Shown: piece by piece, positions 1-64,000 of the stretch
Layout: every line of letters begins with the position of its first letter
Position numbering within the stretch: the stretch's first letter is position 1
Virus record (IMG/VR): IMGVR_UViG_3300048930_000155
Coordinates: 1-64,000 of that record
Length of the DNA stretch: 64,000 nt
From: an uncultured virus (IMG/VR IMGVR_UViG_3300048930_000155)
Taxonomy: Duplodnaviria > Heunggongvirae > Uroviricota > Caudoviricetes
Reading direction: 5' to 3' (one strand)
The notes under the pieces: model-generated
The model's database searches: none
Told to the model about the DNA's origin: nothing
The model's input: the letters and a program-made list of their open reading frames with translations, nothing else
Position numbers and translations under genes: made by a program

Positions 1-436
1 CGGCTAGGTGCCCTTTACTCGCCGCCCAGCGTAGAGCCTCGTCGCCACGGGCCCTAACGTCAGCGCCCTTTTCGACGAGGAACTGCACTACGGCTAGGTG
101 ACCGTAGCGCGCCGCCTCGCATAGCGCATAGTCGTCCCAGGCCCTAACGTCAGCGCTCTTTTCGATTAGGTACTGCACTACGGCTAGGTGCCCGTTATAC
201 GCCGCCTCGCGTAGCGCCTCGTCGTCTTGGGCCCTAACGTCAGCGCCCTTTTCGATAAGGAGCTGCACTACGTCTAGGTGACCGTTATACGCCGCCCTGC
301 GTAGCGCATAGTCGTTATAGGCCCTAACGTTAGCGCCCTTTTCGATTAGGTACTGCACTACGGCTAGGTGACCGTAGCGACTAAACGTGATTAAGTCGTT
401 GTTAAGGACGGTTTTATAACCTATGATTGTCGCCAT
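1..436 (-). CDS. Ankyrin-repeat protein (locus A), 3' end runs off the window; absent from the ORF track
   Basis: ATG at 436 overlaps the upstream stop (TAATG); reads MATIIGYKTVLNNDLITFSRYGHLAVVQYLIEKGANVRAYNDYALRRAAYNGHL...; 90-bp tandem units. Confidence 0.92.
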   Translation of the reverse strand, partial: MATIIGYKTVLNNDLITFSRYGHLAVVQYLIEKGANVRAYNDYALRRAAYNGHLDVVQLLIEKGADVRAQDDEALREAAYNGHLAVVQYLIEKSADVRAWDDYALCEAARYGHLAVVQFLVEKGADVRARGDEALRWAASKGHLA

Positions 437-660
437 TAGCTTTCCGCTCCTGTAATAATAGTTATCATAAACTTATTATAATTTATGCTAATCTTACCGG
501 CTTGCATCCCTACTATATAGGATGTGTTTTTAAGCTTGTCGATAACCTGAGAGGACTTAAGTGCGGTCTCAATGCGGCCCTCGCCAGCAGAAGTATCGAC
601 TACTCTACCCTGTGAATGTAAAAATGTCCTTAAAAAATATTCAGTATAATCAGCGCTCAT
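436..660 (-). CDS. Hypothetical protein
   Basis: ORF in a tight operon; start moved to MSADY at 660 (ATGA overlap with the upstream stop). Confidence 0.7.
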   Translation of the reverse strand: MSADYTEYFLRTFLHSQGRVVDTSAGEGRIETALKSSQVIDKLKNTSYIVGMQAGKISINYNKFMITIITGAES

Positions 661-884
661 GATAGCCCCTTTTCGGCCACTCGCCAAGCCGTCTCAATCT
701 CGTCATATATCTTCAACCACTCCTCATCGGACGGCCTATGGTCCCTCATACTCGGATTAATCATTAGTACGTAGTTTATTACCTTATCCGCGTTCACTAA
801 TTTCCCCGACCAAAATTGCTCGTCTACGTAAGTAGAGAATTCATTAGTATCCAAATATTGTTGTACGATCTCTAGCAATCTCAT
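657..884 (-). CDS. Hypothetical protein
   Basis: GGAG SD; overlapping stop/start with both neighbours. Confidence 0.75.
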   Translation of the reverse strand: MRLLEIVQQYLDTNEFSTYVDEQFWSGKLVNADKVINYVLMINPSMRDHRPSDEEWLKIYDEIETAWRVAEKGLS

Positions 885-1048
885 TTCCTAGTTTCTCCTA
901 AATATTCTATGACAGTTACTACCCCAGCCATTATGAGTACCGCCGGGAGAAGAATGATCGACATGGCTTTTATGAGGAACTCTAAATCCGAAAATACCGC
1001 AAGCATAATAAGCATGATTACGGCCCCTATAACCAGTACTTGTAGCAT
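881..1048 (-). CDS. Small membrane protein
   Basis: Two hydrophobic stretches; start MLQVL lies behind an AAGAAAGG SD in the ankyrin gene tail. Confidence 0.7.
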   Translation of the reverse strand: MLQVLVIGAVIMLIMLAVFSDLEFLIKAMSIILLPAVLIMAGVVTVIEYLGETRK

Positions 1049-1049
1049 A

Positions 1050-1427
1050 TCATTGACCTTTCTTAATAACATTCTTTAAATATTGTACTACGGCTAGGTG
1101 ACCGTAGCGCGCCGCCTCGCGTAGCGCCGCGTCGTCCTGGGCCCTAACGTTAGCGCCCTTTTCGATTAGGTACTGCACTACGGCTAGGTGCCCGTTAATC
1201 GCCGCCCAGCGTAGCGCCTCGTCGTCACGGGCCCTAACGTCAGCGCCCTTTTCGATTAGGTACTGCACTACGGCTAGGTGCCCACTCTCCGCCGCCTCGC
1301 ATAGCGCATAGTCGCCCCAGGCCCTAACGTTAGCGCCCTTTTCGATTAGGTACTGCACTATGGCTAGGTGCCCGAGGCGGCTAAACGTGATTAAGTCGTT
1401 GTTAAGATCGTTTTGAGTATTTTGCAT
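1050..1427 (-). CDS. Ankyrin-repeat protein (locus B)
   Basis: 30-aa repeats GHLAVVQYLIEKGAxVRAxxDxALxxAAxx; 3 variable segments. Confidence 0.95.
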   Translation of the reverse strand: MQNTQNDLNNDLITFSRLGHLAIVQYLIEKGANVRAWGDYALCEAAESGHLAVVQYLIEKGADVRARDDEALRWAAINGHLAVVQYLIEKGANVRAQDDAALREAARYGHLAVVQYLKNVIKKGQ

Positions 1428-1568
1428 TTAAATAAACTCCACTATAATACGCCTTTTCTTAAGCGCTCCTTTATACTTACTAATATTCTTAGCGTTTACA
1501 AGGGTTAGCCTTTTATTAATCTTTAATCTGATCCCTGGGCACTCTCTTGGAACTACGTACTTAATCAT
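1428..1568 (-). CDS. Small basic hypothetical protein (46 aa; not in the ORF track)
   Basis: MIKYVVPRECPGIRLK...IVEFI*; fills the gap exactly with an ATGA overlap and an abutting TAA-ATG. Confidence 0.65.
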   Translation of the reverse strand: MIKYVVPRECPGIRLKINKRLTLVNAKNISKYKGALKKRRIIVEFI

Positions 1569-1807
1569 ACCTTAATAGTCTCTAGCTTAATTATAGGTCG
1601 CTCATCTACCGTAAATCCAGTTATCCTAACTACGTGAATGTCTTTTTTAGACAGGAGCACGTTATTGTGCTTAGACTTAGCCAGGCACTGCTCTATTGAT
1701 TCGTAAGCCTGTGTGCTATCCTTCCATGTACCAGGCTTTGACACTAACTGGTACTGCGTGGGAGTAACATACTCTAGCGCAGTTATGTATATATTACGAT
1801 TTTTCAT
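1565..1807 (-). CDS. Hypothetical protein
   Basis: ORF with SD supplied by the ankyrin C tail. Confidence 0.7.
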   Translation of the reverse strand: MKNRNIYITALEYVTPTQYQLVSKPGTWKDSTQAYESIEQCLAKSKHNNVLLSKKDIHVVRITGFTVDERPIIKLETIKV

Positions 1808-1812
1808 ATATT

Positions 1813-2193
1813 CTAACCTTTCTTAATAACATTCTTTAAATATTGTACTACGGCTAGGTGACCGTTCTCCGCCGCCCAGCGTAGCGCCGCGTCGTTACGG
1901 GCCCGTACGTCGGCTCCCTTTTCGACGAGGTACTGCACTACGTCTAGGTGGCCCTTCTCCGCCGCGTAGCGTAGCGCCGCGTCGTCACGGGCCCTAACGT
2001 TAGCGCCCTTTTCGATTAGGTACTGCACTACGTCTAGGTGCCCATTCTCCGCCGCCTCGCATAGCGCATAGTCGTCCCAGGCCCTAACGTCAGCGCTCTT
2101 TTCGATTAGGTACTGCACTACGGCTAGGTGACCGTAGCGACTAAACGTGATTAAGTCGTTGTTAAGATCGTTTTGACACTCTACTGTTAACAT
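1813..2193 (-). CDS. Ankyrin-repeat protein (locus C)
   Basis: Same 90-bp scaffold; 3 variable segments. Confidence 0.95.
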   Translation of the reverse strand: MLTVECQNDLNNDLITFSRYGHLAVVQYLIEKSADVRAWDDYALCEAAENGHLDVVQYLIEKGANVRARDDAALRYAAEKGHLDVVQYLVEKGADVRARNDAALRWAAENGHLAVVQYLKNVIKKG

Positions 2194-2857
2194 AAAAATA
2201 TTCGCTATCCTTTATCTTTAAAAATTTAGCGCCCGTGAACTCTTTTTTAAGCATAGTACCTACTGTATCGCTCACTTCAATGTAGCCCAGATTCTCCATT
2301 TCAGAGGATCTAACATCTACTTTAAACATTTTCAACACGGCTAATACCTTTTTGATATAATCAGGGTGGATAGAACCATTCCCTTTGCCTTTAATTTGAT
2401 TCATTTGATCTTGTTGAAGTTCAAAAGTGGCATGAGGCATGTTAAGGGGGTCTCGTAAAGAAAGGACCTTAGTATTAGTCCTGTTAGCGTAACTCCCCGC
2501 ACAGTGTCGCATAAGATAGCCTTCTCTTTTAAAGGCATTTTCGCCGACTAACTCTACTAATTTAAATCCGTCGCTAAATCTCTTAAGTACTTTAATGTCG
2601 GCCTCAGATTCTTGGATATGCTCGCCCTTTTTTATGAGGGTCTTATTCCACTTGTCCGTTGCAGCTTTAGCCTGCGCGTAGCTCATTTTCTTAAGTCTAG
2701 TAGGCGCTTTGTCTGACGCTAAAAAGTCCAGAATGTGCTCTATTTCGACCTGATTCTCGGTGCCCTTTTTGATAGTGGCGGCCAGCACAGTCCTAATCCA
2801 ATTCTGAACTTCGGCGCTAGGGTTATTATAGGTCAAGTATTTAGTTAACTGTTGCAT
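2162..2857 (-). CDS. PcfJ-like domain protein
   Basis: Motifs EGYLMRHCAGSY, LSLRD...PHATFE, QIKGKGN. Confidence 0.75.
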   Translation of the reverse strand: MQQLTKYLTYNNPSAEVQNWIRTVLAATIKKGTENQVEIEHILDFLASDKAPTRLKKMSYAQAKAATDKWNKTLIKKGEHIQESEADIKVLKRFSDGFKLVELVGENAFKREGYLMRHCAGSYANRTNTKVLSLRDPLNMPHATFELQQDQMNQIKGKGNGSIHPDYIKKVLAVLKMFKVDVRSSEMENLGYIEVSDTVGTMLKKEFTGAKFLKIKDSEYFYVNSRVSKRS

Positions 2858-2870
2858 TTTATATTCTCCT

Positions 2871-3134
2871 TTAAATAAGAATGTTTTTATTTAGCACATG
2901 CTGCGGGATATACCACAGAATCTGCTCTTCTGAGAGAAGCACTTTACGTGTAGAAAGGCCAGAGTATGATCTAAGCTCTACTTTACCGCCTAATATTTCT
3001 AGTTCGGGGGGATCGCCGGGCAAGTAATTACCGTTGTATACAAGATCAGGTTTACCTCCATAGAATCTAAAGTCTACTTCGAACTCTCTACCGTTATATA
3101 AAAAGCTAGAAGTCATTACACCGGAACGCATCAT
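2871..3134 (-). CDS. Hypothetical protein
   Basis: ORF in operon; PGDPPELEI motif. Confidence 0.7.
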   Translation of the reverse strand: MMRSGVMTSSFLYNGREFEVDFRFYGGKPDLVYNGNYLPGDPPELEILGGKVELRSYSGLSTRKVLLSEEQILWYIPQHVLNKNILI

Positions 3135-3355
3135 GCCTCCTTATTTAAATTTATAGACTTAACCCAAGTTACCGGATCTGTCTTGATAGACACTACGCCA
3201 GTATCTGCTAGATTTTGTAAAAAGTCCACTATTTTTTGTCTAATTTTATGCGTACCTAGTCGTCGTTCTAGTTTAGAGACTAGTTCTACATATAGCGTGC
3301 GTCCTCCTAGTTGAGTTAATATGTCTATAATCATAGATTTAGTTAGCACTTGCAT
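3131..3355 (-). CDS. Hypothetical protein, possibly a small winged-helix fold
   Basis: Start MQVLTK behind AAGGAG in the ankyrin D tail; the fold guess is weak. Confidence 0.65.
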   Translation of the reverse strand: MQVLTKSMIIDILTQLGGRTLYVELVSKLERRLGTHKIRQKIVDFLQNLADTGVVSIKTDPVTWVKSINLNKEA

Positions 3356-3917
3356 TTTTAGACTCCTTAATAACATTCTCTAAATATTGTACTACGGCGA
3401 GGTGACCGTTACCCGCCGCCCAGCGTAGCGCCTCGTCGTCCCAGGCCCTAACGTCGGCGCCCTTTTCGATGAGGTACTGCACTACGGCTAGGTGCCCGTT
3501 ATTCGCCGCCCAGCTTAGCGCCTCGTCGTTACGGGCCCGTACGTCGGCTCCCTTTTCGACGAGGTACTGCACTACGTCTAGGTGCCCGTTATTCGCCGCC
3601 CAGCGTAGCGCCGCGTCGTTACGGGCCCGTACGTCGGCTCCCTTTTCGACGAGGTACTGCACTACGTCTAGGTGGCCCTTCTCCGCCGCGTAGCGTAGCG
3701 CCTCGTCGTTACGGGCCCGTACGTCGGCTCCCTTTTCGACGAGGTACTGCACTACGTCTAGGTGGCCCTTCTCCGCCGCGTAGCGTAGCGCCAAGTCGTC
3801 ACGGGCCCTAACGTCAGCGCCCTTTTCGATGAGGTACTGCACTACGGCTAGGTGCCCGAGGCGGCTAAAGGTAACCAAGTCGCGGTTTAGATCATCTAGT
3901 AATTCTACTGTTAACAT
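3339..3917 (-). CDS. Ankyrin-repeat protein (locus D)
   Basis: 5 variable segments on the shared scaffold. Confidence 0.95.
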   Translation of the reverse strand: MLTVELLDDLNRDLVTFSRLGHLAVVQYLIEKGADVRARDDLALRYAAEKGHLDVVQYLVEKGADVRARNDEALRYAAEKGHLDVVQYLVEKGADVRARNDAALRWAANNGHLDVVQYLVEKGADVRARNDEALSWAANNGHLAVVQYLIEKGADVRAWDDEALRWAAGNGHLAVVQYLENVIKESKNASAN

Positions 3918-4135
3918 ATATGCGCGCTCTCTGATTTAATTTCTATAACCCTTAGGGATAGGCGTACTAAGTTATAAGGTCGCCTAAGTTTAGCAGATAG
4001 GTAGTCAGTTAGTACGTCCTCCGCGGCTAGGGCCGCCATAAGTCTCGGGTCTTCGAAATAATCGTCGCTCTTCAGGGATACCGGCACACTATATAACTTA
4101 CCTGCATATTCTATACCCACTAAATAATCTAACAT
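3911..4135 (-). CDS. Hypothetical protein
   Basis: ORF with G-rich SD, in operon. Confidence 0.7.
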   Translation of the reverse strand: MLDYLVGIEYAGKLYSVPVSLKSDDYFEDPRLMAALAAEDVLTDYLSAKLRRPYNLVRLSLRVIEIKSESAHIC

Positions 4136-4144
4136 GTCCGCCCC

Positions 4145-4621
4145 TTACTCTAGCTCACAGCTAGTCGTTGTTTTAAAGTTACACCCTCTACCATCGGTAG
4201 TAACATAGTTAGTGTTGTCTAGCAGCATAACCAATCTAATTAGACTAGCGTTACCTGGCGAAAAGACCGCATATAATTTCTCATTCACACAGAATAGAAC
4301 CTCTGGATGAGTTGCTGTATTCGCCGTATCTAGACACGGGACCACTGCACTCATGCTAGTATTTTGTCCCGGGTCTCCTTGAGGCCCAGTCTCGCCCTGT
4401 GGCCCAGTTTCTCCTTGAGGACCACCTAAACCCGGCGCCCCTTGCTCCCCATCTTCACCATGTTCAATTAAGTTATCAGGATGGCCCGGGCACCTTATGA
4501 TCACTCCTCGTGAATCTGGTATAGACCGGCATCCTACGGGCTCTGGTGCGCTCACTGATAGTGGATATTCGGTACCGCATCCAGCCAGTGCAGCTAAAAC
4601 AAAAACTCTATTTAGTCCCAT
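4145..4621 (-). CDS. Lipoprotein with short collagen-like Gly-X-Y repeat
   Basis: Lipobox LAGC after a hydrophobic N-terminus; GEQGAPGLGGPQGETGPQGETGPQGDPG; Cys-containing C-terminal domain. Confidence 0.8.
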   Translation of the reverse strand: MGLNRVFVLAALAGCGTEYPLSVSAPEPVGCRSIPDSRGVIIRCPGHPDNLIEHGEDGEQGAPGLGGPQGETGPQGETGPQGDPGQNTSMSAVVPCLDTANTATHPEVLFCVNEKLYAVFSPGNASLIRLVMLLDNTNYVTTDGRGCNFKTTTSCELE

Positions 4622-4799
4622 AAGTCTCCTTAATTATTTTATATAAGTCTTCTAATGTAGGCGCGCTAGTTACATGCCTAAGCTCCGCGCCTGTTTTAGT
4701 GTCCTTTAGGTACAGCGCCCACCCCCAGTCTAGATGCCGTATAGCTAAACTATGTCTATCTAGTATCCTCTGGATAGTGCTAAATGACTCTATGTCCAT
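4608..4799 (-). CDS. Hypothetical protein
   Basis: ORF in operon with SD. Confidence 0.65.
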   Translation of the reverse strand: MDIESFSTIQRILDRHSLAIRHLDWGWALYLKDTKTGAELRHVTSAPTLEDLYKIIKETYGTK

Positions 4800-4801
4800 T
4801 T

Positions 4802-5407
4802 TTAAACACCCTCTCCAGCAGCGTCGGCTATGCTGGCAACAAAGCTGTCTGTCTTTAAAAGCTTATCTAACTGCGTTACTAACTCGAATATAGAGCTAAA
4901 TTCAATGTCTATACTCTTTAAATCGTCGTATTTACGGTGATATGGTGCATCCTTGACGCTAACCGTTAGCCGTATATTAAGTTCATTAGGTCCTGTCAAC
5001 ATAAGATCGGCCCCTATTAATGTCGTAGACTCTGAATCCTCTGCTCTATAATTATCAAAATCGTCTAACTGATCATCCGTCAATTCAGCATCTGCTGGTA
5101 TTTTACGCGCCTCCTTAAAGGCCTCTAAGTTGTATTTATAAAACTCATCTAGGGTCTTGTGTGCGTTTTCGAAGATACCTGACAGAGCGTACTCTGCGTG
5201 TCTGTTGTCTAGATAAGATATAGCCTCTAATCCGCCCTTGTTGTGACTATAAGGCATGAACCCGTCTCTGGATCTGCACTCTAATCGGTCTATTCTGTCG
5301 CGGCTAAAGCCTAGACCCTCTATTAAAAAGTCTCTCAACATTTGCTCTAAGCTATCGGCCTCGCTCGTACTCAACTCAGGCATATCCTCTATTTTAAATG
5401 CGTGCAT
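4802..5407 (-). CDS. Hypothetical acidic protein
   Basis: 201-aa ORF with AAGGA SD. Confidence 0.8.
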   Translation of the reverse strand: MHAFKIEDMPELSTSEADSLEQMLRDFLIEGLGFSRDRIDRLECRSRDGFMPYSHNKGGLEAISYLDNRHAEYALSGIFENAHKTLDEFYKYNLEAFKEARKIPADAELTDDQLDDFDNYRAEDSESTTLIGADLMLTGPNELNIRLTVSVKDAPYHRKYDDLKSIDIEFSSIFELVTQLDKLLKTDSFVASIADAAGEGV

Positions 5408-5953
5408 ACTGGCTTATCCTTTCTTTTGCTTGTTATGTTAGCCACTATATAGCACTATGCTGCTATAGTGTATTAAGTTTATATTAAATCTGCGTTAGGT
5501 CTATTTAAAGCTTTCTGCTTAACTATCAGTTACTTAAGTCTAGGCTAAACTCGCCACTTAAGCTCGTTTTGAATTTAGGGCCTCGACTGCGTAACCTTAA
5601 GCCTAAATTAAGTCTATTCAGCTCTAACTAAAATCAGCTACTTAGCAGAACGGGCCACTAATACGTCTATATAGAATAGATAATCATTATCCATAACATG
5701 TACACATATAAATAGACTGTGTGTAAAGGCTATAGTGAAGACTTAATCATTAGTATAGGGTGTTCTATAGGACATATAGCAAAGTACCGACTATAGGGCG
5801 TATAGAGCGTCTAATAGAGTCTTAAGTCTAGGTGAGTACAGGTGTACTATTCGTTAATCTATTCAAAGCTTTGGATTGAGAGTGAGCGATGAGGTGGAGG
5901 AGTGATGGTTATAGTCACACTCACACCCTCTTCTCCCCCATAAACTCAACTAC

Positions 5954-6142
5954 TTAGCCCTGTCTCAATTCCCAAAGCCTATCCCACAATGCCCGCCTAT
6001 AAGCACTGGCCACTTCTATCCACTCCCCTAGAGCCGCCCGCTCTATCCCCTCAGCCCCTCTATAGGCTATAGTCATCGCATTCAGCTCTAATTGAAGCTC
6101 TACCAGCTCCCCCTGTACTGTACTCATGTCTAAACTATCCAT
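5954..6142 (-). CDS. Hypothetical protein
   Basis: AAGGGGG SD upstream of ATG. Confidence 0.65.
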   Translation of the reverse strand: MDSLDMSTVQGELVELQLELNAMTIAYRGAEGIERAALGEWIEVASAYRRALWDRLWELRQG

Positions 6143-6370
6143 AAATCCCCCTTAGTATTGTCTTTCTAGCATTTAGGCCGTGTCTTACGGCTTAAGTATC
6201 AGTTTTAAATCAGTGATATATCGGTGTAAAAATAACACACTATAGACCTATCATTGCCTATAGGATATACTCTAAACTGGGGTAGAGTGTAGCCCGCCCT
6301 TAATAGCCCGCCTGCCCCCTCTACGCGATATCAACTAGTTACGCAATCACTATACGCGACGCCCGACTAG

Positions 6371-6583
6371 TTACTCTTTGGCGTAGTACTCGCCGTCAGG
6401 TCCTTGCTCTAGTTCTCCGCCTTGTGCCAAAGCATCGGCGTAGTCAGCCGCCCCTACCCTAAAGGCTATGGGGTCCACTACTTTGAGCGCATCCCCTTGC
6501 AAGTACTCATACCCGCCTATTTTGACCGGCGGCAGTTCATTTAAGAAACCCCTGTATAATTCGAATTCGTTAACTCTAGTCAT
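6371..6583 (-). CDS. Small phage early protein
   Basis: ALKVVDPIAFRVGAADY motif of a kind seen in small phage proteins; strong SD. Confidence 0.7.
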   Translation of the reverse strand: MTRVNEFELYRGFLNELPPVKIGGYEYLQGDALKVVDPIAFRVGAADYADALAQGGELEQGPDGEYYAKE

Positions 6584-6668
6584 TTTAAAACCCCCTATCC
6601 TTAATAGTAATATAGTACTGATTCAGGTCAGGCCTGAAACTCCATGATTAGTCTCATACGTTGCCCCC

Positions 6669-6770
6669 TTACTGTACCGCCACAAAGGCGGCTAATTGAA
6701 TGATTGCGTGTCCGACTGCCCCAAAGGCTAAACTCAGTAGCGCTATTGCAATGATTCCGTTGAATGTCAT
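6669..6770 (-). CDS. Small hydrophobic peptide (33 aa; not in the ORF track)
   Basis: AAGGAG-N8-ATG; MTFNGIIAIALLSLAFGAVGHAIIQLAAFVAVQ*. Confidence 0.55.
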   Translation of the reverse strand: MTFNGIIAIALLSLAFGAVGHAIIQLAAFVAVQ

Positions 6771-6839
6771 TTTATTTACTCCTTATAATCTTATAATGCC
6801 CGATTTTTTAGGCCGGGCTAATTAATTTTACGTTAAGAT

Positions 6840-7022
6840 TTAGGCGGCTAACCTCAATACTCCTAGCATGTCGTTAGCTTTGGCCTGCGCTATTTTGCGA
6901 AGTCTGATTAAGTCTTGAACATTGTCTACTAGTCCTGACCGCATGATCTCTACCTCAGTCCCTCTCCACTTAATAAAGAATACAATGTGTTTATGATGGT
7001 ACTTGAACTTGATTGGTTGCAT
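6840..7022 (-). CDS. Hypothetical protein, first gene of the leftward operon
   Basis: AGGAAAGGG SD, downstream of the sigma-54 promoter. Confidence 0.65.
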   Translation of the reverse strand: MQPIKFKYHHKHIVFFIKWRGTEVEIMRSGLVDNVQDLIRLRKIAQAKANDMLGVLRLAA

Positions 7023-7070
7023 ATGTTTATTTCCCTTTCCTATTCTGTTTAGGTCTTATACTTATATACA

Positions 7071-7086
7071 TGCAAGGCGTGTGCCA
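7071..7086 (-). promoter_or_regulatory. Sigma-54 (-24/-12) promoter
   Basis: Minus strand reads TGGCAC-ACGCC-TTGCA, an exact match to TGGCAC-N5-TTGCW, about 50 nt before the first gene of the operon. Confidence 0.75.
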
Positions 7087-7128
7087 AGACTAACTGTTGA
7101 TAATCATTGGATTGTGTAGATCATATGA

Positions 7129-7224
7129 TGTAGAAGTTCTTTACACTTTTATTAAGATTAGGTTAGCCCCGCCTGATAGTCCCATGACTTCAACTACTTA
7201 GCTTAGGTGTAGAAGTTATAGACA
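7129..7224. promoter_or_regulatory. Two TGT-N11-ACA boxes, candidate enhancer-binding-protein sites
   Basis: TGTAGAAGTTCTTTACA (7129-7145) and TGTAGAAGTTATAGACA (7208-7224), upstream of the sigma-54 promoter. Confidence 0.5.
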
Positions 7225-7855
7225 GGTGTCATTAGTTTGGTCGATGGGTCGGTGCATTATTTTGTACATACAATAGACGGCGTGGCGGGCATGGTGTAGA
7301 CTATAGACATGTTAGACTTGAGCAGGAGTATAGACTATAGGCATAGCCTAGGCATAGCTAAGTCTAGGCAAGGCTTGACATAGGGAATAGCCCCCCCCCT
7401 GTGGCCAACGGCACCGTCGTACGGGCCTATTGCCAGACACACACCCCGACCCCTTTTTTAAATCCGGCCCCGAAGTTTAGACCGCCCCCAAACTGAGTAA
7501 CTGCACAAGCGCCCTGCCCCCTCCAAAATCCAGACGGCTATAAGTTTGAGTAACTGCTAGTCGCGACCGTATCATACCTCTAAAGGTATAAACTAGACCT
7601 AAAGCTCTAAAAGCATACCCGCTAGGGTACACTGGACTAGAAGTCTAGGCTAGGTTATAATGGAGCTTAGAGTGACTAAGCTAGTCGAGGCTATATCCAA
7701 AGGTAGCGTAGTTTAGGCTTAGGGCGTATAACGCGCTAGGAAGGCCTAGATTAAACGATTAGCTTAAAGGTAGTACGTAGGTGGCCTAGACTAGGCTACG
7801 CTTAATAGCGGGGCGTATAGGCCGTTTAAATGGGTAATAGCATAAGGAGACGATA

Positions 7856-8143
7856 ATGCAGACTAAAGGTAAAATTATTAACTTGTACGTGCATAGGAAG
7901 ACAGGGGAACTGTATACTCAAGTGAGTACGAGTAACTATAGAATATTGGATTCAAGAGGTAACCCTATTAAAACCCAGCATTTAGAGTTGATAGATTCTT
8001 GGATAGAATTAGATAATGAGGGACTTTTAAGCTCAGGGTTTTGGTATGACCTAGGCCTGTTCACTGCTTTGATAGGGACTATCGTAGGTACCTGTTATTT
8101 AATCGTAAAGGCGTTATTTAATATGCCCCTCCCGCTGACTTAA
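7856..8143 (+). CDS. Hypothetical protein with C-terminal transmembrane segment
   Basis: TAAGGAG SD; hydrophobic C-terminus. Confidence 0.7.
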   Translation: MQTKGKIINLYVHRKTGELYTQVSTSNYRILDSRGNPIKTQHLELIDSWIELDNEGLLSSGFWYDLGLFTALIGTIVGTCYLIVKALFNMPLPLT

Positions 8144-8425
8144 TTTATCAAGCGAGCACTGCATCACTTAAACGGCATGCGCTGACCGCTCCTGCCGTGC
8201 CGCGCCTACCCCCCCCCCCTAGTTATCAGCCTAGTTATGCGCTATTATTAAACTCTAATGGACACTATTCTAGGCCTAGGCATTTACTTTAGCTTCGCTA
8301 TATTCTTTTTAGTTATTATGCCTCAGGCTATGGTGTTTGTATTTCGAGTACTTAACTACGTAGCCTCGATATTAGGCGATAAATAGTACCTTAGGGCTAG
8401 GCCGTAGCTCACAACAAATCTTTAT

Positions 8426-8614
8426 ATGAAGCCTGACGACACTAAAAAACTCTATCAAGATACTAATGGAGATCTTTGGGTAGTGGAGTCTACAGACTAC
8501 TTGTATGCACCTACCGGCATAGTTTACATATTTGAATCAGCTCAAGGTAAGATCTACTCTACCTTCTCACCAGAGACCTTAGGGTACGTTTTAGTCGACG
8601 ACTTTACTGAGTAA
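8426..8614 (+). CDS. Hypothetical protein
   Basis: ORF directly after an AACAAAT motif. Confidence 0.6.
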   Translation: MKPDDTKKLYQDTNGDLWVVESTDYLYAPTGIVYIFESAQGKIYSTFSPETLGYVLVDDFTE

Positions 8615-8623
8615 GGGCACGCT

Positions 8624-8839
8624 TTAAAACTTGACCGTTACCCTGAACTCTCGCTTTGAGTCAGATTTTGAAGCTAATACAAATAAAATCTTATAGTTAT
8701 TATCAACTACGTCAATAAGCTCGTAACCATAGTCGATCTCATTTTGCACGATTTCTTGGAACTTAGATTTAAGTTCGGAGTCGCTACGATCTTGCGTGTC
8801 TATGTACAAGAATTCATAAGTATTAGCTCGTTTTGTCAT
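8624..8839 (-). CDS. Hypothetical protein
   Basis: AAGGA SD. Confidence 0.6.
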   Translation of the reverse strand: MTKRANTYEFLYIDTQDRSDSELKSKFQEIVQNEIDYGYELIDVVDNNYKILFVLASKSDSKREFRVTVKF

Positions 8840-9020
8840 GATTAGTTCCTTTTAATCTAGCTTATAGCAAATTATATTTTGATCTAGCTGCCTAAAGCAC
8901 TTGTAGTTTATCTCTGCAGGATCTATAAGTAGCTGTATTTCTTGTTTAGGAGTAAAGAATAGTGACGCGCATCCTTGCAAGAGGCTTAGCATTAGGCTCA
9001 GCATTACAACGCGCATGGAT

Positions 9021-9200
9021 CTATTCAACGCTTTCTCTAATTAAATCACATCGCTGATCGACTAAAGAACGATCAAGACACATTTCCTCTACGGCCCGAC
9101 GCTGAATGTTACCTAATAGGTGTGCGCCCAGTCCTACAACTGCCGCCATTAGTAATAAAATCATGAAGATAGCCATAATAGCATCCTTAAGTACTTGCAT
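9021..9200 (-). CDS. Small membrane protein
   Basis: Hydrophobic helix; start MQVLK is 7 nt after TTTACT-17-TATAAT. Confidence 0.6.
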   Translation of the reverse strand: MQVLKDAIMAIFMILLLMAAVVGLGAHLLGNIQRRAVEEMCLDRSLVDQRCDLIRESVE

Positions 9201-9273
9201 AGACTCCATTATAGCAGCAAGCATCGCTCAAGTAAAGTAGATATTTTGATCATAATGTGCTAATAATAAGAAT

Positions 9274-9951
9274 ATGAGTCAATTTATTGCAATTATTATG
9301 GTAATAATGGTCTGGGCGATGCCATCTGAAGCCAAGAACAAATATAAGCAGACAATGAAACGCCAAAAACTAAAGTCAGCTCAGGAGTTGCAGGATAAGG
9401 GGCCTATCTCAGAAGAAGACGCGCTGTTATACCCGCTATCTGGCGTAGAGTCGTCTTATGGAACTGATTTAGATCATAAGACTATGAAGACGGGAATACA
9501 TGCCGGTACGGCGGCGCAAGGCCCGTTGGGAATGATGCCACTAACTTTTAAGGACGTCGCTAATAGAGTTCGATTACGCAAAGAAGAGCTAGGCCTAGCC
9601 CCCGATTTTGAAGGTGACCCAGAAATAGAACAATGGGCCAGGCATCCTAATATTGATGAAGTAGCGTTCGCTATGCGCGAATTCCCTGATATGACTCAAA
9701 GAGCTGCCAGATACTTAGAGCGACACCTAGAACATAGATTTCCAGGAGACGAGAATCTTGCTAAAAGAGCGTTTATGTGGAATCAAGGCCACGCAATGAA
9801 GGATTCTAAAATTCCCAGTGATGCTACAATAGAAAAGCACGATTATACTAAGAAGTTTCGTCGCGAAAGTGCTAGAAGATTCAAGAAATTAGAGGAAGCT
9901 GCTAGAAAAGCCAAGGCGTCAGACCCTAGTAGTTCAGATAGTATTCCTTAG
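9274..9951 (+). CDS. Lysozyme-like / lytic transglycosylase-fold protein
   Basis: Motifs VESS (catalytic Glu), AQGPLGMMPLT, AFMWNQG. Confidence 0.6.
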   Translation: MSQFIAIIMVIMVWAMPSEAKNKYKQTMKRQKLKSAQELQDKGPISEEDALLYPLSGVESSYGTDLDHKTMKTGIHAGTAAQGPLGMMPLTFKDVANRVRLRKEELGLAPDFEGDPEIEQWARHPNIDEVAFAMREFPDMTQRAARYLERHLEHRFPGDENLAKRAFMWNQGHAMKDSKIPSDATIEKHDYTKKFRRESARRFKKLEEAARKAKASDPSSSDSIP

Positions 9952-10174
9952 CTTGTAGCAAGCCCCACTCCCGCCTATTAAGGCGCCTAACTTTACTGCA
10001 GTCAAAAGAGTTAATAGCTAGATGGGGCTCAAAACCACTTACTAGATATACGTTACTATTAACCTCCCCAACGTCCGGTAAATTTGATGTATTTTCTCGG
10101 TATTGTATGAGTTCTTCCATATATCTAACTAGGGCCATATTTTCCGGATAATCAATAGGCTTACTCATTATCAA
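9926..10174 (-). CDS. Hypothetical protein
   Basis: ORF coupled to the AAA ATPase. Confidence 0.6.
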   Translation of the reverse strand: MIMSKPIDYPENMALVRYMEELIQYRENTSNLPDVGEVNSNVYLVSGFEPHLAINSFDCSKVRRLNRREWGLLQAKEYYLNY

Positions 10175-11138
10175 TCCCTAAACTTCGTCTGGATGAGAAT
10201 TTTTTAGCAGCTTTTGCACTTTTATCGTAAATAAGATCGATGCTATTTTGCAGCGTAATATCGTAAAGTTTGGACCTAACTACAATTTCTTTTATATGTG
10301 CTGCAGATAGTTTAGAGTACTTATCTTTTTTAATCTGAAGCATAGCCTCTTCGTTAGCAGCCCCTGCCATAAAGAAGTTAAGTAACGCTGCCCTAAACTC
10401 TGGATTTGGCGGCTTGACTTCAATTACATCGTCGAATCTTTGAGGTCTATTGGTCAGATTCTCTAAGAACATTTCCGGAAAGTTAGTGGTGGCTAGGATA
10501 ACCGTAGGAACTTTAAACGTGCGCTCTACGTTATCTAATAGCGCTAGTAAGGATGATTCGGACGGTCTGTAAGCGTCAGCAGACTCTACTCCGCCAAGAT
10601 CTTCAATTATCAGAAAGAAACGCTTAATCCCGTGAGTCTCGTAATCAAAAGAGTTCAGGAACGTCTTTACTACGCTAGCCTCGTACTTGTCAGTTGGCCA
10701 TAACACAATAGCCGTATCATTACTAGCGACATATTTATTACACACTTTTGCTATTACTGTACTTTTGCCGCAACCTGGGGGGCCGTATAATAGAAATGAT
10801 CGTTTAGGGTCGATTTTAAGCTCTTCGTAAATATTGAGGCGATTAAAAAATACCTCAACCCCGCGCTCCACTGCCATAACCTCTACGTACTGGTCTAGTA
10901 TATCCTGCGAGGTAAATTCCGTAGGGACTAGTGATAAAGCCTGATCTACTATAGCCATAGTAAATAGACCGGGCAAAACGGGAGTTTTCTTAAACTTAGC
11001 GCCCTCGTCCGTTTTAAATCCAAACTGCATTAACTTATTATTAGTCGATAATATGGTGAAATCAGCTTCTTGAATCTCAGCCCCAAGCTCCATCGTGCTG
11101 AAATCTGCAATATTCTTAAGTATGAATTTTCCTGCCAT
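10161..11138 (-). CDS. AAA+ ATPase
   Basis: Walker A GPPGCGKS, Walker B LIIED, ATTN sensor, RPQRFD second region of homology. Confidence 0.92.
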   Translation of the reverse strand: MAGKFILKNIADFSTMELGAEIQEADFTILSTNNKLMQFGFKTDEGAKFKKTPVLPGLFTMAIVDQALSLVPTEFTSQDILDQYVEVMAVERGVEVFFNRLNIYEELKIDPKRSFLLYGPPGCGKSTVIAKVCNKYVASNDTAIVLWPTDKYEASVVKTFLNSFDYETHGIKRFFLIIEDLGGVESADAYRPSESSLLALLDNVERTFKVPTVILATTNFPEMFLENLTNRPQRFDDVIEVKPPNPEFRAALLNFFMAGAANEEAMLQIKKDKYSKLSAAHIKEIVVRSKLYDITLQNSIDLIYDKSAKAAKKFSSRRSLGIDNE

Positions 11139-11202
11139 TTAGTTATAATAACGCATACTTATAATATTTACAAGCTATAAACAAATATTAGTAGGCAATA
11201 AT

Positions 11203-11397
11203 ATGGACTTTATTACTAAACCTAAACTCTTAAAGGGCGTATCTGTGGACAGTGGTCCTCGTATTAAGAAGTTCAAATCGACTATTCGTATTAACGGTAA
11301 GCTAAAGCATTTAGGTTACTATAAAACTGAACAAGAAGCTCACGATGCTTATGTAAAAGCTAAGTCGGAGTTAGACTCTGCTCAAAAGGATAGTTAA
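11203..11397 (+). CDS. Stand-alone AP2-like DNA-binding domain protein
   Basis: KGV...IRINGKLKHLGYYKTEQEAHDAY, the AP2 motif usually fused to HNH endonucleases. Confidence 0.75.
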   Translation: MDFITKPKLLKGVSVDSGPRIKKFKSTIRINGKLKHLGYYKTEQEAHDAYVKAKSELDSAQKDS

Positions 11398-12476
11398 TGA
11401 CTAAAAAAGAACAAGAAGCCGCTATCTTAAGAATGCTTAGCGAAGCTAAACTAAATCAAGATTCTGCTATAGCACCTATGACTGACGAAGATATGCGTCA
11501 ACTTAGATCAAGGCGAATGACTGACGAAGATATGCGCCAACTGAGTGGCGCTACTAAACAGAGTGCCGGTAACTGGAGCGGACTTAAGAAGCTCATTATG
11601 GGCGACGAGGCTGTTACTGATGCGCCTTCTGGGGTACTAGAGCACTTAGACGCTTATACTGGCGCTCCTGCTAGATCTGCTATCTCTAAGCTGCAAGACG
11701 ACTTTACTGACCTTCCAGGCGCAGCTAGAGCTTATGCTGAGCAGTTTGGGGAAAAGCCTACTAAAGCTCCATCAGGCGCTGATCTCGCTAAGAAAATGCA
11801 GTTAGAAGGTATTCCGGCTGCTGTAGCCGGCACTGCACTAGAGTTGGCCGCAGATCCTAGCTCCGCTATTACTGGCGGACTTAAATTAGCTAGCGTGCCA
11901 CTTATTGGATTAAAGGCGCTTAAGGCCGTTGATGCTGCTGGCGACGCTGCTAAAGTGGTAAAGGGTGTAGATACTGCAGCCGACGCTGCTAGAGCCGTTA
12001 AAGCCGCAGAAACAGCCGCTAGTGCTGCTAAGACTGCCGGAACTGCAGAAGATGCCGCTAGAGCCATTAAAGCCGCCGACACGATGCAAGCATTATCCAC
12101 AAAGCCAATGAGCGCTTCTGAGCAGTTAATTGCCTCAGCTAAGGCTAAAAGAGCTGAGGAGCTAGCTCAAAAAATTAAGATGGCCGAAGAGGCTAAAAAA
12201 GAAGCGGGACTTGAGAAGCTTTGGAGAGAGACAGTTGGGGAATCTGCTGCGGCTGCTCAACAAGGTCCCGTACTGCCGGCTAAGCCCACTAGACCAACTT
12301 CACTGGCTGAGACTAAAGCACGTACAGATACCGTGTTTGACGAAATTAAAGGTACTAGTACTGCGGATGCTATCAGAAACTCCAAGCTTAATCCTGTAGC
12401 TGGTAAGCACGGTGGGATTATATTCGCAGATGATAGTGCAAGATTACAAAGACTCCGTTCTAAGTTCAAAAAATAA
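11397..12476 (+). CDS. Ala-rich hypothetical protein, possible internal virion protein
   Basis: Long ORF; duplicated MTDEDMRQL; ADAARAVKAA-type repeats. Confidence 0.7.
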   Translation: MTKKEQEAAILRMLSEAKLNQDSAIAPMTDEDMRQLRSRRMTDEDMRQLSGATKQSAGNWSGLKKLIMGDEAVTDAPSGVLEHLDAYTGAPARSAISKLQDDFTDLPGAARAYAEQFGEKPTKAPSGADLAKKMQLEGIPAAVAGTALELAADPSSAITGGLKLASVPLIGLKALKAVDAAGDAAKVVKGVDTAADAARAVKAAETAASAAKTAGTAEDAARAIKAADTMQALSTKPMSASEQLIASAKAKRAEELAQKIKMAEEAKKEAGLEKLWRETVGESAAAAQQGPVLPAKPTRPTSLAETKARTDTVFDEIKGTSTADAIRNSKLNPVAGKHGGIIFADDSARLQRLRSKFKK

Positions 12477-12520
12477 GGCAATCTAGCGTGGCCGCGAATA
12501 ATATAGCTAATCTCGAGGGA

Positions 12521-12649
12521 ATGTATAAAGAGATTCAAGGCGGAGTATCATCAGATAAGCGCCGTAAGACGCCTTTTCAAAAACTAATGACTAAGTTTAA
12601 GAAAAAAGTGAAAGAAAAGCTACCAAAGCCCGAGACACCGCGTAAGTAA
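12521..12649 (+). CDS. Small basic peptide (not in the ORF track)
   Basis: MYKEIQGG...FQKLMTKFKKKVKEKLPKPETPRK*; may start at GTG 12488. Confidence 0.45.
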   Translation: MYKEIQGGVSSDKRRKTPFQKLMTKFKKKVKEKLPKPETPRK

Positions 12650-12706
12650 ATAGACCTAGTACAAATAAATACACTAATATCATTATACTAGCAAACTTAA
12701 TCTCGT

Positions 12707-13219
12707 TCATTTGCCGATCTCCTCATTATACTTACTAACAGCAGTTCCGTCTAAGTATTTACCTGAATATTTCTGAGTAGATTCCGTAACTTTAAAGAAT
12801 ACTAACTGACTAAGTGACATGCCTCTGTAGATTTTTACTGGCTGCTGCACGGATATAGCCATAGTCCACTGGCCGCTGTAACCATTATCGCCAAGTCCGC
12901 CATCGCTAGTCACTGAGATGCCTAATCTAGCTGCACTAGAACGCCCATAGAGGATAGCTACTACTCCGTCAGTAGCCACTACCTCCTGGGACTTCACTAG
13001 GTATACCCTTCCTGGGTACAAGATATAAGGCTCTGCACCTATCTTTGTAACGTAAGTAGTTGGCTTAGCTTTAGGGTCTAAGATCGGATCGGAAAGCTCT
13101 GTAACCTCATCAGATATTGACAAGTTGTACGAGTTGGGCCCTAAATTATCCACATTAAAGCTAGATATTTTAATATTGCCGGAGCTAATGTTTTCCAGTA
13201 TCTCAGACGCAACTAGCAT
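12707..13219 (-). CDS. dcd: dCTP deaminase
   Basis: GPNSYNL, GRSSAARLG, GDNGYSG, QLVFF, YSGKY; start corrected to MLVASEI. Confidence 0.88.
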   Translation of the reverse strand: MLVASEILENISSGNIKISSFNVDNLGPNSYNLSISDEVTELSDPILDPKAKPTTYVTKIGAEPYILYPGRVYLVKSQEVVATDGVVAILYGRSSAARLGISVTSDGGLGDNGYSGQWTMAISVQQPVKIYRGMSLSQLVFFKVTESTQKYSGKYLDGTAVSKYNEEIGK

Positions 13220-13220
13220 T

Positions 13221-13523
13221 TTATTCCTCGCTCTTGGCAGCAGCAGCAGCAGCGGCCTTCGCAGCGTCGATAGCAGCATTACGAGCCTGCTCAGCTTCGA
13301 ATTCATCCATCTTTTCCAAGAGAAGCTTAATTCTTCGATCTTGCTCAGCCAGTGGCAGTTTAAGAATTCCTTTTACGAATCTCTTATGATTATTGACTAA
13401 TTCGTACTTAGTTTCTTTACTAACTAAGCTTTTAGGTTGAATTGTAATTAGCGGCTCGTCTTGCATGCCCAGGCGAGTAGCGATTTCACTAAGAATAGCT
13501 TTATTTTTTGAATTCTTTTTCAT
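13221..13523 (-). CDS. Hypothetical protein
   Basis: ORF in operon. Confidence 0.7.
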   Translation of the reverse strand: MKKNSKNKAILSEIATRLGMQDEPLITIQPKSLVSKETKYELVNNHKRFVKGILKLPLAEQDRRIKLLLEKMDEFEAEQARNAAIDAAKAAAAAAAKSEE

Positions 13524-13755
13524 ACTGCTCCACTACCTTTCGCTGTAGACCTAGATCTCTCCTAAGTGCGGCTCTACCCTCTGCTGAAGCTTTGGCGTAC
13601 ATGACAATCATACCTGCCGTATCGCTCAAAACCTCTGATACTGTACTGGCCACCGTATACTTAGCAATTTCCTCAGAAGCTTCGTCTAAAGCATTTAATG
13701 TCTTTTCTACCACTTCGTATGCGTTAATAGATAATTTAACCGCTTCTTTATTCAT
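13501..13755 (-). CDS. Hypothetical protein
   Basis: ORF with overlapping start/stop. Confidence 0.7.
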   Translation of the reverse strand: MNKEAVKLSINAYEVVEKTLNALDEASEEIAKYTVASTVSEVLSDTAGMIVMYAKASAEGRAALRRDLGLQRKVVEQYEKEFKK

Positions 13756-13949
13756 TTTACCGCCTTTCTGACTACATGTCTACCTGCAATCATTAATCCC
13801 CCTGCCACTACAAATTCTACTATAGCGAAGTAGGGACTTCCTACGGATAAGCTATAGAACCCGAGCCCCATAGACACGTATCCGCATAGAATCATAAAGA
13901 TTCCAGTAAGAGCATCTTTAAATTGCTGATCTAAATCTCTTTTTGTCAT
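13752..13949 (-). CDS. Small two-TM membrane protein
   Basis: Two hydrophobic helices. Confidence 0.65.
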   Translation of the reverse strand: MTKRDLDQQFKDALTGIFMILCGYVSMGLGFYSLSVGSPYFAIVEFVVAGGLMIAGRHVVRKAVK

Positions 13950-13950
13950 A

Positions 13951-14706
13951 TTATAAATTACGTAAAAATTTTACTAATTCTTTTCTAGAAATAACAACGC
14001 CCCATCCCAGCTCATCGCCGGCAAACAGTACGCCCACTACGTTACCGAAAAAATTTACTACAGGAGACCCAGAAGATCCGCCCCTAACTGGTATGTTAGT
14101 AAGGCCTGCGTCTCGCACAAGCTGGGTGCACAGGGGACCGGAGATTGTTTGCTCGGTTTTATACATTCCGCGCTCTAGCTTACATGGGCCAGGGCGAACT
14201 AACACAGCCACTTGCTCATAACCAACAATTTCACCCAAAGTAAGTGTCAGTGGTTGAAGTTTAGGATGCCCGAGAATTCCCACAGTCTCCCCAAGCTCTA
14301 CTCCACCTGATACAGTAAGACCTTCAATATTCGTAGGATTAGATAAGGCACATAAATCTGTAACAATTGACACTTTTACCCGGGTAAATCTGATGCGCTT
14401 ACCATTAACATCCCTGGAATAAAGATATGAGCCGGGAATATTACACACATGTGCGTTAGTTATAATATAAGTCCTACCAGACGCAGCTTTAAGGGCAAAT
14501 CCTGTTCCACCGCTATTCTCTGCTAAGTTAGTAAGTCGTACTACCTTAGCGCCTACGGTAGACCTAATGTACGAGTTATGAAGCCCTGGAGCCAATGCCC
14601 CCAGGAGCACTACTACCCCTGTAAACAGCGCCATACCTGACAGCACTGCAGCTACCTTGAGTTTAATTCTTAAACTCCTTTTAATTGTGGTACGAATATT
14701 CGACAT
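13951..14706 (-). CDS. Membrane-anchored trypsin-like (S1) serine protease
   Basis: GGTGF, ITNAHVC (His), TDL (Asp), GGSSGSP (Ser); N-terminal TM; start corrected to MSNIR behind AAGGA. Confidence 0.9.
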   Translation of the reverse strand: MSNIRTTIKRSLRIKLKVAAVLSGMALFTGVVVLLGALAPGLHNSYIRSTVGAKVVRLTNLAENSGGTGFALKAASGRTYIITNAHVCNIPGSYLYSRDVNGKRIRFTRVKVSIVTDLCALSNPTNIEGLTVSGGVELGETVGILGHPKLQPLTLTLGEIVGYEQVAVLVRPGPCKLERGMYKTEQTISGPLCTQLVRDAGLTNIPVRGGSSGSPVVNFFGNVVGVLFAGDELGWGVVISRKELVKFLRNL

Positions 14707-14750
14707 AATTCCTTTCTTGTCTGCTAGAGTGTTAATAATACCACACGTAT

Positions 14751-14779
14751 TTGACAAGCGCAAGATCTAATGCTATATT
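14751..14779 (+). promoter_or_regulatory. Sigma-70-type promoter
   Basis: TTGACA-17-TATATT with TG extension. Confidence 0.6.
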
Positions 14780-15075
14780 TCAAATTACAGACCTCCTACT
14801 GGGGAGGGGGGAGTACTAATATAGGACTATATATAGTACATAGTATAGTACGCACTATATACGTCTACAATGACATCTTAGGATGTCTGTACATCCTGAG
14901 ACCTTTAAACGAAAGTGTGAAATCTAATAATGTACAAGGGTACATACACGTATCCTTAAATCAGGCGCAGTCTCTATCGTTGCGAAGCCCATAAAGCTTT
15001 CGCGCTTTCTGGGCGGTATAATCATCGTGTAAGCTTAGTGAACGTTTTGCACAACTCTAGGCCTGTCCTGGATTT

Positions 15076-15103
15076 ATTATACACCAAAAATCAATCTTGT
15101 CAA
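15076..15103 (-). promoter_or_regulatory. Sigma-70-type promoter
   Basis: TTGACA-16-TATAAT on the minus strand. Confidence 0.6.
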
Positions 15104-15127
15104 GTAAAATCGTAAAAGCGTATTAAT

Positions 15128-15156
15128 TTGACTATCATATGAAAAGCGTATATAAT
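15128..15156 (+). promoter_or_regulatory. Sigma-70-type promoter
   Basis: TTGACT-17-TATAAT, 6 nt before ATG 15163. Confidence 0.7.
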
Positions 15157-15162
15157 ATCTAT

Positions 15163-15489
15163 ATGGAAGGTATATCTGGAGTACACGTAAACTACGGAGT
15201 AGTTCTAAATCTTATGCAGGCTGTAAGGGCATTTTCTGAGGACGTTATGTCAGACGACCCTTTCGTTAGGCAGAAATCTATCATGATTGTTGAGCTTTTA
15301 TTTAGTTCTATTAGAGAAGTGCTATCGGCTGCCGCGATGGCCGAGACACCAGAGAATAAGCAGCTTGTGCGCAAGGAACTTGAGAATACTATTAAAGAGA
15401 TTCAAAATAGTATAGCTAAGACAGTAGACCCTAATAAGGTTATAAAGTTTCCTGGTACTAATAGCGATGGATCTACTCCACAGGCTTGA
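15163..15489 (+). CDS. Hypothetical protein, probably leaderless
   Basis: Start moved to MEGISG because ATG 15139 lies inside the promoter. Confidence 0.7.
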   Translation: MEGISGVHVNYGVVLNLMQAVRAFSEDVMSDDPFVRQKSIMIVELLFSSIREVLSAAAMAETPENKQLVRKELENTIKEIQNSIAKTVDPNKVIKFPGTNSDGSTPQA

Positions 15490-15664
15490 AACAAATATAA
15501 GTATAGGATTTTAGGGTCAAGACAGACAGCCTTAAATAAGGCAAGTGCTTAAAAATAAGCGAAAACGAGCTGCAACGACCAATCTTATTTTTATTTACAA
15601 CCTACCGACGATTATCGTTGATGGTTTACTATAAACCTACCATTAGGCGGTTTAAGGAGAATAA

Positions 15665-15937
15665 ATGACTAAGCTAGAAGAACTTACTAAAAAGACTGAG
15701 GGCCTGAATAAGGCACTGTCAGAGCTTAACGACTACCGTAATGCCGTTAAAGCCGCAACATTTCCTGGAAAGTCTATCGAGGACGCCGCTAAGCTCCTCA
15801 AATTCCTTAATGACAACTACACCTCTCTTCATGCGCAATTTATGAAGAGTGTCGAAGAGGGACTAGAGCTTGAGAAGCAAGCTGAGGCCGAGTCTAAGCT
15901 TCAAGTAGAAGCCGACGCTTCTTCCGATAAGAGCTAA
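15665..15937 (+). CDS. Hypothetical protein, first gene of the late block
   Basis: TAAGGAG SD. Confidence 0.8.
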   Translation: MTKLEELTKKTEGLNKALSELNDYRNAVKAATFPGKSIEDAAKLLKFLNDNYTSLHAQFMKSVEEGLELEKQAEAESKLQVEADASSDKS

Positions 15938-15939
15938 GT

Positions 15940-16218
15940 ATGAAGCATTTAAGCACTGGCAAATTAGCGGCACTCGTTGCCGTAATACACAGTATTATAG
16001 TTGCTCCATCAGTATACATGACAGTTATTGCAGCAGTAGGCCTTATTTCAGACGTAGTGCAGGAATATATGTCTAGCCGTAAAGAGTTATTGTCCAGTCA
16101 AACTAAAATGGACGCGCTTTCTAAGAAGATGGCCGAGTTTGAGGAGCAGCAGGCAGCTAAACTAGCTAGCATTGAAGCTAAGATGGCAGGCTTTGGGATA
16201 ACACGTAGAAATGTTTAA
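15940..16218 (+). CDS. Membrane protein with coiled coil
   Basis: Hydrophobic N-half, coiled-coil C-half. Confidence 0.7.
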   Translation: MKHLSTGKLAALVAVIHSIIVAPSVYMTVIAAVGLISDVVQEYMSSRKELLSSQTKMDALSKKMAEFEEQQAAKLASIEAKMAGFGITRRNV

Positions 16219-16420
16219 GTACAGTAAGGGCGCCTCTAAATTGCGCGAGCACATAAGACAGCACAGCGCCGTAGCATCAGCTACTGAAAAACTTAATAAC
16301 AAGATCAGACAATTAGAGTCGGATATTTGTAAGCTGGAAGCAGAGAAATTAGTACTAGAGCAAAGGATAGCTCGTTATGAAAAAGAAACTAGTAAAGCCA
16401 AAACAAGAACTCGTAATTGA
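16211..16420 (+). CDS. Hypothetical coiled-coil protein
   Basis: Overlapping ORF in operon. Confidence 0.6.
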   Translation: MFKYSKGASKLREHIRQHSAVASATEKLNNKIRQLESDICKLEAEKLVLEQRIARYEKETSKAKTRTRN

Positions 16421-16706
16421 AGAGATCAGGCATTTCCAAGAGATAGCTGAGGTGCAATTAGAGCGCCTTAGAGCTATTTCTAGAGATCGTTTACTAACAT
16501 TTGAAGAAACTAAGATCTTTGATTTACTGACTAAAAACCTTCTTCTAAGCGAGAAAGCCTCTGGAGATATAGAAGGTCAGTCAGAAAAGGTAGAGGCCGT
16601 ATCTACTACGGAACTTATTCAAATAGCGCAGGCTGCGCAGGAGTTCTTTGAAGTTAAGAACGAAGTCAAGGAAGACTTAGATGTCAAGAAAACGCCCTCC
16701 AACTAA
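16377..16706 (+). CDS. Hypothetical protein, possible terminase small subunit
   Basis: Immediately upstream of and overlapping terL; function inferred from position only. Confidence 0.5.
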   Translation: MKKKLVKPKQELVIEEIRHFQEIAEVQLERLRAISRDRLLTFEETKIFDLLTKNLLLSEKASGDIEGQSEKVEAVSTTELIQIAQAAQEFFEVKNEVKEDLDVKKTPSN

Positions 16707-18150
16707 GGCAGAAGCTATAGACACGCTTTGGCGTATCGGAGAGCTTTCCTGGAAATTGGACTCATGTCAAAAAAAACTATATGAGAAGTTCAAGACATCT
16801 AAGTACAGAAAAGTAGTGTGGAACGCTAGCCGAAGGATCGGCAAAAGCTACTCACTGCTAATAGTGGCGCTGGAGTATGCACTAAAGAACCCTAATACTC
16901 AAATTAAGTATGCTACATTCACAGCGGTAGCCGGCCAGAAAATTATCCTCCCCACCATCCGTAGTATTTTAGAAGACTGTCCAAAAGACATTAAACCAGA
17001 CTATGTCAGGGCTGACAAATGCTTCTACTTTAAGAACGGATCAATAATCCAGATCGAAGGTACTGATGAAGGCAATGCTGAGAAGTTAAGAGGAACTGCC
17101 AGTCACCTAAGCATCCTAGATGAGGCAGGATTCATGGACGATCTCAACTATGTTATAAACGACATCCTCCTGCCGCAAGCACTTACGACCAACGGTAAGC
17201 TATTAATAGCATCAACTCCGCCAAAGAGTCCGGCGCACCCATTTGCAGATCTCGTAAAAGAAACTGAAAAGCACGACGCTTATATAAAGAAGACAATCGT
17301 CGACGCTATGGAAGATATTAAGAACGATCCTCCACACATGAAGTCTAGGCTAAACCCAGACATCGTTAATGAGCTAAAAGAGGCCAGCGGCGGAGAGAAC
17401 TCTACTACATGGAAGCGCGAGTTTCTTTGTCAGCTAGAAATTGACGCTACTAGAGCCGTAATACCTGAGTTTAATGATGATCTGGCATCGAGGGTAATTA
17501 AAACTTGGGTTAGGCCAGCGCATTACGACGCATATACCAGTCTAGACTTAGGCTTTGTAGATTATACTGCAGCTTTATTTGCATACTATGATTTTAGAGA
17601 GAATAAGCTTGTAATAGAAGATGAAATGTGGATGAACGGGCAAGAAGTTACAGTAAAAAATCTAGCTAATAAAGTAAAAGAGAAGGAGGCATCCCTATGG
17701 ATAGACCCCATCTCCAAAGAATCAAAGCCAGCGTACTTAAGAGTATCCGACGACGACCTAATAACACTAAACGACCTCCAAAGACAGCACGGACTCATAT
17801 TTATTCCAACTAGAAAAGATAACCGCGAAGCAGCCATTAACGACGTGCGAATTCGCCTAGCTGACGAGAATATTATCATTAACCCAAAATGCGCGAATCT
17901 AATATACCAGCTTAAATCAGCAACTTGGAGTAAGAACCGCAAGACATTTGAACGAACTGACCAGGGCGGTCACCAGGATTTACTAGCTGCGCTAATTTAC
18001 TTAGTTAGAAATGTACAGTGGCATAAAAATCCATACCCCACTGAAAGATCGCTACAAGCGTTCAATATGTTCGGTAAAAGCGCGGATTACTTGAGTTCTA
18101 CCGCCCAAGCCGTCAAGAGCATGTTCGTTAAAAACAAGATAAACAAATAA
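16681..18150 (+). CDS. terL: Terminase large subunit
   Basis: SRRIGKS Walker A, LRG, ILDEAG Walker B, ASTP motif, DLG nuclease motif, H.D near the C-terminus. Confidence 0.93.
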   Translation: MSRKRPPTKAEAIDTLWRIGELSWKLDSCQKKLYEKFKTSKYRKVVWNASRRIGKSYSLLIVALEYALKNPNTQIKYATFTAVAGQKIILPTIRSILEDCPKDIKPDYVRADKCFYFKNGSIIQIEGTDEGNAEKLRGTASHLSILDEAGFMDDLNYVINDILLPQALTTNGKLLIASTPPKSPAHPFADLVKETEKHDAYIKKTIVDAMEDIKNDPPHMKSRLNPDIVNELKEASGGENSTTWKREFLCQLEIDATRAVIPEFNDDLASRVIKTWVRPAHYDAYTSLDLGFVDYTAALFAYYDFRENKLVIEDEMWMNGQEVTVKNLANKVKEKEASLWIDPISKESKPAYLRVSDDDLITLNDLQRQHGLIFIPTRKDNREAAINDVRIRLADENIIINPKCANLIYQLKSATWSKNRKTFERTDQGGHQDLLAALIYLVRNVQWHKNPYPTERSLQAFNMFGKSADYLSSTAQAVKSMFVKNKINK

Positions 18151-18164
18151 AGGTAGGCAATAAT

Positions 18165-20210
18165 ATGGCTAATAAAGACAAATATTTCGCAGCTTTACCC
18201 TCAAAAGAGGCCGTTTCAGAGATCTATCACAAGGCCCAAGATTGGGGCTCGAGCGCATTAGCCAACGAATACGTAGACAAGCTTCGCCGTAGTTGGTCGT
18301 TTTATCACGGTAACTTCACTTCTGGATCAGGAGATCACGGATTGAGCTTTACTGGCGAGCAGAACGAACTTGTACGATTCCCAGTAAACCACTATAGAAA
18401 CATCGCCAGGCACTTGCTAAATATGACTACGGCTAATCGCCCTAGTCTTAAAACACGCGCTATTAATACAGACGTAAGATCGCAGTCTCAAACCATACTA
18501 GCAGATGGACTTTTGGAGTACTACTTCAGAGAAAAGAATTTAGAGTCGTATGTCAGTAAGGCTACTGAATATGCCATCGTATTTGGTGAAGGATATATTC
18601 GTCTCGGCTGGAACGCTACTGCCGGTCAAATGTTTGAGCAGGACGAGAATAGCGGCGAGCGCTTTTACGAGGGTGACCTAGAGTTCACTAACGTATCCCC
18701 ATTAGACGTTATTCGAGACCCATCTAAAGAAGATACTGCCAGCCATGATTGGCTTATCGTCAGATCATATAAGAATAAGTTCGCATTAGCAGCTAAATAT
18801 CCTGAAATCGAAGATCAAATTCTAAGTGCTCCATCTAAAGATGATCTGGGCGAGTTAAAGTCTGGAAGCTTTAATATGGAAAAGACTGATGACGTTCCAG
18901 TGTACGAGTTCTTCCATAACAAAAACGATGCTCTTCCAGATGGTCGCTACATAGTATTCGTAACCCCTGAAGCTATCTTGTATGACGGTCCACTCCCTTA
19001 TAGAGAAACGCCAATATATCGAATTTCTCCTGAGAATATCTTAGGAAGTCCTTTTGGCTATACTGTAATGTTTGACCTTCTACCTATTCAAGAAGCTATC
19101 AACATGTTGTATAGCACTATTATTACTAACCAGAACGCATTTGGAGTACAGAACGTACTTGTACCTAAGGGCGCAGACTTTACATGGACACAGTTAGCTG
19201 GCGGCCTTAACCTAATCGAATATAATGCTCTCAATAATGCTAAGCCAGAAGCTCTTAACTTGACCCAGACTCCCGCTGAAATCTTTGAGATGATTAAGAT
19301 TCTTGAGCAGCAAATGGAGACTATCTCCGGAATTAATAGTGTAACCAGAGGGCAGCCAGAGGCTAGCCTTCGATCTGCTAGCTCGCTAGCCCTTATTCAG
19401 GCGCAAGCTGTTCAATTCTCATCACTTCTTCAGCATTCGTACGTTAAGGCTATTGAGAATATCGGAAATGGCGTAATTCAAACGTTACAAGACTACGCTA
19501 AATACCCTAGAGTAGCGGCTATCGTAGGCAAGTCACAAAGAGCGTATTTAAAAGAATTCTCCTCAAAAGATCTGCTACAAATAGGTAGGGTCGCTGTAGA
19601 AGTCTCTAATGCCTTAGCTAAGACTACTGCAGGACGCGCAGAGATCGCCAATCAACTAATCCAGATGGGGCTAGTAAAGAACGTTGATCAATATTTTACG
19701 GTGCTGAACACCGGTAGATTAGATTCAATGACAGAAGGCGATCAAGCAGAGCTGTTACTAGTTAAATCTGAGAATGAGAAAATGATGGACGGGACTTATG
19801 CTAGGGCCCTTAGCCTAGATAACCACGCACTCCATATTCAAGAGCACAAAGCATTGCTGGCCGACCCCGATCTTAGAAACGATGAGCAGCTAGTAGAAGT
19901 GGTCCTGTCTCACATCCAGGAACATATTGAGCTCCTAAGAAATACCGATCCTGGCGTACTTGCAGTAACTCGTCAGCAAGCGTTGCCGCCCTTACAGCCG
20001 CCCATGCCTCCTCAAGGAGCTCCTGGACCACAAGCACCGCAAGGCCCTACCCAAGAGGCTATGGAAGGCGCTGAGATGATTCCCGAAGCTATGGAAGCTC
20101 AGACTAACTTTGCAGCAGGCCAGGAAATAGCGGCACCACAAATGCCCACTCCACCAGCTCCATTTCAGAATTTACCAACTAACCCAGCTAACACAGATCC
20201 ACAAGGATAA
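18165..20210 (+). CDS. Portal protein (P22-like)
   Basis: 681 aa directly after terL; ISGINSVTRG motif; Pro/Gln-rich tail. Confidence 0.85.
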   Translation: MANKDKYFAALPSKEAVSEIYHKAQDWGSSALANEYVDKLRRSWSFYHGNFTSGSGDHGLSFTGEQNELVRFPVNHYRNIARHLLNMTTANRPSLKTRAINTDVRSQSQTILADGLLEYYFREKNLESYVSKATEYAIVFGEGYIRLGWNATAGQMFEQDENSGERFYEGDLEFTNVSPLDVIRDPSKEDTASHDWLIVRSYKNKFALAAKYPEIEDQILSAPSKDDLGELKSGSFNMEKTDDVPVYEFFHNKNDALPDGRYIVFVTPEAILYDGPLPYRETPIYRISPENILGSPFGYTVMFDLLPIQEAINMLYSTIITNQNAFGVQNVLVPKGADFTWTQLAGGLNLIEYNALNNAKPEALNLTQTPAEIFEMIKILEQQMETISGINSVTRGQPEASLRSASSLALIQAQAVQFSSLLQHSYVKAIENIGNGVIQTLQDYAKYPRVAAIVGKSQRAYLKEFSSKDLLQIGRVAVEVSNALAKTTAGRAEIANQLIQMGLVKNVDQYFTVLNTGRLDSMTEGDQAELLLVKSENEKMMDGTYARALSLDNHALHIQEHKALLADPDLRNDEQLVEVVLSHIQEHIELLRNTDPGVLAVTRQQALPPLQPPMPPQGAPGPQAPQGPTQEAMEGAEMIPEAMEAQTNFAAGQEIAAPQMPTPPAPFQNLPTNPANTDPQG

Positions 20211-20283
20211 GGCTGGATATGGGTGACATAACCCTTTGCTATTTGAGGAGGCTATAAGCTGTTCTATAAGCTAAGTTATTGAT

Positions 20284-21249
20284 ATGCCATCTTTACTAGA
20301 CCAAGGTCAGATAATACAAGCAGTATACGATCAAGTACTGAATCGACTGCGTGTAGATATAGGCGCTAATATAACATTAGGCGGTGATCTAGAAGTAGCG
20401 ATAGACCATACTACGGACTCTATTAGATTAGGGGACGGTGTAAGCCTAATAACAGCGACTACGATAGGCCCTAAAACTGGCTTAGATGTGAACATTATTG
20501 CTGGAGGTGGTGGCTCGGTCTCCGTAACCCTAGATTCTTTTACGAAAGTGCCAGCCGATAACGTATTAATAGTAGGCTCTGAAGATGGCACGCAGACAGG
20601 CACAAAACACGCTTTAGTAGTAGGGTCGGATCTAAAACTTAGAGTTATAGACGTAGACGCAGTAACAGAGTTACAGGCAGCCAATACAACACTAACAGCC
20701 ATATCAAATCAACTACCGACCACTCTAGGACAACTCACGGCAGCTAATAGCGTGTCTGTTGTGTTAGCTTCAGACCAGCCAGCGATAGATGTAAACGTAT
20801 CTGGCACTCTTCCACTACCCGCCGGAGCAGCAACAGAAGCCAAGCAAGATGCTCAAATTACAATACTAGACGCGATAGAAGCTGGAATACCTGACTCTAT
20901 TGGGCAGTTAGCCTCAGCCGCTAGTATGTCCGTAGTACTAGCCTCAGATCAGCCAGCAATACCAGTCACGATAAGCTCCGAGCCTATTAAGATATCAGGT
21001 ACTATAGACGGTACCCCATCAGGTACTGAATACCCATTCGTATATAACGTTCGTCAACAAATATTAGCAGCACATGATAGAGAACAAGATATAACTTATG
21101 CGGATTTTGGAACTAAAAATCAAAGAGTTACACAAATTGACTATACAAGTGCCACGTTTCCTGGTATAATTGCTAGGAAGACCTTTACTTATACACTAGT
21201 TGGAGTAAACTACCGACGTGACAGTATAGACTGGGCAATATTACCTTAA
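20284..21249 (+). CDS. Virion structural protein with internal repeat
   Basis: Repeated GQL.AA.S.SVVLASDQPAI; late block. Confidence 0.7.
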   Translation: MPSLLDQGQIIQAVYDQVLNRLRVDIGANITLGGDLEVAIDHTTDSIRLGDGVSLITATTIGPKTGLDVNIIAGGGGSVSVTLDSFTKVPADNVLIVGSEDGTQTGTKHALVVGSDLKLRVIDVDAVTELQAANTTLTAISNQLPTTLGQLTAANSVSVVLASDQPAIDVNVSGTLPLPAGAATEAKQDAQITILDAIEAGIPDSIGQLASAASMSVVLASDQPAIPVTISSEPIKISGTIDGTPSGTEYPFVYNVRQQILAAHDREQDITYADFGTKNQRVTQIDYTSATFPGIIARKTFTYTLVGVNYRRDSIDWAILP

Positions 21250-21259
21250 GAGGACTTAA

Positions 21260-23320
21260 ATGAAATACGTAAAAGCAGACTTATTAGCCGATGTAGTTGG
21301 AACATATGATCAAACTAAGACTACCGTTCAAGGTAGGGCTCAAGTTAAGAGCATAGGCGGAGATGACGCATTAGGGCCTCCACTTAATAAATATGTTGAT
21401 ACTGTAGCGGATACCGCAGCCTCTTCTAGTGTAGTACCTTTATTGACTTACATGTCCCCTAATGGCCGCTTATTTTCAATCGGCGCGGAGGCTGGAGGCA
21501 TAGTTAACGTTAGCTTACACACTGTTGATTTAACTACTGGATCACCTACTTTTATAGGAACCATAAGGATGCAAATTGCAGACATAGCATCGTCTACACA
21601 CGTTATGCGCGGCCTTAAAGTAGTAGATAGTGGTACTACTGGGTGGAGAATATTCCTAGCTACTACGGCTAACGTGTCGATTAACGGAGGACTTTACTGT
21701 GTAAATAATGTAAACTTAGCTGACTTTGTAGCCGTTGGTCCTGGAACTTTATTCCCTAATGCTACAGGGTCTGATCAAAAGGCTACATATCTACTTCAAG
21801 ACCCGTCAAATATCGGAGTAGGTCAATTAAATATACAGACCGCCGGCATCACGCTTGACCTACCTAATAATAATATTTATGTCCATAATGGAATCTCGGC
21901 TACGCATCAATTCTACGTGTATTCTACCAACGCAACACTAGACTGCCCAGTTTCTTCTGGAACTATAGACGATATTACAGATAGGATTACAATAACTGCA
22001 CATGGTTACGTAGATAACACTCCTATTTTTATTAGCAGTCTAGTGGGCGGAACAGGACTTTCTAATAATACTGTATATTTTGTTAGAAATAGTACGGTAA
22101 ACGACTTTCAAGTATCTGCCACTTCAGGGGGCGCCGCAATCAACATAACCTTAGCCGGTACTGCGGATGTTTGCAGAGCTTTTGGAACTACAGGCTCTGC
22201 GTGGGTACACAAGACAGGTAACTTACCCGCGCTGACCGGGACGCTTATCATCTCCGACTCAGAAGATTATGCAGTACCTAACCACACAACTAATGCAGGT
22301 CAGCCTTGTATATTTTTCTGCACTAGTACTTCCTTATATTTAGGGCAAATATCTGAGTTAACGTCAGGGGCAGTAACATGGCCGTCATTAGTTGCAGCTA
22401 ATCTTTTAGGCACTGTAAACCAAATAGTAACCCCCGCACTAACTTTAGCAACTTGGTCTAACGTTTTAGATAGGGCCGTATATCTTACAAATACAAATAT
22501 ATTCGTGATTAAGCAAGTAGTTAATAACAGCATTGACGATATATTTGGCGGATCTAACAATATATACAGAGAGGCCACAACTAGTGACGCCGTACCAGTA
22601 GGTACACTAACAGTAGGCGCTATAGATGTAGAAGATGGGTGGCTTGTGCTTCAAACTGGAGCCACTGCAGGCCAGCGCGGAGTTATATTGGCAGACCTAA
22701 GATCAGATTCTGTATTTGACTACTCATTTGTCGTAACTAAAGTGCTAGATACGCCTAATTCTGTTTATAAATTTATTACTACTATAGATAAACTATATGA
22801 TGACACTGGAAGCCTAGAAGTATTCTACAGAACTTCGGGATTTGGCTCTATTTCTGGAGGATGGCTCCCTATTGGATTTGCAGAGGATCTTACTGCTGTC
22901 GCTTCTGGCGAACAAGTTCAGTTTAAGATTAATTTTGCTACCTTGGGACTAGACACATCTATACCCGCTCAATTATGCGAATTCTTTTTAGGCTTTGAAT
23001 CTAACACAGAGATTTCCGATAATTGGGAATTCTCAGACGATTTTTCAGACAATGGTGTTCCATCTCGGACAGCATTTAGACTTAAAAAAGCCTACACTAG
23101 CTCAGTTCCGACTCTTTACTATAGAGCATATGATTTGACTAACGTTCAGCTAGTAAATCACAACACAGTCACAAACGCTGCGAATTTTGAGTACTCAACG
23201 GATAACGGCACGTCTTGGACTCTTTTAGGGACTGTCCCTAACGTAGTAGGTACGTTGCTAAGATATAGCTTCACATCGCCTCCAGGCACAGACGCACGTC
23301 CAGGACTTAAGGAGAGTTAA
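21260..23320 (+). CDS. Beta-rich virion structural protein
   Basis: 686 aa, T/S/G/V-rich; ITITAHG... small beta domain also seen in the 42558 gene. Confidence 0.7.
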   Translation: MKYVKADLLADVVGTYDQTKTTVQGRAQVKSIGGDDALGPPLNKYVDTVADTAASSSVVPLLTYMSPNGRLFSIGAEAGGIVNVSLHTVDLTTGSPTFIGTIRMQIADIASSTHVMRGLKVVDSGTTGWRIFLATTANVSINGGLYCVNNVNLADFVAVGPGTLFPNATGSDQKATYLLQDPSNIGVGQLNIQTAGITLDLPNNNIYVHNGISATHQFYVYSTNATLDCPVSSGTIDDITDRITITAHGYVDNTPIFISSLVGGTGLSNNTVYFVRNSTVNDFQVSATSGGAAINITLAGTADVCRAFGTTGSAWVHKTGNLPALTGTLIISDSEDYAVPNHTTNAGQPCIFFCTSTSLYLGQISELTSGAVTWPSLVAANLLGTVNQIVTPALTLATWSNVLDRAVYLTNTNIFVIKQVVNNSIDDIFGGSNNIYREATTSDAVPVGTLTVGAIDVEDGWLVLQTGATAGQRGVILADLRSDSVFDYSFVVTKVLDTPNSVYKFITTIDKLYDDTGSLEVFYRTSGFGSISGGWLPIGFAEDLTAVASGEQVQFKINFATLGLDTSIPAQLCEFFLGFESNTEISDNWEFSDDFSDNGVPSRTAFRLKKAYTSSVPTLYYRAYDLTNVQLVNHNTVTNAANFEYSTDNGTSWTLLGTVPNVVGTLLRYSFTSPPGTDARPGLKES

Positions 23321-23322
23321 AA

Positions 23323-24681
23323 ATGGCTAATTTCCTAGTAGAAAATAATTTCTATCAGGGAACATCTGAGGCGTGTATAGCAGACCTAACGCCTCCTACG
23401 TTCGCTGGAATAACTTTTTTGGACGTAGAGTCTCGCGGCCAAATCCGAGCCGGGTGGTCCGCAGCCACCGACCCGACCCCACCTATTAGATACGAAGTCT
23501 ATATCCAAGCGTCTTCAGCGGTGGGCTTATTCAATACCGCTAACATCATAGCAGTTAGTCCAAATCTGCAGTATGACATTTTTACTATGCCAGATGGGTC
23601 GTTCTTAGTTAATGGGACTACTTATTATGTTGGCGTGCGTGCTATAGACGGTGTAAATAACAGAGATAGCAATACCGTTTCTATGAGCGTAATTTCTACT
23701 GGTGTACTAACGGCAATCGACACATATGACGTGGACGGGGCTTTTTCTTTAGCACCGGAAGGCGAGTTTCAGGGAACTATTTGGGGTAAAAAAAACGGGG
23801 AGCTAGCCACGTCTGTCAGTACTGTACTAGGAACTGCCTCGTACCAAGTATATGACAAGACTGGTGCGGCCGTAGTAGGTATGTCACAATCTGGTATTAC
23901 AGCCGATGCTAACGGACAGTTTAAGATAACCGCGGTACCATCTTCTTTACAAGAGTCCCTAGATCATTACGTAGTAAAATGTTCTATATCTATCGACGGA
24001 GAAGTTAGAACAGATAATGTTGGAATTGTTCAAAAAGTACCTAGCTACGGAACGTCTGGACAATATACTTTCGACAACAGCGGCGACTTAGTCGGTATAT
24101 TCTGGGCAAGGGACGAAGCAGACACTCAGATATCCGAATTAGCTAGACTTGGTGTAGGATCATACGACGTACTAGATCAAGATGGTGCCATAGTTGGAGG
24201 CTTATCCGAATCTGGAATAGTGGCTGGCGCGCAAGGCACATATACAATTACCCCAGTTTCCGGAATAGACCCCGCGTCCTTACAGTTATATACGGCTAGA
24301 ATTACAGTGGAAGTTGATGGAATAGCGAGAACATCTCTTATTCCGATGACATCAGTAAGAGCAGAACAATTTGCCAAAGCTACATTCTCTATAAACGCGT
24401 TAAACCAGCTACAAGCTACGTTTTGGGTAGAGACTTCTAACGGGCGCGTACAGACTAGTAATCTAGGAGCTGCAAACTATACGATTTATGATAAAGACGG
24501 GGTGCCAGTAGCGGGACTTACTGAGACCGGCATAACCGCCGACGTTAACGGAAGATTTAATACTACACCAGTAAGCGCGGCTTTACTCACCGACTTAACC
24601 CACTATAGTGCCAAAGTCGGTATTGTAGTGCAAGGAGTTGAACGAGTAGCTTATAAAGGCTTTACGCTTCTAGGATCATAG
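23323..24681 (+). CDS. Structural protein: fibronectin-III-like domain plus three tandem ~105-aa repeats
   Basis: WSAATD...YEVY...YYVGVRA; repeated LG.A.Y..YDK.G..V.GL.E.GITAD..G. Confidence 0.7.
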   Translation: MANFLVENNFYQGTSEACIADLTPPTFAGITFLDVESRGQIRAGWSAATDPTPPIRYEVYIQASSAVGLFNTANIIAVSPNLQYDIFTMPDGSFLVNGTTYYVGVRAIDGVNNRDSNTVSMSVISTGVLTAIDTYDVDGAFSLAPEGEFQGTIWGKKNGELATSVSTVLGTASYQVYDKTGAAVVGMSQSGITADANGQFKITAVPSSLQESLDHYVVKCSISIDGEVRTDNVGIVQKVPSYGTSGQYTFDNSGDLVGIFWARDEADTQISELARLGVGSYDVLDQDGAIVGGLSESGIVAGAQGTYTITPVSGIDPASLQLYTARITVEVDGIARTSLIPMTSVRAEQFAKATFSINALNQLQATFWVETSNGRVQTSNLGAANYTIYDKDGVPVAGLTETGITADVNGRFNTTPVSAALLTDLTHYSAKVGIVVQGVERVAYKGFTLLGS

Positions 24682-24682
24682 T

Positions 24683-25237
24683 ATGCCAGTTACTAGAAAG
24701 TTATTAGCTCAACATAATAACGAAGAGAATCAGTGGCTAAAAGTAGATCACAACTCTAGATATATAGTTAATGTATCGCCAGAGTGGCAGTTTCTATTTG
24801 GACCTAATAGCGCACTGTCTACTGGAAGTCGCGTAATAAAGTTAGCCGCCCAACTGGATACCAGCACCTTAGATAAAATTAGACTTATCGGATACTTGTA
24901 TAACTCCGATAATGCCAGCGTAGATAGCGCGGCCTCTGCCACATTTAGCATTTATAGGGTAGAGGACATTACTACACCTAAATGGAACGAAGTATTTATT
25001 GCGAACTTGGGCGGCATAGAGCAAACTAACAGCTATTATTTCGCTGATATAGATATTACAAGCATAACTGGAGCATCTTTAGATGGCGATACTACCTTAA
25101 TGATAGAAGGTACAGTTATAAGATCCGGCGTAACATATAGAGACAGAATATACGTGAACCACCTGGGAATATATGATAGCGTAGTTAGACTAAGAAACGC
25201 AGTTGACTTCCTAGACATAACTAAACTGGACGAGTAG
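24683..25237 (+). CDS. Putative structural protein
   Basis: ORF in late operon. Confidence 0.7.
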   Translation: MPVTRKLLAQHNNEENQWLKVDHNSRYIVNVSPEWQFLFGPNSALSTGSRVIKLAAQLDTSTLDKIRLIGYLYNSDNASVDSAASATFSIYRVEDITTPKWNEVFIANLGGIEQTNSYYFADIDITSITGASLDGDTTLMIEGTVIRSGVTYRDRIYVNHLGIYDSVVRLRNAVDFLDITKLDE

Positions 25238-25240
25238 CAC

Positions 25241-25687
25241 ATGAAGCACGCGATACTAGATAATAACGTAGTAGTAGAAATAGTAGACATCTCTGAAGAT
25301 GAAATTCACGACGTGGCTAGAAATGTTCAAATGTTAATAAGTATAGATGACATGACTCCGCAGCCTGGAATAGGGTGGGTATTAGATGGTAATAGGCTGT
25401 CACCTAAACCACTGCTGCAACAAAGTGTGGCGGCAGCTATTCAGTTTGGAAAAAGTCTTAAAGACGACGTAACCGCTAGAATAGGCGCTAGAAACTTAAT
25501 ACTAAATAAATCTGAAGCAGATATAGCTGTATTGGTTAGTCAACTAATTAATATAGGTTTTGTACTTGAAGGCGGAGCATTAAAGACCGCTAGAGGTATA
25601 ATTCAGCTCATTAAGCCTATGCACCCAGACCACGCAGAAGAGCTGCAGTATGCTATTGACAGGATTACATCATATGTCGGAGAGTAG
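25241..25687 (+). CDS. Possible tail-fibre assembly/chaperone-like protein
   Basis: MKHAILDNNVVVEI...PGIGWVLDG pattern. Confidence 0.55.
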   Translation: MKHAILDNNVVVEIVDISEDEIHDVARNVQMLISIDDMTPQPGIGWVLDGNRLSPKPLLQQSVAAAIQFGKSLKDDVTARIGARNLILNKSEADIAVLVSQLINIGFVLEGGALKTARGIIQLIKPMHPDHAEELQYAIDRITSYVGE

Positions 25688-26198
25688 AGCACAGTACATA
25701 ACTATAGGGTTTTCTAGGCCAAAATCTAAATTAGCCGTTCTAGCTCATTTGATAAGGCTATTTGAAGGAAGGACCCCGTATAGCCACGTATTCATAAGTT
25801 GGCACTCTAGCTCGTTAAATAGAACTCTTATATATGAAGCTCGCGGAGATGGGGTTAATTTTACTAATGAGCACTCGTTTAATAAAAAGAATAAAGTAGT
25901 AGCTACATTTGAATTAGAGGTAAGCCCTCAAGAAAAGACAGAGATACTCCAGTTTTGCATTGATAACTCCAGAACGCAGTATGGCCATCTACAAGTACTA
26001 GGTATTGGGATAATTAAAATAGCTAGGAAAATCGGGTGCAAGATAAAGAATCCGTTCACTAAAGGGAACGTGTGTTCTGAAATAGCGGCAAGAATAATTA
26101 GCATGTTAGGTGTTAGTATAACAGAGGACTTAAACTTAGTAGGTCCTAGATATATTTACGAGGTATTAGATGGCCAGACTAAGATTGACCCCAAGTAA
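25674..26198 (+). CDS. Permuted papain-like (NlpC/P60, YiiX/YebB-type) peptidase
   Basis: YSHV (His), YEA, YG, and CSE (Cys) in circularly permuted order. Confidence 0.75.
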   Translation: MSESRAQYITIGFSRPKSKLAVLAHLIRLFEGRTPYSHVFISWHSSSLNRTLIYEARGDGVNFTNEHSFNKKNKVVATFELEVSPQEKTEILQFCIDNSRTQYGHLQVLGIGIIKIARKIGCKIKNPFTKGNVCSEIAARIISMLGVSITEDLNLVGPRYIYEVLDGQTKIDPK

Positions 26199-26322
26199 GA
26201 ACGCAACCCATACTCTAAAGCCGGCTACCCTCTCTAGAATATCCAAGTGGAAGCGGATAGCAATAGCGTCGATTATCCTAAACGCAGTTACCATTAGCGC
26301 CCTAGTCTGGTTACTCAAATAA
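26170..26322 (+). CDS. Small membrane protein (50 aa; not in the ORF track)
   Basis: GAGG SD; MARLRLTPSK...IAIASIILNAVTISALVWLLK*. Confidence 0.6.
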   Translation: MARLRLTPSKNATHTLKPATLSRISKWKRIAIASIILNAVTISALVWLLK

Positions 26323-26413
26323 ACAAATCCTATATAGATAAGGCTATCGCAATTACGCGACGCCTAGCTTAAACCTTACCCCTAAACTAGGGATAGGCAT
26401 AGGAGTATATCAC

Positions 26414-27439
26414 ATGTCAGATAACGGCAGTTCTGCCCCCATCAATAGCTCAGACTCAAGCTCTTCAGAAGCGTCTAATACCGATTTAAACGCCCAAGGT
26501 AACGAGTCTATTAATCTTGAAGGTAATCAGTCTAGCGAAGAATCTTCGTCCAATGGCGAGGCTTTAAACGCGTCTAATGAGGCTTCTAGCGAGGGTTCAG
26601 AGCCCAGCAAGAAAGAAGTTAAGCAGGCGGCGGCTAAGGTAGACGCTAAACAGTCTAAAGCCGACCCCGAAAAGTACACAATCAAGGTAGACGGTCAGCT
26701 TTTAGAGCTTAATAAAGAAGAAATGGTCAAGTACGCTCAATTAGGGCGCGCGGGCCAATCTAGAATGGAAGAAGCGGCTAGAATTAAGCAAGAAGCCATT
26801 CAATTAGTACAAATGCTTAGAACCAACCCAGAAGCTGTACTCGCTGACCCCAATATCCTAGGTTCAGAAGATAAGGTTATCGAATTAGCCCAAAAGATCC
26901 TGTCTAGAAAACTCGAAGACGATCAGAAGAGCCCTGAAGTACGTGAAAAAGAACGCCTTCAGCGCGAACTCGAAGACCTCCGTGCACACATGAAGCAAGA
27001 AGAAGAGCGTCGTCAGGCGGCAGAATATGAAAGACTCGTGCAGCAGCAAGAAGCTCAACTGGAAGAGCAGATCACTGAAGCTTTTGAAGCATCTCAGTTG
27101 CCTAAATCTCCCTTTGTTCTTAAGCGTTTAGCTGATGTCATGATCACGGCAGCCGAGAACAATAAGGACATTAGCCCTAAGCAAGCTCTTAATATTATTA
27201 AGAAAGAGATGCAAAGAGATATTCAGCAATATATTGACGTATTGCCCGAAGACGCTCTAGAAGCTTATATTAGCGCTGAAAAGGTTAAAAAGCTCCGAGA
27301 TCGTCAGATAGCTAAGGCTAGAGAGGCGACTAAAGCCGCTGCCCCTAAAGTAGCGGAAGTTAAGGAAGTAGCATCACCTAGTTCTGAGCCGGCTAAGAAG
27401 GCTAAGATCAGTATGCGCGACTGGCTGCGCGGCAAATAA
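26414..27439 (+). CDS. Capsid scaffolding protein
   Basis: Low-complexity N-terminus, YTIKVDG motif, charged coiled coil; directly before the capsid gene. Confidence 0.8.
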   Translation: MSDNGSSAPINSSDSSSSEASNTDLNAQGNESINLEGNQSSEESSSNGEALNASNEASSEGSEPSKKEVKQAAAKVDAKQSKADPEKYTIKVDGQLLELNKEEMVKYAQLGRAGQSRMEEAARIKQEAIQLVQMLRTNPEAVLADPNILGSEDKVIELAQKILSRKLEDDQKSPEVREKERLQRELEDLRAHMKQEEERRQAAEYERLVQQQEAQLEEQITEAFEASQLPKSPFVLKRLADVMITAAENNKDISPKQALNIIKKEMQRDIQQYIDVLPEDALEAYISAEKVKKLRDRQIAKAREATKAAAPKVAEVKEVASPSSEPAKKAKISMRDWLRGK

Positions 27440-27617
27440 GCCATAACAAATAGTAATAGTAAAGGATATGCGCTTAGGCTACGTCTAGGCGCGTAACTCT
27501 ATGGACCCAGGATACTTTACTGCTTCTGGCATCCCGTTACGCCGAGACAAGGCTTATCTCAGTTCCTTTTTATTAAACCAACCAATAACTAAAATTAAAT
27601 AAAAGGAAAATAATAAA

Positions 27618-30600
27618 ATGGCAGCAAATACAGTTGCAACACTTAATGGATTTTTTAAAGAACTTTATGCGAATCAAGTAGAAAACTTAGTTCCTGATAA
27701 CGTAGTCCTCATGAAAGAAGTTGACTTCGTTCCCATGGACAAACAAACCGGTAATCTCTAAAAGTTGAAGATGGAGATTGCGGGTAGAAAAAGCCCCCGC
27801 TATATGGTAGAATCCTTTTAGGAACAATACCTTGAAGAATTATAAAGTATATCAAATCCAAGATATAAATGACAAGACGGTCTACGTAGGGCTGACGGGT
27901 CAGCCATTATCTAGACGATTTGCTCAGCACGTTACTAAACGTAAGTGGAATAGGGCTCATTACAAAATAGTCCTTATTCAGGAGCATTTGACGCTGGATC
28001 AGGCAGTTATTTTAGAAGAGATGCTTATATTACAATATAATACTAGAGTAGACGGGTTAAACGTTAGCCCAAAGTCGATTAACGGCTATTCAAATTTACA
28101 CTCCCCTGAAATGAAGGCTAGATGGTCCAAAGACCGCAAAGGCAAGAAAGTTTCAGAAGAGCACGCAGCTAAGAATAGAATTGCAAGACTCGGACATAAA
28201 AATAGTAAAGAGCATCAGGATAAAATAATTAGACCTAAGCCGGTAATGTGTTTAGAAACTGGTAAAGTTTATAAGTCGGCTAGAGAAGCCGCTAGAGATT
28301 TAAATTTACACTATAGCAAAATTAGCTTAGTTTGTAATGGACTAAGAATTAGTACCGGCGGATATCACTTTAAATTCGTATAAAAATCGGGATGTATCGG
28401 TGAAGGCCTTATAAAAGGTTAATACCGAGGGGAATTGGACCTAACGAATCCAAAACTTCGTAACGCATACTCAGTGAACCTCGAAAGAGAATATAATCTG
28501 GGCAAGAGCTTCCGACACTTAAATGTGAAAATGTATGCTGACCTTATAGGTAACTATAAGATGTTAGAGATAAAAAACTCTAATGATAACAATAAGATCA
28601 TCAACCAGTAATTTTGGGTTAATTTGGCCCAAGTAAAATCTTCTCTGATTGACTTGAACATCCTGAGAAACAGGGCAACAAGGGGCAAGCGAAAGCAGCC
28701 TGAGAGACTAAGTGAGAAGACCCGAGAGGGATGCGATAGTCCGAACTACCGACATAAATAAAACGGTAGACCTTAGCAGAAATGTCTAAGGACTCTAGAA
28801 ATAGAGGTTAACAGAATGCACGAACACGGGTTAAAGCTTTAAGATAGCCCGGTAGACTTAGTAATAAGTTTACGAGAATTGAGGAAAAAACCTGGAAGAC
28901 TAAAGTCTAATAAGGTATAATAAAAGTATGAAACGTTTTGGATCAATATATAAAATTACCAGAATAAGCGATGGAAAAGCTTATGTAGGTAAGACTACGA
29001 GAGATTCGGTAATGGATCGATTTAATGATCATTACTGGAAAACTTCGTCTAAAATGTATATTGATATGGCTCTTCGTAAGTATGGAAGAGGCGCATTTAA
29101 GGTTGAAGAACTTTTTATAGCGTTTAGCGAGCAATCATTGAACGAGGCAGAATACTTGTTAGTGAAAGCGTATAATACTCTGAGCCCAGATGGTTTTAAT
29201 CTAAAGGACGGCGGCCACGGCGGAACAAAGCACACGCCACTAGCTCGAAAAAGAATATCGGACGGAATAAAAAGGTCTGCTAAAATTTTCAAGCCCGGAT
29301 TTAATCGTCCACACACTGAACAAACAAAGCAGCAAATATCAAGAAAATTCAGTCAAGAGAAGATAGTAGCGATATGCCTAAAAACCGGAGCTATTAAGAT
29401 TTATGACATGTTAATGGATGTCAAAAATGACGGATTTCACAAGAGCAATGTTGTTCAGATATGTAAGAAACGAAGCGCACGCCAAATGCACAAGGCGCAT
29501 ACTTTTATGTACTATTCAGACTATGTTAATCAGAACGGAAGTGTAGATATTAAAATGTCTATACACGTGCAACGCATAGGTATTGATCCTAGCTTTATTA
29601 GCTAGACTATAACATACCCACGAGTCCTCAACCCCTCTCGGGAGGGTGAAAAGATATGCTGACCTTATAGGAAACTATAAGAACTAAGGGATAAAAAGCC
29701 TTTAGGGTAACACATGTATCTTACGGAGGCTCCGCTGGAACAGCGTTTAACTTGAACGACGCTATTCCCGGAACAGTTCGCGACGCTACAATCCAAGGAT
29801 ATGAGTTCCTTCTGCGATCTCAAATTGCTTTGTCTGTAGCTACACGTTCTGCTTCTAGCAAAGCAGCTTTCGAGCGCGGCACGAAATTCATCGTAGCTAA
29901 CATGGTTCGATCTTTCGCTAAGCGATTAGAAATCGTCATGTTCTACGGTCAAAAAGAACTCGCTAAAGCTGACGACGCTATGACCGGTTCAGTACTTGAG
30001 ATTTCTCAAGCTGACTGGGCTCCTGGTATCTGGGTTGGCGCTGAGAACGCAGTAATCGAAATCTACTCTGCTGATCTTTTGACCCTTCGCGGCGAAAGAA
30101 CAATCACTGGAGTTAATTTGGAAGACCGCACCCTCACGCTGAGCTCTAACTTGGCCACAGTTGTAGCTACCGACAGGATCTTCTTCAAAGGTTCTATGGG
30201 TAACGAATTCAAAGGTCTCCACGCTATCATGACTGAGACTTCTTCTTTGTTCGGCATTAACCCTTCTCAGTACAGCTTGTTCAAAGCTACTGAATATGAT
30301 GCTGGCGGAGCTGACCTCTCTTTCGCTAAAATTCAACAAGCTATCGCTCGTGGCGTTGAAAAAGGCCTTGACGAAGACGTTCTTTGCTTGGTTAACCCCA
30401 AGACTTGGGCTAAGCTCATGACAGACCAAGCTGCTCTCCGTAAATTCGACTCTTCTTACAGTGTTGAAAAATCAGAGAACGGCGCTCAGTCTATCAAGTT
30501 CTACGCTCAGAACGGTGGAGTTGAAATCAGACCTTCTACTTACGTAAAAGAGTCTCTCGCTTTCATCTTGCCCGTAGCTGAATTGATGCGCGTTGGATCT

Positions 30601-30768
30601 ACCGACATTACCTTCAAGCAACCTCTGGACCAGACCAACGGTGGAGATGCGTTCTTCTTAGCTATACCGAACGTCGCGGGCTTCGAAATCAGAGCCTATT
30701 CGGATCAAGCATTGTTTGTCGCTTGCCCCGGTAAACTGATTCTCATTCATAACATCATCAATTCTTAA
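27618..30768 (+). CDS. Major capsid protein, spliced: join(27618..27759,28597..28619,28819..28831,29717..30768), 409 aa
   Basis: AAGGA SD; the exons join in frame to ...KQTGNL-YHQPVILG-HEHG-LSYGGSAG...; lies after the scaffold gene; highly-expressed codon style; followed by a terminator. Confidence 0.88.
27760..28596 (+). mobile_element. Group I intron 1 in the capsid gene (837 nt), carries a homing endonuclease gene
   Basis: P1 exon AATCTCT / IGS GGAGATT with U-G at the splice site; P10 TTGAAGAT/ATCATCAA; P3 TCGGGA/TTCCGA; P7 GCATA/TATGC; terminal G. Confidence 0.88.
27832..28383 (+). CDS. Intron-encoded GIY-YIG homing endonuclease with NUMOD-type tail
   Basis: VYQI...VYVGLT...RF..H, E, GLN; C-terminal ETGKVYKSAREAARDL. 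Confidence 0.88.
   Translation: MKNYKVYQIQDINDKTVYVGLTGQPLSRRFAQHVTKRKWNRAHYKIVLIQEHLTLDQAVILEEMLILQYNTRVDGLNVSPKSINGYSNLHSPEMKARWSKDRKGKKVSEEHAAKNRIARLGHKNSKEHQDKIIRPKPVMCLETGKVYKSAREAARDLNLHYSKISLVCNGLRISTGGYHFKFV
28620..28818 (+). mobile_element. Group I intron 2 in the capsid gene (199 nt, no ORF)
   Basis: P1 TTGGGT/GCCCAA; P3 TCTTCTC/GAGAAGA; canonical P7 GAGACTA...ATAGTCC; GCGAAAGC hairpin; terminal G. Confidence 0.85.
28832..29716 (+). mobile_element. Group I intron 3 in the capsid gene (885 nt), carries a homing endonuclease gene
   Basis: P1 CGGGT/GCCCG; perfect P10 TAAGATA/TATCTTA; P3 TTGAGGA/TCCTCAA; P7 GCATA/TATGC; terminal G. Confidence 0.88.
28928..29605 (+). CDS. Intron-encoded GIY-YIG homing endonuclease
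   Basis: SIYKIT...GKAYVGKT...RF..H...ALRKYG...E...PDGFNLKDGG. Confidence 0.9.
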   Translation: MKRFGSIYKITRISDGKAYVGKTTRDSVMDRFNDHYWKTSSKMYIDMALRKYGRGAFKVEELFIAFSEQSLNEAEYLLVKAYNTLSPDGFNLKDGGHGGTKHTPLARKRISDGIKRSAKIFKPGFNRPHTEQTKQQISRKFSQEKIVAICLKTGAIKIYDMLMDVKNDGFHKSNVVQICKKRSARQMHKAHTFMYYSDYVNQNGSVDIKMSIHVQRIGIDPSFIS

Positions 30769-30793
30769 ATAATTTTAAGTAATTAGCGATACT

Positions 30794-30828
30794 AACCCTC
30801 GGACCTAGAAATAGGCCGGGGGTTTTTT
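30794..30828 (+). terminator. Rho-independent terminator after the capsid gene
   Basis: AACCCTCGG-ACCT-AGAAAT-AGG-CCGGGGG followed by TTTTTT. Confidence 0.85.
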
Positions 30829-30934
30829 ATTGCCTAAAATAACTAAGAGTAGTTTGTCAGAATAAGCGCACTAGTATTATAGAATCAAACTTATTTAGTT
30901 GACTATGTGTACTAAGTGTGATATGTTTATATAC

Positions 30935-32530
30935 ATGACTTTAGATAATTATGATAAACTTCCTTACGGCATAGTTTATGTTCATATTAATAAGCATAAC
31001 GGCAAGGCATATGTAGGACAAACTAGACAAGACCCGGCTAGAAGGTTCAAAAACGAAAGTAACGGCATTAGCAGCTATGCATCTTGTAAAGCTTTTTACA
31101 GGGCTCTGAAGAAGTATTCCTGGGACGGATTTGAAACGAGTATACTAGCTTCAGCTAAAACCCAAATCGATCTAAATTGGCTAGAGGAGTACTTTATTAA
31201 CTACTACTCTGCGCTTCTTCCTAATGGGTATAACTCTGTTCTTCAGACCCCAGAAAGAGTCATATTCACTCAAGAAGTAAGGGATAAGATATCTGCAGCT
31301 AATAAGAGACCTACCGGTAAGCCAGCTTGGAACGCGTTTCGCATAGAAATGGTAGAAGGGAGGCCTCATAAAAAGTGTGGCCTGTGTAAAAGACTTCTAC
31401 CAACATCCAATTTCTCTGAAATACGAAAACGAAGGGGCGTAGTGCTAGAGCAGCCTAAATTAAATCCAAGATGCAGAGAATGCAATAATGCATATAGCTC
31501 TAAGTATGTAAAATATACCAGACTTACTCAAGAGGAGAAAAGAACTAGACTTGATGCTAAGAATGCTCGTATATCTGCAACCATATCTGCAAAATTCAAA
31601 AAAGATCCCGAATACAAGAAAAAATTGAGGGACGCTATTAAAAAGTCTCTTGTAGCAGTTCCAGTAGATTCTGATAAAACTACTTTAGTGTTCGACGCTG
31701 GCATAGAAGCCACTGCTGCTGGGTATCAAAATACGCCTATTAAAAAGTCTATCGATTCAGGTAAACCCTATAAGGGATACGTATGGAAAAGAATGCCGGA
31801 CCTTGAGCAAGACATGGCATCGGCTCTGGGCGTTAGTGGAATAAATGTCTTAAAGTCTGTGGCCATAAGTGACTACAAACTGGACCTAAAAGACCCCCAG
31901 TTACGCGGTAAGATGGTCATATGGAAGCACGAATGGCTAAATCGACGCAAGCAAGTCCTAAACTTCCTAAAACCTAAACTAGGCCTCAGTACTACTATTG
32001 GAGCGCGTAAGTGTGAGTTTAGGCCAGTAGACTGGACCACAGCTAGAGATTTCTGCGAAGCAAATCACATACAAGGGGCGCCGCAACACTCTAAGCTATC
32101 TTTAGGAGCTTTTTACAATAACGAACTAGTCGGTTTAGCCACATTCTCTAGTCATCATAGAAATTCAAACGAGATCGTGCTGTCTCGACTGTGTTTTAAG
32201 GATGACATATCGGTGGCCGGGGCACTATCTAAATTCTCTAAAATAGCCACTAAGCACTTTAACACAGCTATCTATACATGGGTCCACAAAACACTGTCTG
32301 ACGGCCAATCTTACGTTAAAGCCGGCTGGGAAGTGGTAAACGTATTAGCCCCAGACTATTTTTATGTGTCCAGCCAGGATGGTTCAGTAGTCTCCAAGCA
32401 ATCTCGTCAAAAGCGCCTAGTGAACACCCCGGCCGGAATGACCGAACTGGAGCACGCCACAAAAGATGGTTTTAAGCGCGTCTATGACTGCGGAAAGATT
32501 AAATTAGTTTACAGCGGCAACAAATATTAG
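30935..32530 (+). CDS. Free-standing GIY-YIG endonuclease fused to a Zn-ribbon and a Hef-like C-terminal domain
   Basis: GIVY...AYVGQT; CGLC/CREC; IGARKC...NHIQG...LSRLC...PDYFY...YDCG; start moved to MTLDNY after TTGACT-17-TATGTT. Confidence 0.78.
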   Translation: MTLDNYDKLPYGIVYVHINKHNGKAYVGQTRQDPARRFKNESNGISSYASCKAFYRALKKYSWDGFETSILASAKTQIDLNWLEEYFINYYSALLPNGYNSVLQTPERVIFTQEVRDKISAANKRPTGKPAWNAFRIEMVEGRPHKKCGLCKRLLPTSNFSEIRKRRGVVLEQPKLNPRCRECNNAYSSKYVKYTRLTQEEKRTRLDAKNARISATISAKFKKDPEYKKKLRDAIKKSLVAVPVDSDKTTLVFDAGIEATAAGYQNTPIKKSIDSGKPYKGYVWKRMPDLEQDMASALGVSGINVLKSVAISDYKLDLKDPQLRGKMVIWKHEWLNRRKQVLNFLKPKLGLSTTIGARKCEFRPVDWTTARDFCEANHIQGAPQHSKLSLGAFYNNELVGLATFSSHHRNSNEIVLSRLCFKDDISVAGALSKFSKIATKHFNTAIYTWVHKTLSDGQSYVKAGWEVVNVLAPDYFYVSSQDGSVVSKQSRQKRLVNTPAGMTELEHATKDGFKRVYDCGKIKLVYSGNKY

Positions 32531-32568
32531 TAGACGAATCAGCGTCAATTCCAGACGACGAGGTACTA

Positions 32569-33159
32569 ATGGACTTGCTTATAGGCATACTTAAACTGCT
32601 ATTAAACGTGTTTAAAGGCGCATCATTAAGCACAAAAGACCTGCCCCGGCCTACCTCCGTCCCCGTAAAAGAAAGTCCCGTAATCGAGCCTATAGAGCGT
32701 CTAGTGCAAGAAGACGTGGCCGTAGCTGAGCCGGCAATAACATTAGACGATTGGATTACGTCCTCAGGCAAGTACCCAGAACGTGCTACTAACCCAGAAC
32801 TTACGTATGAGATACGCTCAGCCGCCATGGGCTTAGTAGATAAAGTAAACGCCTTATTTCGAGAATTAGACTTACCAAAGCCTAAGGTGTCTTCCGGATT
32901 TCGCCCATCTGCCGTAAATGCAACTATATCCGGCGCGGCTAAGAGATCCGGCCACCTAAGAGGGCTAGCTATCGATTTTGCAGATAAAGACGGTAGTCTA
33001 GACTCTATCCTGCAATCCGACTCTGCTCAAGAAGTATTAGCTAGATTAGGCATGTGGCAAGAGCATCCCAGTAAAACCGAAGGCTGGGCACATGTAGATT
33101 ATATCGTAAGGGCAGAAATGAATCGACCTGGATGTAAGCCTCGCCAGTTCATGCCCTAA
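32569..33159 (+). CDS. Peptidase M15 family endolysin
   Basis: SSGFR, SGHLRGLAID, WAHVD zinc-peptidase motifs. Confidence 0.85.
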   Translation: MDLLIGILKLLLNVFKGASLSTKDLPRPTSVPVKESPVIEPIERLVQEDVAVAEPAITLDDWITSSGKYPERATNPELTYEIRSAAMGLVDKVNALFRELDLPKPKVSSGFRPSAVNATISGAAKRSGHLRGLAIDFADKDGSLDSILQSDSAQEVLARLGMWQEHPSKTEGWAHVDYIVRAEMNRPGCKPRQFMP

Positions 33160-33272
33160 AGCCCCGTTTATTTAGTCGGCTATTATACCTTAAATTTAGT
33201 CTACTTACGCGCACTTAACCGCGCATAACAAATCTTATTAGCTAGGGATATAATCTTAAAAGAGGTCTTTTA

Positions 33273-33743
33273 ATGGCAGTTTCAGTAACAGTAGCCGGCA
33301 TAACTTATCAGGTACCCAGTCCTAACGATGAGTTGTGGGGTGTTAATACTACAGACTATTTAGTGGCTTTAGGCGAAGAGCTAGCCAACGTAGTGGTAGT
33401 GGGGGACATACCTCCCGAAATTTTAGTAAACATTGCGGCTAGCGGGACAAACGACGTCACGGACTTTATTCTCGACTCTAGCCTAATTCAGGCCGCCACC
33501 GCCGAATACTATATCCAGCGCATATCCGACTCTCCACTAGAACTCGTAGAGTCTGGAACCCTTTATTTTAACTATAATGATGCTGCAGGCGAGTGGTCTA
33601 TAGCTCAAGTCGGCAGTAAAGTGGGCGAGACCCTAGTCACGTTCGCAATGAACGTAAACCAGCTTCAGTACACAGCTTCGGCTATGTCGGGAACTTACAT
33701 CTCAGGCAAAATGCGCTTTCGAGTGAGAGCGTTACCTAAATAA
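33273..33743 (+). CDS. Virion structural protein
   Basis: C-terminus (LQYT...KMRFRVRAL) resembles that of the 37905 gene. Confidence 0.7.
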   Translation: MAVSVTVAGITYQVPSPNDELWGVNTTDYLVALGEELANVVVVGDIPPEILVNIAASGTNDVTDFILDSSLIQAATAEYYIQRISDSPLELVESGTLYFNYNDAAGEWSIAQVGSKVGETLVTFAMNVNQLQYTASAMSGTYISGKMRFRVRALPK

Positions 33744-33748
33744 CAATT

Positions 33749-34411
33749 ATGCAAATATATCAAATACTAAATACAGTTAATAATAAGTGTTATATAGGTA
33801 AGACTTATAAGTGCTTTAAGTATAGATACGGAAAATGCTGGGCTACGGCCACAACAAACGTAGCGCTAAAGCGTGCAGCTGCGAAGTATGGTATAGACAA
33901 TTTTAAAGTCGTAATCTTATTTAATATGTACTCAAATGACCATAGCTTACTACAGGAACTAGAAAAATATTACATAGCAAAGTATAGAAGTAATTTACAA
34001 GAATTTGGGTACAATATGACCTCGGGCGGGGACGGTAGTGTTCAATTTAATGAAGAAAGCAGAAAAAAATTATCGCAAAGTAAAAAAGGTAAAAAGCCTG
34101 CCCACCTGCACACTCCGGCCATGGTGGCTAAAAGAATTGCGGCATGTCGAGCAGCTTGTTTAGGTAAGAAAATGCCAGAAGAACAGGTCAAAAAAATGTC
34201 CGAAAAAAAGAAATTTGTCTTTACGTTTGAGAAAAATGGAAACAAAACTTCTTTTCTCGGACTAAGCAGCGCAGCAAGAGCATATGGTATAAGTTTAAGA
34301 ACACTAGGGCGCTGTATGAATGATAAGTCCGCCTCAAATAACAAAAAAGATAGAGTAGTATTTATCTCAAAACATAAACAACAATTTCCGGAAAATGAAG
34401 GAAACACATAA
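33749..34411 (+). CDS. Free-standing GIY-YIG homing endonuclease
   Basis: QIYQILN...CYIGKT, KYG, GYNMTSGG; AT-rich; basic NUMOD3-like repeats. Confidence 0.88.
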   Translation: MQIYQILNTVNNKCYIGKTYKCFKYRYGKCWATATTNVALKRAAAKYGIDNFKVVILFNMYSNDHSLLQELEKYYIAKYRSNLQEFGYNMTSGGDGSVQFNEESRKKLSQSKKGKKPAHLHTPAMVAKRIAACRAACLGKKMPEEQVKKMSEKKKFVFTFEKNGNKTSFLGLSSAARAYGISLRTLGRCMNDKSASNNKKDRVVFISKHKQQFPENEGNT

Positions 34412-34413
34412 TT

Positions 34414-37281
34414 ATGGATACCCCATTCAAAATAAAAAAGTCCGCAGTACTGATTCCCGTAGCTAGTCCTACACTCACTGTGCAAGGCGAAATAGCGTAC
34501 GATAGCGCCACTGACAAAGCTAAGATTCGCGGAGCTTCTACCACTGATTCTCTAGTTTCTGAAGACAAAGCTCAGGACCTTAACAATAAAAACATAGAGT
34601 CTAGTACCATCGACGCCGACGCCAATACGCTTTTAAACGTAGCAGATGCTAATATCAAAGCCGGCGCGGCCATTGACGCTACTAAGATCGCAGACGGTTC
34701 TGTATCTAACGCAGAGTATCAGTACTTAGACGGCGTTAGCGCTCCTATTCAAGGTCAATTAGATGATAAAGTCGAAGGGCCAGCGGTATCAGTAGATAAT
34801 ACTTTACCAAGATTCGATGGCACAGGTGGAGACGTAATCCAAGCTTCTGGAATTGTAGTCAGCGATACTGACGAAGTTTCCGGAATTACGCAGCTAGACG
34901 TGGACGATGTGCGTATTGACGCTAATACAGTATCATCGCCTACCTCGTCATTAGACTTATCTGCGGCTGCAGGTAATAACATAAATCTAACTGTTTCGGG
35001 TGGCGGCGCTATCGCAGCTACTGGGCCAGTAGAAGTTAGCGGCTCCCTTGCCGTAGACAATCTGTCTTTTGACGGTAATACAATTGCATCTACAGATACA
35101 AATGGGAATATTACCCTTTTGCCAGATGGTACTGGGATCGTCGATCTTCAGGCACCTACCACCGTAACTGGACTTTTAAACGTAGACAATCTTCGCCTGG
35201 ACGGCAATACTCTTAGCTCGACGGACACTAACGGCAACATATTACTAGATCCTAACGGGACTGGAGTAGTTTCTGTAGAAGGATCGCCGCTAAGATTGCC
35301 TGAATTAGCTACTCCAGCTACGCCAGCTTCTGGGTATCTCAATCTGTATGCTAAATCAGACGGATTCTTGTACCAGCAGAATGATGATGGGACTGAGTCT
35401 AAAGTAGGCGCGGGCAGCGGCGGCGGCATAAACTATATCCAGAACCCCGACGCGGAAAGTTCAACTACTGGGTGGACTACTTATGCAGACGGCTCTGCTA
35501 TCCCTGTAGACGGCACTGGCGGCTCGCCTACAGCCACTTGGACTAGATCTACTAGTTCACCATTAGTTGGCGCAGCTAGCTTTTTGTATACGCCAGGAGC
35601 TCTCGGAAACGGTGTAAGTACAGACTTTACGGTAGATTCAGCTTTGAAGGCTCAAGTTCTTACCGGCACAGTGTACATGGAAATAAATACGCCCTCTAGC
35701 TTTGATAATGGTGACTTGGCTATCTGGATCTACGATGTGACTAATGCGCTGCTCATTCAGCCCAGTAATTATAGCATCCAGCGGGTTATTGGCTCCGCAG
35801 AACTTAGATTTGAATTTCAAGCAGCATCGAACTCAACAAGCTACAGGCTTTTGATTCATCAAGTGACAGCGGACACTGGATACACCGTGAAGTTCGATAA
35901 CTTCCAGGTAGGTCCAAGTAAGGTCGTAAATGGCGCAGTAATAACGGGACCAACTTCTTATTCTCCAACATTTGAGGGTCTTGGAACAGTTTCCGCTCTT
36001 ACGGCGTATTACTGGAGAGATGGGGCGGACTTGGTTGTTCACTTTACCGTGACTGGCGGAACGCACTCTGGAACGGCTGTTTCAATTTCACTTCCAGCAG
36101 GTACTACAGCAGACAGCACAAAAATCGGTCAAAACACAGTTGTGGGCGATTTAGCCGCATCTGCGACGCCCTTCAGCGGAACTATTGCAAAAGCATCTGC
36201 AAACGATAAAGTATTTTTAATTGGTAGCGGATCGTCTTTGACGGCAGGTAGTCCAGGAACAACGTGGGCTAACGGCACTATTTTCGGAGGAAACTTCCGA
36301 GTTCCTATCTCTGGTTGGGGAGCAACCGCAATTCTCGGACAAGACGCTGACACGAGAGATATTTCCGCCATATATCAAATCAGCGGCGCAACTGCTACGC
36401 CAACACTCACTACCGCTAACACCTTTGTTGTTGATTGCAACGTGAAGATTAAAGACACTCACAGCGCGGTTACAACCGGAGCTTCTTGGAATTTTCGGGC
36501 ACCAGTTGCCGGAGATTATGAAGTGAATGGATATGTCACACTCGGGAACGTCACAGCGGGTGCAGTAAACAATGGAACAAGTCTTCGAGTTTTCAAAAAC
36601 GGCACTCAATTTGGTTATTTAGATGCCCAGCGTTATCCAACTACTTCATCGTTTAGTATTATTAACTCAGGGACTCTCATTGTTCCTTGCGTGGCCGGAG
36701 ATTTAATAGACGTTAGGATCTCTCAAGCTTCTGGAAGTAGTACAATAGTTTCAACTGGAGGTTCAGGAGCTGATTGCGCAATATCTATAAAAAGGTCTGC
36801 GGGGCCTGCACAAATCGCTGCAAGTGAAGTTGTTTCTTTGAGCTATGGAAATGCATTAGGAACTAGCATCTCGAACAACACAGACACGGTTTTGCCATTC
36901 GCTACTCTTGCGCACAATACTCATGATGGGACATGGAACACTTCAACTAACAGATTTACTGCTCCAATTTCTGGATTGTATGACATTCGAGCAATTGTCA
37001 CATTTGCCTCTGAAAACGGTTGGGCTGTAAACGAACGCGCTGAACTTGAAATTAGGAAAAATGGATCTGTCACATTCCCCGATAGGAAAACTCTTGCAAG
37101 ATTCGGCGGCGTAACTGGCACATCAATAGTTGTTAGTTTGAATGGTGGTACAACTATGAGAATGGACGCAGGAGACTACATTGAGTTTTACATTAACCAA
37201 AACTCAGGCGGGACTGTTCCGCTGAGCGCTTCCGCTCAACAAAATCATTTCAGCATAAATAAACGGGGCGGGATAGGTTGA
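34414..37281 (+). CDS. Tail fibre / receptor-binding protein
   Basis: 955 aa; VDNL..DGNT.SSTDTNGNI repeats; two C-terminal F.AP..G.Y beta-sandwich (C1q-like) domains. Confidence 0.8.
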   Translation: MDTPFKIKKSAVLIPVASPTLTVQGEIAYDSATDKAKIRGASTTDSLVSEDKAQDLNNKNIESSTIDADANTLLNVADANIKAGAAIDATKIADGSVSNAEYQYLDGVSAPIQGQLDDKVEGPAVSVDNTLPRFDGTGGDVIQASGIVVSDTDEVSGITQLDVDDVRIDANTVSSPTSSLDLSAAAGNNINLTVSGGGAIAATGPVEVSGSLAVDNLSFDGNTIASTDTNGNITLLPDGTGIVDLQAPTTVTGLLNVDNLRLDGNTLSSTDTNGNILLDPNGTGVVSVEGSPLRLPELATPATPASGYLNLYAKSDGFLYQQNDDGTESKVGAGSGGGINYIQNPDAESSTTGWTTYADGSAIPVDGTGGSPTATWTRSTSSPLVGAASFLYTPGALGNGVSTDFTVDSALKAQVLTGTVYMEINTPSSFDNGDLAIWIYDVTNALLIQPSNYSIQRVIGSAELRFEFQAASNSTSYRLLIHQVTADTGYTVKFDNFQVGPSKVVNGAVITGPTSYSPTFEGLGTVSALTAYYWRDGADLVVHFTVTGGTHSGTAVSISLPAGTTADSTKIGQNTVVGDLAASATPFSGTIAKASANDKVFLIGSGSSLTAGSPGTTWANGTIFGGNFRVPISGWGATAILGQDADTRDISAIYQISGATATPTLTTANTFVVDCNVKIKDTHSAVTTGASWNFRAPVAGDYEVNGYVTLGNVTAGAVNNGTSLRVFKNGTQFGYLDAQRYPTTSSFSIINSGTLIVPCVAGDLIDVRISQASGSSTIVSTGGSGADCAISIKRSAGPAQIAASEVVSLSYGNALGTSISNNTDTVLPFATLAHNTHDGTWNTSTNRFTAPISGLYDIRAIVTFASENGWAVNERAELEIRKNGSVTFPDRKTLARFGGVTGTSIVVSLNGGTTMRMDAGDYIEFYINQNSGGTVPLSASAQQNHFSINKRGGIG

Positions 37282-37285
37282 GTGT

Positions 37286-37555
37286 ATGGCAAAAACTACT
37301 AAAGGATTAGCTAACGTAGAAGGATCACAAGTACTACAGGGATCGGTTAATCTCGAAGACCAGTCCATTACGACTAGCGGCTTTCTAGTTGGTAAGATCG
37401 GGCGCAAAATTACCCAAACTATACTAACTACTACAGTGCCCAACGATACTACAGATTTAGAATTTTCAGAAAACGCCGCAGTACTGTACACTTTACGCAT
37501 TATTTACACTGACGGAACTAGGCAGACCCTACTCTCTGCCGAGAGGGTAGTATAA
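37286..37555 (+). CDS. Small structural protein
   Basis: ORF in late operon. Confidence 0.65.
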   Translation: MAKTTKGLANVEGSQVLQGSVNLEDQSITTSGFLVGKIGRKITQTILTTTVPNDTTDLEFSENAAVLYTLRIIYTDGTRQTLLSAERVV

Positions 37556-37556
37556 C

Positions 37557-37892
37557 TTGAGCCTCCAATTTAACCCTATAACAGGGAATTTTGATTTAGT
37601 GGGGGCCGGCGGAGGCGGTGGGGGCGGAGGTCCGGCTGAACGTTATACCTCTACTTTTAATGCCACTACTTCTTGGGGCTCAGCTAGCGGTGGCGAGTAT
37701 ACTATTACTATTGCCGCAGCTACGCACGGAAAGGGCTTATACCCCGCGGCTCTTGTGTATGAAGATATGGGCGCAGGTGTATATGAATTAGTAGGAGTTA
37801 ACGCGCTTCAGATAAACTCATCTGGAGACGTATCGATTAAGGTTTTAGAAACGCCGGACACGCGATTTGCCGGACTAGTTTTAATTTTATAA
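37557..37892 (+). CDS. Small structural protein
   Basis: FNPITGNFDLVG followed by a poly-Gly linker. Confidence 0.65.
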   Translation: MSLQFNPITGNFDLVGAGGGGGGGGPAERYTSTFNATTSWGSASGGEYTITIAAATHGKGLYPAALVYEDMGAGVYELVGVNALQINSSGDVSIKVLETPDTRFAGLVLIL

Positions 37893-37904
37893 AGGGTATA
37901 AAAA

Positions 37905-39917
37905 ATGTCACAAAGAATTAAGGGTAATCTAGTAGTACAAGGCTCGTCACTCACAGTAAACAGCGTAGAAGTGTTAAAGGAGTCTACAGCGCAGTCAGTA
38001 ACTAACAAGACTATTGATGCCGATCAGAATACTATAACTAACATCGAGAACGCCGACATTAAATCTGGCGCGGCCATCGACGCAGCTAAGTTAGCCGATG
38101 GGTCAGTATCTAACACTGAATTTCAGTACCTTAACGGCGTAACTAGCGCAATCCAAGATCAATTAGACGATAAAGTAGATCTCGCACTAAACGAAGAGCA
38201 TATCTTAGTTGGAAATGCTTCTAACGAAGCCGCTGCCGTAGATACCGGAACTTTAGGCGATATCCTAGCAACAGAGCTTGGCGGTTTAGAGATTAAAGCC
38301 GGAGCAGTTACTAATACTGAAATTAACGCTGGCGCTAATATTGATTTAGATAAACTCGCCCCAGTCACCGCTAGCCGAGCGCTAGAGTCAGACGGCTCTG
38401 GCGTTATTACAGCCTCAGCTACCACTAGCACTGAGTTAAGCTACCTCAGCGGCGTCACATCGGCCATCCAAGATCAACTTGACGATAAAGTAGCTAAAGC
38501 TGGCGACACCATGTCAGGCGATCTAGCTATGGGCGGCAATAAAGTTACTGGACTAGGTGCCCCTACGCTGTCTACCGACGCTGCTACCAAAGCTTACGTA
38601 GACTCCGTAGCTGAAGGACTTAAGCCTAAAACTGCAGCACGCGTAGCTACTACCGGCCCGCTGACTTTAGCGTCCGACTTCGAAAACGGCGACACCGTAG
38701 ACGGCGTAGTACTGGCTACTGGCAACCGCGTTCTTATCAAAGATCAGGCCGATGCTACTGAGAACGGTATATATGTAGTTCAAGCTTCTGGCGCTCCTGT
38801 TAGGGCTACAGACTTTGACAGCCTTAGCCCTATCGATGAAATTAACGGTGCAATGGTAGCTGTTCAAGAAGGTACAGCTAATACCGGTAAAGTATACGTT
38901 CAGTCTGGTACTGTAGCTACTATCGGCGTAAGCGATATCGACTTTGTATTCTTTAACTCCAGCTCATCTCTTGTGGGCGGAGACGGTATCACTGTCTCTG
39001 GATCTAACATTTCCGTAGACCACGATGGTCAAGGCCTTCAGTTCACAGCTACGCAACTAGCTCTTGAACTTGACGGATCTACGCTATCTAAGTCTGCTAG
39101 CGGCCTTAAAGTAGCAGATAACGGTATTACAGACGTTCAAATTACGGACGGCGCAGTAAACGAAGACAAATTAAACGCTTCAGTAGCTGGCGACGGTATT
39201 GCTGGCGGAGCTGGCTCTCCTCTTAGCATCGACCACGACGGCGAGGGTCTGGACTTAGTGGGCGGGCAGTTAGCTCTTGAGCTAGACGGCGCTACGCTCT
39301 CTAAATCAGTTGACGGATTAAAAGTCGCTGATAGCGGTATTACAAATACCCAAGTAGCTGCCGCTGCTGCAATCGCTAGGTCTAAACTAGCTAGCGGTAA
39401 CGCGCACAGAGTATTAATTAACGACGGCACTGGCGTAATGTCAGAAGCTGCCGCCCTTACTGACGGCCAACTTCTTATAGGCTCTACTGGAGCTTCTCCC
39501 GCTGCTGCTACCTTGACCGCTGGTGCTGGAATTAGTATCACTAACGGAGCTGGATCTATTGAAATCGCAGCAGCCGGAGCTAGCGCAGGCGATATCGCAG
39601 AGACTAGCTTTAGCGCGGCTAATAACCAAGGATCTCCAGCTAACGTTACCGGATTAGCTTTCGCTAACGGCGTAGTGCGAGGATTTAAAGCCCTGGCGAC
39701 CATCACCCTTGACGCCGACACAGACGCATATGAAGTAAAAGAACTCAGGGGCATCCAAAAAGGTGCTTCTTGGGATCTTGCTGAAACATCTAGCGGAGAC
39801 CTCTCAGGTATTGATTTAACTATTACTAACGCAGGTCAGGTACAGTACACCTCCGGCAATGCGAGTGGGTTCGTTTCCTGTACGATTAAATTTAGAGCGT
39901 GGGCACTTAGCGTATAA
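37905..39917 (+). CDS. Tail-fibre-like structural protein
   Basis: GDTMSGDL, DAATKAYVD, RVLIKDQ...ENGIYV motifs common in phage fibres. Confidence 0.78.
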   Translation: MSQRIKGNLVVQGSSLTVNSVEVLKESTAQSVTNKTIDADQNTITNIENADIKSGAAIDAAKLADGSVSNTEFQYLNGVTSAIQDQLDDKVDLALNEEHILVGNASNEAAAVDTGTLGDILATELGGLEIKAGAVTNTEINAGANIDLDKLAPVTASRALESDGSGVITASATTSTELSYLSGVTSAIQDQLDDKVAKAGDTMSGDLAMGGNKVTGLGAPTLSTDAATKAYVDSVAEGLKPKTAARVATTGPLTLASDFENGDTVDGVVLATGNRVLIKDQADATENGIYVVQASGAPVRATDFDSLSPIDEINGAMVAVQEGTANTGKVYVQSGTVATIGVSDIDFVFFNSSSSLVGGDGITVSGSNISVDHDGQGLQFTATQLALELDGSTLSKSASGLKVADNGITDVQITDGAVNEDKLNASVAGDGIAGGAGSPLSIDHDGEGLDLVGGQLALELDGATLSKSVDGLKVADSGITNTQVAAAAAIARSKLASGNAHRVLINDGTGVMSEAAALTDGQLLIGSTGASPAAATLTAGAGISITNGAGSIEIAAAGASAGDIAETSFSAANNQGSPANVTGLAFANGVVRGFKALATITLDADTDAYEVKELRGIQKGASWDLAETSSGDLSGIDLTITNAGQVQYTSGNASGFVSCTIKFRAWALSV

Positions 39918-39928
39918 GGATTACTATA

Positions 39929-40213
39929 ATGCAAAAGCTAAAGCTATTAATACAGAAGATGAACGAGCAGGGCGTCCCTCTGCCACTATTACGCATTAAT
40001 GGCGCGCCCACTGTAACAGGCACTATGGCGGTTATTAGCTTTACTACAGCCTTGCTTGGTCAAATTGGAAAAGTAACTAATCTTATCGGAGACGTAGACT
40101 TGAATAATGCTAATTATTTGGTTATAATAACGCTTGGCGCGTATCTAGGCCGAAGGATTAGTGGCAATAAAGATAACGCTAGTTTAGACGCTAAAAACAA
40201 GGAAGGTCAGTAA
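39929..40213 (+). CDS. Small two-TM protein, possible holin
   Basis: Two hydrophobic segments, GAYLGRR and a charged tail. Confidence 0.5.
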   Translation: MQKLKLLIQKMNEQGVPLPLLRINGAPTVTGTMAVISFTTALLGQIGKVTNLIGDVDLNNANYLVIITLGAYLGRRISGNKDNASLDAKNKEGQ

Positions 40214-40214
40214 C

Positions 40215-40700
40215 ATGGCATTAAACCCAAACCTAACATCTCTCGACTTGCAACAAGCTCAGAAGCGTACTATCGACGCTAATGACGATGCAGTTCGGAT
40301 TATTCTAGCCGACACCTCCGGAATAGCTATTGAGCTTAGCGCGGCTGACGGCGATAGCGTAGCTGCAGAAAAAAGCTTAGTTTCAGAAGAAGGCTCAATC
40401 GATAGCGCATCTACGGGAACTTTAGTAGCGGCTTTAGACGTTTCGGGTCGACAAGAGATGCAGCTCCTAGTAGACGTAGGCGCAGGCATAACAGGCTCAG
40501 CTACAGTATCCATTGAAATAAGTCCCGAAGACTCGGGCAACGTGTGGATTCCTAGCGGAACTACACTAGCTATTACGGGGACCGCAAATCTAAAATCCGC
40601 TAAAGTCACTGACCTGGCTCGACGAGTTAGAGTAGTGCTTTCTGGCGCTAATTCAATTACAGTAGGTACTGCCACACTTCATTTATTGGCTAGGAGCTAA
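40215..40700 (+). CDS. Putative structural protein
   Basis: ORF with SD in late operon. Confidence 0.7.
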   Translation: MALNPNLTSLDLQQAQKRTIDANDDAVRIILADTSGIAIELSAADGDSVAAEKSLVSEEGSIDSASTGTLVAALDVSGRQEMQLLVDVGAGITGSATVSIEISPEDSGNVWIPSGTTLAITGTANLKSAKVTDLARRVRVVLSGANSITVGTATLHLLARS

Positions 40701-40706
40701 CCTACA

Positions 40707-41162
40707 ATGGGACGACTATACCTTAACAAAAAGGGCCCCACACAGCCCGTTAAACGCGCTATAAGCCCCGCTATTGAAACTTTAGTGGAAGACATGAGCA
40801 ATGCGCCTTTGGATAGAGAAGTCGTCGTAAAAGAGATTATAGAGCGTCCTATCGAAGTAATTAAGGAAGTTATAGTAGAAGTACCTGTGATCAAGGAAGT
40901 GATTGTTGAACGTAAAGAAGAAGTTCCTGTAATTAAGGAAGTTGTAAAAGAGGTTGTAAAGGAAGTTGTAAAAGAAGTAGTGCGTACAGTAGAGGTTCCT
41001 GTCGAAGTGATTAGGGAAGTTGAAGTAGTTAAAGAAGTTGAAAAAATCATTAAAATACCAGTAATTAAGGAAGTTAAGCACATTCCGGTATGGGTAAAAG
41101 CTATGGTAGTGCTTGGAATTATTAAATACGTCGCTTTAGCCGCTTGGCTAGTGACGAAGTAA
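40707..41162 (+). CDS. Membrane protein with V/I-K-E-V-P low-complexity repeats
   Basis: EVPVIKEVVKEVVKEVV...; C-terminal TM. Confidence 0.75.
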   Translation: MGRLYLNKKGPTQPVKRAISPAIETLVEDMSNAPLDREVVVKEIIERPIEVIKEVIVEVPVIKEVIVERKEEVPVIKEVVKEVVKEVVKEVVRTVEVPVEVIREVEVVKEVEKIIKIPVIKEVKHIPVWVKAMVVLGIIKYVALAAWLVTK

Positions 41163-41197
41163 GAAACAAATTAGTAGTATAGGGGATTAGTTAACAC

Positions 41198-41560
41198 ATG
41201 GAAAAGAAACAAAAAGAAGAGATGTCAATGGACAAAAAAGCTAAGCTTGATTTGCTCAAGAGTCTTCGTAAAATGGCTATGGGCCTTATCCACGAAGGTA
41301 TGGGCGAAGACGACATGGAGCTCGACGGTATGAAGAAAGTTACCGTAGCTGCTAAAGATTCTGAAGGTCTTAAAAAGGGCTTAGAAAAAGCTGAAGACAT
41401 CTTAGAAGATATGCCCTTAGACTCTAAAGAGTCTGAAGATTCAGATGATATGGAAGAACTTGCTGAAGAGTCATCTGAAGAAATGTCTGACGAATCTGAC
41501 GAAATTGCAGAATTAGAAGCTAAATTAGCTGCTCTCAAGGCCAAGAAACTTAAAGCTTAA
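41198..41560 (+). CDS. Acidic hypothetical protein
   Basis: KKVTVAA...GL.KAE motif; acidic tail; after an AACAAAT motif. Confidence 0.75.
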   Translation: MEKKQKEEMSMDKKAKLDLLKSLRKMAMGLIHEGMGEDDMELDGMKKVTVAAKDSEGLKKGLEKAEDILEDMPLDSKESEDSDDMEELAEESSEEMSDESDEIAELEAKLAALKAKKLKA

Positions 41561-41586
41561 GCTAGTTAGCTGAAAAAGGAGCTAAC

Positions 41587-42555
41587 ATGTCAAAGCTATA
41601 TATGGACTCGAGTGAACTACTAGCCTCCATTAAATTGAGGGCGGCAGTTCCACTTGCCCAGATTTCGTTTACTGATGCTGATTTATTAAACTTCGCTACA
41701 GAAGAAATCGACCTTAAAATCGTCCCTTCTATCTTATCAGTTAGAGAAGAATTCTACGTTACTACCGAGACAGTCCCCCTCGTTGCTAATCAGTCTAATT
41801 ATAAGATACCGTACCGCGCTATTGGCGGTAAAGTGCGCTACGTTTATTTACTCACATCTGACGGAACATCTAGACCGCTTGCACAAATAGGCATGGAGTT
41901 CCTACCAGACTATCAAGCTACATCCTTCTCATTTCAAGAAGCTGGGTTCTATCTTCAGTCGGATGAACTAGTCATTCTGCCGCCTATTCAGGGAACGGTA
42001 ACGTCGTCCCTAGTGATGAAGTATTACATGAAACCTAATAAGGTAGTGCCAATGAGTCGCGGCGGCCAGATTACTTCCATAACAGAGAGAGTTGGCAATA
42101 CCACTCTAACGGACATAGTAATTAGCACAACTATGCCTACTAACTTCACTACAGGCTCAGAAGTAGACTTTATACAAGCTAAATCCAACCACAAGACAAA
42201 AGGCTATGATATTACAGTTCAGGCTGTAAGCGCCGCTAGCCGAACTATTACAATCAACACTGTTGACGTTCCTTCTGAACTAATCGTAGGCGACTTTGTT
42301 TGCACAGCCGGCGAGACTGTTATCCCTCAAGTGCCATCAGAACTACAAGTAATGGTGGCGCAGGCAGTAGCTTGTCGCGTACTTGAAGCTATTGGCGATA
42401 CTCAAGGATTAGCTAACGCTAATGCTAAACTCCAGGAAATGGAAGTAAAGCTCTTGAGTGTTATAGACAGCAGAGTAGAAGCTCCTGGACGTAAAGTTAA
42501 AAACCCTAACACATTTATAGGTAATTCATTTAATCGACGCTTGCGGAGGTATTAA
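41587..42555 (+). CDS. Head-tail adaptor-like protein
   Basis: Helical N- and C-termini (LLNFATEE; VACRVLEAIGD), YKIPYRA; lies before the large stabilisation protein. Confidence 0.6.
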   Translation: MSKLYMDSSELLASIKLRAAVPLAQISFTDADLLNFATEEIDLKIVPSILSVREEFYVTTETVPLVANQSNYKIPYRAIGGKVRYVYLLTSDGTSRPLAQIGMEFLPDYQATSFSFQEAGFYLQSDELVILPPIQGTVTSSLVMKYYMKPNKVVPMSRGGQITSITERVGNTTLTDIVISTTMPTNFTTGSEVDFIQAKSNHKTKGYDITVQAVSAASRTITINTVDVPSELIVGDFVCTAGETVIPQVPSELQVMVAQAVACRVLEAIGDTQGLANANAKLQEMEVKLLSVIDSRVEAPGRKVKNPNTFIGNSFNRRLRRY

Positions 42556-42557
42556 TC

Positions 42558-45500
42558 GTGGCTGTCCGTACCCTACTTAAGATTGCGGGCCTGTATACCG
42601 ACCCCAACTCCATTGGATCAGTTCCAGAGGGCGCGCTTGTTGAAGCTGAGAACGTAATTATCGACAGTGACGACGTACTAGAGTCTCGGCGTGGTTTTAA
42701 GGTATACGGCGTGGAGTTTAGTGGCGGCACCGCTAAGCAGATGCTGGACTATAAGGACACGATCTTAAGACACCATTCTGACTTATTGTCGTACGACTTA
42801 GTAGCTAGTCCAGGCACGTTTACTATATATAAAGAGCAAATGTGGGTATATGCTAACTCACTTACAAACTCTGGAACTACTGCTACTTATGTTTCTTTTA
42901 AGCCACATAAACTAGTTACCGGAGACTCCGTAGTAATTTCTGGTGCCGATAAAGACGAATATAACGGTACTTTTACCGTTACTGTAAGTAACTCCACTAC
43001 ATTTACCTATACCATGACTGGGACGCCATCAGGCTCCGCAACTATTCCAGGCCCTGTCCTTGAAGCCAAGACTTACCACATTAATCAGATAGACTCGTCT
43101 AATAAGATCCGTGGAGTGGAAGCTGTAAATAGTAACTTTTATTTCACGTCAGATACTGGCATGAAAAAGTTGGACCGCGTATCTGGATACGTGTCTGAAA
43201 TTGGAGCCCCTAAAGCTCTGGATACGGACCTAGAATTAGTAGATGCAGCAACTTCGCCTATAATGCCGCAGAATTCACAAGTAGCTTATCGCGTAGTATG
43301 GGGCTATAAAGACTCTAATCAAAACTTAATATTAGGGGCGCCTAGCACAAGCTCTACAATAGGCTTATCCGCGAGTAGCCTAGCCATCCCAGACTTCAAC
43401 GCTCTTTTGGATAAATTAGACGACGCTGCCGCAATAAATACCGGCACTCTTACTGATACGGATTACAACACGCTTGCCATAGGAACTACCGCTAGTGCTG
43501 TAGAACTAAACGCAGCGCTTAAAGAGCTATGCTTTAAATTAGAGGCCGATATTGGCCACTCTAATCCGGACCCCGCAGTTTATGGTAGCACAGGCGTAAT
43601 CACGAATATTCCTACAGGCACCGCTGGCTCTTCCGTAATTATCACTGCCAATAACACGCTATCAGTAGGCGATTCTGTTACCTTAGCCAATACAACCAGC
43701 TTTCCATCTATCGACGGTACATACGATATTACTGCTCGTACAGCAACTAACTTCACTATTAAAATAGATCAGGCTATTACAGTAGCAGCTACAGGGGTAG
43801 ACGTGGGCTCGTGGACTAGCGGCATTGCTCAGTACTATCCTGCACCTGAGGTGGATAATGAGGAAGCCTTCATTGAGCAGCAAGCTTTCTTTGACGAAGT
43901 AGTAGATGCTTTAATAGCCGAGCCTAACGCACATATTTCAGCTCAAGGTACTTTAACTATTCCTACTGGCCTAGCCGGCGCCATATCAGTCACTACTAAC
44001 GATACGCACCTAATGGCCAATGGCGCTTCCGTGGAGATAACAGGATCAACCACTACTCCTAGCATAGACGGCACTTACACTATATCTAACGTAACCGCCA
44101 CTACATTCGACATTACCGTAGCCGCTGATATAACAGTATCAGGTACTGCGGACTATATTGGTCAAGCCCAGTTAGCGGCGAACTTCACCAACGCCATTCA
44201 AGGTAAGAACGTTACACTAACCTTTACAGTACCCGAAGGCATTACAACTAACTACTTCTATCAGATATACAGAACCCAGGCTTCATCAGGTCTTAATATC
44301 AATCCTGGCGACGATATGGGCCTAGTATTCGAAAGTAACCCTACAGCCCAGCAAATACTAGACGGTATTATCGAAGTGACAGACGAGACGCCAGACGGCT
44401 TTAGAGGAGCAGACCTCTACACTAACCCTAGACAAGAGGGAATACTGCAGGCTAACGAGCAACCCCCTTTTGCCAAAGATGTCGCTATTTATAAAAACAT
44501 TGCATTCTATGCTAATACTAAGACTCGCCACAAGCGACTCTTATCATTAACGGGAGTTTCTGGATTAGTGGGAACTTCCTTGTGGGTGGGCAATACTAGG
44601 TATGACTTTGTATCCGGTACTCCGGCTAACGGAAATGAAATAGAAGTTCAGACTTCTGGCACTCCTGCTCAAAATGTGGACACAACTGCGCGTAACTTAG
44701 TCAGGACTATAAACAGATACGCAGATAATACCGCGATATACGCTTACTATATTTCCGGCGTGGACGATATTCCAGGTAAATTACTATTAGAGGCTCGCTC
44801 CATAAGTTCTAGTGCGTTTTACGTAATGTCTAACAGCGTTACAGTAGGTAGCACTAATTTCAGCCCTAGTGTAGCGCCAGAGAATAATCCCATTACATCA
44901 ATAAGCTCGGCTACCTCAGCAGTAATCACTACCACTACGGCGCATGGCCTACAGGTAGGCGATCAGGTGTACTTAGTGGACACTGATACCGATGAGCTGT
45001 GCGATGGCCTTAGGACTATTACAGCACGATCATCTAATACGTTTACTGTTGCAGTGAATACTACTACAAGCGGAAGCACTGCTCGTGGATTCTTTAAAAA
45101 AGCAGCACTAGCGGTAGTATCAGATAATGAGGTAACTAAGAACCGAATCTACTACTCTAAGCAGAATATTTATGAGGCCGTACCTACCCTAAACTTCTTT
45201 AACGTAGGTAGTGGTGATAAAGACATACTTAGAATCGTTGCTCTGCGCGACAGTCTTTTTGTACTTAAAGCAGACGGCGTGTACAGAATCAGTGGCGAGA
45301 CTACTTCTAGCCTTATTGTGGACGCTTTCGACTTGTCCGCACAAGTGCGAGGCCCAGACACCGTCGCAATCGGTAATAACCAAATCTACGCATTTTCTAA
45401 CCAAGGCGTGTGCACCATATCAGATAATGGCGTATTAGTCATATCCAGACCAGTAGAGGATCAACTATTAAAGCTAGCTCCCAACGCAAATATACCATCT

Positions 45501-46370
45501 ACAGCCTTCGCCGTGTTTTACCAAACTGACCGTAAATATATCCTGTGGTTACCGGAAGACTCAAATGATACAGTATCGCAAAGAGCGTGGGTATATAATA
45601 ATGTCACACAAGCGTGGACTAATTGGATACAATCTAAGACCTGCGCCATAGTAAATTCCAATGATGACAAGCTTTACCTAGGCGCTTCTGATATTAACGC
45701 AATAGAGCAAGAGCGTAAATCATTTACTAGATCAGACTATGCTGACCGAGAATACGCACTGTCGATAGTATCATATGATGCTACTAATTCTATCGCCACG
45801 TTGTCTAGCGTAGCTAATGTAGCTATAGGCGATATTCTGGTACAGACCGTTAGTCACACTATGGAACTAGACTACGGATCATATGATTATGAGGTCGAGG
45901 CTAAAGTGGTAGCAGTGAACGCGGCTAGATCTACCGTAACTGTAGAGACTGTATACGACCTTATAACAGGCCCTATAACGCTCTATAAGGCTTACCAGTG
46001 CAAGATCACATGGGCGCCTGAGGATGCGGGCAATGAAGGTGAAATAAAGCAATTTAGAGAGGCTACAGCGCGTTTTAAGAAGTCTAGGATCACTACGCCA
46101 GTGCTGGCCTTTAGTAGTGACTTACAGTCTGGATTTGAAGAAATACAGTTATTAGGGCCGGGCCTAGGTAACTGGGGCTACTTCCCGTGGGGCGGAGTGC
46201 CCTGGGGCGGAGACTCTAGGCAGCGCGGATTTAGAACATACATACCATTAGGTAAGCAGCGATGTAGTTTGCTCAATTGTCAGTTCAAGCATAAAGTCGC
46301 TCGAGAAGAGTGGCAGTTAGAGGGCATATCATTAGTAGTTGAAGTAAGCAGCCCAAGGATTAACAGATAA
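42558..46370 (+). CDS. Tail stabilisation / tail tubular protein B-like (P22 gp10-like)
   Basis: 1270 aa; AENV...RRG N-terminus, NRIYYSK, beta-propeller-type text, WG.FPWG..PWG near the end. Confidence 0.65.
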   Translation: MAVRTLLKIAGLYTDPNSIGSVPEGALVEAENVIIDSDDVLESRRGFKVYGVEFSGGTAKQMLDYKDTILRHHSDLLSYDLVASPGTFTIYKEQMWVYANSLTNSGTTATYVSFKPHKLVTGDSVVISGADKDEYNGTFTVTVSNSTTFTYTMTGTPSGSATIPGPVLEAKTYHINQIDSSNKIRGVEAVNSNFYFTSDTGMKKLDRVSGYVSEIGAPKALDTDLELVDAATSPIMPQNSQVAYRVVWGYKDSNQNLILGAPSTSSTIGLSASSLAIPDFNALLDKLDDAAAINTGTLTDTDYNTLAIGTTASAVELNAALKELCFKLEADIGHSNPDPAVYGSTGVITNIPTGTAGSSVIITANNTLSVGDSVTLANTTSFPSIDGTYDITARTATNFTIKIDQAITVAATGVDVGSWTSGIAQYYPAPEVDNEEAFIEQQAFFDEVVDALIAEPNAHISAQGTLTIPTGLAGAISVTTNDTHLMANGASVEITGSTTTPSIDGTYTISNVTATTFDITVAADITVSGTADYIGQAQLAANFTNAIQGKNVTLTFTVPEGITTNYFYQIYRTQASSGLNINPGDDMGLVFESNPTAQQILDGIIEVTDETPDGFRGADLYTNPRQEGILQANEQPPFAKDVAIYKNIAFYANTKTRHKRLLSLTGVSGLVGTSLWVGNTRYDFVSGTPANGNEIEVQTSGTPAQNVDTTARNLVRTINRYADNTAIYAYYISGVDDIPGKLLLEARSISSSAFYVMSNSVTVGSTNFSPSVAPENNPITSISSATSAVITTTTAHGLQVGDQVYLVDTDTDELCDGLRTITARSSNTFTVAVNTTTSGSTARGFFKKAALAVVSDNEVTKNRIYYSKQNIYEAVPTLNFFNVGSGDKDILRIVALRDSLFVLKADGVYRISGETTSSLIVDAFDLSAQVRGPDTVAIGNNQIYAFSNQGVCTISDNGVLVISRPVEDQLLKLAPNANIPSTAFAVFYQTDRKYILWLPEDSNDTVSQRAWVYNNVTQAWTNWIQSKTCAIVNSNDDKLYLGASDINAIEQERKSFTRSDYADREYALSIVSYDATNSIATLSSVANVAIGDILVQTVSHTMELDYGSYDYEVEAKVVAVNAARSTVTVETVYDLITGPITLYKAYQCKITWAPEDAGNEGEIKQFREATARFKKSRITTPVLAFSSDLQSGFEEIQLLGPGLGNWGYFPWGGVPWGGDSRQRGFRTYIPLGKQRCSLLNCQFKHKVAREEWQLEGISLVVEVSSPRINR

Positions 46371-46771
46371 TGGCGCGAATAAAACTTAAGCGAATCTTGT
46401 CTGAAGATTTGCCTTCGCAATATTCAGATTTGACTGATAAGCTGCTATTACCGATTAATGACGCGATTGATAGTTTATCTAACGCCATGAACAATAATCT
46501 TTCTGTTGCCGATAATCTTTCGGCACAGGAGACTGTTCTGGACGTTAGTACGCTACCTACAAATGCCTCCCCATTGTTTTTTAGAAGTACTTTAAAGGGC
46601 CCGTGTCGCGGCATCGTTTGTATAGCCGCTGAGCTGATTGGACAAGGTACTCAGCCCACTGGCCAGCCCTTCTTTACATTTGAATCCGCCGGTGCTAATA
46701 TAAAAGTAACTAATATCACCAACTTAACTGCAGGATCGCGGTATTCATTACGTATTTACTGTTTCACATAG
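46370..46771 (+). CDS. Putative structural protein
   Basis: TAATG-coupled to the preceding gene. Confidence 0.7.
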   Translation: MARIKLKRILSEDLPSQYSDLTDKLLLPINDAIDSLSNAMNNNLSVADNLSAQETVLDVSTLPTNASPLFFRSTLKGPCRGIVCIAAELIGQGTQPTGQPFFTFESAGANIKVTNITNLTAGSRYSLRIYCFT

Positions 46772-46798
46772 CATTAAACAAATTATTAATAGGGAAGT

Positions 46799-48220
46799 AT
46801 GGCCACAATTCTTAAACAAAATCAAGATAAAGCAAAGGATCAAGCAGTTGACGCTCAAGGTGAACAATCTACTTTTGCAACATCTTCAGGCCAATCTTCT
46901 ATGGCAGGTCAGGGTGGCGGTCAAGCTCCTCAAGCGGGTCAAGCGGCCCCCCAAGGACCTTCTAGTTCTGGAAGTTTCACTAACGTAAGAAATTTTATTA
47001 AAGCTAATCAAGGCAATCAACTAGGCCAAATGGTTAAGGGCAAGACTCAAGAAGAGAAGCAAAAAGCAGCTAGCACTTTATCCCAGGCGCAAAATACACT
47101 AGGCGGACAATTAGGCGTCGTTCGTGATCAAGTTGATGCGTCTAAGGATAAAGTTACCGATGCTATTACAGCGCTAAGCCAGAACTCGTATTCTCCAGAT
47201 CAAGCAAAAGCTGAACAATCTATTGCGGATATTTCAACTGCATATAACATGCAGTATGCTGGTCCTGACCAACTGGGTAGTCAGGATAAAATCGCGGCTC
47301 AGGCTCAGAACCTATCACAAATAGGGCAAGCCGCTAAATCAGACCCAGGGCGCGCCGCGCTACTCCAAAGATTCTTCGGAAGACAGAATCCTACCTACAC
47401 ATCCGGCCAAACATCTTTAGACAATCTGTTGCTTGGTCAACAAACTCGAGAACTATCAGACATTAGGCGACAAGCTCCAGAATTTCAAAAACAAGCTGCC
47501 ATGGCCAGACAGCAAGCAGCAGCAGACATAGCTGGAGTTCAGGGGGATATTGGACAGTTAAAGACTGATACTGGAGCGCAAGTTGGTAAAGTTCTGACTC
47601 AGGCAGAGGCTACTGCTAAACAACGTGCACAAGAAGAGGCTAACAGAGTTATTAAACAGGACGCGGATGCTGCCAGAGCGGCCATGAAGAATTTCAACTT
47701 TGACCTGAGTCGCCAGGCACCAGAACAGAAAAAGGGCGAGCTGCCGCCACTTTGGAGTGGATTTTCCGGCGATACTTCGGCGTACCTAGGATTCACAGCG
47801 TCTGATGATATGCTTAGGAATATGGGGGTGCTACCACAGAATGCATTCGCCCAACAACTTTCATCTGGAGATTTTGGCACAATCTCACAACTTGATCCAA
47901 TTAAGGCTGCCGTGTATGCTAAATTAGCTGATGCCGTACAAGGTACTACGCAGTTCCGAGCTGGACAAACAGCTCAATCGTTATCAAACGCTGCGGTGGA
48001 CGCTAATAAAATTGCAGCAGTACATCAGGACATAGCGCGTCAACTTGAGCCGCTTTTGCGAGGGCGCCGAATAGGTAATTCTATGGAATCTGCTTACGAT
48101 GCGCTTCATAAGCAGTCTATGCGTAAGGACTTAGGATATGCATCTGACGCGAAATATGCGGGCATTGTTAGAAACGCTGCTAGCGACGCATTACGTAAGG
48201 TTTTAGCTCAGTATAAATAA
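46799..48220 (+). CDS. Putative internal virion / ejection protein
   Basis: Q/A/G-rich, helical; follows the tail genes. Confidence 0.6.
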   Translation: MATILKQNQDKAKDQAVDAQGEQSTFATSSGQSSMAGQGGGQAPQAGQAAPQGPSSSGSFTNVRNFIKANQGNQLGQMVKGKTQEEKQKAASTLSQAQNTLGGQLGVVRDQVDASKDKVTDAITALSQNSYSPDQAKAEQSIADISTAYNMQYAGPDQLGSQDKIAAQAQNLSQIGQAAKSDPGRAALLQRFFGRQNPTYTSGQTSLDNLLLGQQTRELSDIRRQAPEFQKQAAMARQQAAADIAGVQGDIGQLKTDTGAQVGKVLTQAEATAKQRAQEEANRVIKQDADAARAAMKNFNFDLSRQAPEQKKGELPPLWSGFSGDTSAYLGFTASDDMLRNMGVLPQNAFAQQLSSGDFGTISQLDPIKAAVYAKLADAVQGTTQFRAGQTAQSLSNAAVDANKIAAVHQDIARQLEPLLRGRRIGNSMESAYDALHKQSMRKDLGYASDAKYAGIVRNAASDALRKVLAQYK

Positions 48221-48232
48221 AAGGGAAACACT

Positions 48233-49267
48233 ATGGTAAATAAACTAGGTACAGCATTAGGCGGAGCAGCTAGCGGAGCGGCTGCCGGAACAGCTATTTT
48301 ACCCGGATGGGGCACGGCAATTGGCGGGATTATCGGAGGATTAGGTGGGCTAATTAGCGGCGGGGAATCTGCTGAAGCAAAGGCTGCTAGAGAAGCCGCT
48401 GACGACATTAAAAATAACTGGGAGATAGCAACCCCCGAACAACGTCAATATGCTCTGGAGTATTATCAAAGCGTCGGACAATTTAGCCCAGAAATGGAAG
48501 CCGCCATACTTCAAGAAGCCTCAGCAGCGGAGCAAATATCGTTAGACCCGGCGTATCAACAGGCTCAGCGTGATGCTCTAGCTCGTCTCGAACTTAAACT
48601 TCAAGGTGGAGGTTTTGACTTGGAAGACGAGGCTAGAATGCTCCAAGCTCAGCGAGATGCCGCTAGGGATGCTCAAGGCAATCGCGAAGCAATTATGGCC
48701 CGTATGGCTCAGCAAGGTATGTCAGGAGCTGGACAAGAGTTGGCCATGCAGTTGCAGGCAGCTCAAGGCGCGCAAGATATGCAAGCTCAGCAGCAACTTA
48801 ATATTGCCGCAGAAGCTAACCGCAGACAAGGGCAGCTTATTCAAGATAAATTTAATTTAGCCCGTAATATGCAGCAAGATGAATATGGGCGAGATATTGG
48901 ATTAGCAGATAGGCGCGATGCGCTGTCTAGGTTTAACGTACAAACTAGACAAGACGTACAGCAGCGTAACGTTGATCGCAGTAATCAGGCACAACAGTAC
49001 GACCTTCAGTACGCCAGGGATCTTAGCAATAAAAACGTAGATCTACGTAATACATACGCACAAGATCAGCGTAATCAAAGGTTGGCCGCGGCTGCTGATA
49101 AGAACCAGGGCCTGTTAGCTAGGCATGGAATGGCTACTACTGCAGGCAAGGCACAAGATGCGACTGAAGCTGCGGCTTCAAAGGGCTGGATCGATACTAT
49201 GACTGGTGCCGGTACCGTCGCTGTAGGCGCAAAAAACGCTGGACTACTCGGCACTAAAAAAGTATAA
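48233..49267 (+). CDS. Putative DNA-ejection (pilot-like) protein
   Basis: N-terminal glycine zipper (GWGTAIGGIIGGLGG), Q/A-rich coil. Confidence 0.65.
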   Translation: MVNKLGTALGGAASGAAAGTAILPGWGTAIGGIIGGLGGLISGGESAEAKAAREAADDIKNNWEIATPEQRQYALEYYQSVGQFSPEMEAAILQEASAAEQISLDPAYQQAQRDALARLELKLQGGGFDLEDEARMLQAQRDAARDAQGNREAIMARMAQQGMSGAGQELAMQLQAAQGAQDMQAQQQLNIAAEANRRQGQLIQDKFNLARNMQQDEYGRDIGLADRRDALSRFNVQTRQDVQQRNVDRSNQAQQYDLQYARDLSNKNVDLRNTYAQDQRNQRLAAAADKNQGLLARHGMATTAGKAQDATEAAASKGWIDTMTGAGTVAVGAKNAGLLGTKKV

Positions 49268-49280
49268 TAAGGACTGATTT

Positions 49281-50933
49281 ATGAAAAAGAAGCCGTCATA
49301 TCTAGAAACCCTGTCCTCACTGTTCCCGTTATCTTCTGAACCCTTGGCTTCTAGCGCACCCGCATCTCAAGATGGCTTTATTCAAGAGGCGTTGGCAAAT
49401 ATTGCTACGGCACCGGCACAACCATCGCCCGCGCCTGTACAGCCAGATGCTCCGGCACCGGAGATAGAAACCCCAGTATCTAAGATGTTAGCGGACCTTT
49501 CTAATCTAACTACGCCAACACCTCCAGACGCTACAGAAGATACCGCAGCCAAGCCGGCCAATAAAGCCCCTGCCGAACCTAAGGCACCAGCGCTCCCCAG
49601 CTCATCAGATTCATCCCTCATGGAAGAAGAGCTTTCAGCTAAGTCTAAGCGAGACGCACGAGCGTCCGAGCTTAATAGGCTGTATCCGGTCGAACAGCCT
49701 GATAATTCTATGGCGCTGCTCACCATGCTTCGAGGAGCTGCACAAATGGGCGGCGGACTTGCTAGCAGAGTGCAGGGAGTAGATGTAAAGCCCGACGTTA
49801 GCGGAATAGATGCCGCTCAAAAAGACATTACCACAATGCAGAAAATGCTGCAAGATGCCACTAAAATGAAAATGGACCGAGATAAGTACGGCATGGATAT
49901 GCGCCTAGAGGCTGAAAAAGACGACCCTAATAGTCAAATATCCCAGACGTATCGCACAGTCGCTGAGAAAGCTGGCCTAAAGCTTAAGGGCAATGAAACT
50001 GCGCGAGCGCTAGAGGGCGTTCTTGGTAAGGGCGTGCTGGGCGGAGGCGACGGTAAATTCGTGTATATGGGCGCAGTTGAGGGCGGACACCCTGCCTGGT
50101 ATAATACCCAAACTCGACAACTATCAATTGAGCCTAACGTTAAGATGGCCGAGAAGGGCCAGCTTATGAAAGATTTGGACACAGGCGAAAATAAGATATT
50201 CCTGCCCCGCTCCAAAACTACTATCCCATTAGGGCAAAAAGCTGCACTTGATCTACCTACTGACAGACCATTAACTTACAATGAGCAAATTAGAAAAGAT
50301 TATTACGATTTAAATAGAGCACAAAAAGATAAAGTAATGGATTTCCGTGACCAAGTCACTAAGGATAAACTAGTGGCAGAGGCTAGGGATTCTTTGATGT
50401 CCGTGGACATGGCTCTATCTTTGATAGACGCAAATATTCCAGGCTCAGGCGGAGCTATCAAGCGCGGACTACTTAAGATGTTTGAGAGTGGTGGCCGCTT
50501 TACTAACGAAGACGTTCAGCAATTCGGCGGCGAGCAGAGCGCCTTAGCGCGACTTACCAGAATGGCTATTCTTGAAACTCAAGGTAAGGACTTGTCTCCA
50601 GACGATCAAAAGTACGCCAAACAGCTAGCGTTAGTTATTCAGCGAAAAACTCAGGATAAGCTCAAAGAAGCTACAAATCGTTATACAGAGGACTTAGTTA
50701 GGATTGGGGTACCAGAGCAAACTGCTGGTCGCGCCATACTTGGTGGGCTAATTGACACACCAACGTTATGGATTGATCCTAAAACCAAAAGAAAAGTAGC
50801 AGTATCTAATGCGCAGTCTGCGGCGGCTTTAAGTAAAGGCCTTCTCCCGCCTTGGCACGCCGAAGAGGCGAATTTACAGACAGAATTAACTAAATACGAA
50901 GAGGCTGCCGCTAAAGCAGCTAAAGGTAAATAG
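49281..50933 (+). CDS. Putative internal virion protein
   Basis: Large helical ORF in the ejection cluster. Confidence 0.6.
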   Translation: MKKKPSYLETLSSLFPLSSEPLASSAPASQDGFIQEALANIATAPAQPSPAPVQPDAPAPEIETPVSKMLADLSNLTTPTPPDATEDTAAKPANKAPAEPKAPALPSSSDSSLMEEELSAKSKRDARASELNRLYPVEQPDNSMALLTMLRGAAQMGGGLASRVQGVDVKPDVSGIDAAQKDITTMQKMLQDATKMKMDRDKYGMDMRLEAEKDDPNSQISQTYRTVAEKAGLKLKGNETARALEGVLGKGVLGGGDGKFVYMGAVEGGHPAWYNTQTRQLSIEPNVKMAEKGQLMKDLDTGENKIFLPRSKTTIPLGQKAALDLPTDRPLTYNEQIRKDYYDLNRAQKDKVMDFRDQVTKDKLVAEARDSLMSVDMALSLIDANIPGSGGAIKRGLLKMFESGGRFTNEDVQQFGGEQSALARLTRMAILETQGKDLSPDDQKYAKQLALVIQRKTQDKLKEATNRYTEDLVRIGVPEQTAGRAILGGLIDTPTLWIDPKTKRKVAVSNAQSAAALSKGLLPPWHAEEANLQTELTKYEEAAAKAAKGK

Positions 50934-50939
50934 TAACTT

Positions 50940-53426
50940 ATGGCTAAAGACGACGTAGTTGACTTTGAAGATTTCTTAGCAGAGCAGGGCGAGTCATCGC
51001 CTGAAGGCTCAGATAATTCACAAGCTGCGTTGCTAGGCTCTTCCCCACAGGCACTAAAAGCCGGCGTAGAAGAAGGTAAGAAGCTACAGGCGGAGGCATT
51101 TGCAAACCAACTAGCAGCCGAAAATCTTACTAAAAAAGAAACTCCTGCTGATCTATTAGGAGGTGCTATCAAGACTGGGGCCGCTGCCGGACTAGGCGCC
51201 GCTGAAGGCTTAACCTATGACCTACTGGATGACGCTTTAGGCTTAATGCCAGGAGTAGACTCTAAGGACTTTAGACGAGCTTTTGACGAGCTGTATGAAT
51301 CTAGCCCAAAAGCCTACACCGCTGGTAAAATATTAGGCACAGTCGCCCCCATGGCAATATCGCCAGTAGGTGCCGCGCCAGCAGCCCTCTCAAGATTACC
51401 AATGCTATCCAAAGCAGCGCAACTAGCCTACGCCCCCGCCACTAAAGCAGTACAGGCTGCAGCTAAGACTAAGGACCTGGGATACTTTGGTAGATTGCTA
51501 GGCTCGTCCGGCGACATTGCGACGGCTACAGCCCTGTCTGCTGCCGGTAGGACAGAAGGAGATAAGTTAGATGCCGTAAGCGAAGCTTTATCTTCCCCTG
51601 CCCATATCCTTCCTCAATTAGCTAACGTCCCGTTACAGACTACGCCCGCATTATTGAATCTACTGTCTAAGACTAGTCCAGCTCAGAGCGCTAAGTTTGG
51701 TAAAGAATTTACAAAGACTACCGGACTTATGCCAGGTTCTAGAGAAGGTCGCGAACTAGCGCTATCTGAAATTCAACAAGTAGCGCGAGAAATTGGCGAA
51801 CCCTTAACCGCAGCCGCTGCAGCTAAGAAGCAGCAAGCATACGCAGGCCTGATGAAATCTGCAAATGAAATCTTAGAATTAACTTCAGCAGCTAAGTCTA
51901 AAAGCGCTAAAGAAATAGATACCATTGTTCGTCAAATGGCAGCGTCCGACAGTCCGACAGATATTTCTAAGCTAGCGGACAAAGTTCGTAAAATAGCAGA
52001 AAAATTTGATATGTCTCCAGACGAAGCACCAATTGCAGCTAAAGTCATGAAAATGGTAGATGATCTTTCTATAGTCAAGCCTGAGGCGAAACTAACTAGG
52101 ACTGAGGCGCTAACTAGAAAACTAGATCCAGAGACTGGCCTTCCAGTAGACACTACTAAAACTACCTTACGAAGTAAGGACGTGGACGTAAGTTCTGAAG
52201 ACTTGCAGAAGCTCTTGGACGATACTAAGGCTATGCAGTCTAAACAAGGACAGACTGCCCAAGGACTTACAGAAGGCCCTGCTGGAACAACAGAGACGGT
52301 GAGTCGTACTGATGAGCTTACTATACCTGCCGTCACTAGAACTGAAGCTCCTATTAAAGACTTATACAAAATACATAAGGCACTGTCAGACAAAGTTCAA
52401 ATGACTAGCGACCCGGCTACACAGCTTGGATTTAAAAAGATGTTGGCTGAAGTTGAGGGTGCCATGCTGAACGAAAGCACAGCTAAGCAGTTCCTAGAAA
52501 GTCGAAAACTTTACGCTAAACAGGCACAGCTAGGTAGGACCGCTAAAGATACTGAATTAACTGAGTCGGTAGTTAGTCCTCAATTCACTGACTGGCTCGC
52601 TAATTTGTCAGACCAGACTCGCTCAGGAGCGCAAACAGAGCGCGTAAACGTTGAAGCGCTATTAAAGTCAGTTTCTGACCAACCTACTGCACAACGAGTT
52701 TTGGCTGAAAGCGAAGCTTCAGGAAAAGCCTTTAAGCAAGCAGAGGCTATACGCAATAAGTTCTTAGATGCGTCTTCCTCTGTGCCTGGACGAGAGTTCA
52801 GAGGGATAGAGGCGGCTATAGGTACGGCAGACCCTACTAATATGGGCCTCCGTTCTACAGAACAAGGAAAAGATTTACAAGCAGCGGCAGAATTTCTAGC
52901 TCCTGGTCTTACGACTGAGAAGACGCCTAAAATTGAGCGTGCCGGCAAACTAGGTAAAATGCTAAACTTGACAGCAGAGCCGGATACTAATTTTGCATCT
53001 GGAGGGGTTACTGGAACCGTAATGAAATTGGCTCAGTCAGAGGGCGGCGGTATTTCTGGTATTCCATATACCCTAGGCGGATTAGCACAAAAAGCCGAGG
53101 ACATCGCAGTAAAGACGCCCGCAGGCATCGTTAAGTCGGCCGCTAAGACATTCTCCGATTTACCTGACGAACAGTTAATGGCTAAGTCTGAGGAACTTAT
53201 TAGAAAAGGCTATAAAGGCTTAGGCGCCCTAGCTAAGTCCGCAATTGGCCCAACTAACATCAGCCGGAATGCTGCCCTATTCATGCTTAGCCAAGATCCT
53301 GGTCTAAAGTCAGAATATGCAAGAGCATTAGAGGCGGGAGATTTAGAGTCATCAGACGTCACTTCGTTTGATAATATGGACGCTATACCTTTTGACCAAT
53401 TTGATAAGGATAATTCTGACAAGTAA
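50940..53426 (+). CDS. Large putative internal virion protein
   Basis: 828 aa, Ala/Lys-rich; GAAEGLTYDL.D motif. Confidence 0.6.
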   Translation: MAKDDVVDFEDFLAEQGESSPEGSDNSQAALLGSSPQALKAGVEEGKKLQAEAFANQLAAENLTKKETPADLLGGAIKTGAAAGLGAAEGLTYDLLDDALGLMPGVDSKDFRRAFDELYESSPKAYTAGKILGTVAPMAISPVGAAPAALSRLPMLSKAAQLAYAPATKAVQAAAKTKDLGYFGRLLGSSGDIATATALSAAGRTEGDKLDAVSEALSSPAHILPQLANVPLQTTPALLNLLSKTSPAQSAKFGKEFTKTTGLMPGSREGRELALSEIQQVAREIGEPLTAAAAAKKQQAYAGLMKSANEILELTSAAKSKSAKEIDTIVRQMAASDSPTDISKLADKVRKIAEKFDMSPDEAPIAAKVMKMVDDLSIVKPEAKLTRTEALTRKLDPETGLPVDTTKTTLRSKDVDVSSEDLQKLLDDTKAMQSKQGQTAQGLTEGPAGTTETVSRTDELTIPAVTRTEAPIKDLYKIHKALSDKVQMTSDPATQLGFKKMLAEVEGAMLNESTAKQFLESRKLYAKQAQLGRTAKDTELTESVVSPQFTDWLANLSDQTRSGAQTERVNVEALLKSVSDQPTAQRVLAESEASGKAFKQAEAIRNKFLDASSSVPGREFRGIEAAIGTADPTNMGLRSTEQGKDLQAAAEFLAPGLTTEKTPKIERAGKLGKMLNLTAEPDTNFASGGVTGTVMKLAQSEGGGISGIPYTLGGLAQKAEDIAVKTPAGIVKSAAKTFSDLPDEQLMAKSEELIRKGYKGLGALAKSAIGPTNISRNAALFMLSQDPGLKSEYARALEAGDLESSDVTSFDNMDAIPFDQFDKDNSDK

Positions 53427-53436
53427 TAGGTGATTT

Positions 53437-53739
53437 ATGGACGATAAATTCAATAGGATTAATGCTAAGCTAGATAAGATCGATGAGCGGCTAGATAAAG
53501 TTGAGCAAGTCCTTGTCCGTAATACTACCATTATGGAAGAGCATCACAGACGCAGTACCACTCTTGAGACGCACGTATCTAAAATTGAAGGCAGATTCTA
53601 TAAAGAACTGGGGCCTATTAAAAAACACGTGGACATGGTGTCGTATGGAGTTAAAGGTATTATGTGGGTATTCGCTGGCATATCAGCAAGTATAGGATTA
53701 CTGCTGGCGCTTAGACAATTAGGTATCGTCCTCTTCTAA
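53437..53739 (+). CDS. Coiled-coil protein with C-terminal TM (XhlA/holin-like)
   Basis: KLDKIDERLDKVE heptads, hydrophobic C-terminus. Confidence 0.6.
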   Translation: MDDKFNRINAKLDKIDERLDKVEQVLVRNTTIMEEHHRRSTTLETHVSKIEGRFYKELGPIKKHVDMVSYGVKGIMWVFAGISASIGLLLALRQLGIVLF

Positions 53740-54210
53740 ATTACGCTTAATCATAATAGCTTCTAAAACAGCATCCTCGTATTCCCCTGGATGCATAGTG
53801 CTCATATATTCAGAATCTAAGATGGACGCCAGAGCCTGGGGATTTTCGGTATTTACAATAGCATTCATAGCCTTAGCTTTGGTAAACATACATCTATTTC
53901 TAGCGTTATTCGTGCCCCACAGCTCTCGTTTAGCTTTCTTACTCTTGTAGAATTTTTTACCTTTGTGCTGGAAATTAGTGATTACTGTCTCTTCGAGAAA
54001 AGCATTAAGCCACGCCTTATCTTTATCGCTAAGCTTATCAATATAGTCAGTTTCTAACTGGTCTAGTCTAGTCTTTACCTGCCGCTTAAAGTTGAGTGCG
54101 GCGTATTTTTCTCTGTGACGAGGAATGACTTGTTTATCAGTATCTAGCTTAGTCTTGGACTTTAGCTTTAGTTTTCGTTTTTGCTTTGTTGGAGCCGCTT
54201 TTTTTGCCAT
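53719..54210 (-). CDS. Hypothetical basic protein
   Basis: Start corrected to MAKKAAP; DYIDKLS..DKAWLNAF.EE. Confidence 0.75.
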   Translation of the reverse strand: MAKKAAPTKQKRKLKLKSKTKLDTDKQVIPRHREKYAALNFKRQVKTRLDQLETDYIDKLSDKDKAWLNAFLEETVITNFQHKGKKFYKSKKAKRELWGTNNARNRCMFTKAKAMNAIVNTENPQALASILDSEYMSTMHPGEYEDAVLEAIMIKRNLEEDDT

Positions 54211-54622
54211 TGCTTTTCTTCCTGAAAAATCTCGTATCCATGTACATACTGTATGTACTTGGTAGACCAACCGTCGTGGGGTCTAAGTATGTAAATATTA
54301 TAGCACCTGATACCTTGCTTGTAAAGTAATTTCTAAACAATTTAAAGAACTTTCTCATTGGAATAGGGTCTTTAGCTTTACTAGCGTATATCTGATAAAT
54401 AAGCCTGAGCGGAACGGCGCGAGTACCCTCTACAATGTCATTATCGTAGATAAAGGCCTTGACTTGGCGCTCCTCATAAGACAGCTCAGAATCGTTTATA
54501 GGGCCGTCCGACAGCGCGGCGGCTAGTAGGGGCCCTAGGTCTACAGAAGTCTCAATGGCGAGGCTTATAGGCTGTCTAGCGACCTCTATAAGCTCAGCTA
54601 TAGTCTTCTTGTGCTTGCCCAT
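54149..54622 (-). CDS. Hypothetical protein
   Basis: Start probably MGKHKK. Confidence 0.7.
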   Translation of the reverse strand: MGKHKKTIAELIEVARQPISLAIETSVDLGPLLAAALSDGPINDSELSYEERQVKAFIYDNDIVEGTRAVPLRLIYQIYASKAKDPIPMRKFFKLFRNYFTSKVSGAIIFTYLDPTTVGLPSTYSMYMDTRFFRKKSNGKKSGSNKAKTKTKAKVQD

Positions 54623-54623
54623 A

Positions 54624-55046
54624 TTATTTAGTAGCTTGATTAACCCCAAACGCTAGGGCAGTAGTCAATAAGGCACCTAAGCCAAAATACAGGGTAGTCT
54701 TCCAGAAATTAGAGTCTTTGGATTGTTGAAGCTGCTTAGATAGTTCAGAAGACTGCTCCTGCCACATTTTAGACTGCTCCCTAATAAGCTCCATTTCCCG
54801 ATCTTTAAGGGCCATGAGTTTGATATTAGTCTCATCTAAGGTCTTGTAGTAGCGGAGGGATTCGGAATCTTGACGAGCTTCTTTTTCTTTATCTGGGCTA
54901 AATAAGTAGCCGGTGAAGGGGGCCGCCTGACCTTTTTCTACGAACTGGACCTGGGCCGTAGTCGGCGCCGCAATAGCAATCGCGGCCACGAACGCTAATA
55001 ACCTATAGGACATATTAAGCTTAGATTTGAATGTACTATAAGACAT
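54624..55046 (-). CDS. Exported coiled-coil protein with C-terminal TM
   Basis: Signal peptide, KGQAAPFTGYL motif, coil, hydrophobic C-terminus; the true start may be the second Met. Confidence 0.7.
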   Translation of the reverse strand: MSYSTFKSKLNMSYRLLAFVAAIAIAAPTTAQVQFVEKGQAAPFTGYLFSPDKEKEARQDSESLRYYKTLDETNIKLMALKDREMELIREQSKMWQEQSSELSKQLQQSKDSNFWKTTLYFGLGALLTTALAFGVNQATK

Positions 55047-55048
55047 AG

Positions 55049-55330
55049 TTATTTCTTCTTATTCCAGAAGTCTTCTACTTCCTTAGAGCTAAGATCTTCT
55101 GCCGGCTTATTGCCAGCTTCCCTAAGCTTATCAGCCTCAGACTGCAGTCCAGCCTCATTATCTTTAAGCCCACCGATCTTAGCATCGATTACCGCAGAAT
55201 CCTGCCCCGTCTTGACTAACCCGAGCTTAGCCAGTAAACCCCTAGTAAAGTATTGTCTGAGCAAGATTAGTCCCAGGATAGCGCTAAGAATAGTTACAAT
55301 TACTTTCCACGATTTCTTTAAAAATGACAT
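55049..55330 (-). CDS. N-anchored membrane protein with coil (i-spanin-like topology)
   Basis: N-terminal TM followed by a helical domain; function is a guess. Confidence 0.6.
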   Translation of the reverse strand: MSFLKKSWKVIVTILSAILGLILLRQYFTRGLLAKLGLVKTGQDSAVIDAKIGGLKDNEAGLQSEADKLREAGNKPAEDLSSKEVEDFWNKKK

Positions 55331-56037
55331 TAAATAGTCTCCCCTAATTTACTAAGTTTTTCTAAAACTGTAAACGGCGTAAATGCCGTATTAGCTACTT
55401 CGATCTTATAGACCCCGTGATGCTTAGCTACTGCTAGAGCTATAGCCAGAGCGTCAGTTATATCATGTGGAAGCTGTCTCTCTTTTAAATTAATATTGCT
55501 TTTGATATTTTCCGGCACTGATATAAACTTCTTAACGTAATTAGCAGTAGGAATCTTATAGTCTCGTTTAGAGCCTACTGTAACGCTTTTAATGCCTAAT
55601 ATAGCTCGCCAGGCTGACGGGCCTAGTTCTTGATAGATTACCTCTTTTTCATCGGCGGCCATGCTTATAAGAGCGTTGATAGTCGGAACTACAGCGGAAC
55701 CCATTGGCAGCTTAGGATTCATAAAGAATGACTCTGTAACAACTACGTGAGGAATTATGTGATCGGTGCCGTCTAATAGAATGCCGGCGGCCTTTAGCAT
55801 ATAACGATAGCGCTGAGCCTTAGACCAGGAATCCTTAGTCCACAGCATGCCTGTAGCTACTACGTACATTTCTTTAGCGTCTAGATCTAATTGGACTAAA
55901 ACCCACGCTAAGTGGCTGGAGCTAGGGTCTACTAATAGAAACCCGTGCTTACCTTCGGTATATGTAATGGGGAACTTAATATTAGTCTTAGCGAGAACGG
56001 CATTAGACTTCTTTTTAGTTTGTTTTCGTTTGGCCAT
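55330..56037 (-). CDS. ruvC: RuvC-like Holliday junction resolvase
   Basis: LLVDPS, VVTE, PSAWR, HDITDALAIA acidic motifs. Confidence 0.8.
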   Translation of the reverse strand: MAKRKQTKKKSNAVLAKTNIKFPITYTEGKHGFLLVDPSSSHLAWVLVQLDLDAKEMYVVATGMLWTKDSWSKAQRYRYMLKAAGILLDGTDHIIPHVVVTESFFMNPKLPMGSAVVPTINALISMAADEKEVIYQELGPSAWRAILGIKSVTVGSKRDYKIPTANYVKKFISVPENIKSNINLKERQLPHDITDALAIALAVAKHHGVYKIEVANTAFTPFTVLEKLSKLGETI

Positions 56038-56332
56038 GCTTATTAGTCTTCCTATATGTACACTCGGTATTACTGCATAATACCAAAGTTCTAGTACCTA
56101 AGTCAACGTGCTTTAGTTTATTCGCACACTTAGGACACTTAGGTTCGGAAGAGTATTGCATATCATGATATGTGATATCGTCTAGAACGGTAGACGCCAT
56201 ATCTACTGCTTTTTGTAGTTCTTTATCTGAGCGGGCTAGCTGCTTACGGAGTTGTCTATTCTCGGCCTCTAGAGATCTAATAACTCCGCGTAAGTGTTCT
56301 AGCTCGCTACGAGTTTTAGGTCGCTTGCCCAT
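56015..56332 (-). CDS. Coiled-coil plus Zn-ribbon protein
   Basis: CPKC...CSNTEC. Confidence 0.7.
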   Translation of the reverse strand: MGKRPKTRSELEHLRGVIRSLEAENRQLRKQLARSDKELQKAVDMASTVLDDITYHDMQYSSEPKCPKCANKLKHVDLGTRTLVLCSNTECTYRKTNKHGQTKTN

Positions 56333-56966
56333 CGGTTAATTTAGAAATAGCGGCTATTACATCTGCTTCAAATTGAAGTAGAGTTGAATTGTTTATGATT
56401 GTAATATCTACAGCCTTAGGTTCGAATTGTTCAGAAGCGTGCGAGTCGGAATTTACTAGCCCTGGGCGTTTTATCATCATTAGCTTACCGCCCAGCTTGT
56501 TTACAATATAGTCGGCCTCATTCTGAAAGCGCACGTCGTGGATTGCGTATTTACCGTCGAACTGTATTTGGGAAGCTATGGCCTTTAGCCAATAGTCTTG
56601 GTCAACGCAATCTCGGACTAGTTCAGAGCCTAACACTTGAAGTAACTGGCGTGGAGTAGACGTGTTTTTAGGGCCGTTATAAAGCCCCACAGCCTCTTCA
56701 ATTACAGAGGGGTGTATTTGCATATACCGATCACTTAGCGCCCAAAGGTAAGCCTTTAAAGCAGTATTAGAGAGGTTTACAGGTACATTAGCTGTTTCCT
56801 TTGTCGCGGGATCGTGGAGTATGTCTAAGCTAATGTCGAATACGTCAGCCGCAGCTTGCTTTATGGCGTCCGCAAAGGCCAAAGGTTTATAGCCCTTATT
56901 AGTGAGCAGTCTAGCCGCCGTAGTTTTACCTGAGCCTTTTTTTCCGATTAAACCTATAATAGTCAT
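56316..56966 (-). CDS. Deoxynucleoside monophosphate kinase
   Basis: GKKGSGKT, FADAIK, TPRQLLQ.LG.E, DVRFQNE, HASE. Confidence 0.92.
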   Translation of the reverse strand: MTIIGLIGKKGSGKTTAARLLTNKGYKPLAFADAIKQAAADVFDISLDILHDPATKETANVPVNLSNTALKAYLWALSDRYMQIHPSVIEEAVGLYNGPKNTSTPRQLLQVLGSELVRDCVDQDYWLKAIASQIQFDGKYAIHDVRFQNEADYIVNKLGGKLMMIKRPGLVNSDSHASEQFEPKAVDITIINNSTLLQFEADVIAAISKLTDGQAT

Positions 56967-57322
56967 TTTGCCTCCAGCTTATATGGCTCAAGCGCCGAGT
57001 AAATAAGATTAGCCTTGTGGTAAAATTTTACAAAGTTAGCTCCGATCCACGAAGCTATAATCTCTTCTACGTCTTCTATTTTAGGCTGAACTACAGAATC
57101 TAAGTGTAGGTTTTTAAAGTAGGCGTGCATAAGCTCGTGGCCGCATATTGCCAAAGTGACTGCGTCGTCCCTAAAGTCTATGGTACATTCTTCAATATCA
57201 GTAATTGCGTTACTATCGTTACCGTGTAGTTTTTCATAGACCTTAGCTGGCCACAACTGACACGTCCACATTTCTTCGTTTACCTGTAACTTAATAGAGG
57301 TCTTTGGTTTTCTTTTGGCCAT
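56963..57322 (-). CDS. HExxH metallopeptidase-like protein
   Basis: HELMHA followed by a downstream EE. Confidence 0.65.
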   Translation of the reverse strand: MAKRKPKTSIKLQVNEEMWTCQLWPAKVYEKLHGNDSNAITDIEECTIDFRDDAVTLAICGHELMHAYFKNLHLDSVVQPKIEDVEEIIASWIGANFVKFYHKANLIYSALEPYKLEAK

Positions 57323-57354
57323 AATATTAGTTTACCTAAAAATGGGCTAAAAGT

Positions 57355-58662
57355 CTAACCACGCCACTCGCCTTTAATAACGTTAATTAATTGCCTAGAG
57401 CCATTCTCATACACTAGGCACATAGTATGCATCCACGAACTTGGACCTTTATTATAATTAAGCTTAAGGTAGGAACTGGTACCTACTACCCAAGCGCCTC
57501 GCTGAATTTCTGGGGAATGCGTATGCCCGCTTACTGAAAGTAAGTAGGCCTTTTCTAGGGATATAGTAGACCCTCTAGCGCCATTAGATCCTAAGTGACC
57601 GTGCATGCCGCACTCTATCTGTTTCTTAGTAATCTTAAAGGATTCCTCTGAGCTGAGAAATTTAGTCTTCTTTAGCCTCTGGTACTTAGCCACCCCGTAT
57701 TCGAGAGGGTCGCTACCCCTAGCTTTAGCTAAAGCTAGCTCCAGACCGAGCACGTGATTTTGCGAGTCCTCTAAATAATTACCTGCCTCTAACCATCTAT
57801 CCAAAAATTCATCGTGATTACTCTTAACTACTACGAGTTTTTTCTTAGGTAATTTCTCTAACTCAGCCAGCTCGATAGCAGTATTATGTAACTCAGAGGC
57901 CAAGCTATTCTGGGAGCCTAGTAATGCCTTCATAAGAAGCTTATGCTCTATATGATGGTTTACAGAAATACCGTCAAATAAATCGTGCATAAAGAGATAA
58001 TCAGGCTTAAACCTGTGCATAATCTCTTTGACTATGCGTTTAACTTTAGGATCGGTGTATCCGGTGTGCCAGTCCCCAGGAATTAAAGCTGCCACATTAG
58101 CCTCGAGTACTTTACCATCAGGCGTATAAGTTTTAGCTAAGTCTATGAAACTACCGTCTCTACTAGCCTGTACTTGTCTAAAATGATATAGCGATGATCC
58201 CTTTACCTCTACAATTATAGCTCCGATTACGTGATCTAAATTTGCGATTAAAGATCTTTTAGAGCGTTTTTTGTGAGGCCGCGTTACCGCTCCAGGAGTC
58301 ATTAGTACTCTAGGAAGTTCGTTGCTAGGAGATGCCACGGACTTTAATCTTTGCTTAGGGGACGAGTATATTACGCTAGTGTCGATTCCAGATAATCGTT
58401 CTAACCCTGATATAGGATCTGGCTGTTCAGCTCCTACGGGGATAGTAGACAGCATTAATTTTGAGTTTAGCGACAAGTCCTCTGTTACTACAGTACCGTA
58501 GGTCTTAAGCTTTGGATCTAGCGTGTCCTTTTTAGCCAGCGGAGGCGTGGGCAGGATAAGGAGCTTTGCCTTATTTCTAGCACAGTAATTTTTAATAGCG
58601 GATAAAAATCCATCATGAGCTGCGCAGCCCGGCACCGCCGACGCAATTACGTATCGCTTCAT
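57355..58662 (-). CDS. Calcineurin-like metallophosphoesterase
   Basis: GDWH, HDLFDG, SNHD, HGH, GHTH. Confidence 0.82.
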   Translation of the reverse strand: MKRYVIASAVPGCAAHDGFLSAIKNYCARNKAKLLILPTPPLAKKDTLDPKLKTYGTVVTEDLSLNSKLMLSTIPVGAEQPDPISGLERLSGIDTSVIYSSPKQRLKSVASPSNELPRVLMTPGAVTRPHKKRSKRSLIANLDHVIGAIIVEVKGSSLYHFRQVQASRDGSFIDLAKTYTPDGKVLEANVAALIPGDWHTGYTDPKVKRIVKEIMHRFKPDYLFMHDLFDGISVNHHIEHKLLMKALLGSQNSLASELHNTAIELAELEKLPKKKLVVVKSNHDEFLDRWLEAGNYLEDSQNHVLGLELALAKARGSDPLEYGVAKYQRLKKTKFLSSEESFKITKKQIECGMHGHLGSNGARGSTISLEKAYLLSVSGHTHSPEIQRGAWVVGTSSYLKLNYNKGPSSWMHTMCLVYENGSRQLINVIKGEWRG

Positions 58663-59093
58663 TTACTAAATCTCCTTCTAGCTGTGATAGCTCTTCTACT
58701 AGATTCTGAAAAAGTTACCCATTCCATGTTACCTATAGTATAGCCTAAATCTGGGTTAAGTCTATAGGCCACGGGTGCGAGCTTGATATTCCTATTACTG
58801 CCTATATACTCGTTGAATAGTTTTAAGAATTGCGGATCTGATTTTGCCCACGCTTTAAATTTAGGAAACGCTACAACGGCAAGACCTTTAAATAGTTTAG
58901 GAGTTGAGCAATATTTGCCCAGTACCCTATCGCGCATTCGGCTATGAATTCTGTATATTAAGTTATCGGCCGTTCTTCTATAATCCTCATTACGTTGTCC
59001 ATTCTTTCTACGCCATTTTTTACCGTAACAGGATCTACATAGGCCTTTAATAAGATGTCTTTTATTATTACATCTAGAACTGGTACACTTCAT
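58659..59093 (-). CDS. Degenerate HNH-like endonuclease
   Basis: C-x4-C...GLC..CY; ..R.NPDLGYTIGNMEWVT pattern with altered catalytic residues; start MKCTSS. Confidence 0.55.
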   Translation of the reverse strand: MKCTSSRCNNKRHLIKGLCRSCYGKKWRRKNGQRNEDYRRTADNLIYRIHSRMRDRVLGKYCSTPKLFKGLAVVAFPKFKAWAKSDPQFLKLFNEYIGSNRNIKLAPVAYRLNPDLGYTIGNMEWVTFSESSRRAITARRRFSK

Positions 59094-59094
59094 G

Positions 59095-59778
59095 TTATTC
59101 GCCTGTAAGGAGTTCTGCGGTAAAATTTGCCGCAGCCTGACTAGTTCCATTTAGACATACGTTAAAGCCGCATTGATAATTACCGTCCCTAATATGAGTT
59201 ACCGGACCATTTTTATTGCTGAGTATAGACGGACTCGCGACCACATAAAAACCAGGTATACCAAACTCGTAACATGCAGGAAATGCGTTACAACTTTGTG
59301 ACAAGTCTAGCCTTAGATTACCTGCAGCGGTTACGATTGTGGTACCACTTTTTAATAAACTAGATATAAGCTCGGCTTCTTTAGGAATAAAGTAAGGTCC
59401 CGCAAGACTCAGATTAATAATATGCGGCTTTAGAGTTTTAGCGTAATCTAAAGCTCTTAGGTAACTATCTGAGGCGGATACCTGAGCCCCACCAGGAAAC
59501 TCCTTCGTATGGTAGAATTTTAGAATAATCATACAGTGTGTCTTAGGATTAAGGCCCTTAGCTATTAGCCCGGCTACGTTAGTACCGTGCCCGTGATAAT
59601 CCTCTAGCTTTGTCTTAGTGAAATCTGCATGACCAGACGAGCATAAGTATGGCAATACTTGCGACGTTTCCGGCATCCCAGAATCAATAATAACTACTTT
59701 CTTACGTGTTTCAGCTAATACAGTTACTGAGATTAGGACAACTAGAAGCACTGTTAGATCTCTAAAATACTGTATCAT
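59095..59778 (-). CDS. Secreted minimal subtilisin-like (S8) serine protease
   Basis: Signal peptide; VIIDSG (Asp), HGHGTNVAG (His), AAGN, NGTSQA (Ser). Confidence 0.88.
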   Translation of the reverse strand: MIQYFRDLTVLLVVLISVTVLAETRKKVVIIDSGMPETSQVLPYLCSSGHADFTKTKLEDYHGHGTNVAGLIAKGLNPKTHCMIILKFYHTKEFPGGAQVSASDSYLRALDYAKTLKPHIINLSLAGPYFIPKEAELISSLLKSGTTIVTAAGNLRLDLSQSCNAFPACYEFGIPGFYVVASPSILSNKNGPVTHIRDGNYQCGFNVCLNGTSQAAANFTAELLTGE

Positions 59779-59781
59779 GAT

Positions 59782-59982
59782 TTAATTCTCCCCGATAACA
59801 TTCTTTAAATACTGTACTACGGCTAGGTGCCCGTTATTCGCCGCCCAGCGTAGCGCCGCATCGCCATCGGCCCTAACGTTAGCGCCCTTTTCGATTAGGT
59901 ACTGCACTACGGCTAGGTGACCGTAGCGACTAAACGTGATTAAGTCGTTGTTAAGATCGTTTTGACACTCTACTGTTAACAT
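59782..59982 (-). CDS. Ankyrin-repeat protein (locus E, shortest)
   Basis: First ~95 nt identical to locus C; one variable segment. Confidence 0.9.
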   Translation of the reverse strand: MLTVECQNDLNNDLITFSRYGHLAVVQYLIEKGANVRADGDAALRWAANNGHLAVVQYLKNVIGEN

Positions 59983-60014
59983 ACTTATATAACCTTCTGC
60001 TCAAGCTTAAGAAT

Positions 60015-60299
60015 CTAGTATAGCGGTACACTAGCATCAATGTCGTCGGGCGATACCGATCTTATCGCAACCTCTGCGCTGCGAGTCTTACCGCAAATCG
60101 CGGTGTAATCCTGCTCCCCTATTTTAGTGAAGATTTTAAGACACGGGCTTTTTTTATACAGCTGTCGGCAACGTAACTGCGCTCTACTTAACTGCCGCAT
60201 ATCAAATTGATTAATTGGTATAAAAGTTTTATTTATAATCTCAGTAGCGGGACACGCAGTAAAGGACGCCATAAACATCAAATAAGCGTACATAGTCAC
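60015..60299 (-). CDS. Small Cys-rich exported protein
   Basis: Hydrophobic N-terminus, four Cys. Confidence 0.6.
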   Translation of the reverse strand: MTMYAYLMFMASFTACPATEIINKTFIPINQFDMRQLSRAQLRCRQLYKKSPCLKIFTKIGEQDYTAICGKTRSAEVAIRSVSPDDIDASVPLY

Positions 60300-61213
60300 T
60301 CCTCAACGTCTATCTTTACGTTGCCCCAGGAATCTTTATTATCTTCTTTGTACTGCTTAAGCGCTGCAGGATCGTCCGGTATAATAGCGTTAGAAGTAAT
60401 TAAGAAAGGGCCCTCATTGGATACCCCATTAATGTGGTTCTTCTCAACAGCCAGCTTGGCTGCTATCCCGAAAGAAACGTCTCGTCCGTCCTTTACGGCC
60501 TTAAGCTGACGTGTCTTACGCACTTTAATAACTAAGCTAGACGAATAGTAAATCCCATCCCCGCCGTAAGGAACGTCTGTAGTAGGCCCTCCAGGAAACG
60601 CTGGCGGCTGCTTATACGAATGGTTAATGAATACCAGGCCTGCAAAATGCGGGCTATTTACTTTACGCGTATCGTTAATCCTATGACTAACTACCCGCAT
60701 CTGCTCGCGAATTACTTTTGACGTTTTCATCATAGCGCCGCCAACCTCAGTATTACCGTCTTTAGCAATGCGTACAGAATCTCTACTAATGGTATTTCCG
60801 ATAGAGTCCACTATAAATAAAATATCTTTAGGTATGTCGCCCTTGCTTTGTGCAGATAGGAACTTATGAATCTCATCAAAAATCTCTTCGATATACGTTA
60901 CGTCAACAGATAGGACTGCATCCACGTCGACGCCCATAGTCGCGGCCCGCTCCGGCATAAACTTACCTTCTGTGATTATGAATATGGGCAGCACGTTTTG
61001 CTGCAGCGCTTTTGCCGCCAAAGTAAGAGCTAGGGTAGTCTTTCCGCCGTTACTAGGTCCGTAGATTTGAGTTATATGGCCTAAAGGTAGACCAGGTAAT
61101 CCGGATACTTCTTTTAGGGCATCGTCCCATTGGATATAATTCTCTTTCTTGTACGGAACGCTTGCCGCCTGAAGCGACTTTTTAAATGCTTGTAGGTCAA
61201 ATTTCTTAGTCAT
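60296..61213 (-). CDS. recA: RecA/UvsX-like recombinase
   Basis: GLPLGHITQIYGPSNGGKTT, IVDSIG, VFINH, YGG.G..YSSSL, EKNH. Confidence 0.88.
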   Translation of the reverse strand: MTKKFDLQAFKKSLQAASVPYKKENYIQWDDALKEVSGLPGLPLGHITQIYGPSNGGKTTLALTLAAKALQQNVLPIFIITEGKFMPERAATMGVDVDAVLSVDVTYIEEIFDEIHKFLSAQSKGDIPKDILFIVDSIGNTISRDSVRIAKDGNTEVGGAMMKTSKVIREQMRVVSHRINDTRKVNSPHFAGLVFINHSYKQPPAFPGGPTTDVPYGGDGIYYSSSLVIKVRKTRQLKAVKDGRDVSFGIAAKLAVEKNHINGVSNEGPFLITSNAIIPDDPAALKQYKEDNKDSWGNVKIDVEE

Positions 61214-61433
61214 GGATGCTTAGCCCCTCACTTAAAAATATATCATGCAACTTCTTTCGCATTTCTGCTACGGCTTTAGTATAATCTTCCGAATATTCCT
61301 CTCCGCCGTACTTCACAATACTGCGAAGTTCTTGATCATACTCCTGCACTGCGTGCTTATAGGCCATCCCCTTTTGGGCACAATCTAGTTCGTATTGCTC
61401 CCCGGGCACTTCAAATTCTAGTATAACTTTCAT
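61206..61433 (-). CDS. Small phage hypothetical protein
   Basis: MKVILEFEVP...DQELRSIVKY. Confidence 0.7.
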   Translation of the reverse strand: MKVILEFEVPGEQYELDCAQKGMAYKHAVQEYDQELRSIVKYGGEEYSEDYTKAVAEMRKKLHDIFLSEGLSIHD

Positions 61434-61538
61434 GATATTACTCTCCTCACATGATCAATATACATTAGTACCTTAGTATATGCAAGTGTCAAAAGTATAG
61501 CTATTTACAACGTGCATTATTTGAGTTAGTGTATAAGC

Positions 61539-62684
61539 ATGACTAATAAGTTATCCCATAGTTCAGTATCTACTTATACTACTTGTGCATATAAGTACAA
61601 ACTTCGGTATATAGAAAAGCTGTACCCCAAAAATCCTAGTGCGGCGCTACTATTCGGCACGGCAATAGACAAGGCACTCACGGATATGCTAAATGATCAT
61701 GCGGCAAATAACATAGACTGGCTAGGACAGACGTATAAGACCACGTTTATCAATAATTGGCGCCGAGGCGAAGTTAATAAAAAGATCGTAGATTTATATG
61801 ATAACCCTGATGTAGTCTACGCAGCGTCAGATATGGACTGGAAGTTAATGTCTAATAAAGACTTTGATGCGCTACTTACTGCGGCCACGTCCCTATATCC
61901 AGGAGTAGGGCCATTACCTAAAGGGGATCACGCCGATCTAGTGGACCTATTTAAGGCTATAGGTAAGCAAAAAGAAGCGGACGGCTGGAATAACCTTAAC
62001 GACGATCAGCGCAAGTACTATAACTACGCTAACTGGCTATGCTTAAGTATTAAAGGTGAGCTGATGATAAAAGCTTATCTAGAGAAGATTATACCTAGAA
62101 TTAAAAGAGTGATAAGCGCTCAGCGGGCAATCGATATTCAAAGCGACAGTGGAGACTCTATTACGGGATTTATAGATTTAATTGCCATATGGGAAGACGG
62201 AAGAACTATAGTATTTGATAACAAAACCTCGGCTAGGGAGTACGAAGCCGACGCTGTTCTAAAGAGCCCGCAACTAGCTATATATTCGCACGCACTCGAG
62301 AATGAGCTTAAGTCTAGGACAGCAGGGTTCATAGTATTACGAAAACTTATTAATAAGAACGCTAGTAAGAAGTGCAGCGTGTGTAATATGGACGGGGAGG
62401 GCAACAGAGCTAGAACCTGTAATAACGAAATAGGCGGTAAGCGGTGTTCAGGAGAGTGGGAAGAAGTGCTGAGGCCGGCAGCGGATATCCAAGTACTTAT
62501 ATCAGATATCCCGGAACAAACGGAGGCCATAACTATCCAGAACTTCGAAGAAGTTAACCATGCTATAAAGGCCCAGGTATTCCCGAGAAACATGTCAGCC
62601 TGTAAGAATGGAAGCCTAATATGCCCGTATTACTCAGTATGCTGGCATAATAATAATAAAGATGTAGTTAAGATTGAAAAGTAA
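61539..62684 (+). CDS. PD-(D/E)XK (Cas4/RecB-like) exonuclease
   Basis: LSHS..STY..C..KY, GFIDL, FDNKT, QLAIY, C-terminal C...CPY..VC. Confidence 0.85.
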   Translation: MTNKLSHSSVSTYTTCAYKYKLRYIEKLYPKNPSAALLFGTAIDKALTDMLNDHAANNIDWLGQTYKTTFINNWRRGEVNKKIVDLYDNPDVVYAASDMDWKLMSNKDFDALLTAATSLYPGVGPLPKGDHADLVDLFKAIGKQKEADGWNNLNDDQRKYYNYANWLCLSIKGELMIKAYLEKIIPRIKRVISAQRAIDIQSDSGDSITGFIDLIAIWEDGRTIVFDNKTSAREYEADAVLKSPQLAIYSHALENELKSRTAGFIVLRKLINKNASKKCSVCNMDGEGNRARTCNNEIGGKRCSGEWEEVLRPAADIQVLISDIPEQTEAITIQNFEEVNHAIKAQVFPRNMSACKNGSLICPYYSVCWHNNNKDVVKIEK

Positions 62685-62734
62685 GTGTGGACATAGTTTC
62701 GCGCTTTTGCTAGATTATAACATATAGGAGACAT

Positions 62735-62971
62735 ATGGCAAAAATAGGAAGATCAATTAGAATGAAACAAGAAGACAAAGGACCTTACTATGTGCTTGGA
62801 ATTGCAGTGACTCATGATGGTTTTGAGTTACGTAAGTTAAAGATGCACGGGGACGAAGTTATGCACGTAGAGACGGTAGCCACGTCCACAGATAGGGCCG
62901 AAATCATATCACAACTGGAAATAAATACAGTATATTATGCCTATGACTTTAACCAACAACAAAGTAAATAG
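62735..62971 (+). CDS. Hypothetical protein
   Basis: AGGAG SD. Confidence 0.7.
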   Translation: MAKIGRSIRMKQEDKGPYYVLGIAVTHDGFELRKLKMHGDEVMHVETVATSTDRAEIISQLEINTVYYAYDFNQQQSK

Positions 62972-63635
62972 CGGTACCGCACATTTTCAAACAGAGCTTA
63001 GCGACGCTTTAATCAAGTTTAGCCGCCACGGGCACCTAGCCGTAGTGCAGTACCTAATCGAAAAGGGCGCTAACGTTAGGGCCCGTGGCGACGCGGCGCT
63101 ACGCAGGGCGGCGGAGAATGGACACCTAGACATCGTGCAGTACCTAATCGAAAAGGGCGCTGACGTTAGGGCCGATGATGTCGAGGCGCTACACCGGGCG
63201 GCTACTAACGGGCACCTAGCCGTAGTGCAGTACCTCATCGAAAAGGGTGCTAACGTTAGGGCCTATAACGACGCGGCGCTACACTGGGCGGCTCGTAACG
63301 GTCACTTAGACGTAGTACAGCTCCTCATCGAAAAGGGCGCTAAAGTTAGGGCCTGTGACGACTCGGCGCTACGCTGGTCGGCGGATAACGGTCACCTAGC
63401 CGTAGTGCAGTACCTAATCGAAAAGGGCGCTGACGTTAGGGCCCGTAACGACGAGGCGCTGCGTAACGCGGCGGAGAATGGTCACCTAGCCGTAGTGCAG
63501 TACCTAATCGAAAAGGGCGCTAACGTTAGGGCCCGTGACGACGAGGCGCTACGCGAGGCGGCGCATAATGGACACAAAGACGTCGTACAATATTTAGAAA
63601 ACGTTATTAAGGAGCTTAAGAAGTGCAAGTGCTAA
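62937..63635 (+). CDS. Ankyrin-repeat protein (locus F, 6 variable segments)
   Basis: Same scaffold, opposite orientation to loci A-E. Confidence 0.95.
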   Translation: MPMTLTNNKVNSGTAHFQTELSDALIKFSRHGHLAVVQYLIEKGANVRARGDAALRRAAENGHLDIVQYLIEKGADVRADDVEALHRAATNGHLAVVQYLIEKGANVRAYNDAALHWAARNGHLDVVQLLIEKGAKVRACDDSALRWSADNGHLAVVQYLIEKGADVRARNDEALRNAAENGHLAVVQYLIEKGANVRARDDEALREAAHNGHKDVVQYLENVIKELKKCKC

Positions 63636-63814
63636 ACTTTATCGCAATAACTAGAGAGCTTTACTACAATCGTCCGTCTACACTAAGTAACTTGCAGCAC
63701 GTAGTAGTAGTATTATCTAACGCTAGATGTCACGAATTTTTACTAAAGGTTGAGCAGGAAAGCATCAAAGCGCAAGAAGCAAAAGCTCATATCCCTACCG
63801 TCTTTGACCATTGA
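63623..63814 (+). CDS. Hypothetical protein
   Basis: GTG start behind AAGGAG in the ankyrin F tail. Confidence 0.55.
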   Translation: MQVLNFIAITRELYYNRPSTLSNLQHVVVVLSNARCHEFLLKVEQESIKAQEAKAHIPTVFDH

Positions 63815-63858
63815 CATTCACTGAAGACTAGTATAATCTAAAAACACTGGAGGAAATC

Positions 63859-64000
63859 ATGGATACAGTAAAAACAAAAAAGGGCACAGTCCTTCCCTTA
63901 ATGAGCCTTAAAGGTAAGCCGTATATGCAGGTAGCTCATAGGATAGTTTGGTTTAATGAAGATACGGAAGGTGGAGCTTTCAGTATCGAGACTGAAAATC
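63859..64000 (+). CDS. Partial CDS, possibly a single-strand annealing/recombination protein
   Basis: GGAGG SD; MDTVKTKKG...KGKPYMQVAHRIVWF; runs off the window; function tentative. Confidence 0.5.
   Translation, partial: MDTVKTKKGTVLPLMSLKGKPYMQVAHRIVWFNEDTEGGAFSIETEN

Follow-up and report, generated by a model that had tools for sequence, protein, structure and literature searches.

A capped ankyrin-repeat gene family with a near-uniform scaffold and a diversified surface in an uncultivated tailed phage

We found that an uncultivated tailed phage encodes eight ankyrin genes, comprising 45 repeat units, in which the framework of the unit is nearly uniform and variation is concentrated at seven positions. 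The explanation that we consider probable is that these genes form a capped ankyrin family whose members exchange sequence, diversify one face and engage distinct host targets. We have considerable confidence in the account of origin and evolution, according to which a foreign unit was amplified, undergoes ongoing block exchange and has diversified at its surface. The functional proposal is more tentative, with a chance that we place slightly short of even: the products may be cytoplasmic proteins, each binding a different host protein or variant, in takeover of the cell or counter-defence.

The window (the whole stretch of 64,000 nucleotides that was analyzed) is part of an 81.7-kb circular genome (81,739-bp record) with terminase, portal, head and tail proteins, DNA polymerase and primase-helicase, in agreement with the original prediction of a tailed phage. 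With its own replication genes and no integrase or resolvase found in the genome, the phage is virulent-looking in its gene content. The features are as follows.

2..436, minus strand: gene A, N-terminal part, N-cap and units 1-4 (ORF; Pfam Ank_4, 1.3e-32)
1050..1427, minus strand: gene B, 125 aa, 4 units, 3 variable segments (ORF, Pfam)
1813..2193, minus strand: gene C, 126 aa, 4 units, mosaic (ORF, Pfam, exact-tract matches)
2162..2857, minus strand: PcfJ-like gene between C and D (Pfam PcfJ, 2.7e-7)
3339..3917, minus strand: gene D, 192 aa, 6 units, the modelled protein (ORF, Pfam, AlphaFold2)
59782..59982, minus strand: gene E, 66 aa, minimal, with an N-cap unit, one variable segment and a C-cap (ORF, Pfam)
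60296..61213, minus strand: UvsX/RecA-like recombinase between E and F (phrog_97, 2.6e-31)
61539..62684, plus strand: exonuclease between E and F (phrog_1218, 6.2e-17; phrog_69, 1.2e-12)
62937..63635, plus strand: gene F, 232 aa, 7 units, longer N-terminus; the sole ankyrin copy on the plus strand (ORF, Pfam)
77780-78352: gene H, outside the window
78605-79258: gene G, outside the window

The six ankyrin genes that had been read from the window all exist, and Pfam Ank, Ank_2 and Ank_4 scored above their curated cut-offs in 6/6 of them, with Ank_4 E-values from 1.8e-57 (F) to 1.8e-7 (E). Tandem Repeats Finder reported period-90 arrays in five of the six (82-91% matches, 0-1% indels), gene E being below its detectable length. 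The original prediction was correct for these six genes but underestimated the family, to which the whole genome adds G, H and the remainder of A. Full-length gene A crosses the contig junction into genome positions 81271-81738 and encodes 277 aa with nine units and eight variable segments; the junction reads the same in both records of the phage. Each of the eight ORFs is intact and retains conserved caps, and the stand-alone products, of 66-277 aa, contain no further domain. One leftward block accommodates six of the copies, with unrelated small genes lying between them; the other two are located outside it. This block of small, mostly unannotated genes holds A-D and the PcfJ-like gene, with G and H across the junction, and 25 of the 30 neighbouring proteins scanned have no Pfam family. 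The phrog matches confirmed the recombinase and exonuclease that had been placed between E and F.

The unit is 90 bp long and encodes 30 residues, compared with 33 in the canonical ankyrin repeat; this 30-residue subtype, common to Mimiviridae and many bacteria, was not part of the original prediction. Identity is 89% (protein) and 91% (DNA) in the framework but 31% at the seven positions that vary (1, 2, 4, 7, 8, 11 and 12), and the mean identity between units is 75.5%. As had been claimed, variation is concentrated at set positions: among 29 internal units, 59% of the pairwise nucleotide differences fall within 21 of the 90 nt. The framework, claimed to be almost invariant even at most synonymous sites, is not strictly so, as its synonymous pS is 0.18. 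The 22 variable segments visible in the window (A 4, B 3, C 3, D 5, E 1, F 6) were all found and all differ, and 36/37 are distinct genome-wide. R, N, E, D, Y and W, residues typical of interfaces, predominate at these positions. Position-specific codons recur across many units, and the codon-allele combinations quoted originally are all present. The markers said to link loci were likewise recovered: KSAD in A2 and C0 (AGC at codon 25), and a GGA-GCC-GAC-GTA-CGG framework haplotype in C2 and D1-D3. Additionally, five tandem genes of like design on an unrelated metagenome contig vary most at positions 1, 2, 4, 7, 11 and 12.

An AlphaFold2 model of the gene D protein (mean pLDDT 88.3) has two helices per unit, and its best Foldseek matches in the PDB are ankyrin proteins and DARPins (TM 0.78-0.82, identity 39-41%), consistent with the DARPin-like scaffold that had been proposed. 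In the model, helix 1 spans unit positions 4-12; the variable positions 4, 7, 8, 11 and 12, spaced as i, i+3, i+4, i+7, i+8, occupy one helical face, and positions 1-2 lie in the preceding loop. The seven variable positions are thus predicted to form one surface, as the original prediction had expected, and the model supports their location where ankyrins and DARPins bind. The phage proteins resemble DARPins in having an N-cap, a number of modules of identical framework and a C-cap. Under the DARPin position numbering that we take to apply, positions 1, 11 and 12 of the unit match sites at which DARPin modules differ from one another. However, the phage unit has a beta-turn three residues shorter, where the turn positions varied in DARPin libraries are removed or compressed, and it varies two helix-1 positions aligned to the H and L of TPLHL, both of which DARPins keep fixed.

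Block exchange among the paralogs is well supported by their sequences. In gene C, exact matches of at least 25 nt to other paralogs (E, A, D, F and B) tile 367/378 nt. C and D have 39 differing sites in 215 nt, followed by 109 nt without a difference; C and E have no differences over the first 96 nt of E and then 35 in 102 nt; and C and A share an identical 81-nt tract that is two units out of register. The runs of C identical to D, E and A each gave p<=0.0005 in phase-preserving shuffles. Similarity between paralogs begins at the start codon and ends at the stop codon, and the flanks are unrelated. The original claim of recombination therefore stands for blocks, whereas the reshuffling of single codon alleles within the 36-nt variable segment is weakly supported: PHI gave p=0.0005 at the nucleotide level, a value inflated by within-codon linkage, and when whole codons were treated as characters, p was 0.03 for neighbouring codons and a nonsignificant 0.06-0.36 for wider spans. 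Allele reuse inside a segment could partly be recurrent mutation. We speculate that the phage's own UvsX/RecA-like recombinase might catalyze the exchange between paralogs.

Diversifying selection is the probable cause of the variability, as suggested by substitution counts. Minimum-event counting gave 40 nonsynonymous and 8 synonymous events at variable codons and 21 and 20, respectively, in the framework (Fisher p=0.0014). Had the variable codons changed at the synonymous rate of the framework, 18.8 nonsynonymous events would be expected there, approximately half of those observed (Poisson p=1.4e-5). Pairwise dN at variable codons is 0.65 versus a framework dS of 0.20, in counts that are not independent. 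Composition also sets the family apart, a feature beyond the original prediction: its GC3 is 0.64 versus 0.40 for the other genes (0.639 versus the 0.404 that the codon preferences of the phage itself would predict), a comparison that in effect concerns one 30-codon unit copied many times.

We considered whether the mosaics, or some of the paralogs, are short-read chimeras of a repeat family or a mixed population, which is very unlikely. The genome is a short-read metagenome assembly whose contig ends fall in a 167-nt exact internal duplication in gene A, a block with a copy number beyond the resolution of such an assembly; the apparent terminal repeats of 71 and 127 bp in the two records are assembly overlaps inside it, and paralogs share exact tracts of 75-109 nt. 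However, the second record is 100% identical over 81,485 bp, and despite their different end overlaps, both records close to the same 81,668-bp circle, although they may share the same reads and hence are not independent. Moreover, shared exact tracts outside the repeat in A are all shorter than 127 nt, and every gene sits in a unique, unrelated flank within a tight operon, with frame and caps intact. It is hardly credible that a dedicated mutator, DGR-like or other, writes the variable codons. Variation is sharply localized to set codons, and synonymous minimum events per site are higher there than in the framework (2.14 versus 1.09), but most of these synonymous variants are one nonsynonymous step from the common codon, and the recurring position-specific codons indicate descent and exchange rather than fresh mutation. 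Differences from the consensus hit all four bases (G 100, T 48, A 46, C 38), not adenines alone, and, in line with the original prediction, RVT_1 gave 0 hits for reverse transcriptase at E<=1 in the complete genome, with positive controls. Because of this lack of reverse transcriptase and the changes at all four bases, we favor ordinary duplication and gene conversion with probable diversifying selection.

Two other accounts concern what the variation is for. The family could be a neutral by-product, a young captured repeat with a constrained scaffold, an unconstrained surface and no distinct targets. Within the variable codons, omega is 1.08 (binomial p=0.51, with only approximately 3.7 synonymous sites), a neutral proportion; the unameliorated codon usage suggests a recent origin; and any ankyrin repeat tolerates substitution at surface positions. 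We nevertheless regard neutrality as rather improbable, given the twofold excess of nonsynonymous change over the framework synonymous rate, the distinct segments and interface-typical residues of eight intact, capped ORFs, and the approximately 4.2 kb of ankyrin genes kept by an 82-kb phage. Alternatively, the proteins might target a eukaryote, the phage infecting a predatory, intracellular or grazed bacterium; they would be released by lysis or secreted by the host without an N-terminal signal peptide and would interfere with phagocytosis or signalling, as proposed for the 'Ankyphage' protein ANKp. The 30-residue subtype and C-cap resemble those of Mimiviridae, with a Moumouvirus protein at 59% identity, and the closest bacterial genomes include Micavibrio, Rickettsiella, Aquirickettsiella, Legionella, Babeliaceae and Wolbachia. 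Comparable ankyrin genes are very rare in sequenced phages (8/50,697 GenBank phage records); seven of these eight matching records are Wolbachia phage WO, and no other comparable phage genes were found there. Additionally, a phage ankyrin protein is reported to reduce phagocytosis (Jahn et al., 10.1101/608950). However, the same subtype occurs in many free-living bacteria, the genes occupy an early-type small-gene block rather than a moron-like position, and the lack of integrase and resolvase makes a lasting gain to a lysogen unlikely. By a simple hydropathy check, the N-termini are not hydrophobic (maximum Kyte-Doolittle 10-residue mean at most 1.42), in keeping with the original claim of no signal peptides, whereas two Ankyphage ANKs are reported to have signal peptides. 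No related phage carrying the ankyrin locus was found, the sole other record being identical and the protein clusters of the phage singletons; a relative occurs in one run only, labelled sludge, a source that is not clearly host-associated. We consider a eukaryotic target unlikely, though it deserves some weight.

Overall, we favor a capped family with distinct host targets and suggest a putative route to it. The phage most likely acquired the 90-bp unit from a source of higher GC content, and the unit would then have been amplified, both as repeats inside genes and as entire ORFs inserted at new sites. The copies would keep swapping blocks, at times out of register, via gene conversion or homologous recombination, which would keep the scaffold near-uniform and alter repeat number. 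The seven exposed helix-1 and loop positions would gather and retain amino-acid changes, probably under diversifying selection. The products, made from the early-type leftward gene block, would act during infection, presumably in the cytoplasm, although a type III, IV or VI system of the host might conceivably secrete them. Their targets may be host defence proteins, as the original prediction had supposed.

The closest parallels come from other repeat families. In Podospora, the ANK/TPR/WD repeats of nwd/hnwd genes are reported to show allelic repeat-number polymorphism and positive selection across isolates (Dyrka et al. 2014, PMC4986451). As that source describes them, fungal NLR repeats share with the phage units a near-fixed framework, reshuffling within and between paralogs, variable repeat number, and a few hypervariable positions on the concave ankyrin face (inner helices and hairpin/loop). 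In contrast, they belong to eukaryotic immune receptors with NACHT/NB-ARC and effector fusions and 33-residue ANK units, and the identity between phage units falls below the 85% criterion given there (PMC4986451). Bodo saltans virus is reported to carry 148 ankyrin copies in a 'genomic accordion' (Deeg et al. 2018, PMC5871332); like the phage family, those of large DNA viruses are described as recently duplicated and variable in repeat number, and are read as arms-race anti-host factors (PMC5871332). However, such viruses have eukaryotic hosts, megabase genomes and peripheral tandem arrays, often with a virus-specific N-terminal domain, unlike the 82-kb tailed phage with its eight copies. Among tailed phages, ankyrin-repeat genes are reported for 'Ankyphage' ANKp and for 418 IMG/VR phage contigs (Jahn et al., bioRxiv 10.1101/608950), and Wolbachia phage WO carries such genes as well. 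In the part of that account used here, Ankyphage nevertheless differs in having one ANK gene per contig and a tested protein that acts on eukaryotic cells, and no family of paralogs combining a constant scaffold with a hypervariable face is described there (10.1101/608950); phage WO is temperate and infects an intracellular bacterium. The mechanism that we propose is not new; it matches accounts of how NLR repeats in fungi and ankyrin arrays in giant viruses evolve. A fixed scaffold with varied contact residues is known in giant viruses and fungal immune receptors but is rare in phages.

Overall, the original prediction of a family of ankyrin genes built on one shared scaffold was confirmed and extended by our analysis. 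All six of the predicted open reading frames were present in the window, and Pfam Ank, Ank_2 and Ank_4 matched above the curated cut-off in every one of the six proteins (Ank 132 bits against a cut-off of 21.1 for protein D; Ank_4 190 bits for protein F). Period-90 tandem arrays were detected in five of the six genes. In the complete genome, nine matching places corresponded to eight ankyrin genes.

Ankyrin genes of the phage (A to F in window coordinates, the others in genome coordinates)
2..436 (-), gene A, which crosses the contig junction
1050..1427 (-), gene B
1813..2193 (-), gene C
3339..3917 (-), gene D
59782..59982 (-), gene E
62937..63635 (+), gene F
78605-79258, gene G, beyond the window
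77780-78352, gene H, beyond the window
81274-81738, C-terminal part of gene A, the ninth matching place

Six copies lie on the same strand in one block of about 8 kb over the junction (77.8-81.7 kb plus 0-3.9 kb), interleaved with unrelated genes, and E and F sit apart. The ankyrin genes are packed tightly against their neighbors, and the similarity between paralogs runs from start codon to stop codon and stops there, the flanks of the copies being unrelated. Cutting in register yielded 45 units, comprising 8 N-caps, 29 internal units and 8 C-caps. In each of the eight genes, conserved caps at both ends enclose 0-7 internal units. Judged on hydropathy only, none of the eight proteins appears to carry an N-terminal signal peptide (Kyte-Doolittle 10-residue maximum mean of 0.47-1.42 within the first 35 residues).

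The repeat unit follows the pattern x-x-D-x-A-L-x-x-A-A-x-x and continues with an 18-residue framework, giving 30 residues in all. Canonical ankyrin units have 33 residues, a TPLH motif and a full beta-hairpin. The phage unit departs from them: when aligned with ankyrin-1 and DARPins by HMMER, it has a 3-residue gap in the beta-turn, and T-P-L-H is replaced by x-A-L-R/C/H. A modal spacing of 30 was found in 61 of the 94 homologues with measurable spacing, and the homologues include a Moumouvirus repeat protein (59% identity) and others named for Burkholderia and Achromobacter. The unit is a known short ankyrin subtype that is common among the nearest homologues. An AlphaFold2 model of protein D, computed from the single sequence (mean pLDDT of 88.3), contained two helices per unit, and its top Foldseek matches in the PDB were ankyrin proteins and DARPins (TM 0.78-0.82, 39-41% identity); the model is thus an ankyrin solenoid of stacked helix-turn-helix repeats.

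The variation within this unit is strongly concentrated. Per-codon counts revealed high amino acid entropy at positions 1, 2, 4, 7, 8, 11 and 12, and the framework varied, to a lesser degree and with two or a few states, only at positions 16, 22 and 27. Among the 29 internal units, framework identity reaches 89% at the protein level and 91% at the DNA level, compared with 31% at the seven variable positions, and 21 of the 90 nucleotides hold 59% of the pairwise nucleotide differences. The 22 variable segments, their example combinations and the linked markers reported from the window all proved correct. In the complete family, 36 of 37 variable segments are distinct, and the lone duplicate belongs to a duplicated block in gene A. 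In the model of protein D, helix 1 spans positions 4-12 and positions 1-2 form the preceding loop; the spacing of variable positions 4, 7, 8, 11 and 12 is therefore i, i+3, i+4, i+7 and i+8, which would fit a single helix face, as would the alignment to DARPin modules. The A-L and A-A pairs, which are buried, do not vary. The likeness to DARPins, which we use as a working analogy and not as a natural family, lies in the constant caps and the variable number of framework-identical modules. Positions 1, 11 and 12 align with residues that differ between DARPin modules; however, the phage unit has the 3-residue turn gap and varies at positions 7 and 8, which align with residues that DARPins hold fixed.

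Gene C bears marks of exchange between paralogs. Exact matches of at least 25 nt to E, A, D, F, D and B, in this order, cover 367 of its 378 nt. Between C and D, the first 215 nt hold 39 differences and the following 109 nt hold none; C and E match perfectly over 96 nt, after which 35 of 102 positions differ; and 81 identical nucleotides are common to C and A, two units out of register. The identical runs of the C-D, C-E and C-A pairs each beat 2,000 of 2,000 phase-preserving shuffles (p<=0.0005). Repeats have thus been exchanged both within and between paralogs, including a 167-nt two-unit duplication in A, and the sequence evidence for exchange between paralogs is strong. The free shuffling of single codons inside the variable segment is less secure. 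Incompatible pairs made up 108 of the 210 codon-character pairs, but the signal with distance is weak: the codon-level PHI test gave p=0.03 for adjacent codons and 0.06-0.36 over wider spans. A nucleotide-level PHI test gave p=0.0005; this value is inflated by linkage within codons, and we set it aside for the codon-level test. On the other side, a given residue at a given position nearly always has the same codon (16 of 16 position-1 arginines are CGT), which speaks for shared descent rather than repeated mutation. Of the proposal that recombination homogenizes the scaffold and reshuffles the binding residues, block exchange between paralogs stood, and the codon-by-codon shuffling was only weakly borne out.

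A diversity-generating retroelement was ruled out: the RVT_1 search found zero matches in the complete genome, the controls being positive, in agreement with the earlier claim that no reverse transcriptase is present, and the units differ at all four bases rather than specifically at adenines. The ankyrin family is not a programmed mutator. Diversifying selection is likely, although not proven. Pairwise dN at the seven variable codons is 0.65 compared with a framework dS of 0.20. The minimum numbers of nonsynonymous and synonymous events were 40 and 8 in the variable codons (7 codons) versus 21 and 20 in the framework (23 codons; Fisher p=0.0014), and the 40 nonsynonymous events exceed the 18.8 that the synonymous rate of the framework predicts (p=1.4e-5). 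Measured against framework dS, omega is approximately 2-3 by these pairwise and event counts. However, the ratio within the variable codons themselves is neutral (omega 1.08, p=0.51, on fewer than 4 synonymous sites), and several of their "synonymous" variants lie one nonsynonymous step from the common codon. The GC3 of the ankyrin family is 0.639; the value is 0.399 for 33 other genes, and the codon preferences of the phage itself predict 0.404. This excess suggests a fairly recent foreign origin, with the reservation that one unit dominates the count.

The assembly also bears on the repeat count. The window belongs to an 81,739-bp IMG/VR virus record whose annotated "direct terminal repeat" (window 1-71, genome 81669-81739) is 71 bp long and lies inside an ankyrin repeat of gene A. 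A second record of the same phage (81,795 bp) is its exact reverse complement over 81,485 bp and has an end overlap of 127 bp. The "terminal repeat" that marked the record as complete (71 bp, or 127 bp in the twin) is an assembly overlap. The two records yield one and the same circle of 81,668 bp and the same 277-aa gene A, and hence the circle is sound. Because the contig ends fall inside the 167-nt exact two-unit duplication within gene A, the copy number of this block is a lower bound only. The circle is consistent, yet the end call depends on repeat sequence.

A PHROG scan of 69 open reading frames found tailed-phage genes encoding terminase, portal, head, tail, DNA polymerase, primase-helicase and a RuvC-like resolvase. 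A separate search found no integrase or resolvase. No tRNA genes were found in the phage, and an Rfam search of the window returned zero matches, including none to a group I intron. A promoter and terminator consensus scan indicated leftward promoter-like sites near 9.2 kb and was otherwise uninformative. Among the 30 proteins neighboring the ankyrin genes, 25 have no Pfam family and one is PcfJ-like.

Other genes named in the text (window coordinates)
16681-18150, terminase large subunit (PHROG)
18165-20210, portal (PHROG)
60296-61213, UvsX-like recombinase (PHROG)
61539-62684, exonuclease (PHROG)
27832-28383, 28928-29605, 30899-32530 and 33749-34411, homing-endonuclease genes (GIY-YIG/HNH)

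Several other features of the genome were recorded in passing. The four homing-endonuclease genes interrupt the head-gene region (26414-34411), lying between open reading frames that look like pieces related to the capsid: 26414-27439 matches an open reading frame adjoining the portal gene of a relative, and 29752-30768 is similar to a major head protein PHROG. The capsid gene may be split or intron-invaded here. Beside the ankyrin genes, in an early-type block, 4145-4621 (-) encodes a small protein with a lipoprotein-like N-terminus (a hydrophobic stretch ending in cysteine), collagen-like G-x-y repeats, tail-fiber PHROG matches and a Pfam Collagen match below the cut-off. Directly downstream of gene E, 59095-59778 (-) encodes a subtilase-like protein (Peptidase_S8) with a hydrophobic N-terminal segment. 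The genes at 57355-58662 (-), 56316-56966 (-) and 12707-13306 (-) include one that strongly resembles phrog_1745 ("DNA transfer protein", E 1.7e-97) accompanied by a dNMP kinase and a dCTP deaminase, a set that may point to modified DNA bases in the phage. Outside the window, a 987-aa primase-helicase open reading frame at genome 66308-69271 (+) (4308-7271 of contig L010) has an N-terminus similar to primase PHROGs and a C-terminus similar to DnaB-like helicase PHROGs, and residues ~365-750 match PHROGs labeled terminase large subunit; this middle segment could be an inserted or fused NTPase-like piece.

Among sequenced phages, none is close to this one. Megablast and blastn of parts of the window against 50,697 phage records gave no match, and its DNA polymerase and terminase matched only distant phages (<=29% identity). 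Comparable ankyrin genes occurred in 8 of the 50,697 GenBank phage records, namely seven records of Wolbachia phage WO and one of a giant virus. A portal search in IMG/VR returned the identical twin, the only other record of the phage, and two fragments of 56-58% identity without the ankyrin region. An exact cluster look-up found three of nine proteins, all in singleton clusters on the twin contigs, and the remaining six were absent with the start codons as chosen. A metagenome scan with the PcfJ-like neighbor gene revealed no relative, and the portal search, the metagenome scans and the cluster look-up yielded no related phage with an ankyrin locus. The subtype itself recurs elsewhere: scans with the paralog alignment found 78 metagenome loci, and a bacterial genome scan found 43 loci (best 50% identity, Micavibrio), the 30-residue subtype occurring in both sets at 30-71% identity. 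None of the 78 metagenome loci has a non-ankyrin gene in common with the phage; the other matches there were dismissed as antisense open reading frames inside ankyrin repeats, apart from one weak 28% match in contig L103. A 22-kb viral contig (G002) has only its ankyrin gene in common with the phage. An unrelated metagenome contig, L038, carries, at 1-5685, five tandem small ankyrin genes of cap-repeat-cap form with a similar C-cap, approximately 71% identical to the phage proteins, and no non-ankyrin gene. Its most variable unit positions are 1, 2, 4, 7, 11 and 12, and the pattern thus belongs to this ankyrin subtype when arrayed.

Within-population evidence was sparse. Sequencing run X1 (labeled sludge) held 7% of the sampled words and yielded five contigs of low depth, 151-2,465 nt long, whose matches come in pieces of at most 208 nt and whose non-ankyrin parts are 95-99% identical. 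One has a diverged gene A N-cap, and in another a similar first unit follows an N-terminus that differs. At this low depth, they give hints of strain differences and nothing more. An X1 "joint" from 2045 to 397 was rejected as a deletion, since 26 framework bases match another paralog better.

Similar repeat families have been described elsewhere. Dyrka et al. 2014 (PMC4986451) describe WD, ANK and TPR repeats of fungal NLRs whose framework is conserved, which are exchanged within and between paralogs, and which are hypervariable at a few positions of the concave face. The phage family resembles these repeats in its exchange within and between paralogs. However, its internal units, at a mean amino acid identity of 75.5% (range 60-100%), fall below the internal repeat identity of at least 85% over at least 100 aa used in that text; the framework alone reaches 89%. 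Duplicated giant-virus ankyrin families are presumed anti-host factors in Deeg et al. 2018 (PMC5871332). In the "genomic accordion" of giant viruses, many copies stand in tandem and in one direction at the periphery of the genome. The phage has eight copies, six of them interleaved with unrelated genes on one strand within ~8 kb and E and F apart. Jahn et al. (bioRxiv 10.1101/608950) report ankyrin genes in 418 IMG/VR phage contigs and signal peptides in two Ankyphage ANKs, a secretion trait that, by hydropathy only, the eight phage proteins do not have. Within a limited literature collection, no listed title or abstract reports ankyrin paralogs that share a scaffold in a tailed phage, and those listed on ankyrins and anti- or counter-defense (15 of 397) contained no phage ankyrin counter-defense protein. 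The evolutionary reading originally proposed was largely right, as an instance of a process already known from fungal NLR repeats: the family is a clear and well-documented case of a known pattern of evolution, in a carrier that is unusual, and not a new mechanism. On the functional side of the proposal, the proteins are only candidate binders of host defense proteins.

A bolder reading is that the family generates diversity independently of reverse transcriptase, with the phage's own UvsX-type recombinase and exonuclease shuffling cassettes among the eight loci in each infection; the phage population would then hold a combinatorial set of intracellular binders keeping pace with variable defense proteins of the host. 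We regard this as improbable; if true, the family would be the phage counterpart of gene-conversion-based antigen and receptor variation in cellular organisms. The proteins that phages use for counter-defense and host takeover are, as a rule, small one-off inhibitors unrelated to one another. Keeping a family of binders with a common scaffold and differing recognition faces would be a different strategy, that of a modular, evolvable binder set resembling those of giant viruses and fungal immune receptors. Should targets be found, the family would be a source of 30-residue ankyrin scaffolds that are naturally stable and whose tolerated positions are known, and would provide a tractable bacterial system for how repeat proteins gain specificities by recombination.

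Follow-up and report, generated by a model that had tools for sequence, protein, structure and literature searches.

Introduction

Among the split structural genes of phages, orf142 of Twort carries three introns and a 23-nt exon that can be skipped (Landthaler and Shub 1999, as cited in PMC10136302); according to PMC10136302, the only evidence for such skipping between natural group I introns comes from RT-PCR. Splicing of the capsid gene intron of LittleE has been verified by RT-PCR, the exon ending in U and the intron in G (PMC3706429, where the capsid intron of Tuc2009 is also cited), and the major capsid protein (MCP) genes of the Delta and Zeta groups of crAss-like phages contain group I introns, one such gene being broken into five fragments (PMC7886860). 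Further capsid introns may perhaps be found in Table S1 of PMC11878797, which concerns split phage genes, and in Fig. S12 of PMC7886860. Here we describe a major capsid gene that is interrupted three times, leaving internal exons of 23 and 13 nt, and trace the corresponding insertions in its relatives.

The split capsid gene and its setting

In the window, by which we mean the whole stretch of 64,000 nucleotides that was analysed, the four exons of the gene (Table 1) join to an open frame of 409 codons, and each of the seven forms in which an intron is kept meets a stop at codon 47, 55 or 62. In the spliced gene the insertion sites lie 13 and 23 bases apart. All six exon/intron boundaries were re-obtained by a spliced alignment that used the protein profile of the relatives and the exon-U/intron-G rule, with no term for P1. 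Sliding the boundary by +1 for intron 1, and by +1 or +2 for intron 3, yields an identical mRNA; hence, the register of these two introns is set by the U/G rule together with P1. Residues 45–62 match intron-free relatives across the junctions: among the 94 full-length homologues of the 120 listed, G45 is conserved in 93, P51 in 93, V52 in 92, E57 in 91 and G59 in 94. An earlier note on this DNA had proposed the coordinates, the three insertions, the two micro-exons and the 409-aa frame, all of which hold; the YHQPVILG/HEHG region, on whose presence in intron-less homologues it had staked this reading, is indeed there, with near-invariant positions.

Its identification of the product likewise stands. 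The PHROG annotation is major head, portal and terminase genes lie upstream in what is a head module, and the model of P0003 (pLDDT 83.8), a homologue that shares 79% identity across exon 4, displays the HK97 fold, its top Foldseek matches being phage capsids and encapsulins (E from 3e-10). The gene is the sole major capsid gene copy in the complete 81.7-kb genome. We found no further introns of these families elsewhere in that genome, where they are confined to the capsid gene, and no tRNA genes. The named relative found is a single phage record (28% identity, listed host Silvanigrella aquatica), too remote for a host to be assigned. Among the sequencing runs listed, no RNA run contained this gene; one run, with a 0.05 share, gave short pieces only, mostly from related introns of other organisms and none spanning a junction of the gene, and is uninformative on expression.

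Table 1. Coordinates of the capsid gene, its introns and associated open reading frames in the window
Feature	Position	Strand	Remarks
Major capsid gene start	ATG 27618	+	
Exon 1, 142 nt	27618..27759	+	codons 1-47 and first base of Tyr48; profile match to positions 4-50
Intron 1, group I, 837 nt	27760..28596	+	codon 48, phase 1
Intron 1 P1	27751-27759 with 27773-27781	+	
Intron 1 P10	27765-27772 with 28597-28604	+	
Intron 1 ORF, GIY-YIG endonuclease, 183 aa, TTG start	27832..28383	+	between P1/P2 region and P3
Intron 1 P3	28387-28392 with 28510-28515	+	
Intron 1 P7	28463/28465-28469 with 28534-28539	+	
Exon 2, 23 nt	28597..28619	+	remainder of codon 48 through Gly55
Intron 2, group I, 199 nt, ORF-less	28620..28818	+	after codon 55
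Intron 2 P1 G	28627	+	
Intron 2 P3	28639-28645 with 28714-28720	+	
Intron 2 P7	28704/28706-28710 with 28737-28742	+	
Exon 3, 13 nt	28819..28831	+	codons 56-59 and first base of codon 60
Intron 3, group I, 885 nt	28832..29716	+	codon 60, phase 1
Intron 3 P1 G	28847	+	
Intron 3 P3	28879-28885 with 29625-29631	+	by eye
Intron 3 ORF, GIY-YIG endonuclease, 225 aa	28928..29605	+	inside P4-P6 domain; end overlaps P7
Intron 3 P7	29572/29574-29578 with 29655-29660	+	same sequence as intron 1 P7
Exon 4, 1052 nt	29717..30768	+	remainder of codon 60 to stop; contains 338-aa ORF of the ORF track
Free-standing GIY-YIG-type endonuclease ORF	30899..32530	+	immediately downstream of capsid gene

RNA anatomy and predicted splicing

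Each insert has a P3–P7 pseudoknot core whose P7 contains a bulged base and a G-C binding pair. At each 5′ splice site a U-G pair lies in a P1 helix, the scores for introns 1, 2 and 3 being matched by 0.07%, 0.7% and 1.5%, respectively, of the 16,882 U positions in the window. Each also ends in G (28596, 28818 and 29716), which is not a fully independent criterion since the G rule helps set the register. In P10, intron 1 forms 7 of 8 pairs and intron 3 forms 7 of 7; in intron 2 the helix is weak, with 3 of 7. Introns 1 and 3, which may be IA2-like, share the P7 sequence and a 52-nt stretch at 86.5% identity, and P7.1 covaries in the sets of relatives of both; intron 2, possibly IB-like, has a short J7/3 (3 nt) and lacks P2. 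Intron 1 has two additional helices between P7 and P3 and an in-frame stop right at the splice site, and P4/P5 are present in the predicted fold of intron 3.

The cores are supported by covariation, with the reservation that structures derived from the window's own introns carry a bias favouring these over slid controls: in the intron 2 family, 95.8% of cells are paired, with both-side changes in 27 of 42 pairs (0 of 500 shuffles), and P3, P7, P4, P5 and P6 are each 100% paired, P3 and P7 with both-side changes; in the intron 3 family, 89.7% of cells and 94.7% of those in P7 are paired, two P7 pairs being exchanged on both sides; in the intron 1 set, P7 is 100% paired and P3 and P4 are at 57% and 49% in an alignment whose register is poor at those helices and which includes one unrelated row, P4 being paired in the window's own sequence. 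An Infernal search with the Rfam group I intron model, suggested in the earlier note, gave no match in the whole window at the gathering score or in 27700–29800 at E up to 10. Such a match is a library score and not a defining group I trait, and the model is described as incomplete for phage introns (PMC11878797). The P1 U-G pairs, the terminal G and the clear P10 pairings of introns 1 and 3 reported in that note are all confirmed, and its reading of the inserts as three group I introns is borne out by P1, the P3/P7 core and covariation; that they are spliced is, on this anatomy, almost certain. The capsid pre-mRNA would then comprise three independent group I ribozymes, each folding, cutting at its own P1 U-G pair, bringing its terminal G into P7 and joining the exons; anatomy and frame imply that full-length capsid protein would require the removal of all three.

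The earlier note had also suggested that the micro-exons may impose a splicing order by serving both the P10 of one intron and the P1 of the next. This idea fares poorly, as the bases concerned do not overlap: P10 takes bases 1–8 and P1 bases 17–23 of exon 2, and bases 1–4 and 9–13, respectively, of exon 3. The exon skipping raised alongside it is possible, in that predicted pairing routes exist: once intron 2 is gone, intron 3 could use the end of exon 2 and join it to exon 4 (duplex −6.5 vs −8.5 kcal/mol). Two other predicted splicing errors are the joining of exon 1 directly to exon 4, in frame with the loss of 12 codons, and, given its weak P10, retention of intron 2.

Introns and endonucleases in related capsid genes

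Relatives were taken from scans, each yielding its best 80 of at least 264 viral matches. Among the matches listed, 61 introns interrupt 32 of 184 related gene clusters; the 20 insertion sites all fall in codons 13–82, in the first fifth of the gene, and 145 clusters lack any intron. The proportion affected depends on the scan (17–32%): with ranking on the C-terminal part, codons 83–290 are uninterrupted in 60 of 60 complete clusters and 5′ introns occur in 20 of 62; with ranking on the middle part, codons 200–400 are uninterrupted in 66 of 66 and 5′ introns occur in 18. The earlier note overstated the rarity of the arrangement, given that capsid introns are in print and 9 of the 32 split relatives carry three or four introns. 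In 45 of 50 introns, no more than four codons separate the 5′ splice site from an in-frame stop, a known trait (PMC3984707).

Occupancy is patchy: on a capsid tree built with FastTree, intron presence requires 28 changes, against 30.7 when shuffled, with no clustering for sites 13, 49 and 59; intron sets differ between genes that are 97% alike, and the codon 55 site is occupied in eight genes on unrelated contigs. The introns co-occur more than chance predicts, with 19 genes holding two or more where 8.4 are expected. Of the introns in single-intron genes, 0 of 13 are ORF-less, vs 17 of 46 where a gene has several (p = 0.012, Fisher, counting the related genes L093 and L237 as independent and excluding two introns of unknown content); L262 has a lone ORF-less intron, though it is a deletion variant of L264. 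No consistent signal emerged when carriers were compared directly for shared flanks: 3 of 20 windows reached 2% or less, and 8 of 20 fell below most permutations.

Both endonuclease ORFs in the capsid introns match PF01541 above the cut-off. That of intron 1 has its ribosome-binding site in a predicted hairpin (about 27807–27831), which overlaps a weak promoter-like site (27785–27813, 9/12); extended −10 boxes accompany 7 of 34 nuclease ORFs vs 1 of 16 ORF-less introns, a weak difference. Three ribozyme types, at codons 47, 48, 49 and 51, harbour the endonuclease lineage of intron 1, and identity to the intron 1 endonuclease falls with distance, from 52–62% at codons 48–49 to 35–38% at 47 and 32% at 51; for the intron 3 endonuclease, identity is 56% at the same site, 25–43% at codons 59–60 and 28–37% at 70–82. 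One relative, L070, combines the site and endonuclease lineage of intron 1 with a different ribozyme. Endonuclease lineages track the insertion site and not the ribozyme. A free-standing upstream LAGLIDADG gene was considered as a driver of the cluster and rejected because those ORFs lie within introns at codons 13 and 26.

Origin of the array

We propose that the array owes its existence to the 5′ part of the capsid gene being a target zone common to several homing endonucleases. An endonuclease lineage would keep its DNA target and switch among ribozymes within a few bases; upon homing into an empty allele, the repair tract would also copy neighbouring introns 11–60 bases off, so that ORF-less introns such as intron 2 could travel along. 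Co-conversion of this kind is established for T4 td (PMC2988022). This explanation as a whole is likely; a homing origin of the introns is, from the sequences compared, highly probable, and hitchhiking as the cause of the dense arrays is somewhat favoured. The earlier note suggested that, with overlapping homing sites, the introns may block one another's endonucleases; as the main force, this is unsupported by the excess of multi-intron genes, and the absence of ORF-less introns as singles fits hitchhiking better, although blocking of individual endonucleases is possible.

The confinement to the 5′ part could instead reflect cost: introns would land anywhere and only early ones would be tolerated in a very highly translated gene, since unspliced RNA would then give a fragment of at most 82 residues, with little waste and no fold that poisons assembly. 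All 20 sites lie in codons 13–82, codons 83–290 and 200–400 being open in the clusters of the two scans, just 28% of equally conserved codons fall in codons 9–82, and the sites end ahead of a long helix (model residues 113–141). Yet one distant member of this PHROG, a capsid gene with 24% identity, is interrupted near codon 300 by an intron of the intron 3 type, the 20 sites are non-independent (with about six endonuclease lineages assumed, the chance figure for the confinement is about 5e-4), and a self-feeding cluster would explain it with no such selection; we consider cost selection a minority possibility that deserves weight. It is compatible with the target-zone explanation, and both can operate jointly. 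Simple conservation, with introns sitting at the best-conserved DNA of the gene, would accord with a general rule for intron sites (PMC2814812), with the rank of the 26-codon segment from codon 45 (2 of 384 for nucleotide identity) and with a mean conservation of 0.67 at intron sites vs 0.60 gene-wide; codons 110–135 and 150–175, equally or more conserved, hold 0 of the 61 introns, and this account is improbable.

It is also conceivable, but unlikely, that introns are kept as shields that disrupt the target of a neighbour's endonuclease. The insertion sites are close enough together, falling within the 38-bp site and 23–25-nt cut distance of I-TevI (PMC2988022), and intron-nuclease interference is known for PhiPA3 (discussed in PMC11878797); shields, however, would often be expected alone, without the intron they guard against, and here introns accumulate together with none of the solitary ones ORF-less. 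Regulated alternative splicing, whereby skipping would yield a second capsid protein or time capsid synthesis, might draw on the fact that loss of both micro-exons keeps the frame (397 aa), on the sequence common to introns 1 and 3, and on the guide of intron 1, which pairs with five exon 4 bases at a one-base shift. Against it, the 12 residues lost include near-invariant positions in a core strand, close relatives differ in intron set, 145 clusters are intron-free, and micro-exon lengths among relatives follow no frame rule, making it very improbable. That the gene is broken or an assembly artefact, for which the lack of an Rfam match might speak, is scarcely credible with frame and length exactly restored, RNA cores covarying, the same sites recurring on unrelated contigs and a single copy in a complete genome.

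The target-zone explanation can be extended to a bolder and rather doubtful form: codons 1–82 would be a modular intron cassette, parcelled into target zones by six or more endonuclease lineages from three nuclease families that swap ribozymes within a zone; ORF-less ribozymes would persist only as passengers, whole arrays would pass en bloc from phage to phage, and selection against long abortive capsid fragments would bar introns from the other four fifths of the gene. If true, it would amount to a rule on where introns can lie in phage structural genes, and splice order would have to be steered so that exons of 13–23 nt are not skipped.

Implications and relation to known systems

These genes form a natural series, with zero to four introns, 20 sites and several nuclease lineages within one gene, that bears on why group I introns gather at particular places and on how endonuclease and ribozyme come to form a single mobile unit; they also offer a compact test case for exon skipping between natural group I introns. 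In practical terms, these capsid proteins are cut short by gene callers, and their introns escape Rfam. In literature that included few subscription journals and no supplements, we found neither strict 5′ confinement with endonuclease zoning nor anything on point concerning a capsid intron hotspot or phage micro-exons.

As in the tail tube gene orf142 of Twort, three group I introns occupy one structural gene, two of them flank a 23-nt exon, and similar introns of IA2 type, a putative class here, could together behave as a single ribozyme that skips (PMC10136302). Unlike orf142, the gene here is that of the major capsid protein with two consecutive micro-exons (23 and 13 nt), it is the outer two introns that resemble each other, two introns bear GIY-YIG genes, and both splicing and skipping are predicted. 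LittleE and Tuc2009 likewise have a group I-type intron with a nuclease gene in the major capsid gene, which, as described in PMC3706429, is unlike the present case in being single and without a micro-exon. The crAss-like introns were found via endonuclease domains, and their description in PMC7886860 is without exon- or site-level analysis; those genomes have up to 14 introns, whereas here these families are in the capsid gene only. In Bastillevirinae, polA, terL and rNDPL have two or three introns per gene with a small internal exon and measured skipping (PMC11878797); they are enzyme genes, unlike the capsid gene, and the word "capsid" is absent from that paper. T4 td/I-TevI shares the GIY-YIG gene inside a group I intron and the ribosome-binding site in a hairpin (PMC2988022); unlike it, the present case is drawn from a 20-site spread and several nuclease lineages in one gene, known from sequence alone. 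Finally, the picture of a separable endonuclease and ribozyme meeting at one target is that of collaborative homing (PMC3984707).

Structure of the split capsid gene

The capsid gene starts at 27618, and its four exons (142 + 23 + 13 + 1052 nt) join into an open 409-codon frame. Spliced alignment without an RNA-structure term returned all six boundaries exactly as the earlier note had placed them, so that start, exons and the 409-aa join are borne out. All seven intron-retaining forms end at a stop in codon 47, 55 or 62; skipping exon 2 or exon 3 singly shifts the frame, and skipping both gives an in-frame 397-aa product. A protein search with exon 4 matched 1,396 proteins. Among the 94 covering the N-terminus in the 120 matches listed, the micro-exon residues recur in the same order (G45 and P51 in 93/94, V52 in 92/94, E57 in 91/94, G59 in 94/94), with eight homologue rows differing in length over residues 44-64. 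The residues of the YHQPVILG/HEHG segment are accordingly present in capsid homologues, and the original observation is real.

A Pfam search of the protein gave no match; its PHROGs match is a major head protein, and a model of the homologue P0003 (pLDDT 83.8) matches HK97-fold phage capsids and encapsulins. The three intron sites (codon 48, after codon 55, codon 60) lie within the strand spanning model residues 52-60 or immediately beyond its end; we take this strand to be the E-loop hairpin. At 81,739 bases and with direct terminal repeats, the genome is recorded as complete; since its only capsid matches are these exons, the full-length protein requires removal of all three introns.

Coordinates of the capsid exons and of individual observations in the window and in loci of related viruses (L-numbers)
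Locus	Coordinates	Feature
Window	27618-27759 (+)	Exon 1
Window	28597-28619 (+)	Exon 2 (micro-exon)
Window	28819-28831 (+)	Exon 3 (micro-exon)
Window	29717-30768 (+)	Exon 4
Window	28620-28626; 28819-28824	Intron 2 guide pairing
Window	30899-32530	Free-standing GIY-YIG gene, late region
Window	33749-34411	Free-standing GIY-YIG gene, late region
Window	5407-9274	~3.9-kb stretch lacking any 100-aa ORF, tRNA or Rfam match
L003	600-3370	Capsid gene with several introns
L070	2570-4028	Single intron with two nuclease genes, GIY-YIG and LAGLIDADG
L084	2811-3094	Intron related to that of L200; apparent terminal A, not G
L200	~2540	Intron related to that of L084; apparent terminal A, not G
L100	1227-1229	In-frame TAA at conserved Gln50 codon, capsid gene otherwise whole; may be a sequencing error
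L186	~3985-4000	Codon-13 intron seemingly ending ~six bases past P7, without P9 region
L262	6093-6300	Codon-59 intron absent; same cluster as L264, flanks 100% identical
L264	5233-6298	Counterpart of L262

Group I intron cores

Rfam gave no group I match to the introns, and the structures were therefore tested on the introns of relatives; being drawn from the window's own introns, they are biased in their favor. Across intron 2 plus ten ORF-less introns related to it, the 42-pair structure is paired in 95.8% of cells, with P3, P4, P5, P6 and P7 100% paired and 27/42 pairs changed on both sides; none of 500 shuffles and no slid control was comparable. The 3′ core of intron 3, with 13 others (four poorly aligned), is paired in 89.7% of cells, and in roughly half of the rows both bases of two P7 pairs are exchanged. 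In the intron 1 set (n = 7, one row being unrelated ORF sequence), P7, P7.1 and P9 are 100%, 91% and 93% paired, and P3 and P4, in an off-register part of the alignment, 57% and 49%. The P1 scores of the three 5′ splice sites are equalled by 0.07%, 0.7% and 1.5% of the U positions in the window. Despite the missing Rfam match, the P1 scores and the paired, changing cores support the proposed three group I introns. Introns 1 and 3 contain GIY-YIG ORFs; no further copies of the three families were found elsewhere in the genome.

Introns in related capsid genes

Six protein scans, and one intron-motif scan, five scans taking the best 80 matches each, yielded 337 loci. The capsid gene is present in 323 of them, which group into 184 clusters at 95% identity. 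Of these, 145 are intact and 32 split, counting the window and two clusters from the intron-motif scan; another five are truncated at contig ends, one shows only an intron end at a contig edge, and one has an in-frame stop. The split genes carry 61 introns at 20 sites, all within codons 13-82: 50 placed by spliced alignment (one gene among them by hand) and 11, at codons 13, 17 and 26, by eye (two of these seen at the 3′ end only). Thirteen genes have one intron, ten two, eight three and one four; of the 19 internal exons lying in codons 45-82, 11 measure 11-24 nt. The P1 score reaches at least 4.4 in 47/50 introns vs. 7% of background sites; it was part of the final placement, 37 introns having been placed earlier without it and one moved afterwards. 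About ten relatives likewise have a free-standing GIY-YIG gene within 200 bases of the capsid gene, on its downstream side. L262 also lacks 21/24 bases of the micro-exon before the codon-59 site, seven codons being gone with the frame kept; this is either a natural deletion at a cut site or a misassembly.

Because ranking by whole protein would lose genes split mid-gene, two scans were ranked by protein parts. With residues 290-412, 60 of 62 clusters were complete and all 60 open over 83-290, 20 of the 62 having 5′ introns; with residues 75-200, 66/66 clusters were open over 200-400, 18 having 5′ introns. Conservation alone does not account for this limit: the stretch from codon 45 ranks 2/384, yet codons 110-135 and 150-175 are equally conserved and intron-free. 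A counter-example outside the close family is L003 (24% identity), with one intron near codon 300; that intron type also occurs at L008, whose capsid gene belongs to a different PHROG.

Endonuclease zones and intron spread

On a tree of the intron-free protein part, intron presence is near random (28 changes vs. 30.7 in shuffles). Site separates the endonuclease lineages: codons 47-51 have one GIY-YIG lineage and 59-82 a second, HNH endonucleases sit at 51-55, and LAGLIDADG endonucleases at 13, 26, 45 and 48. Identity to the window's endonucleases drops as site distance grows. The codon 47-51 lineage is found in three ribozyme types, including, at L070, a different ribozyme at the exact site of intron 1. 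This fits the published view (PMC3984707) in which a common target brings nuclease and ribozyme together.

Introns also pile up, with at least two in 19 genes (8.4 expected) and at least three in nine (0.9 expected), and ORF-less introns are seen only alongside ORF-bearing ones (0/13 in single-intron genes vs. 17/46 in multi-intron genes, p = 0.012). Hence, we propose that ORF-less introns hitchhike within the co-conversion tract of homing neighbors, a tract described for T4 td (PMC2988022). Against such hitchhiking counts the flanking exon sequence, which is not consistently more similar among intron carriers; the pile-up could also reflect a common habitat or heavy co-infection. The intron 2 guide would pair better with a Gln than with a His codon at position 56; this, and Gln there in 20/94 homologues (among the 120 listed), hints that intron 2 arrived from another allele.

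Predicted splicing routes and known systems

In both micro-exons the P10 and P1 bases are distinct; thus base-pairing forces no splicing order, contrary to what had been suggested. Given the in-frame stops, ribosomes would reach exon 2 only once intron 1 is out. At L004 (minus strand), the 11-nt exon, the shortest found, has overlapping P10 and P1 bases, so an order would be forced there. The suggested exon skipping does find predicted routes. As exons 2 and 3 have like ends, the intron 3 guide can pair with the exon 2 end (six pairs, -6.5 vs. -8.5 kcal/mol; -3.6 vs. -6.4 in the partly spliced context), and exon 3 would be skipped if intron 2 leaves first. Moreover, introns 1 and 3 have P7 in common and the intron 1 guide pairs five exon 4 bases at a one-base shift; therefore, a Twort-like joint ribozyme could yield the in-frame 397-aa form, which is probably defective.

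The earlier note held triple splicing of a capsid gene to be unusual. Published work describes a spliced capsid intron in LittleE (PMC3706429), intron-bearing capsid genes in crAss-like phages (PMC7886860) and Twort orf142 (PMC10136302), giving the three-intron capsid gene with its micro-exon close precedents; with nine of 32 split genes having at least three introns, the supposed rarity is overstated. Introns of ~206 nt appear in Jug phages (PMC12880540); further related literature includes PMC11878797, PMC11835236 and PMC2814812. Our literature search found no paper on a 5′-confined intron hotspot or nuclease zoning in a capsid gene. For engineered pairs, PMC10136302 gives a stepwise skipping route, the same as that predicted here for intron 3 and exon 2.
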